DNA from: an uncultured virus (IMG/VR IMGVR_UViG_3300048930_000155)
Taxonomy: Duplodnaviria; Heunggongvirae; Uroviricota; Caudoviricetes
Virus record (IMG/VR): IMGVR_UViG_3300048930_000155
Coordinates: 61,740 to 81,739 of that record
Strand: one strand, 5' to 3'
DNA: 20,000 nt
This document shows positions 1 through 20,000 of the stretch, in pieces (within the stretch, counting starts at the first letter, position 1; every line of letters starts with the position of its first letter). The translations under genes and the position numbers were made by a program. The notes beneath the pieces were generated by a model. It was not told the DNA's origin. It was given only the letters and a program-made list of their open reading frames with translations, and made no database searches.

Positions 1-945
1 ACCACGTTTATCAATAATTGGCGCCGAGGCGAAGTTAATAAAAAGATCGTAGATTTATATGATAACCCTGATGTAGTCTACGCAGCGTCAGATATGGACT
101 GGAAGTTAATGTCTAATAAAGACTTTGATGCGCTACTTACTGCGGCCACGTCCCTATATCCAGGAGTAGGGCCATTACCTAAAGGGGATCACGCCGATCT
201 AGTGGACCTATTTAAGGCTATAGGTAAGCAAAAAGAAGCGGACGGCTGGAATAACCTTAACGACGATCAGCGCAAGTACTATAACTACGCTAACTGGCTA
301 TGCTTAAGTATTAAAGGTGAGCTGATGATAAAAGCTTATCTAGAGAAGATTATACCTAGAATTAAAAGAGTGATAAGCGCTCAGCGGGCAATCGATATTC
401 AAAGCGACAGTGGAGACTCTATTACGGGATTTATAGATTTAATTGCCATATGGGAAGACGGAAGAACTATAGTATTTGATAACAAAACCTCGGCTAGGGA
501 GTACGAAGCCGACGCTGTTCTAAAGAGCCCGCAACTAGCTATATATTCGCACGCACTCGAGAATGAGCTTAAGTCTAGGACAGCAGGGTTCATAGTATTA
601 CGAAAACTTATTAATAAGAACGCTAGTAAGAAGTGCAGCGTGTGTAATATGGACGGGGAGGGCAACAGAGCTAGAACCTGTAATAACGAAATAGGCGGTA
701 AGCGGTGTTCAGGAGAGTGGGAAGAAGTGCTGAGGCCGGCAGCGGATATCCAAGTACTTATATCAGATATCCCGGAACAAACGGAGGCCATAACTATCCA
801 GAACTTCGAAGAAGTTAACCATGCTATAAAGGCCCAGGTATTCCCGAGAAACATGTCAGCCTGTAAGAATGGAAGCCTAATATGCCCGTATTACTCAGTA
901 TGCTGGCATAATAATAATAAAGATGTAGTTAAGATTGAAAAGTAA
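1..945 (+). CDS. PD-(D/E)XK nuclease, Cas4/RecB-like exonuclease (5'-truncated by window)
   Basis: Frame is open from position 1 through the ATG at 94. Motifs GFIDLI...IVFDNKTS...PQLAIY, C-terminal C-x6-CPY-x3-C as in Cas4/AddB Fe-S nucleases, and an extra CSVC...C...C insert. Confidence 0.8.
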   Translation, partial: TTFINNWRRGEVNKKIVDLYDNPDVVYAASDMDWKLMSNKDFDALLTAATSLYPGVGPLPKGDHADLVDLFKAIGKQKEADGWNNLNDDQRKYYNYANWLCLSIKGELMIKAYLEKIIPRIKRVISAQRAIDIQSDSGDSITGFIDLIAIWEDGRTIVFDNKTSAREYEADAVLKSPQLAIYSHALENELKSRTAGFIVLRKLINKNASKKCSVCNMDGEGNRARTCNNEIGGKRCSGEWEEVLRPAADIQVLISDIPEQTEAITIQNFEEVNHAIKAQVFPRNMSACKNGSLICPYYSVCWHNNNKDVVKIEK

Positions 946-948
946 GTG

Positions 949-977
949 TGGACATAGTTTCGCGCTTTTGCTAGATT
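949..977 (+). promoter_or_regulatory. Putative sigma70-type promoter
   Basis: TGGACA-17 nt-TAGATT with extended TG, followed by SD AGGAG and ATG at 996. Confidence 0.5.
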
Positions 978-995
978 ATAACATATAGGAGACAT

Positions 996-1232
996 ATGGC
1001 AAAAATAGGAAGATCAATTAGAATGAAACAAGAAGACAAAGGACCTTACTATGTGCTTGGAATTGCAGTGACTCATGATGGTTTTGAGTTACGTAAGTTA
1101 AAGATGCACGGGGACGAAGTTATGCACGTAGAGACGGTAGCCACGTCCACAGATAGGGCCGAAATCATATCACAACTGGAAATAAATACAGTATATTATG
1201 CCTATGACTTTAACCAACAACAAAGTAAATAG
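996..1232 (+). CDS. Hypothetical protein
   Basis: 78-aa ORF with strong SD (TAGGAG); no recognised motif. Confidence 0.7.
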   Translation: MAKIGRSIRMKQEDKGPYYVLGIAVTHDGFELRKLKMHGDEVMHVETVATSTDRAEIISQLEINTVYYAYDFNQQQSK

Positions 1233-1896
1233 CGGTACCGCACATTTTCAAACAGAGCTTAGCGACGCTTTAATCAAGTTTAGCCGCCACGGGCACCTAG
1301 CCGTAGTGCAGTACCTAATCGAAAAGGGCGCTAACGTTAGGGCCCGTGGCGACGCGGCGCTACGCAGGGCGGCGGAGAATGGACACCTAGACATCGTGCA
1401 GTACCTAATCGAAAAGGGCGCTGACGTTAGGGCCGATGATGTCGAGGCGCTACACCGGGCGGCTACTAACGGGCACCTAGCCGTAGTGCAGTACCTCATC
1501 GAAAAGGGTGCTAACGTTAGGGCCTATAACGACGCGGCGCTACACTGGGCGGCTCGTAACGGTCACTTAGACGTAGTACAGCTCCTCATCGAAAAGGGCG
1601 CTAAAGTTAGGGCCTGTGACGACTCGGCGCTACGCTGGTCGGCGGATAACGGTCACCTAGCCGTAGTGCAGTACCTAATCGAAAAGGGCGCTGACGTTAG
1701 GGCCCGTAACGACGAGGCGCTGCGTAACGCGGCGGAGAATGGTCACCTAGCCGTAGTGCAGTACCTAATCGAAAAGGGCGCTAACGTTAGGGCCCGTGAC
1801 GACGAGGCGCTACGCGAGGCGGCGCATAATGGACACAAAGACGTCGTACAATATTTAGAAAACGTTATTAAGGAGCTTAAGAAGTGCAAGTGCTAA
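1198..1896 (+). CDS. Ankyrin-repeat protein 1 (6 x 30-aa repeats plus caps); start uncertain
   Basis: GHLAVVQYLIEKGA(N/D)VRAxxDxAL(R/H)xAAxx repeats, N-cap QTELSDALIKFSRH, C-cap GHKDVVQYLENVIKE. Confidence 0.92.
   Translation: MPMTLTNNKVNSGTAHFQTELSDALIKFSRHGHLAVVQYLIEKGANVRARGDAALRRAAENGHLDIVQYLIEKGADVRADDVEALHRAATNGHLAVVQYLIEKGANVRAYNDAALHWAARNGHLDVVQLLIEKGAKVRACDDSALRWSADNGHLAVVQYLIEKGADVRARNDEALRNAAENGHLAVVQYLIEKGANVRARDDEALREAAHNGHKDVVQYLENVIKELKKCKC
1291..1830 (+). repeat. Six tandem 90-bp ankyrin-coding units
   Basis: Units start at 1291, 1381, 1471, 1561, 1651 and 1741 with a near-invariant core such as GAAAAGGGCGCT(A/G)ACGTTAGGGCC. Confidence 0.97.
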
Positions 1897-2075
1897 ACTT
1901 TATCGCAATAACTAGAGAGCTTTACTACAATCGTCCGTCTACACTAAGTAACTTGCAGCACGTAGTAGTAGTATTATCTAACGCTAGATGTCACGAATTT
2001 TTACTAAAGGTTGAGCAGGAAAGCATCAAAGCGCAAGAAGCAAAAGCTCATATCCCTACCGTCTTTGACCATTGA
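1884..2075 (+). CDS. Small hypothetical protein
   Basis: GTG start 8 nt after AAGGAG (1870-1875), which lies inside the ankyrin C-cap; fills the gap before the next promoter. Confidence 0.55.
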   Translation: MQVLNFIAITRELYYNRPSTLSNLQHVVVVLSNARCHEFLLKVEQESIKAQEAKAHIPTVFDH

Positions 2076-2098
2076 CATTCACTGAAGACTAGTATAAT
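2072..2098 (+). promoter_or_regulatory. Putative sigma70-type promoter
   Basis: Consensus TTGACA (2072-2077) and TATAAT (2093-2098) but only a 15-nt spacer; GGAGG SD and ATG 2120 follow. Confidence 0.55.
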
Positions 2099-2119
2099 CT
2101 AAAAACACTGGAGGAAATC

Positions 2120-2695
2120 ATGGATACAGTAAAAACAAAAAAGGGCACAGTCCTTCCCTTAATGAGCCTTAAAGGTAAGCCGTATATGCAGGTAGCTCAT
2201 AGGATAGTTTGGTTTAATGAAGATACGGAAGGTGGAGCTTTCAGTATCGAGACTGAAAATCTTACTTTGTCTGAAGATCGTGCAGTTATCAAAGCTACCG
2301 TAAAGGTATTTGATAGCAGTAACCGTTTAATAAAGCAGGGCGTAGGAACTAAATCTGAATCTAAAAAGGACTTTGCGGATTTTATAGAAAAGGCTGAAAC
2401 TGGGGCCATTGGCCGAGCTATCACCATGTTAGGGTACGGTACTGCATACGCGCTCGCAGACTTAGACGAAGGCGGACGCATTATCGACAGTCCAGTAGTT
2501 AATGTTCGTAAGCAAGAAGTGAAATCGGAAATACTGTCCGCCCCTAATAGTCCCGCAGCTAACTCTACCGTTGAAGTTACAAGTACAGTAAGCCCTACGG
2601 CAGAAGGCGTTACCAAGCCCGTCGCTACAAAAAGGGCAATGTTTCAGAAGCCTGGCGCCGCTGCAGCAGTGCCTAGCTCAGATGAGTGGTCATGA
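2120..2695 (+). CDS. Putative single-strand annealing protein (Rad52/Sak-like)
   Basis: KGKPYMQVAHRIVWF...AVIKATVKV...GVGT...IEKAETGAIGRA pattern with a disordered tail ending SSDEWS; lies between an exonuclease and an SSB. Confidence 0.55.
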   Translation: MDTVKTKKGTVLPLMSLKGKPYMQVAHRIVWFNEDTEGGAFSIETENLTLSEDRAVIKATVKVFDSSNRLIKQGVGTKSESKKDFADFIEKAETGAIGRAITMLGYGTAYALADLDEGGRIIDSPVVNVRKQEVKSEILSAPNSPAANSTVEVTSTVSPTAEGVTKPVATKRAMFQKPGAAAAVPSSDEWS

Positions 2696-2796
2696 AAACT
2701 CGCAAACAACCACGACCGGATTTCGAAACAGTATTGACGGCTACGGCGGTAGTAATAACACTAGTATATGTAGTTTATAAGGCAATAACCATTTAA
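2692..2796 (+). CDS. Small single-TM peptide (34 aa), not in ORF track
   Basis: ATGA overlap with the previous stop; translates to MKTRKQPRPDFETVLTATAVVITLVYVVYKAITI and fills the intergenic gap. Confidence 0.55.
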   Translation: MKTRKQPRPDFETVLTATAVVITLVYVVYKAITI

Positions 2797-2810
2797 AGGA
2801 GAATAATAAA

Positions 2811-3062
2811 ATGGCTAAGTATAAAACAATTGGATCTGTGATTAAATCAAAAGACTTCGAAGTGACTAAAGAAGCTTATATTAAGATTAAAGAGGATGTT
2901 ACGCTCAAGGCTGGCTCTTTCGTAAGCCTTGTTAATCCAAGAACCCTAGCGGATAAACTCGCTGGAAAGGTGTCAGACGAGGTACTCGAAAAGATTAGAG
3001 AGCGTGGCGAAAAGACACCAAGCTTCATAATGTTCGAATTGCAGGTTAAAAATGAGGAGTAA
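2811..3062 (+). CDS. Hypothetical protein
   Basis: 83 aa with strong SD AAGGAG. Confidence 0.75.
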   Translation: MAKYKTIGSVIKSKDFEVTKEAYIKIKEDVTLKAGSFVSLVNPRTLADKLAGKVSDEVLEKIRERGEKTPSFIMFELQVKNEE

Positions 3063-3321
3063 GTCTAAGGCCTATAGAAAGTCTAAGAAATTTAGGGTAA
3101 TGCTGTACCTTGTCGACGGCAATATCTTTTTTGTAGAGCTTAATGCCACCTCGGCTAGCGCAGCGGTGGCTAAGTTACATAAGCGCAATTTAGTGAAGAT
3201 AGAGAATGTAACAGATGCGTTCGGGTCAGAAGTTTTTCTGAACACTGCCACTATTATCAGCGCCAGTGTAGTAGAGATTAGCAATAATAAGAGCACTAAT
3301 GAAAGGATTAGCAATGTATAA
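3052..3321 (+). CDS. Hypothetical protein
   Basis: 89 aa, short overlaps with both neighbours in operon orientation. Confidence 0.6.
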   Translation: MRSKSKAYRKSKKFRVMLYLVDGNIFFVELNATSASAAVAKLHKRNLVKIENVTDAFGSEVFLNTATIISASVVEISNNKSTNERISNV

Positions 3322-3598
3322 TAAAATCGTATTAGCTGGAAACTTAGTTCAAGATCCAGACGTAATTAATTTACCTGATCAGTCCATGGTTAAAATTCGA
3401 GTAGCCACTAACTTCGGGCGTGGCGAAAAGAAAGAGACTGAATACTTTAATGTGAAGATGTTTGGTAAATTGGCAGATACGTGTAAGAAGTTTCTTACAA
3501 AAGGTAAGGCGGTAATCGTAGAGGGGCGAGTTCAGACTCGTACTCACGAGGGTAAGAGTTACGTAGAAGTGCTTGCCGACGACGTTCGTTTTATCTAA
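3314..3598 (+). CDS. ssb: Single-stranded DNA-binding protein (OB fold only)
   Basis: MYNKIVLAGNLVQDP...IRVATN...ETEYFNVKMFGKLAD...LTKGKAVIVEGRVQTR. ATG 3314 after GAAAGGA is preferred over 3299. Confidence 0.9.
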   Translation: MYNKIVLAGNLVQDPDVINLPDQSMVKIRVATNFGRGEKKETEYFNVKMFGKLADTCKKFLTKGKAVIVEGRVQTRTHEGKSYVEVLADDVRFI

Positions 3599-3611
3599 TA
3601 TAGGAGCTAAG

Positions 3612-4172
3612 ATGAAATACAAGATTTTGCTGGCAGCAATGCTGGCGTCATGCGGATCACCGCAGACTCAGCTATTGCCAGGAATTAATGGTATAAACGG
3701 GGTAGATGGTGCCGATGGAGCTGACGGTGTAAATGGGCTAGCTTTAATTAGCCAGGCCAGAACAGCTACTGCACTGGAGTGCCCGTCCTCTACTGGAACC
3801 GCAATAGACGTGTACCAAGATACGGACTCTTCTGGAACAGTGAGTGCCGGAGATGTATTCCAGTCCGGACTAGTCTCCTGTAACGGCACAGACGGTAATA
3901 ATTCAGTGGCTTCAGTAACGTCGTTCAACTTCACTAACCACGTCTCGTGCTTTGATCTAGGGAATAACTTTAGCGCTAAAAAATCATCCACCACTGCCAA
4001 TGACGTTAGGATCTACCCAAACAGCAGTTGTTCGGGATCACACGTAAATTCATTAGCCGAAGGTAGCGACGAAGTATTCCAAGTAACAGATAACATGTTA
4101 TTGATACTAGAGGGTAATAACTCCGGGACCATCGCGCCGTTGACTATTAGGCGAATTCTGTTTAACCTGTAA
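3612..4172 (+). CDS. Putative lipoprotein with short collagen-like G-X-Y stretch
   Basis: ATG 3612 after AGGAG; signal MKYKILLAAMLAS-C (lipobox); GINGINGVDGADGADGVNG; Cys-containing C-terminal domain. Confidence 0.7.
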   Translation: MKYKILLAAMLASCGSPQTQLLPGINGINGVDGADGADGVNGLALISQARTATALECPSSTGTAIDVYQDTDSSGTVSAGDVFQSGLVSCNGTDGNNSVASVTSFNFTNHVSCFDLGNNFSAKKSSTTANDVRIYPNSSCSGSHVNSLAEGSDEVFQVTDNMLLILEGNNSGTIAPLTIRRILFNL

Positions 4173-4200
4173 GTATACCGCACTAAACAAAGGAGATAAT

Positions 4201-4533
4201 ATGACTGATGATAAAACAAGCGCGCCCGAAGTTGTGGAGCCTAGCTTAGAGGCGCCTGCAATAGATCTAGCTAACGTAGATTTCTCAAATCCAGATAACA
4301 TTCCCAAAGAAGTGTTAGATATGCCGGTATTGATGCCTCCTAAGCGGGTGATTCATTCATACGCCTCAAACTTTAAACTTCGCCTATCTAATCCCTTTAG
4401 ATTGAATCTTAATCCTACAAGGAAGATTAGCCGAAGCTGGTATAAGGGGCAACTTATTACCTCAGACGAGTACTCTAAGATTTCGTTCGAAGAAGCCTTT
4501 GCAGATCGAAACATTATTAAGAGAGCTAAGTAA
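4201..4533 (+). CDS. Hypothetical protein
   Basis: 110 aa, SD AAGGAG, acidic N-terminus and basic C-terminus. Confidence 0.7.
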   Translation: MTDDKTSAPEVVEPSLEAPAIDLANVDFSNPDNIPKEVLDMPVLMPPKRVIHSYASNFKLRLSNPFRLNLNPTRKISRSWYKGQLITSDEYSKISFEEAFADRNIIKRAK

Positions 4534-4568
4534 ACTTAAGGCACTAACTTTACATATAGGAGCGGACT

Positions 4569-7532
4569 GTGCAAGTGAATTACGTACGACTTACTAAAGG
4601 ACTTTCAGATTACGGTAAACTTATCCCCCCTAATGAGATCTCTAAGTTCATTAAGGATTATAATAGCGATTACTATAGAAGTGTCTATCGCTACTCAGAG
4701 AATCAGTTTAACGAGTTTCAGAAGACTAAGACCGTAGCCGGTATAGTCGATGTAGTCACTCCTAGCTTAGTGTTCGACTTTGATAGTAAGGACGACACAG
4801 AGCAAGCTAGAAAGGACACAGTAGAGCTGGTATCTAGACTAATTAGCTTAGGCGTCGCTAGAGACCAGATGCTTGTATCCTATTCAGGCTCTAAAGGCTT
4901 TAGTGTAGAATTAGAAACTGTTCACTCCTTTACGCCCACTCAATTAAAAAATGTAGCCCAGAACTTAGCCACTGGACTAAATACGCTGGACACTAAGATC
5001 TATAATGCGTCTAGGGTATTTCGCGTCCCTTATACTAAGCACCCCGCCACTGGGCTGTACAAACTCCCTATTAGCATCGAACAGTTAAGCGAGTTTAATA
5101 TGGACCAGATTAAGGAGCTGGCTAAGAACTTGGATAACGCAGCCTCTCCTGCCGTAGACGGCGTAGAGCTTCCTCAGGCCATTCTAGCGCTCGCTAATAG
5201 CGCCCCAGAAGTTACGCCCATCGCCGAGGTTGGTGACATCGATTACTCTAAAAAAGAACGCGGCATGCCCTCCTGTAAGTATCGCATCCTAAATGGGGAC
5301 TTCCCATCTGGTAATCGCAATAACGCGCTAATGGCTTTAGGCGCACATTACAAATCTAAAGGCGTGCCAAAAGAAGTTAATTATAGAATCCTGAAGGGTG
5401 CAGCCGAACTTCAAGGTAGGCGTTATAACCAAACGCCGTTCGATAAGACTGAGATCTGGAACAATATTATAGAAGTGCTGTACGGCCCTCACTGGAAAGG
5501 TGCCACGTACTCTTGCGCAGATCATGACTGGTTAAAGGCTATTTGCCCTACCGGTGGCAAGTGTAGCGGTAAGGCTAAGAAAGAGTTTGTAACGATTGAC
5601 TCAGTGTCAGACATCTTCTCTAACTACGCCACTAACATCGATAAAAATACTATTAAGACTGGAATAGATACTATTGATGATAGTATTAGACTACAGACCC
5701 ACAGTCACGTAGTTATAGCGGGTTCGAGTGGCTCAGGCAAATGTCTAGGTAAGGGGACCTTAGTACTAATGTACGACGGTAGTACTAAGGTAGTCGAAGA
5801 CGTTAAAGTAGGCGACTTGCTTATGGGAGACGATTCTACTCCTCGTACCGTATTGTCGCTAGCAAGAGGTTCTGAAACGTTATATAAAGTGAGCCAAGAA
5901 GATGGAGCAGACTACATAGTAAACGAGTCTCACATTTTGTCCTTAAAGTGTACTAATGATCAGCAACACAAGGCCACTAAGACTTATATCGCTAATAGAG
6001 TAGTAGATATTTCAGTTAAAGAGTACCTAAATGCAAGCGGTAAATTCAAAGAGTGCTTTAAAGGATACAAGGCGGCTGTTGAATTCGAAGAAAAATCGCA
6101 ACCCATTCCTGCTTATCTTATGGGATACTGGCTAGGCAACGGCAGCAAATCAAAACCTCAAGTGAGTATGCATGCGAAAGACGTGGAAGTTTTGGAGTAT
6201 ATTAAAAACTACGCCACAGCTAAGGGTTATAAGTTTAACGCTGCGCGCGAGTCGGAGAATGGAGTATCCGTATATTTTTACGGGAATAAAAACGAATTCG
6301 TTAATACGCTTAGAGAACTGGAGCTTGTAAATGATAAGCACGTCCATAGGATATATCTAACGGGATCTAAGGCGCAGAGGTTAGATTTAATCGCAGGCTT
6401 ATTAGACTCTGACGGGCACTACGATCCCAATAAAAATACTTTTGAATTCACATCCTCGGATGAGCGACTTATGCAGCAATTTCAGTGGCTATGTCGCTCC
6501 GTAGGGTATAAGTGTACCTATAAGAGAGAATTAAAGCATTACAGATCTTTTACTAAAGGAAAACTCTACGAAGGGGATGCAGTTGCTTATAGGGCTTATC
6601 TAACTGGGGACAGATTAGATCTTATACCGAATAAGCTTGCAAGAAAAAGGGCCGTAGCTCAGATTAAACAGAGATATCAAGACTGCACTAAAATCTCACT
6701 AGAGAATATAGGTTTTGGAGAGTATTTTGGGTTTGAGATTGACGGTAATAAACGATTTGTGCTGGGCACAGACTTTACAGTCACACATAATACTAGCACT
6801 ATTCTAAATATTTTAAACAACGCCAGTAAAGCTGGTCTAAAGGCAGTCATGGGCAGCATGGATATGGGGGCCCCACTAATCTACCAAAAGCTGGCCCAGA
6901 AAGTAAGCGGACTAACTGATAAGAGGCTCTACGATATCTTTAAGAACAAAGATCAGAAGCGCATCAAAGAAATCCAGCAAAAGATCATGGAAGAGTACAA
7001 GAACGTATTCTTCGACTTTAGGTCTGGAGTAGAGATTGGTGAGCTTAGAGAAAATCTACTGGCCATGAAGGACCAACACGGCTCCGATCTTAAACTCGTA
7101 GTGTACGATTTCATTAATCGAATTCGAGGGCCCTATTCCGATGAGACGGCTAATCTAGCTTATATCGCCCCCAAACTATCGGACTTAGCTAACGAGACTG
7201 AAACGCTTATTATTAGCTTAGCTCAGATTGCAAGGTCTAAGGGCGGCCCTGCTACACCTCTTACAGATAGCCGAATTGCTAAAGGATCTTCCGCTATTGA
7301 GGAATCCGCTACGGTACTGTTTGGCCTGTGGAGGCCTGGCTATAATAAAGGCGATCAAGATAAGTATCTTCGCATTGCAGCCTTAAAGACGCGCATGGGT
7401 AAAGAGTTTTCTGTGGGGCTTGGCTGGGATGGCATGACTGGTAACATTCGCTCGCTTAGCTCCGAGGAAGAAGCAGACTTAGAGATCTTAGAGACAAAGG
7501 ACACTGAAAAAGACGGGTGGGGCAACTTCTAG
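4569..7532 (+). CDS. AEP primase - SF4 (DnaB-like) helicase fusion, intein-containing
   Basis: AEP motifs LVFDFD, SGSKGF, DTKIYNASRVFRVPYTKH; PriCT-like GNRNNALMALG; Walker A AGSSGSGK|TS split by an intein; LVVYDF, IISLAQ, GSSAIEESA and KTRMG match DnaB-type motifs. Confidence 0.88.
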   Translation: MQVNYVRLTKGLSDYGKLIPPNEISKFIKDYNSDYYRSVYRYSENQFNEFQKTKTVAGIVDVVTPSLVFDFDSKDDTEQARKDTVELVSRLISLGVARDQMLVSYSGSKGFSVELETVHSFTPTQLKNVAQNLATGLNTLDTKIYNASRVFRVPYTKHPATGLYKLPISIEQLSEFNMDQIKELAKNLDNAASPAVDGVELPQAILALANSAPEVTPIAEVGDIDYSKKERGMPSCKYRILNGDFPSGNRNNALMALGAHYKSKGVPKEVNYRILKGAAELQGRRYNQTPFDKTEIWNNIIEVLYGPHWKGATYSCADHDWLKAICPTGGKCSGKAKKEFVTIDSVSDIFSNYATNIDKNTIKTGIDTIDDSIRLQTHSHVVIAGSSGSGKCLGKGTLVLMYDGSTKVVEDVKVGDLLMGDDSTPRTVLSLARGSETLYKVSQEDGADYIVNESHILSLKCTNDQQHKATKTYIANRVVDISVKEYLNASGKFKECFKGYKAAVEFEEKSQPIPAYLMGYWLGNGSKSKPQVSMHAKDVEVLEYIKNYATAKGYKFNAARESENGVSVYFYGNKNEFVNTLRELELVNDKHVHRIYLTGSKAQRLDLIAGLLDSDGHYDPNKNTFEFTSSDERLMQQFQWLCRSVGYKCTYKRELKHYRSFTKGKLYEGDAVAYRAYLTGDRLDLIPNKLARKRAVAQIKQRYQDCTKISLENIGFGEYFGFEIDGNKRFVLGTDFTVTHNTSTILNILNNASKAGLKAVMGSMDMGAPLIYQKLAQKVSGLTDKRLYDIFKNKDQKRIKEIQQKIMEEYKNVFFDFRSGVEIGELRENLLAMKDQHGSDLKLVVYDFINRIRGPYSDETANLAYIAPKLSDLANETETLIISLAQIARSKGGPATPLTDSRIAKGSSAIEESATVLFGLWRPGYNKGDQDKYLRIAALKTRMGKEFSVGLGWDGMTGNIRSLSSEEEADLEILETKDTEKDGWGNF
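5742..6791 (+). mobile_element. Intein (350 aa) with LAGLIDADG homing endonuclease domain
   Basis: Starts CLGKGT after Walker A GK, has VNESHIL (block B), YLMGYWLGNG and LIAGLLDSDG, and ends VTHN before Thr+1. Confidence 0.93.
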
Positions 7533-7561
7533 TTGCTCTGTAAGCTATTCTAGTGTAATAT
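7533..7561 (+). promoter_or_regulatory. Putative promoter
   Basis: TTGCTC-17 nt-TAATAT, then GAGGGGAG SD and ATG 7582. Confidence 0.4.
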
Positions 7562-7581
7562 AAAAGTGAGGGGAGATTATC

Positions 7582-7851
7582 ATGCAAAAACTTAGAAGAT
7601 ACCTTATTATTAGCGCTGGCGTATTAGCCGGCTTATTTCTTATCGCAGGAGGCGCGGGCCTTTATAAAGCAGGGCGAATCAGCGGATCAGTTTATGGGTG
7701 CCTGAAAATGGCAGAACTTGTAATGCCGCCCGCAATGCAGCCCGAATGCGGATTTGTAGAGGACGACCTTGCACTATCTTTTATTAATCCGTTTACGCGT
7801 AGCCGAGCCACAGTAAACTTAGAAACTCAAACAGAAATATTACCTGAATAG
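7582..7851 (+). CDS. Small membrane-anchored hypothetical protein
   Basis: N-terminal hydrophobic helix YLIISAGVLAGLFLIAGGAGLY. Confidence 0.65.
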   Translation: MQKLRRYLIISAGVLAGLFLIAGGAGLYKAGRISGSVYGCLKMAELVMPPAMQPECGFVEDDLALSFINPFTRSRATVNLETQTEILPE

Positions 7852-7858
7852 GTGTGCC

Positions 7859-8161
7859 ATGACTAAGCCTCTTTACGAGCTTAATCTCCCGCCAGCTTCT
7901 TGGTTCATAGGACAATACGTTAGAATTGTCACCACTATGGAAGAGCAGGATGGTATGGGCGAAGTTATTGGAAGAGTTCAAGTAGTCGGTCTGGTAGTAG
8001 ACAGCGACAGCATGTATTTGACATTAGGCGAATTCTCGCCGCTTGAAGAAACTCCCATAGCCCACATGGCCATTAAACATTCAGATATTCAAATGATATC
8101 TTTAGCCAGCCCGGACGATTCTGATATAGAAGACGAGCCGGCTAAGCGCAACTTAAACTGA
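7859..8161 (+). CDS. Hypothetical protein, possible Sm-like fold
   Basis: IGQYVRI...GLVVDSDSMYLTL...IKHSDIQMI resembles the Sm1/Sm2 pattern; acidic tail. Confidence 0.5.
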   Translation: MTKPLYELNLPPASWFIGQYVRIVTTMEEQDGMGEVIGRVQVVGLVVDSDSMYLTLGEFSPLEETPIAHMAIKHSDIQMISLASPDDSDIEDEPAKRNLN

Positions 8162-8163
8162 AT

Positions 8164-10335
8164 ATGATCCCTATTAACGGTAAGCTGATTACTAATACGG
8201 CGGACCTCTTAGCCATTAAAGACGAGCTAATGGCCGCCGAATTATTAGCGCTAGATACAGAGTCTGATGGGGTAGGGCGATTTGCCAATGTAATAGGCGT
8301 ATCCATGGCTACTTCGCCAGACACCGGCTATTATATCCCTATAACGCTCTATAAGCCCGATAGCGGCCTTTTTAGACCATGGACCGACTCAGCCTACCAG
8401 GTATTAGTATCAACGCTTATAGACGTTTTTACGAAGTCTAAACGGTTATTACTACACAACTGTACGTTTGACGCCAAAGTCATCCAAAACACCTTTGGGA
8501 TTGACATCCTCCCTTACATCCTAGCCGATACTGCCCTAATCTATCACACAGCTATAAATGAGGAAGGCCCTTTTGGGTTAAAAAAGTTAGCTGTCCTGCA
8601 CCTAGACCCAGATGCTGACAGTCCACAAGACGATCTTAAGCAGTCAGTGATAGCCAATGGAGGGTCTTGGACTAAGAAACAAAAGGACTTCTACCGCGGG
8701 GACTGGAAGCTCTTAGGCCACTATGCTATTTACGACGTAATCTACACTAGACGACTTTATGACATGTTCTGGCCGGCTATTGCCAAAGACCCTAAGCTTA
8801 TTAAGCTGTGGAACGAGGAAGTATATCCATTAATTGAAGTCACATACCAGCTTAATACCACAGGGGTACGTATTAATGTACCTTATTTTGAGAAGCTTAA
8901 GCTAGACATGTTAGACAAGATCTCCAACCTCGAATCTGAGATATTTGCGTTAATAGACGATAAGTTGACCGAGTATTCACGCGATAAGATACGAAAAGGC
9001 GTGAATATTACCCCTAGATCAGACTTTGGAAAGTTTTTAGCCTTGAATAATTTGTGGCCCTGGAAAGACAATTCCGAGATTCACAATAAGGCCATGATGC
9101 ATTGGTACAAAGATAAGCACGGCACTAACAGGATTTTCAACCTAGATAGCGGAGACGACAAGGCCTATCTACTATTCGACATATTAAAGTTACCCTCTAA
9201 TAAGACTACTAACTCAGGCAAGCGTAGTACATCTAAGGACGTGCTAGATGAGCTGGCCGCCCAATATGAAGATAGCAGCATAGTATTAAAACTACTCCGG
9301 GAAAGATCTAAAGAGAAGAAGCTCTTGTCTACGTACGTTGAGCCTATTTTACAGACCCACATAAATAGCCGAATATATCCAAGCTTTAACCAGGTAGGCA
9401 CAACATCAGGCCGTTACAGTTGTGGCGGCGATTCCATAAATCTACAGACGCTTCCAAGAGAAGACACTAGAATTAAGGCAGGATTTATTCCCGATGACGG
9501 TAACGCTTTTGTTGCTATCGATTATAGTAGCCTAGAGCCACACATCTTTTCTAACGAAAGTGGCGAGACTGTGCTAATTGATACCATGAATAATAATCTA
9601 GATTTTTACAGCTCTATTGCCGTAAACGTTCTAGGATTGAAGAATGTATCTGCTAACCCTAAGGACGAAAATTACCTCGGTAAAGTAGATAAGGAAAAGC
9701 GTCAGTGGATAAAAGGCATAGCATTATCGATACCTTACGGAGCTTCCGCGGGTCGGCTTTCTCAAATGATGCGCATAGACTATGACGAGGCTCAGGAAGT
9801 CTACGACAAATATCTTAAAGCATTTCCGGTACTAAAGAAATGGATGGATAGGTCTGAACTAGATATGAAGAAGTATGGCTATGTTGAGAGCATAGTAGGA
9901 AGGCGTAAACGAAACGCGACCATTCATAAACTGTATTCTAAGTACGGCGTGCGAAACTTTAGCAAAATGACGTGCTTTCAAATTATGGATAAACTAGGCG
10001 AGATTGATGGAATACAGGACGGTAAGTCACTATATCTTGAGTGTCGTAACGCACTTAACGTAGCTAAGAACCATAAGATTCAGAGTTTGGCGGCCAGTGT
10101 CTGTAATCAGGCTATGATAGACTTCTCTATCAAAAATAAAGAACTAGGCCTAGGGGCTTCCATAATGCTCAATGTCCATGACGAGATCATACTCCAAGTG
10201 CCCGCAGCGGGCGCGCAAAAGGCTTCCGAGGTATTAGCGCAGTGTATGATAGATAATAAAGTGGCTAATATGTTGAGAGTAAAGCTGAAGGCCACCCCCG
10301 CTATTACTACCCAGAGTCTTGCACAAGCTAAATAA
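8164..10335 (+). CDS. polA: DNA polymerase family A with 3'-5' exonuclease, no 5'-3' exonuclease domain
   Basis: Exo I/II/III motifs LALDTE, HNCTFD, YAIYD; TTSGRYS...NLQTLP; motif A IDYSSLE; motif B RQWIKGIALSIPYG; motif C VHDEI. Confidence 0.95.
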   Translation: MIPINGKLITNTADLLAIKDELMAAELLALDTESDGVGRFANVIGVSMATSPDTGYYIPITLYKPDSGLFRPWTDSAYQVLVSTLIDVFTKSKRLLLHNCTFDAKVIQNTFGIDILPYILADTALIYHTAINEEGPFGLKKLAVLHLDPDADSPQDDLKQSVIANGGSWTKKQKDFYRGDWKLLGHYAIYDVIYTRRLYDMFWPAIAKDPKLIKLWNEEVYPLIEVTYQLNTTGVRINVPYFEKLKLDMLDKISNLESEIFALIDDKLTEYSRDKIRKGVNITPRSDFGKFLALNNLWPWKDNSEIHNKAMMHWYKDKHGTNRIFNLDSGDDKAYLLFDILKLPSNKTTNSGKRSTSKDVLDELAAQYEDSSIVLKLLRERSKEKKLLSTYVEPILQTHINSRIYPSFNQVGTTSGRYSCGGDSINLQTLPREDTRIKAGFIPDDGNAFVAIDYSSLEPHIFSNESGETVLIDTMNNNLDFYSSIAVNVLGLKNVSANPKDENYLGKVDKEKRQWIKGIALSIPYGASAGRLSQMMRIDYDEAQEVYDKYLKAFPVLKKWMDRSELDMKKYGYVESIVGRRKRNATIHKLYSKYGVRNFSKMTCFQIMDKLGEIDGIQDGKSLYLECRNALNVAKNHKIQSLAASVCNQAMIDFSIKNKELGLGASIMLNVHDEIILQVPAAGAQKASEVLAQCMIDNKVANMLRVKLKATPAITTQSLAQAK

Positions 10336-10347
10336 CAGTGCTAAAAT
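10319..10347 (+). promoter_or_regulatory. Putative promoter for a leaderless transcript
   Basis: TTGCAC-17 nt-TAAAAT with extended TG; ATG 10354 is 6 nt downstream with no SD. Confidence 0.5.
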
Positions 10348-10353
10348 GGGTGC

Positions 10354-10746
10354 ATGAGTGACGATAAATCTCAGCCATTTGACTATAACGGTCTATTTGA
10401 GGCCGGAGAAATGTTGAGCGAAGAGCTAGCGTTTTATCGTGTGCCGGTAAGGGATATAAAAGAGAAGTATGGGACTCTTAGATGCTATACGGGGCTAGGC
10501 TGGTACTCCCTACATAGCATAGTGTATCCGAGATATGTGTATAGTCAGTTCCCTAAATGGTTATGGACCTTCGACTTGTTTTACGGTAGCCGCATACTAT
10601 ACTGGTCAGGCTTGACATACTTGAGCACTAAGCTGCACATGTGGACATACCGCAGAGCCTATGCTAAAGTTGTAAAAAAATTCCCGCACCTAAGAGAGGC
10701 TATACTAGTGGCAGCGGATTACGAGGAACTATTAGAAGGTTTATGA
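10354..10746 (+). CDS. Conserved phage hypothetical protein
   Basis: IKEKYGTLRCY matches the (Q)VKEKFGxLRFY motif common in phage proteins of unknown function. Confidence 0.65.
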   Translation: MSDDKSQPFDYNGLFEAGEMLSEELAFYRVPVRDIKEKYGTLRCYTGLGWYSLHSIVYPRYVYSQFPKWLWTFDLFYGSRILYWSGLTYLSTKLHMWTYRRAYAKVVKKFPHLREAILVAADYEELLEGL

Positions 10747-10759
10747 GGGGTGAAATGAA

Positions 10760-11035
10760 ATGAGCGAACAAGATTGGACTGAGAAAAAGGCTATAAAGAT
10801 TGTGTCTAACTATTTCACAATCCCCAAAGGCACTGATTCTAAGCCAGAGTGCATGATTCGAGATATCGCCCAAGCCCTTCGAGAAGCACAAAAGATTGAA
10901 TTGCCCGAGCCAACAGACATTCAAGCGATTCGAACTCTTGTTGGGTATGAAAGACAAAAAGATGGTACCGACAAAAAGAAGCTATACGTCGACTATGATT
11001 GGCTGAAATCCTACATAGAATCGAGGCGGAGATGA
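10760..11035 (+). CDS. Hypothetical protein, paralog of 11747-12061
   Basis: Shares MSEQDW, LREAxKIExP and WLxxxIExxR segments with that ORF. Confidence 0.65.
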   Translation: MSEQDWTEKKAIKIVSNYFTIPKGTDSKPECMIRDIAQALREAQKIELPEPTDIQAIRTLVGYERQKDGTDKKKLYVDYDWLKSYIESRRR

Positions 11036-11286
11036 GAATTTTCATTAAAATCGTTTTTATATCTTATGTTATTATGTCTTTATTTGCGTTTGTAGTTGGT
11101 CTTTTTGACGCTAATAAAAATGGTAGCACAAATCCCAATTATACATGGAGAGCTGATTGTCTTCGCACACCGTCTAGAATTCAAAAAGCATTTCCTGCTT
11201 ATAAATTAGGATGTTATTTGGGAGGAGCTGCTGGTGCTCCTTATTATTACCAAAATAAGGGTAAAGAAGTTTTGGGTGAATTATGA
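11032..11286 (+). CDS. Small membrane protein
   Basis: ATGA overlap start (MRIFIK) and an N-terminal TM helix. Confidence 0.6.
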   Translation: MRIFIKIVFISYVIMSLFAFVVGLFDANKNGSTNPNYTWRADCLRTPSRIQKAFPAYKLGCYLGGAAGAPYYYQNKGKEVLGEL

Positions 11287-11750
11287 GCACCCTGGAATCC
11301 CTGCTAAAAGATCTTGAAGAAAAAGCTAATGCTGCGGCTCCAGGACCTTGGACTGTGAGTTTAAATAGTGATGACGGTGACGAGGCTTGGGTGTCAGGTC
11401 TTCGTACAGGATATGACGGAGAATTTGATTTAGCAGACGCCGAATTCCTTGCCGCCGCAAATCCCGACACAATCAAAAAGCTTATTGCCGTGATTAGACT
11501 GCAAAAGGAAACAATTGAAAAAATGAATAAAGCATTGAGTGAAATGAATTTTTATTCAATGCCCGCAACAGGTACAGATTATTTTACGTTTAAGGATCAG
11601 GAAAGCAACAAGGCGGGAGAGGAAGTTAACATTCTTGCGAAACGTCACTTTGAACCTTTTAAAAATGACCAAGCGACTTCTTTTTTATCTGCTCTATCAA
11701 AACTTAGAGCAACGTTTAAAAACTGCGAAAAGATTGTGAGTGGAACATGA
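11283..11750 (+). CDS. Ead/Ea22-like phage protein
   Basis: LEEKANAAAPGPW...DAEFLAAANPDTIKKLI followed by a coiled coil. Confidence 0.75.
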   Translation: MSTLESLLKDLEEKANAAAPGPWTVSLNSDDGDEAWVSGLRTGYDGEFDLADAEFLAAANPDTIKKLIAVIRLQKETIEKMNKALSEMNFYSMPATGTDYFTFKDQESNKAGEEVNILAKRHFEPFKNDQATSFLSALSKLRATFKNCEKIVSGT

Positions 11751-12061
11751 GCGAACAAGATTGGGCTGACAGGAAAGCCGATGAAGTTGTGGGAAAAATT
11801 TTAAGCAAGGCAATTGGACTGGAAAGTTGGGACAAAGAAGATTGGTCTGTAATGAAGTTAGAAATTATAAAATCTCTTCGCGAAGCCCGCAAGATTGAAT
11901 GGCCCGATAAGACCGCGTCCTATAATTCCTTCATAAAAGAATATTCAAACTTCCCGTCCCAAGATAACGAAGGTTACACCCCAGACAGGGACGGATTTAA
12001 GGCTGGGTGGTTCGCCTGTCTCCACTGGCTTACCGCCCATATAGAGGATAAACGAAAATGA
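11747..12061 (+). CDS. Hypothetical protein, paralog of 10760-11035
   Basis: ATGA-coupled on both sides; shared segments as above. Confidence 0.65.
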   Translation: MSEQDWADRKADEVVGKILSKAIGLESWDKEDWSVMKLEIIKSLREARKIEWPDKTASYNSFIKEYSNFPSQDNEGYTPDRDGFKAGWFACLHWLTAHIEDKRK

Positions 12062-12369
12062 CAATGCCTGACGAACGATCTTACGCTGTACTCAAGACTA
12101 GGGCCTTCCTTAGGGCGCTTATCGATAAATCGGCTACTCCTGGGGTTCCTACGATAATTAGGGACATTGCTTATAGATGTTTAAGGCACTACCCGGGTAG
12201 CTATCATATAAACGAGGCTGCAAAAGTGGCCGAGAATGCCTTTGGCCCGCTAGACAGTAAAGTAGAGGAGGTATTAAGGCAACCCCCCGACCAGATATTT
12301 TACAGGCTAACTGAACTCAAGCGAGCTAAAAAAAAGCCGCGCAAACAGCAAAGAAAGTCCGTTAAATGA
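12058..12369 (+). CDS. BPSL0761-like conserved hypothetical protein
   Basis: MTMPDER...TRAFL...VP..IR..A..CLRHYP signature, recognised from memory. Confidence 0.7.
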   Translation: MTMPDERSYAVLKTRAFLRALIDKSATPGVPTIIRDIAYRCLRHYPGSYHINEAAKVAENAFGPLDSKVEEVLRQPPDQIFYRLTELKRAKKKPRKQQRKSVK

Positions 12370-13346
12370 AAAAGCTTGACCTAAGATTTGGAAATCCAGC
12401 ATTTATTCAAGAATTAACTGATGCTCAGTACTACGGCACGATATCATCGGCTAACCAGTCCTACGATCATACGGCACCGCAAAAGGATTTAATAGAGAGC
12501 ATCCTGTCATTGCATGAGCAAGTTGGCAATGTACTAAATATACACGACTATGACGTGGTAATCTCTAATGGTGCAAGTCAAATGCTGACGGCTGTATCGA
12601 GGGCTATGCCAGTAGGCGTATATATTCCATTTTGGTCTAGGTTTAGGTACTTAGTAGAAGACATGCAGGTATTCACAAGAGAGTTTCCCCACGACCACAA
12701 TAACCCTAATTTACACAAGCTAATGGTAACCTACCCTAATAATCCTGATGGTAAGCTATCTGCGATAGTTAACGAAGCTAAGGTAGTGGATGCGTCTTAC
12801 CATTGGCCTACGTTTTACAGGCCTGACGAAAAACTCGTACCCCTGAATAATGACGTACTAATTTTTAGTTTTAGCAAGCTGTCCGGAATGTCGTCAGTTA
12901 GGCTAGGTTGGGCACTAGTTAAAAAGGGCGTCACTGTAAATAATCACGAAGATTTAGCTAAAGTTATCTCTTCTCATATTGAAATGAGTACATGTGGAGT
13001 AAGTCCACTAGCTCAGCAGGTAGCCGTGGAATTCATAGAGGGCGTTCTTATAGAAATGCAAGTGGGGAGTTCCATACTCGATAGAGCACGAGAGGTTCTT
13101 AACGATCGTATTAACGAATTTTATCAGGCGTACCCTACCCATATTTATGGAGAGCAGCGAGGGATGTTCGCTTATATCAAGGACCCTACCGATACGCTAG
13201 ACCAGATCGGGGTAGAGTATTATAGGGGGCGAGATTTTGGAGACTCTGATAGTTATATTAGGTTAAATATCGGCGGCTCCGCACAGGAGTTTCGGGAGTT
13301 GATGGCCAGGCTGTTACTTAGAGCCGTTACCGCTGGAGGGGTTTAG
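12366..13346 (+). CDS. PLP-dependent fold-type I enzyme, TAA1/TAR/alliinase-like
   Basis: LHEQVGN, VVISNGASQ, TYPNNPDG, DASYHWP, FSFSKLSG (PLP lysine), RLGWALVK, GVSPLAQ, YIRLNI. Confidence 0.85.
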   Translation: MKKLDLRFGNPAFIQELTDAQYYGTISSANQSYDHTAPQKDLIESILSLHEQVGNVLNIHDYDVVISNGASQMLTAVSRAMPVGVYIPFWSRFRYLVEDMQVFTREFPHDHNNPNLHKLMVTYPNNPDGKLSAIVNEAKVVDASYHWPTFYRPDEKLVPLNNDVLIFSFSKLSGMSSVRLGWALVKKGVTVNNHEDLAKVISSHIEMSTCGVSPLAQQVAVEFIEGVLIEMQVGSSILDRAREVLNDRINEFYQAYPTHIYGEQRGMFAYIKDPTDTLDQIGVEYYRGRDFGDSDSYIRLNIGGSAQEFRELMARLLLRAVTAGGV

Positions 13347-13565
13347 CGTACCGTTAAAGTAACTGGCCGCAGTATGGCAAAAGACTACGTCTTGTGGCGG
13401 CAACGGCACTGTAAAATTGTACTGCTTGGCGCGACCTAGTCCGCAGCCCAGTAGATAAGCTCTTTCTACATTTTTAGCCATGTAGTAATAAGTAAACTCG
13501 CCGCCTACCGTATAGGCTATAAGTAACAATAACGCTGCTACAATAGTACCAAGAACGCTTCTCAT
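13314..13565 (-). CDS. Small membrane/secreted hypothetical protein
   Basis: N-terminal hydrophobic helix; last gene of the minus block, overlapping the PLP gene convergently by 33 bp. Confidence 0.6.
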   Translation of the reverse strand: MRSVLGTIVAALLLLIAYTVGGEFTYYYMAKNVERAYLLGCGLGRAKQYNFTVPLPPQDVVFCHTAASYFNGTLNPSSGNGSK

Positions 13566-13780
13566 TACTTTAACCCTGAATTACGTTTCCATGCATCAAA
13601 TCTAGAAAGAGTCCGTCTAAGCTCTTCCGACCTATCTTGTGCAGTATCAGACAATGTATCGTCGTAGAGCACTTTTATATAGTAATCCTTATCCGAAGCT
13701 GAACAATGACCCCACACAACAGTCCACTGATTGTCAAGCTTAAGGAGATAGACTGGCGGGGCCATCGATTCAGCGCTCAT
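13565..13780 (-). CDS. Hypothetical protein
   Basis: 71 aa, TAATG coupling to the next gene. Confidence 0.6.
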   Translation of the reverse strand: MSAESMAPPVYLLKLDNQWTVVWGHCSASDKDYYIKVLYDDTLSDTAQDRSEELRRTLSRFDAWKRNSGLK

Positions 13781-13782
13781 AA

Positions 13783-14100
13783 CTATTCCCTATTCTTATT
13801 AAGACGCCTAGCTGCATCGAAGAAAGCCGCTTCGTATATAGCCGCCTCTCTAGGAGTCAGGCCGCCGTTTTTTTGATTAAACTCTACGATAGCAGTCTCA
13901 AATATCTTCTCCACTGCAAACTTAGAAACTCTAACAGACGGACCACTAGAGAGCATGGAAGCTGTAAGCTCCAAGGTAAACTTAAATCTATCGTACATAT
14001 AATCCCTGAATTCTAATTCTGAGCCGCCAAAACTAAGCATATCCGCCATTAAGTTAGTAGACTGCATAGCGATCCATTCGTCTATTTCTTGCTTAGTCAT
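13783..14100 (-). CDS. Hypothetical protein
   Basis: 105 aa, tightly packed in the minus operon. Confidence 0.65.
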   Translation of the reverse strand: MTKQEIDEWIAMQSTNLMADMLSFGGSELEFRDYMYDRFKFTLELTASMLSSGPSVRVSKFAVEKIFETAIVEFNQKNGGLTPREAAIYEAAFFDAARRLNKNRE

Positions 14101-14321
14101 TATTTACCCTCACTATTGGCTTTGCGTTTTGAGTCCCAATAAGCTTGGGCATCTACTATCTTATCCTCGTCTACTGTAAGACGTACCGTATTAATGATTA
14201 CCCAGTGCCTAGTGCCAGAATCGCTTTTAGCCGGACGTTCATATCTACCACCCACATCTCGGCGCTCCCCGTTTATCATAAAATCCAGCACGATAATATC
14301 CTGACACTCTCTAAAGCTCAT
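14100..14321 (-). CDS. Hypothetical protein
   Basis: 73 aa, SD AAGGAG upstream. Confidence 0.65.
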   Translation of the reverse strand: MSFRECQDIIVLDFMINGERRDVGGRYERPAKSDSGTRHWVIINTVRLTVDEDKIVDAQAYWDSKRKANSEGK

Positions 14322-14340
14322 TTAGGCACTCCTTCTATAG

Positions 14341-14775
14341 TCAGACTAGCTTAGATTTGAACTTCTGTAAAGACTCAATTATATCTTTAATATTTTGAGG
14401 TAGACTAGACTGGCCCTCAATGTCCTGAGGGCGAGCTAAGGCCAGCACTATTTTATCAGTAAATTCTAACTTACGTACGGCGGTTGATGCAATAGTCCCT
14501 AGGCATATAACGCATTTAAACGGCTGTAGTTCAACGTTTAGAACGTCTAAGGCATTTGCCCGTTCTTCAGAAGAAATCCTCTCAGTGGGGCTTATAGAGC
14601 GTTTAATGACACTTGTAATACGAAAATCGTACCCTAATAGTCCTGCGGCCTCTAGCCACATGCTAAACTGTCGACCAGGGGCTGTTTGAGTTATAGGATG
14701 AGCTATGCCAGCATCGCCAACGAAATCTTGAAGTACGACTATAAATTTAGGGGCACAGTTTAGCTCAGTTTGCAT
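14341..14775 (-). CDS. Uracil-DNA glycosylase (family 4)-like fold protein, probably degenerate
   Basis: GRQFSMWLEAAGL...ITSVIKR...ELQPFKCVICLGTIA scaffold; canonical GEAPG and HP motifs are absent. Confidence 0.55.
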   Translation of the reverse strand: MQTELNCAPKFIVVLQDFVGDAGIAHPITQTAPGRQFSMWLEAAGLLGYDFRITSVIKRSISPTERISSEERANALDVLNVELQPFKCVICLGTIASTAVRKLEFTDKIVLALARPQDIEGQSSLPQNIKDIIESLQKFKSKLV

Positions 14776-14776
14776 A

Positions 14777-14986
14777 TTATTTAACTTCTATCTCATAGGG
14801 AATTCCCAGCACGTCCCATGCATTGTTTGGTAATTGTAGGAATCTTCCGCTCTCATCTTGGAATAAGCTTGCTGAACTGGCTTCTAGGTTCTTATGCCAC
14901 TTAACTAGTCCTACCATATTTTCCACTAGCTTTAGTTCGCGAGCTTTGCCGGTAACGCCAGTGTATTTTATTACTGTAGTTTTCAT
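14777..14986 (-). CDS. Hypothetical protein
   Basis: 69 aa, ATGA overlap with the upstream gene. Confidence 0.6.
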   Translation of the reverse strand: MKTTVIKYTGVTGKARELKLVENMVGLVKWHKNLEASSASLFQDESGRFLQLPNNAWDVLGIPYEIEVK

Positions 14987-16044
14987 GGTCTAGGTAGCCT
15001 TTTTGCAGGGTTCTTTAACAGTTTTGCGTGATACCCCATCATCGACCAGTTTTCTAATGATTGTCTGCCATTTAGATAGTCCGGCCCAGTAGCCGGTTCC
15101 TGGGGCCAAAAGTGGGCAATGTTTCTAAGGACCATTACAGCATCTTGCCTTTCTTTTTCAGTAAGGACCCCAGCATTCCACGCCATAGCGTAGAAGAACG
15201 CATTAATATTGTTTTGCGGCGCAATTTCTACAGCTACCCTTCGAATAGCTCGTCTATTCAGAGGAGATGAGTATAAGTGTTCCATAGCGGTTAGATTAAG
15301 TAAAGTGATGTGATGGTCGTAATAAATTAAATGTTTATCATTATAGATCACTGGCTCTATCCACCATAGCCACCCGCCCATTAAAATAAAGTGGATAAAG
15401 TATACTAGGTGCCAAACTCCGCCGAACTCTTTTCGCATAAGCGCAAGCAAGGAGGCCGAGCTATAGTAGTTAGGTCCAAAGGCCGGCTGAGATAGATTCT
15501 TATAACCATCAAATGTGTAATTAATGCCGCTACTAGAACTACGGGCTGAGACCATACCATTATGGTGTGCTAATCCTAAACAATGCTTCAGATAGTGCAG
15601 ACCTATCTTCTTTAGCTCTTGTTTGGGCCCGCCAAACATAGTGTAACTGTACACCCAGCTAGTGAGACAATCTCTAGAGACGGGATTAGGGTCGGTCTGT
15701 ACCGGATACATGCGTTCCAAGGAGCCGTCAGCCCTTACTAGTCTTCGTAGACCTTCGCTAGCAATAGTCATAGGCTTATACGACCAGGTACCGTAGTGGA
15801 CTAGTGCGGTATGGTCGTCTTTACTGTCTGTAAACACCTCGTTTCGCATTTTAGTGATCGCGCCAAGATCTATAATTTGTTCTAAACTTCTAGGGCCGTC
15901 TGTGGGTACCTTAAACGATGTGCCTATTTTACCCCGCCATTTTTTACGAAAAAGTATAATAGCTACTGGATATAGTAAGTACAGTAGCCACTGAATTGGG
16001 AGACCGACTGTGATAAATAGTAACCATCGTAATGCTGCGCTCAT
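14983..16044 (-). CDS. Hypothetical membrane-anchored helical protein (353 aa)
   Basis: Long ORF with a hydrophobic N-terminus and a second aromatic hydrophobic segment; coupled to ankyrin gene 2. Confidence 0.75.
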   Translation of the reverse strand: MSAALRWLLFITVGLPIQWLLYLLYPVAIILFRKKWRGKIGTSFKVPTDGPRSLEQIIDLGAITKMRNEVFTDSKDDHTALVHYGTWSYKPMTIASEGLRRLVRADGSLERMYPVQTDPNPVSRDCLTSWVYSYTMFGGPKQELKKIGLHYLKHCLGLAHHNGMVSARSSSSGINYTFDGYKNLSQPAFGPNYYSSASLLALMRKEFGGVWHLVYFIHFILMGGWLWWIEPVIYNDKHLIYYDHHITLLNLTAMEHLYSSPLNRRAIRRVAVEIAPQNNINAFFYAMAWNAGVLTEKERQDAVMVLRNIAHFWPQEPATGPDYLNGRQSLENWSMMGYHAKLLKNPAKRLPRP

Positions 16045-16613
16045 TTCTTATTCTCCTTAATAACATTCTCTAAATACTTCACGACAGGTAGGTGCCCGTT
16101 ATTCGCCGCCTCGCGTAGCGCCCAGTCGTCACCGGCCCTAACGTCAGCGCCCTTTTCGACGAGGTACTTCACGACGTGTAGGTGTCCACTCTCCGCCGCC
16201 ACGCGTAGCGCCAAGTCGTCATGAGCCCTAACGTTAGCGCCCTTTTCGATTAGGTACTGCACGACGTGTAGGTGACCGTTAAACGCCGCCCAGTGTAGCG
16301 GCGCGTCGCCTAGGGCCCTAACGTCAGCGCCCTTTTCGATTAGGTACTGCACTACGGATAGGTGCCCTTTACGAGCCGCCCCGCGTAGCGCATACTTGCC
16401 GCTGTCCCTAACGTCAGCGCCCTTTTCGATTAGGTACTGCACTACGGCTAGGTGCCCATTCTCCGCCGCCCAGCGTAGCGCCGCGTCGCCTAGGGCCCTA
16501 ACGTCAGCGCCCTTTTCGATTAGGTACTGCACTACGGCTAGGTGACCGTATCGGCTAAACACGATCAAGTCGTTGTCAAGGTCGTTTTGACACTTTACTG
16601 CTAACATACTCAT
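16041..16613 (-). CDS. Ankyrin-repeat protein 2 (5 repeats plus caps)
   Basis: Same 30-aa unit; N-cap QNDLDNDLIVFSRY; C-cap YLENVIKE. Confidence 0.93.
   Translation of the reverse strand: MSMLAVKCQNDLDNDLIVFSRYGHLAVVQYLIEKGADVRALGDAALRWAAENGHLAVVQYLIEKGADVRDSGKYALRGAARKGHLSVVQYLIEKGADVRALGDAPLHWAAFNGHLHVVQYLIEKGANVRAHDDLALRVAAESGHLHVVKYLVEKGADVRAGDDWALREAANNGHLPVVKYLENVIKENKK
16098..16547 (-). repeat. Five tandem 90-bp ankyrin-coding units
   Basis: Reverse complement of the unit at 1291-1830, exact 90-bp period. Confidence 0.97.
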
Positions 16614-16864
16614 TTCTTCTTTTTATTTACTCGTTTTTTATCGTCGACTAAGCTAAAGTCGTAATCTTCTAACGTTCTATCTATAAACTCAACTAGTTCT
16701 AGCGCAGTTCTTGGCGTTAGTCGTACAGTGACTGATTCATGCCCTACCGTAAACACTTCGCCTATAGTCTTAGTTTCGAGATCTTTCTCATTACGGAAAG
16801 TTAGGCGAAAGTGGTCGCCTATTCGACTCGTAGTAAACGACGCACTAAGTTTTTTAGTTTGCAT
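16610..16864 (-). CDS. Hypothetical protein, possibly DUF3467-like
   Basis: Start re-called to ATG 16864 (MQTKKL) after AAAGGT; FRLTF...VRLTPRTALEL pattern. Confidence 0.55.
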   Translation of the reverse strand: MQTKKLSASFTTSRIGDHFRLTFRNEKDLETKTIGEVFTVGHESVTVRLTPRTALELVEFIDRTLEDYDFSLVDDKKRVNKKKK

Positions 16865-16865
16865 A

Positions 16866-17519
16866 TCATTGACCTTTCTTAATAACATTCTTTAAATACT
16901 GCACTACGGCTAGGTGCCCGTTACGAGCCGCCCAGCGTAGCGCCTCGTCGTCCTGGGCCCTAACGTTAGCGCCCTTTTCGACGAGGTACTGCACTACGGC
17001 TAGGTGCCCGTTATACGCCGCCTCGCGTAGCGCCTCGTCGTCACGGGCCCTAACGTTAGCGCCCTTTTCGATTAGGTACTGCACTACGGCGAGGTGACCG
17101 TTATTCGCCGCCCAGCGTAGCTCATAGTCGTCTTGGGCCCTAACGTCAGCGCCCTTTTCGACGAGGTACTGCACTACGACTAGGTGCCCGTTATACGCCG
17201 CCCAGCGCGGCGCATAGTCGTCACGGGCCCTAACGTCAGCGCCCTTTTCGATTAGGTACTGCACTACGTCTAGGTGACCATTCTCCGCCGCCCGGCGTAG
17301 CGCCTCGTCGTCACGGGCCCTAACGTTAGCGCCCTTTTCGACGAGGTACTGCACTACGGCTAGGTGACCGTTATACGCCGCCTCGCGTAGCGCCAAGTCG
17401 TCTAGGACCCTAACGTCAGCTCCCTTTTCGATTAGGTACTGCACTATGGCGAGGTGACCGTAGCGACTAAACGTGATTATATCATTGTTAAGATCTGTTT
17501 GAGTATTTGTGCCGCGCAT
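16866..17519 (-). CDS. Ankyrin-repeat protein 3 (6 repeats plus caps)
   Basis: Same unit; N-cap QTDLNNDIITFSRY; C-cap YLKNVIKKG. Confidence 0.93.
   Translation of the reverse strand: MRGTNTQTDLNNDIITFSRYGHLAIVQYLIEKGADVRVLDDLALREAAYNGHLAVVQYLVEKGANVRARDDEALRRAAENGHLDVVQYLIEKGADVRARDDYAPRWAAYNGHLVVVQYLVEKGADVRAQDDYELRWAANNGHLAVVQYLIEKGANVRARDDEALREAAYNGHLAVVQYLVEKGANVRAQDDEALRWAARNGHLAVVQYLKNVIKKGQ
16920..17459 (-). repeat. Six tandem 90-bp ankyrin-coding units
   Basis: 90-bp period with alternating LIEK and LVEK units. Confidence 0.97.
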
Positions 17520-17522
17520 TTA

Positions 17523-18083
17523 TCATTTCCCAAGAAAAGCTTGATAACTTCCCTGCTCATTGCAGGTCTTTATCTGAGCTTCAGTAAGCTTAATCTTATC
17601 AGCGCGTTTGCACTTTGCGCAAGCTAGAGATATTTCATACTTATCGTCAGAGTAGCTAAAAAATTGACTAGTAGAGACCGGGGTCTGGCAATAGTAACAA
17701 GTACTGCGAAGTTCTTCTGTTTTAGGCGTGCCTGAAAAAGGATTCGAAGTTTTAGCAAAGGGCCAACCATCATCCTCATCGCTAATAAATCCCAAGAACG
17801 GGGCCATGCGCGCATACGAATCAGTAACGCCCCAGTGCATACAGGCCACTTCACAATTAGTAAAGCTGATACTTGGCTCAGAGCAGTAACCTCTAGCCAA
17901 AATAGCAGCTACGACATTACTAACCTCTTCGTCATTAAAAATTGCGTATGTGCTGCGCATCAGGCCGCTCTCATCCTTATTGGCCCAAAAAATTACTTGA
18001 CCTGAACTAGTGGGGTACTGAATTACTACTATTCTAGTCTTAGGTGATTTCTTAAGACTGCGTATGATATAATTACTCATCAC
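17523..18083 (-). CDS. Hypothetical protein with C-terminal zinc-ribbon motif
   Basis: CYYC...CAKC pair near the C-terminus. Confidence 0.65.
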   Translation of the reverse strand: MMSNYIIRSLKKSPKTRIVVIQYPTSSGQVIFWANKDESGLMRSTYAIFNDEEVSNVVAAILARGYCSEPSISFTNCEVACMHWGVTDSYARMAPFLGFISDEDDGWPFAKTSNPFSGTPKTEELRSTCYYCQTPVSTSQFFSYSDDKYEISLACAKCKRADKIKLTEAQIKTCNEQGSYQAFLGK

Positions 18084-18309
18084 TAACCTCGGATAATGCG
18101 TCTATAAAGTTAACTACGTTTAAGTCTACACAAGCCTGTATCTCTTCTGGGGTACCGTCAGGTAACGTGTCTCTACAGTAACGCTCGAAATACTGCTCTA
18201 ATTTGGATATATCTACTTCGTGCCTAACAACTACAGGATCGCTAACTGTCCTGACTGTAATCTCCCCGCAACCTAATAAGGCGGCTAGCCCTAAGTATCT
18301 AATATTCAT
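18073..18309 (-). CDS. Small putative lipoprotein
   Basis: Start re-called to ATG 18309 after GGAGAGGA; MNIRYLGLAALLG-C lipobox. Confidence 0.6.
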   Translation of the reverse strand: MNIRYLGLAALLGCGEITVRTVSDPVVVRHEVDISKLEQYFERYCRDTLPDGTPEEIQACVDLNVVNFIDALSEVSDE

Positions 18310-18502
18310 ATTCCTCTCCATTATCAGTGAATAATTCGTCTTTAATCTGATAGTAGTGCTCATTCATTATAAAATCAATCTCATCGTCAGGTACATCAAA
18401 GCCGCTAGAAATGTACACGGCCCTGAGCACATCTAAATTATCCACGGAATCGCCGTATATCACGATGTCCACTAAGTTGCCGTTACTATCTTTAGCTATC
18501 AT
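18299..18502 (-). CDS. Small acidic hypothetical protein
   Basis: 67 aa, strong SD AAGGAG, D/E-rich. Confidence 0.7.
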   Translation of the reverse strand: MIAKDSNGNLVDIVIYGDSVDNLDVLRAVYISSGFDVPDDEIDFIMNEHYYQIKDELFTDNGEEYEY

Positions 18503-18532
18503 GTAAATCTCCTTTAAAATCTTAAATTGAGC

Positions 18533-18546
18533 TGCTATAATATAGC
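18533..18546. promoter_or_regulatory. Extended -10 element inside a palindrome
   Basis: TGCTATAAT on + (18533-18541) overlapping the inverted repeat GCTATA-A-TATAGC (18534-18546). Confidence 0.45.
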
Positions 18547-18550
18547 TACC

Positions 18551-18814
18551 ATGAATTCTTTCTCAGAGCAAGATGAGTTCGAGCTTTTTTTAGCCGAGTT
18601 GACTAATTCAGCGTATTGTCGTGCCGTATTCAATTTAAATTACGATAGCGCCCCGAAGCGGCTATCTGAGTTATTATGGGAAGCTTCTATTATCGAAGAG
18701 TCTTCGTGTACCCCTATATTTGCAATGCGCTCTAAACGTATACCATACTTTACGCTATTAGACCGTAATAGTCTAGTTACTGGTTACTACGGCGAATCTC
18801 TAGTAGAGGTCTGA
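18551..18814 (+). CDS. Possible lone plus-strand hypothetical protein
   Basis: ATG 9 nt after the extended -10; fills a ~300-bp gap with no minus-strand ORF in the track; may be non-coding. Confidence 0.35.
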   Translation: MNSFSEQDEFELFLAELTNSAYCRAVFNLNYDSAPKRLSELLWEASIIEESSCTPIFAMRSKRIPYFTLLDRNSLVTGYYGESLVEV

Positions 18815-19054
18815 CTGTGAGTATACTGAATTTTTATCTGGGGCTTTACCGAACAATGTTCGAGTCTCCACTCGAGTAAGGACGCACTGTTTTTCTAAAA
18901 ACGCACCAAACTCCTTTTTAAGAATAGCCCTAGCGTCCTGCTCAGTATCCCCAAACGCTGACACTTCCTCTAAGATATCACCCAAGAACTCGAACTGATA
19001 ATCATGTTCGGTGGTAGTTACGTCGAATATGAATAATGATTTAATCTGTTCCAT
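18800..19054 (-). CDS. Hypothetical protein
   Basis: 84 aa, abuts the upstream stop. Confidence 0.65.
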   Translation of the reverse strand: MEQIKSLFIFDVTTTEHDYQFEFLGDILEEVSAFGDTEQDARAILKKEFGAFLEKQCVLTRVETRTLFGKAPDKNSVYSQSDLY

Positions 19055-19528
19055 TTAGAAATCCCTTCCGTATTTAATTACTACGGTCTTATTGGATAGA
19101 ACCCCTACTCCTATACTAGCGTTATCTTGAATCTTTCTTAAATAATCTACTCCGATTACCGGACGTATCTGCTCTGCTACTGTGGCCTTGCCTATACGAA
19201 AGCCGTCCGAACCCTGTCCCATACTGAGCATTAAAGTATTTTGCCTAGCCCTATCCTGCTGACAAGCTGCTGTCACTACTTTAGTTATAACTTCGGTAAT
19301 GACCTTAGTCTCGGTCTTTATTACCTCTTTCGTAATTGTTACTGGATTAGACTTCAAGGATTCGATTTCGGCGGATAGCTTCGTAATTGTAGTCTGAAGT
19401 TCTTCATTAACTCTTTTATTAGCTAAGTTAGCCATAGCCGCGTCGTAAAGCGCTACCCGGAGTCCAAAGGATAGCAATAATATAAGCACTAAGCCTACTA
19501 TGATAATAATTCCTTTAATCTGTTTCAT
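19055..19528 (-). CDS. Membrane-anchored coiled-coil protein with C-terminal beta strands
   Basis: N-terminal TM helix, coiled coil, T/V/K-rich linker, amphipathic strands ending YGRDF. Confidence 0.7.
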   Translation of the reverse strand: MKQIKGIIIIVGLVLILLLSFGLRVALYDAAMANLANKRVNEELQTTITKLSAEIESLKSNPVTITKEVIKTETKVITEVITKVVTAACQQDRARQNTLMLSMGQGSDGFRIGKATVAEQIRPVIGVDYLRKIQDNASIGVGVLSNKTVVIKYGRDF

Positions 19529-19531
19529 TCA

Positions 19532-20000
19532 TTAACCTTTCTTAATAACGTTTTCTAAATACTTTACCACGTCTTCGTGACCCCTCGCCACCGCCCAGCG
19601 TAGCGCATAGTCGTCACGGGCCCTAACGTCAGCGCCCTTTTCGATTAGGTACTGCACTACGGCTAGGTGCCCTTTACTCGCCGCCCAGCGTAGAGCCTCG
19701 TCGCCACGGGCCCTAACGTCAGCGCCCTTTTCGACGAGGAACTGCACTACGGCTAGGTGACCGTAGCGCGCCGCCTCGCATAGCGCCTCGTCGTCCTGGG
19801 CCCTAACGTTAGCGCCCTTTTCGATTAGGTACTGCACTACGGCTAGGTGCCCGTAGCGCGCCGCTCCGCGTAGCGCATAGTCGTTATCAGCCCTAACGTC
19901 AGCGCCCTTTTCGATTAGGTACTGCACTACGGCTAGGTGCCCTTTACTCGCCGCCCAGCGTAGAGCCTCGTCGCCACGGGCCCTAACGTCAGCGCCCTTT
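19532..20000 (-). CDS. Ankyrin-repeat protein 4 (at least 4 full repeats; 5'-truncated by window)
   Basis: Frame is open to the window end; same unit; C-cap GHEDVVKYLENVIKKG. Confidence 0.92.
   Translation of the reverse strand, partial: KGADVRARGDEALRWAASKGHLAVVQYLIEKGADVRADNDYALRGAARYGHLAVVQYLIEKGANVRAQDDEALCEAARYGHLAVVQFLVEKGADVRARGDEALRWAASKGHLAVVQYLIEKGADVRARDDYALRWAVARGHEDVVKYLENVIKKG
19583..20000 (-). repeat. Four full plus one partial 90-bp ankyrin-coding units
   Basis: Full units span 19583-19942; a partial unit runs to the window edge. Confidence 0.97.

Follow-up and report, generated by a model that had tools for sequence, protein, structure and literature searches.

Eight phage ankyrin genes built from one shuffled 30-residue unit, with excess amino-acid change at four positions

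Ankyrin repeats in designed proteins, phages, fungi and large viruses

In DARPins, identical internal modules are enclosed by an N-cap and a C-cap, and only surface positions vary (PMC8683736, in its accessible part). The ankyrin proteins studied here, encoded by an uncultured phage, share this organization, and among PDB entries DARPin chains match them best by sequence (E down to 1e-70). The DARPin module comprises 33 residues and has a beta-hairpin, whereas the phage module comprises 30 residues without hairpin tip or DSSP strand; DARPin position 5 is deleted in the phage unit, together with T6 and P7. The DARPin library of Binz et al. in 2003 is said to be randomised at positions 2, 3, 5, 13, 14 and 33, and these are visible as differences among the repeats of 5le2_A. 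A reading of the phage DNA from sequence only had named seven variable unit positions (4, 19, 20, 22, 26, 29 and 30) and matched most of them to the randomised DARPin face. This holds for four of the seven (19, 22, 29 and 30, corresponding to DARPin 33, 3, 13 and 14), but positions 26, 20 and 4 align, respectively, to framework residue L10, to D1 and to E18 in the outer helix. Position 26, a framework residue in DARPins, is among the four fastest of the phage, while DARPin position 26 corresponds to unit position 12, an invariant K in the phage.

Ankyrin genes on bona fide tailed-phage genomes are also known from Wolbachia phage WO and the ankyphages. The ankyphage protein ANKp is encoded by one gene only and bears a signal peptide in two of three phages, and damping of phagocytosis by phage ankyrins has been documented (Jahn et al., 10.1101/608950, in the text available). 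In contrast to ANKp as described there, this phage has eight paralogues, signal-less when read by eye, that derive from one homogenised unit, and its genome yielded no lysogeny genes. The WO records likewise hold several ankyrin genes (4-8 matching places per record), but WO and ANKp proteins share only about 34% identity with those of the phage and have canonical repeats.

Fungal NOD-like receptors carry ANK, TPR and WD repeats of high internal conservation, defined by an 85% internal-identity criterion (Dyrka et al. 2014, PMC4986451). The available text of that study describes shuffling of repeats within and between paralogues, variation in repeat number and positive selection at a few positions on the ankyrin inner helix and loop, a combination that the phage also seems to show. 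However, the fungal repeats measure 33-34 residues and lie behind NACHT/NB-ARC and effector domains, whereas the phage ankyrin proteins have no nucleotide-binding domain and a unit identity of 76% (framework 90%). Ankyrin 'genomic accordions' of Bodo saltans virus (PMC5871332, in its accessible part) and poxviruses resemble the phage family as multigene viral ankyrins with variable repeat number and recent duplication, and have been interpreted as the trace of a host arms race. In Bodo saltans virus, a eukaryotic virus, most of the 148 copies stand in tandem at either end of the 1.39-Mb genome, whereas the phage has 8 genes in 82 kb, interspersed with unrelated ORFs.

Nearer in sequence are short ankyrins of Mimiviridae (the Moumouvirus 'repeat protein'), chytrid fungi and some bacteria, which are 45-65% identical to the phage proteins. 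Their period is likewise a strict 30 residues, and the frame GHLxVVxYLVExGAxxHAxxDxALRxAxxN and the variable positions are shared as well. Giant-virus and eukaryote members usually have an extra N-terminal domain (an F-box-like start in P0005, a conserved N-domain in Moumouvirus), whereas the phage proteins consist of repeats and caps only. Throughout this subfamily, whether its members come from giant viruses, fungi or bacteria, the variability profile was the same (for 137 units from 66 distant homologues, Pearson r 0.84 over 30 positions), and an unrelated metagenome locus showed the same pS/pN pattern as the phage units. The phage may have inherited the pattern of variable positions and not produced it itself. 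Among named homologues, the best (45-58% identity) belong to the amoebal giant virus Moumouvirus and to a chytrid fungus. This origin of the closest homologues speaks against bacterial targets.

The ankyrin genes and their genome

The window, the 20,000 nucleotides analysed, makes up the final part of a circular assembly of 81,668 bp. The genome encodes a terminase, a P22/SU10-like portal, an SU10 adaptor and a major head protein, in addition to PolA, an intein-containing DnaB and a RecA/UvsX-like gene. Portal and adaptor resemble podovirus counterparts, and the carrier is a tailed bacteriophage. All four ankyrin genes proposed for the window were found as open frames (Table 1), and their derivation from one 90-bp unit in 21 complete copies (6+6+5+4) was confirmed. 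Consecutive unit anchors in these genes are always exactly 30 codons apart, and the period-90 arrays show 81-86% matches and 0% indels (Tandem Repeats Finder).

Table 1 Ankyrin genes and an intervening ORF in the 20-kb window, with period-90 arrays
Feature	Coordinates	Strand	Period-90 array	Description
Ankyrin gene A	1198..1896	+	1289-1836 (6.1 copies)	232 aa; N-cap, 6 complete 30-residue units, C-cap ending ...VVQYLENVIKELKKCKC; Pfam Ank_4, E 1.8e-57
Ankyrin gene C	16041..16613	-	16075-16544	190 aa; N-cap, 5 complete units, C-cap; Pfam Ank, E 7.7e-38
92-aa ORF, unknown family	16610..16888	-		Overlaps gene B and gene C, between which it lies; no match in Pfam or PHROGs
Ankyrin gene B	16866..17519	-	16897-17461	217 aa; N-cap, 6 complete units, C-cap; protein used for structure model
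Ankyrin gene DE, 3' part	19532..20000	-	19591-20000	155 codons, open at window end; 4 complete units and C-cap

The last codons of gene C overlap the start of a downstream 353-aa membrane-like ORF (14983-16044). The 92-aa ORF between B and C indicates that the ankyrin genes are part of an ordinary co-directional phage gene block. Genome-wide, the eight intact frames of the family are set among phage ORFs unrelated to them, and starts and stops overlap. Nine open pieces became eight genes with 37 complete units after circularising the record, and the family is larger than the window alone shows. Six of the eight genes lie within 7.8 kb, with unrelated ORFs between them, and comparison of the gene flanks with each other revealed no homology. 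Gene DE crosses the contig junction into genome positions 1-436 and the record's 71-bp 'terminal repeat' falls within it; the circularised gene encodes 277 aa with 8 units, a lower bound because of an internal 167-bp exact repeat at 270-bp spacing. The products are solenoid proteins made of ankyrin repeats and caps alone, the internal repeats numbering from 1 to 8 or more.

Fold, variability and exchange of the repeat unit

The identification as capped ankyrin-repeat proteins is supported by Pfam Ank matches (E 1e-33 to 1e-57) and by a confident predicted fold. The AlphaFold2 model of the gene B protein (mean pLDDT 96.8, pTM 0.90) has 14 helices in a helix-turn-helix-loop rhythm and a Foldseek TM of 0.87 to the designed ankyrin 4o60. 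DSSP assigned unit residues 22-29 to helix 1 and 3-11 to helix 2 of this model, and found no strand in it. The unit is a shortened ankyrin, in which three hairpin-tip residues are absent and 'ALR' takes the place of 'TPLH'.

By amino-acid entropy of the 21 window units, the seven positions named from sequence are precisely the top seven: 29 (2.96 bits), 19 (2.70), 22 (2.22), 26 (2.16), 4 (1.53), 30 (1.41) and 20 (1.32), followed by position 15 (D/N, 1.20). Entropy profile and gene B model together bear out a fixed frame with surface-focused variation. In the model, positions 22, 26 and 29 form a single stripe on the inner helix, since their i, i+4, i+7 spacing places them on one helical face, and position 19 lies in the loop. 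That they lie on the concave face is predicted from secondary structure, the DARPin alignment and textbook ankyrin geometry. The surface signatures are all distinct (36 of 36 units).

The frame had been described as nearly identical even at synonymous sites. Many silent sites are indeed uniform: 6 of the 23 framework codons are the same in all 21 window units, and 13 of 23 have the same codon in at least 19. As a general statement the description was too strong, because framework pS reaches 0.150 within the window and 0.165 across the genome, and G1 and L9 each use more than one codon among the window units. Mean unit DNA identity is 84%. H2, E11 and K12 are encoded by CAC, GAA and AAG in 36 of 36 units, codons that the rest of the phage uses 55%, 55% and 47% of the time, and GC3 is 0.64 in seven ankyrin ORFs vs 0.40 in 115 other ORFs. 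Both contrasts point to common descent or homogenisation of the units, rather than codon bias.

Units are shuffled among the paralogues. The closest unit sits in a different gene for 29 of 36 units (the two pieces D and E taken as one gene), and identity is equal within (0.849) and between (0.842) genes. Different ankyrin genes have exact tracts of 81-109 bp in common. Gene DE contains a 167-bp exact duplication, three units apart, apart from which no exact repeat exceeds 109 bp. Sharing of surface signatures among phage units slightly exceeds chance, the observed value being reached in 0 of 200 shuffles, which indicates that part of the diversity is re-used, not new.

By parsimony counts on a tree of the 90-nt units, a crude test that ignores recombination and concerns positions picked after their variability had been seen, dN/dS is 2.27 at positions 19, 22, 26 and 29 (binomial p 0.011), 1.59 over all seven named positions (p 0.05) and 0.45 in the framework (p 3e-4). 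Non-synonymous changes at 19, 22, 26 and 29 number 25, 22, 18 and 24, vs 5.3-6.4 expected from the global silent rate. This excess, 2.8 to 4.7 times the neutral expectation, survives correction for 30 positions (corrected p at most 0.004), but positions 4, 20 and 30 show no excess over the silent-rate expectation and are compatible with neutrality. Homogenisation of the frame by gene conversion would reduce dS and look like positive selection. As an internal control, positions 11, 12, 16 and 17 have 1.3-2.7 bits in distant homologues and 0 bits in the phage, the frame of which is far more uniform than that of its giant-virus, chytrid and bacterial relatives, whereas phage positions 19, 22, 26 and 29 retain 60-82% of the family-wide entropy. 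These data suggest, with a little more than an even chance, that diversifying selection pushes four positions per unit apart in proteins that act as binders.

Alternative explanations and a possible role of the family

The proteins might be eukaryote-directed effectors, as has been proposed for ankyphages and phage WO: the bacterial host would live in or on a protist or animal, and the proteins would leave it through lysis or a host secretion system and bind eukaryote proteins. The homologues in Moumouvirus and the chytrid agree with this; the sole cultured-phage matches are WO and Mollyvirus at about 34% identity. The phage-foreign GC3 fits horizontal acquisition, and one of the 5 prokaryote loci found is in a Babeliaceae MAG (Candidatus Babeliaceae). 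Babeliaceae live inside amoebae. The phagocytosis-damping phage ankyrins are a precedent. However, no hydrophobic signal-like stretch was seen by eye in any of the eight N-termini, vs signal peptides in two of three ankyphage proteins (10.1101/608950, in the text available), and, in contrast to P0005, none of the proteins joins its repeats to an F-box, a U-box or another eukaryote-facing domain. A Pfam scan of 63 + 23 phage proteins yielded no further eukaryote-like domain. No integrase was present among the domain and family matches of the genome, so that a long-lived lysogen profiting from such an effector is not indicated, and the closest cultured relatives of the phage polymerase are Flavobacterium phages (28.7% identity). 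On balance effectors of this type are rather unlikely.

It is similarly doubtful that diversification has ceased. The surface differences would then be old and fixed, with one stable job per paralogue, and gene conversion would lower silent divergence so that the surface only appears fast. The long exact inter-gene tracts and well-mixed units do show active sequence exchange, the variable positions are the usual free positions of the subfamily, few residue types dominate (E, R, W or Y make up 99 of 144 residues, 69%, at positions 19, 22, 26 and 29), and two independent records are identical. However, the 81-109 bp conversion tracts span the variable codons and should erase surface differences too, so these would need selection to persist, which would itself be diversity-maintaining. 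The 167-bp duplication represents a very recent unit gain, and the 36 units all differ.

Assembly artefact, by short-read mis-assembly of the arrays or their dispersal or by chimerism with giant-virus DNA, is very improbable. Both public records break within gene DE, and the 167-bp repeat of this gene is longer than their end overlaps (71 and 127 bases). Nevertheless, these two records, the only ones of this phage, yield the same 81,668-bp circle with 100% identity throughout; the other exact repeats do not exceed 109 bp, each gene has unique flanks and overlaps with neighbouring phage ORFs, and every frame is intact. Gene DE may be the one place where unit number changes. Targeted mutagenesis by a diversity-generating retroelement or similar machine would account for variation sharply limited to few codons in an otherwise fixed DNA frame, but is close to refuted by the lack of a reverse transcriptase (PF00078) at E up to 1 in the whole 81.7-kb record, in a search to which control genomes responded, by variation at all three codon bases, not adenines alone (position 19: CGT, TGG, GAT, CTA, CAG, TAT), and by 36 variable units in place of a single template/variable pair.

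Somewhat favoured, then, is a family of eight small N- and C-capped cytoplasmic binders that evolve by unit shuffling and diversifying selection. All repeats would stem from one ancestral 30-residue shortened ankyrin unit and change by unit duplication and loss and by recombination between paralogues, so that the frame would stay uniform, many silent sites included. Selection would diversify position 19 in the loop and the inner-helix stripe of 22, 26 and 29, mostly with E, R, W and Y, so that each of the 36 analysed units presents a different surface. Because they have no signal peptide or membrane segment, the proteins would stay in the cytoplasm of the infected bacterium in which they are made, each clamping a different protein through the groove of variable stripes. 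Our best guess is that these targets would be host proteins of takeover or anti-phage defence.

Ankyrin genes and their thirty-residue module

The sequence-only reading of the window had described four dispersed genes built from one 90-bp unit, with 21 complete copies. Indeed, all four open reading frames were recovered at the proposed positions (genes A, C, B and DE, see table). Tandem Repeats Finder detected the 90-bp unit in each of them (81-86% matches, period-90 rows without indels), and the complete internal units numbered 21 (6 + 6 + 5 + 4). In protein register the unit anchors are exactly 30 residues apart throughout the four window genes. In 1-kb windows with these genes G+C rises to ~0.49-0.51, vs 0.40-0.46 elsewhere. 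Extending the count to the whole genome, as had been proposed, yielded eight ankyrin genes with 37 internal units on the circularised genome. The encoded proteins comprise 66, 125, 126, 190, 192, 217, 232 and 277 residues and harbour 1, 3, 3, 5, 5, 6, 6 and 8 internal units, respectively. By summed gene length these genes total 1,425 codons, ~5% of the 82-kb genome. Six of the eight share a strand in a 7.8-kb stretch around the contig junction, with unrelated small ORFs in between, and the other two lie 14-18 kb away. The smallest member is a natural counterpart of the minimal 'N1C' DARPin (designed ankyrin repeat protein). The start of a 353-aa ORF, which has a hydrophobic N-terminus and no Pfam or PHROGs family, overlaps the stop of gene C, and the two are therefore probably co-translated in one operon. 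Promoter-like sites (12 vs 9.5 expected) and terminators (1 vs 5.7 expected) in window 13300-20000 were uninformative.

Features of the phage genome and of a metagenome contig
Feature	Location	Strand	Size	Content
Ankyrin gene A	window 1198-1896	+	232 aa	6 internal units
Ankyrin gene C	window 16041-16613	-	190 aa	5 internal units
Ankyrin gene B	window 16866-17519	-	217 aa	6 internal units
Ankyrin gene DE	window 19532-20000	-	277 aa on the circle	4 complete units in the window; open at window end
Smallest ankyrin gene	genome 59782-59982	-	66 aa	N-cap, one internal unit, C-cap; 1.8 kb upstream of window
ORF next to gene C	window 14983-16044	-	353 aa	
Collagen-like ORF	window 3573-4172	+	199 aa	
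DnaB-type helicase with intein	window 4569-7532	+	987 aa	Hint 392-492, LAGLIDADG 605-660, DnaB_C resumes 742-956
MSEQDW ORF	window 10760-11035	+	91 aa	
MSEQDW ORF	window 11747-12061	+	104 aa	
PLP aminotransferase	window 12366-13346	+		alliinase-like (Pfam Alliinase_C, E 5e-24)
Homing-endonuclease genes	L017:7075-13654			four GIY-YIG/HNH genes, outside window
Major head protein gene	L017:10718-11734			
Ankyrin paralogues, metagenome contig	L027:3836-5685			two neighbouring genes with 30-residue units

The Pfam profiles Ank_4, Ank_2, Ank and Ank_3 matched all four window proteins far above cut-off (e.g. 190.4 bits vs a cut-off of 22.7). An AlphaFold2 model of the gene B protein, built from an alignment of 48 sequences (mean pLDDT 96.8, pTM 0.90), shows paired helices every 30 residues. 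DSSP assigned helix 2 of this model to unit positions 3-11, a loop to 12-21 and helix 1 to 22-29, and found no strands. The top Foldseek matches were ankyrin solenoids and DARPins with TM scores of 0.81-0.87 (0.87 to 4o60). Both the Pfam profile and the predicted stacked helix-turn-helix-loop fold place the proteins in the ankyrin superfamily. The canonical 33-residue ankyrin unit with its TPLH motif and beta-hairpin was rejected as a description: the period is exactly 30, each unit shows a 3-residue gap against DARPins in HMMER alignments, with 'ALR' opposite 'PLH', and strands are absent. Because DARPin residues 5-7 have no counterpart in the HMMER alignment, the module is a shortened ankyrin without hairpin tip. 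It is a short ankyrin subtype and not the canonical unit. As a naturally idealised scaffold, this hairpin-less 30-residue module may interest protein engineers.

An N-cap half-repeat (...DLNNDLITFSRYGHL...) and a GHLAVVQYLKNVIKKG-like C-cap are common to all eight genes, and both caps are helical in the gene B model. DARPins likewise carry capping repeats at both ends of their internal modules. Inspection of the eight N-termini by eye revealed no hydrophobic or signal-like stretch; they are polar (e.g. MRGTNTQTDLNND... and MQNTQNDLNND...).

The phage genome and the relatives of its ankyrin proteins

Genes for a large terminase, a P22/SU10-like portal, an SU10 adaptor, a head protein, tail-fibre-like proteins and an M15 peptidase were found, together with replication and recombination genes (family A DNA polymerase, DnaB-type helicase with intein, SSB, RecA/UvsX-like recombinase) and several GIY-YIG and HNH homing endonucleases. 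By gene content the genome is that of a tailed phage. Neither an integrase nor a repressor was present among the family matches of the genome, and no tRNA genes were found in it. In the structural module, seen in the twin record of the same phage (L017), the gene for the major head protein has homing-endonuclease genes clustered around it. The internal start MKYKILLAAMLASC of a 199-aa ORF resembles, by eye, a lipoprotein signal with lipobox; collagen-like G-x-x repeats (GINGINGVDGADGADGVNG) follow the putative lipobox, and the ORF has no family match. Two ORFs in the replication block, which both start with MSEQDW and resemble each other at their ends, probably represent a second pair of small paralogues. 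The phage aminotransferase has relatives with 49-55% identity on uncultured contigs reaching 78,670 bp in length; these contigs probably belong to related phages. A query with an alignment of these sequences retrieved only the twin from IMG/VR, and the phage DNA polymerase matched only the identical twin in IMG/VR and nothing in the metagenome contigs.

The closest ankyrin proteins in a collection of 5.8 billion sequences are only 45-65% identical, the named ones stemming from Moumouvirus, a chytrid fungus and Burkholderia. In a set of 50,697 records of cultured phages, matches were confined to five records of phage WO and to Mollyvirus (~34%). The ankyrin query found 36 loci on metagenome contigs, the best at 50-57% identity and none in the DNA frame of the phage. 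On genome contigs 5 loci were found, including a Bacteroidetes MAG (40%), a Flavobacteriaceae MAG (63%, short stretch) and a Babeliaceae MAG (31%); as to the host, there are weak hints that point to Bacteroidota.

Expanded ankyrin families are known from Bodo saltans virus and poxviruses (PMC5871332). A study of ankyphages reports phage ankyrins modulating eukaryotic phagocytes, signal peptides in 2/3 proteins and ankyrin domains on 418 IMG/VR contigs (10.1101/608950). The ankyphage protein ANKp likewise belongs to a tailed-phage genome (terminase, portal, adaptor and head protein being present here), but its export feature, a signal peptide, was not seen by eye in any of the eight phage proteins. 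A eukaryote-directed effector role, which has a small though real likelihood, would fit the giant-virus and fungal affinities of the proteins. It would also fit the foreign codon usage of their genes: GC3 is 0.64 in 7 ankyrin ORFs vs 0.40 in the 115 other ORFs of a greedy ORF set. The reading is weakened, however, by the absence of lysogeny genes, of export signals and of eukaryote-facing domains fused to the repeats.

Variable positions, selection and unit shuffling

Seven variable positions of the unit (4, 19, 20, 22, 26, 29 and 30) had been proposed, and these are exactly the seven most variable among the 21 window units; the same picture was obtained genome-wide. Unit statistics are based on 36 of the 37 units: the final unit of every open piece was excluded, and one unit of the junction-spanning gene was dropped in this way. 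The six-residue signatures are all distinct among the 36 units, and E, R, W or Y account for 99 of the 144 residues at the four core positions 19, 22, 26 and 29. Positions 22, 26 and 29 lie on one helical face, since they follow an i, i+4, i+7 pattern along helix 1, which in the general geometry of ankyrin repeats lines the concave groove; A23, L24, A27 and A28, located between the variable helix-1 positions, are conserved. The suggested correspondence with the DARPin library applies to part of these sites only. Positions 19, 22, 29 and 30 fall on library positions 33, 3, 13 and 14, but 26, 20 and 4 fall on L10, D1 and E18, and library position 5 is deleted. Position 21 falls on DARPin position 2 in the HMMER alignment to DARPin chains.

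The framework had also been described as nearly identical at synonymous sites. Its codons show striking uniformity yet fall short of identity, with pS values of 0.150 (window) and 0.165 (whole genome). H2, E11 and K12 are each encoded by a single codon in 36/36 units, codons that the rest of the phage uses about half the time. In pairwise comparisons the seven variable positions have a pN of 0.43-0.44 vs a framework pS of 0.15-0.165. The proposed per-codon dN/dS comparison showed an excess at the four core positions, where 18-25 non-synonymous changes were counted vs 5.3-6.4 expected from the global silent rate (significant after x30), but not at 4, 20 and 30, which like position 15 gave no significant excess. 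A crude SLAC-like count (FastTree on 36 units, Fitch parsimony) gave a dN/dS of 2.27 at the core positions (p 0.011), 1.59 at all seven (p 0.05) and 0.45 in the framework (p 3e-4). Both of these tests leave recombination out of account and use positions selected for being variable, and gene conversion of the frame would inflate their results.

For an entropy comparison, 137 thirty-residue units were extracted from 66 of 120 listed homologues. These distant homologues have the same 30-residue period and frame and an entropy profile like that of the phage (r 0.84); from these alignments, the profile of fixed frame and variable surface is not special to this phage. Positions 11, 12, 16 and 17 carry 1.3-2.7 bits in the 137 homologue units and are invariant in the phage, while at positions 19, 22, 26 and 29 the phage units still show 60-82% of the family-wide entropy. 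This internal control speaks for selective diversity. 'Unit types' common with distant homologues were not found, the best signature matches being no better than column shuffles (54/200 reach the observed mean). The neighbouring paralogues on the unrelated metagenome contig L027 (C687J35174_10024316), 57% identical to gene B, display this signature as well, with pS 0.20 and pN 0.06 in the framework and pN 0.45 at the variable positions. One unit on this contig (…AQDDEALCYASRY) resembles a phage unit.

A diversity-generating retroelement that writes the variable codons is unlikely: reverse transcriptase PF00078 was not detected in the genome at E up to 1, while control genomes responded, and the variable codons differ at all bases and not specifically at adenines.

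Units are shuffled between the genes. The nearest unit is found in a different gene for 29 of the 36 units, mean unit identity is as high between genes (0.842) as within them (0.849), and exact tracts of 81-109 bp are common to different genes. Gene DE harbours an exact 167-bp duplication with a spacing of 270 bp, i.e. three units. Upstream and downstream flanks of the ankyrin genes do not align, homology starting near the start codon and ending at the stop; in contrast, a genomic accordion consists of head-to-tail whole-gene arrays with homologous flanks, neither of which the phage genes show. Work on fungal NOD-like receptors describes a frame kept uniform by repeat exchange, with positive selection at inner-helix and loop positions (PMC4986451). 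Repeat exchange between paralogues and, by a crude method, positive selection at surface positions also appear in the phage family; the phage units fall short of the fungal criterion of >=85% internal identity, with 76% overall and 72-82% within genes, and 90% in the framework alone.

The IMG/VR record (81,739 bases, window 61740-81739) is classed with direct terminal repeats, and its 71-bp terminal repeat falls inside an ankyrin gene. The other public record has 81,795 bp and an overlap of 127 bp, and is in reverse-complement orientation to the first. Both contigs break in gene DE because its 167-bp repeat exceeds either end overlap, and the gene therefore has at least eight units. That the copies are an assembly artefact is unlikely, as both records, once their overlaps are trimmed, give an identical 81,668-bp circle.

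A possible repertoire of intracellular binders

Arms races in poxviruses, giant viruses, intracellular bacteria and fungal immune receptors are typically marked by enlarged ankyrin families whose binding faces change quickly. For tailed phages, to our knowledge, descriptions of ankyrins have to date mostly concerned single auxiliary genes or part of the eukaryote-facing module of phage WO. A limited search of the literature on phage ankyrin families and ankyrin anti-defence proteins revealed no such family outside phage WO, which does not prove absence.

The phage proteins are predicted to be cytoplasmic, capped ankyrin binders. The family would evolve by unit duplication and recombination between paralogues, with selection favouring diversity in a four-residue stripe per unit. 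The genes, their fold, the shortened module, the shuffling of units and an excess of amino-acid change at four positions are taken as demonstrated. The proteins may bind other proteins and would act inside the infected bacterium, on targets that could be host takeover or defence proteins. In its most far-reaching form, which we consider distinctly improbable, this mechanism would let a virulent-type tailed phage keep a self-renewing intracellular repertoire of ankyrin binders, the natural equivalent of a DARPin library. Shuffling and selection on four residues per unit would then supply new grooves neutralising varied or fast-changing bacterial immune proteins.

The eight minimal cap-to-cap proteins, with 66-277 residues and confident predicted folds, would make a compact and experimentally easy system. 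It could serve to identify what ankyrin repertoires bind within bacteria, and to follow how a binder family is moulded by selection and by the shuffling of its units. If the repertoire proposed here is real, it would represent repertoire-based counter-defence in a bacteriophage.
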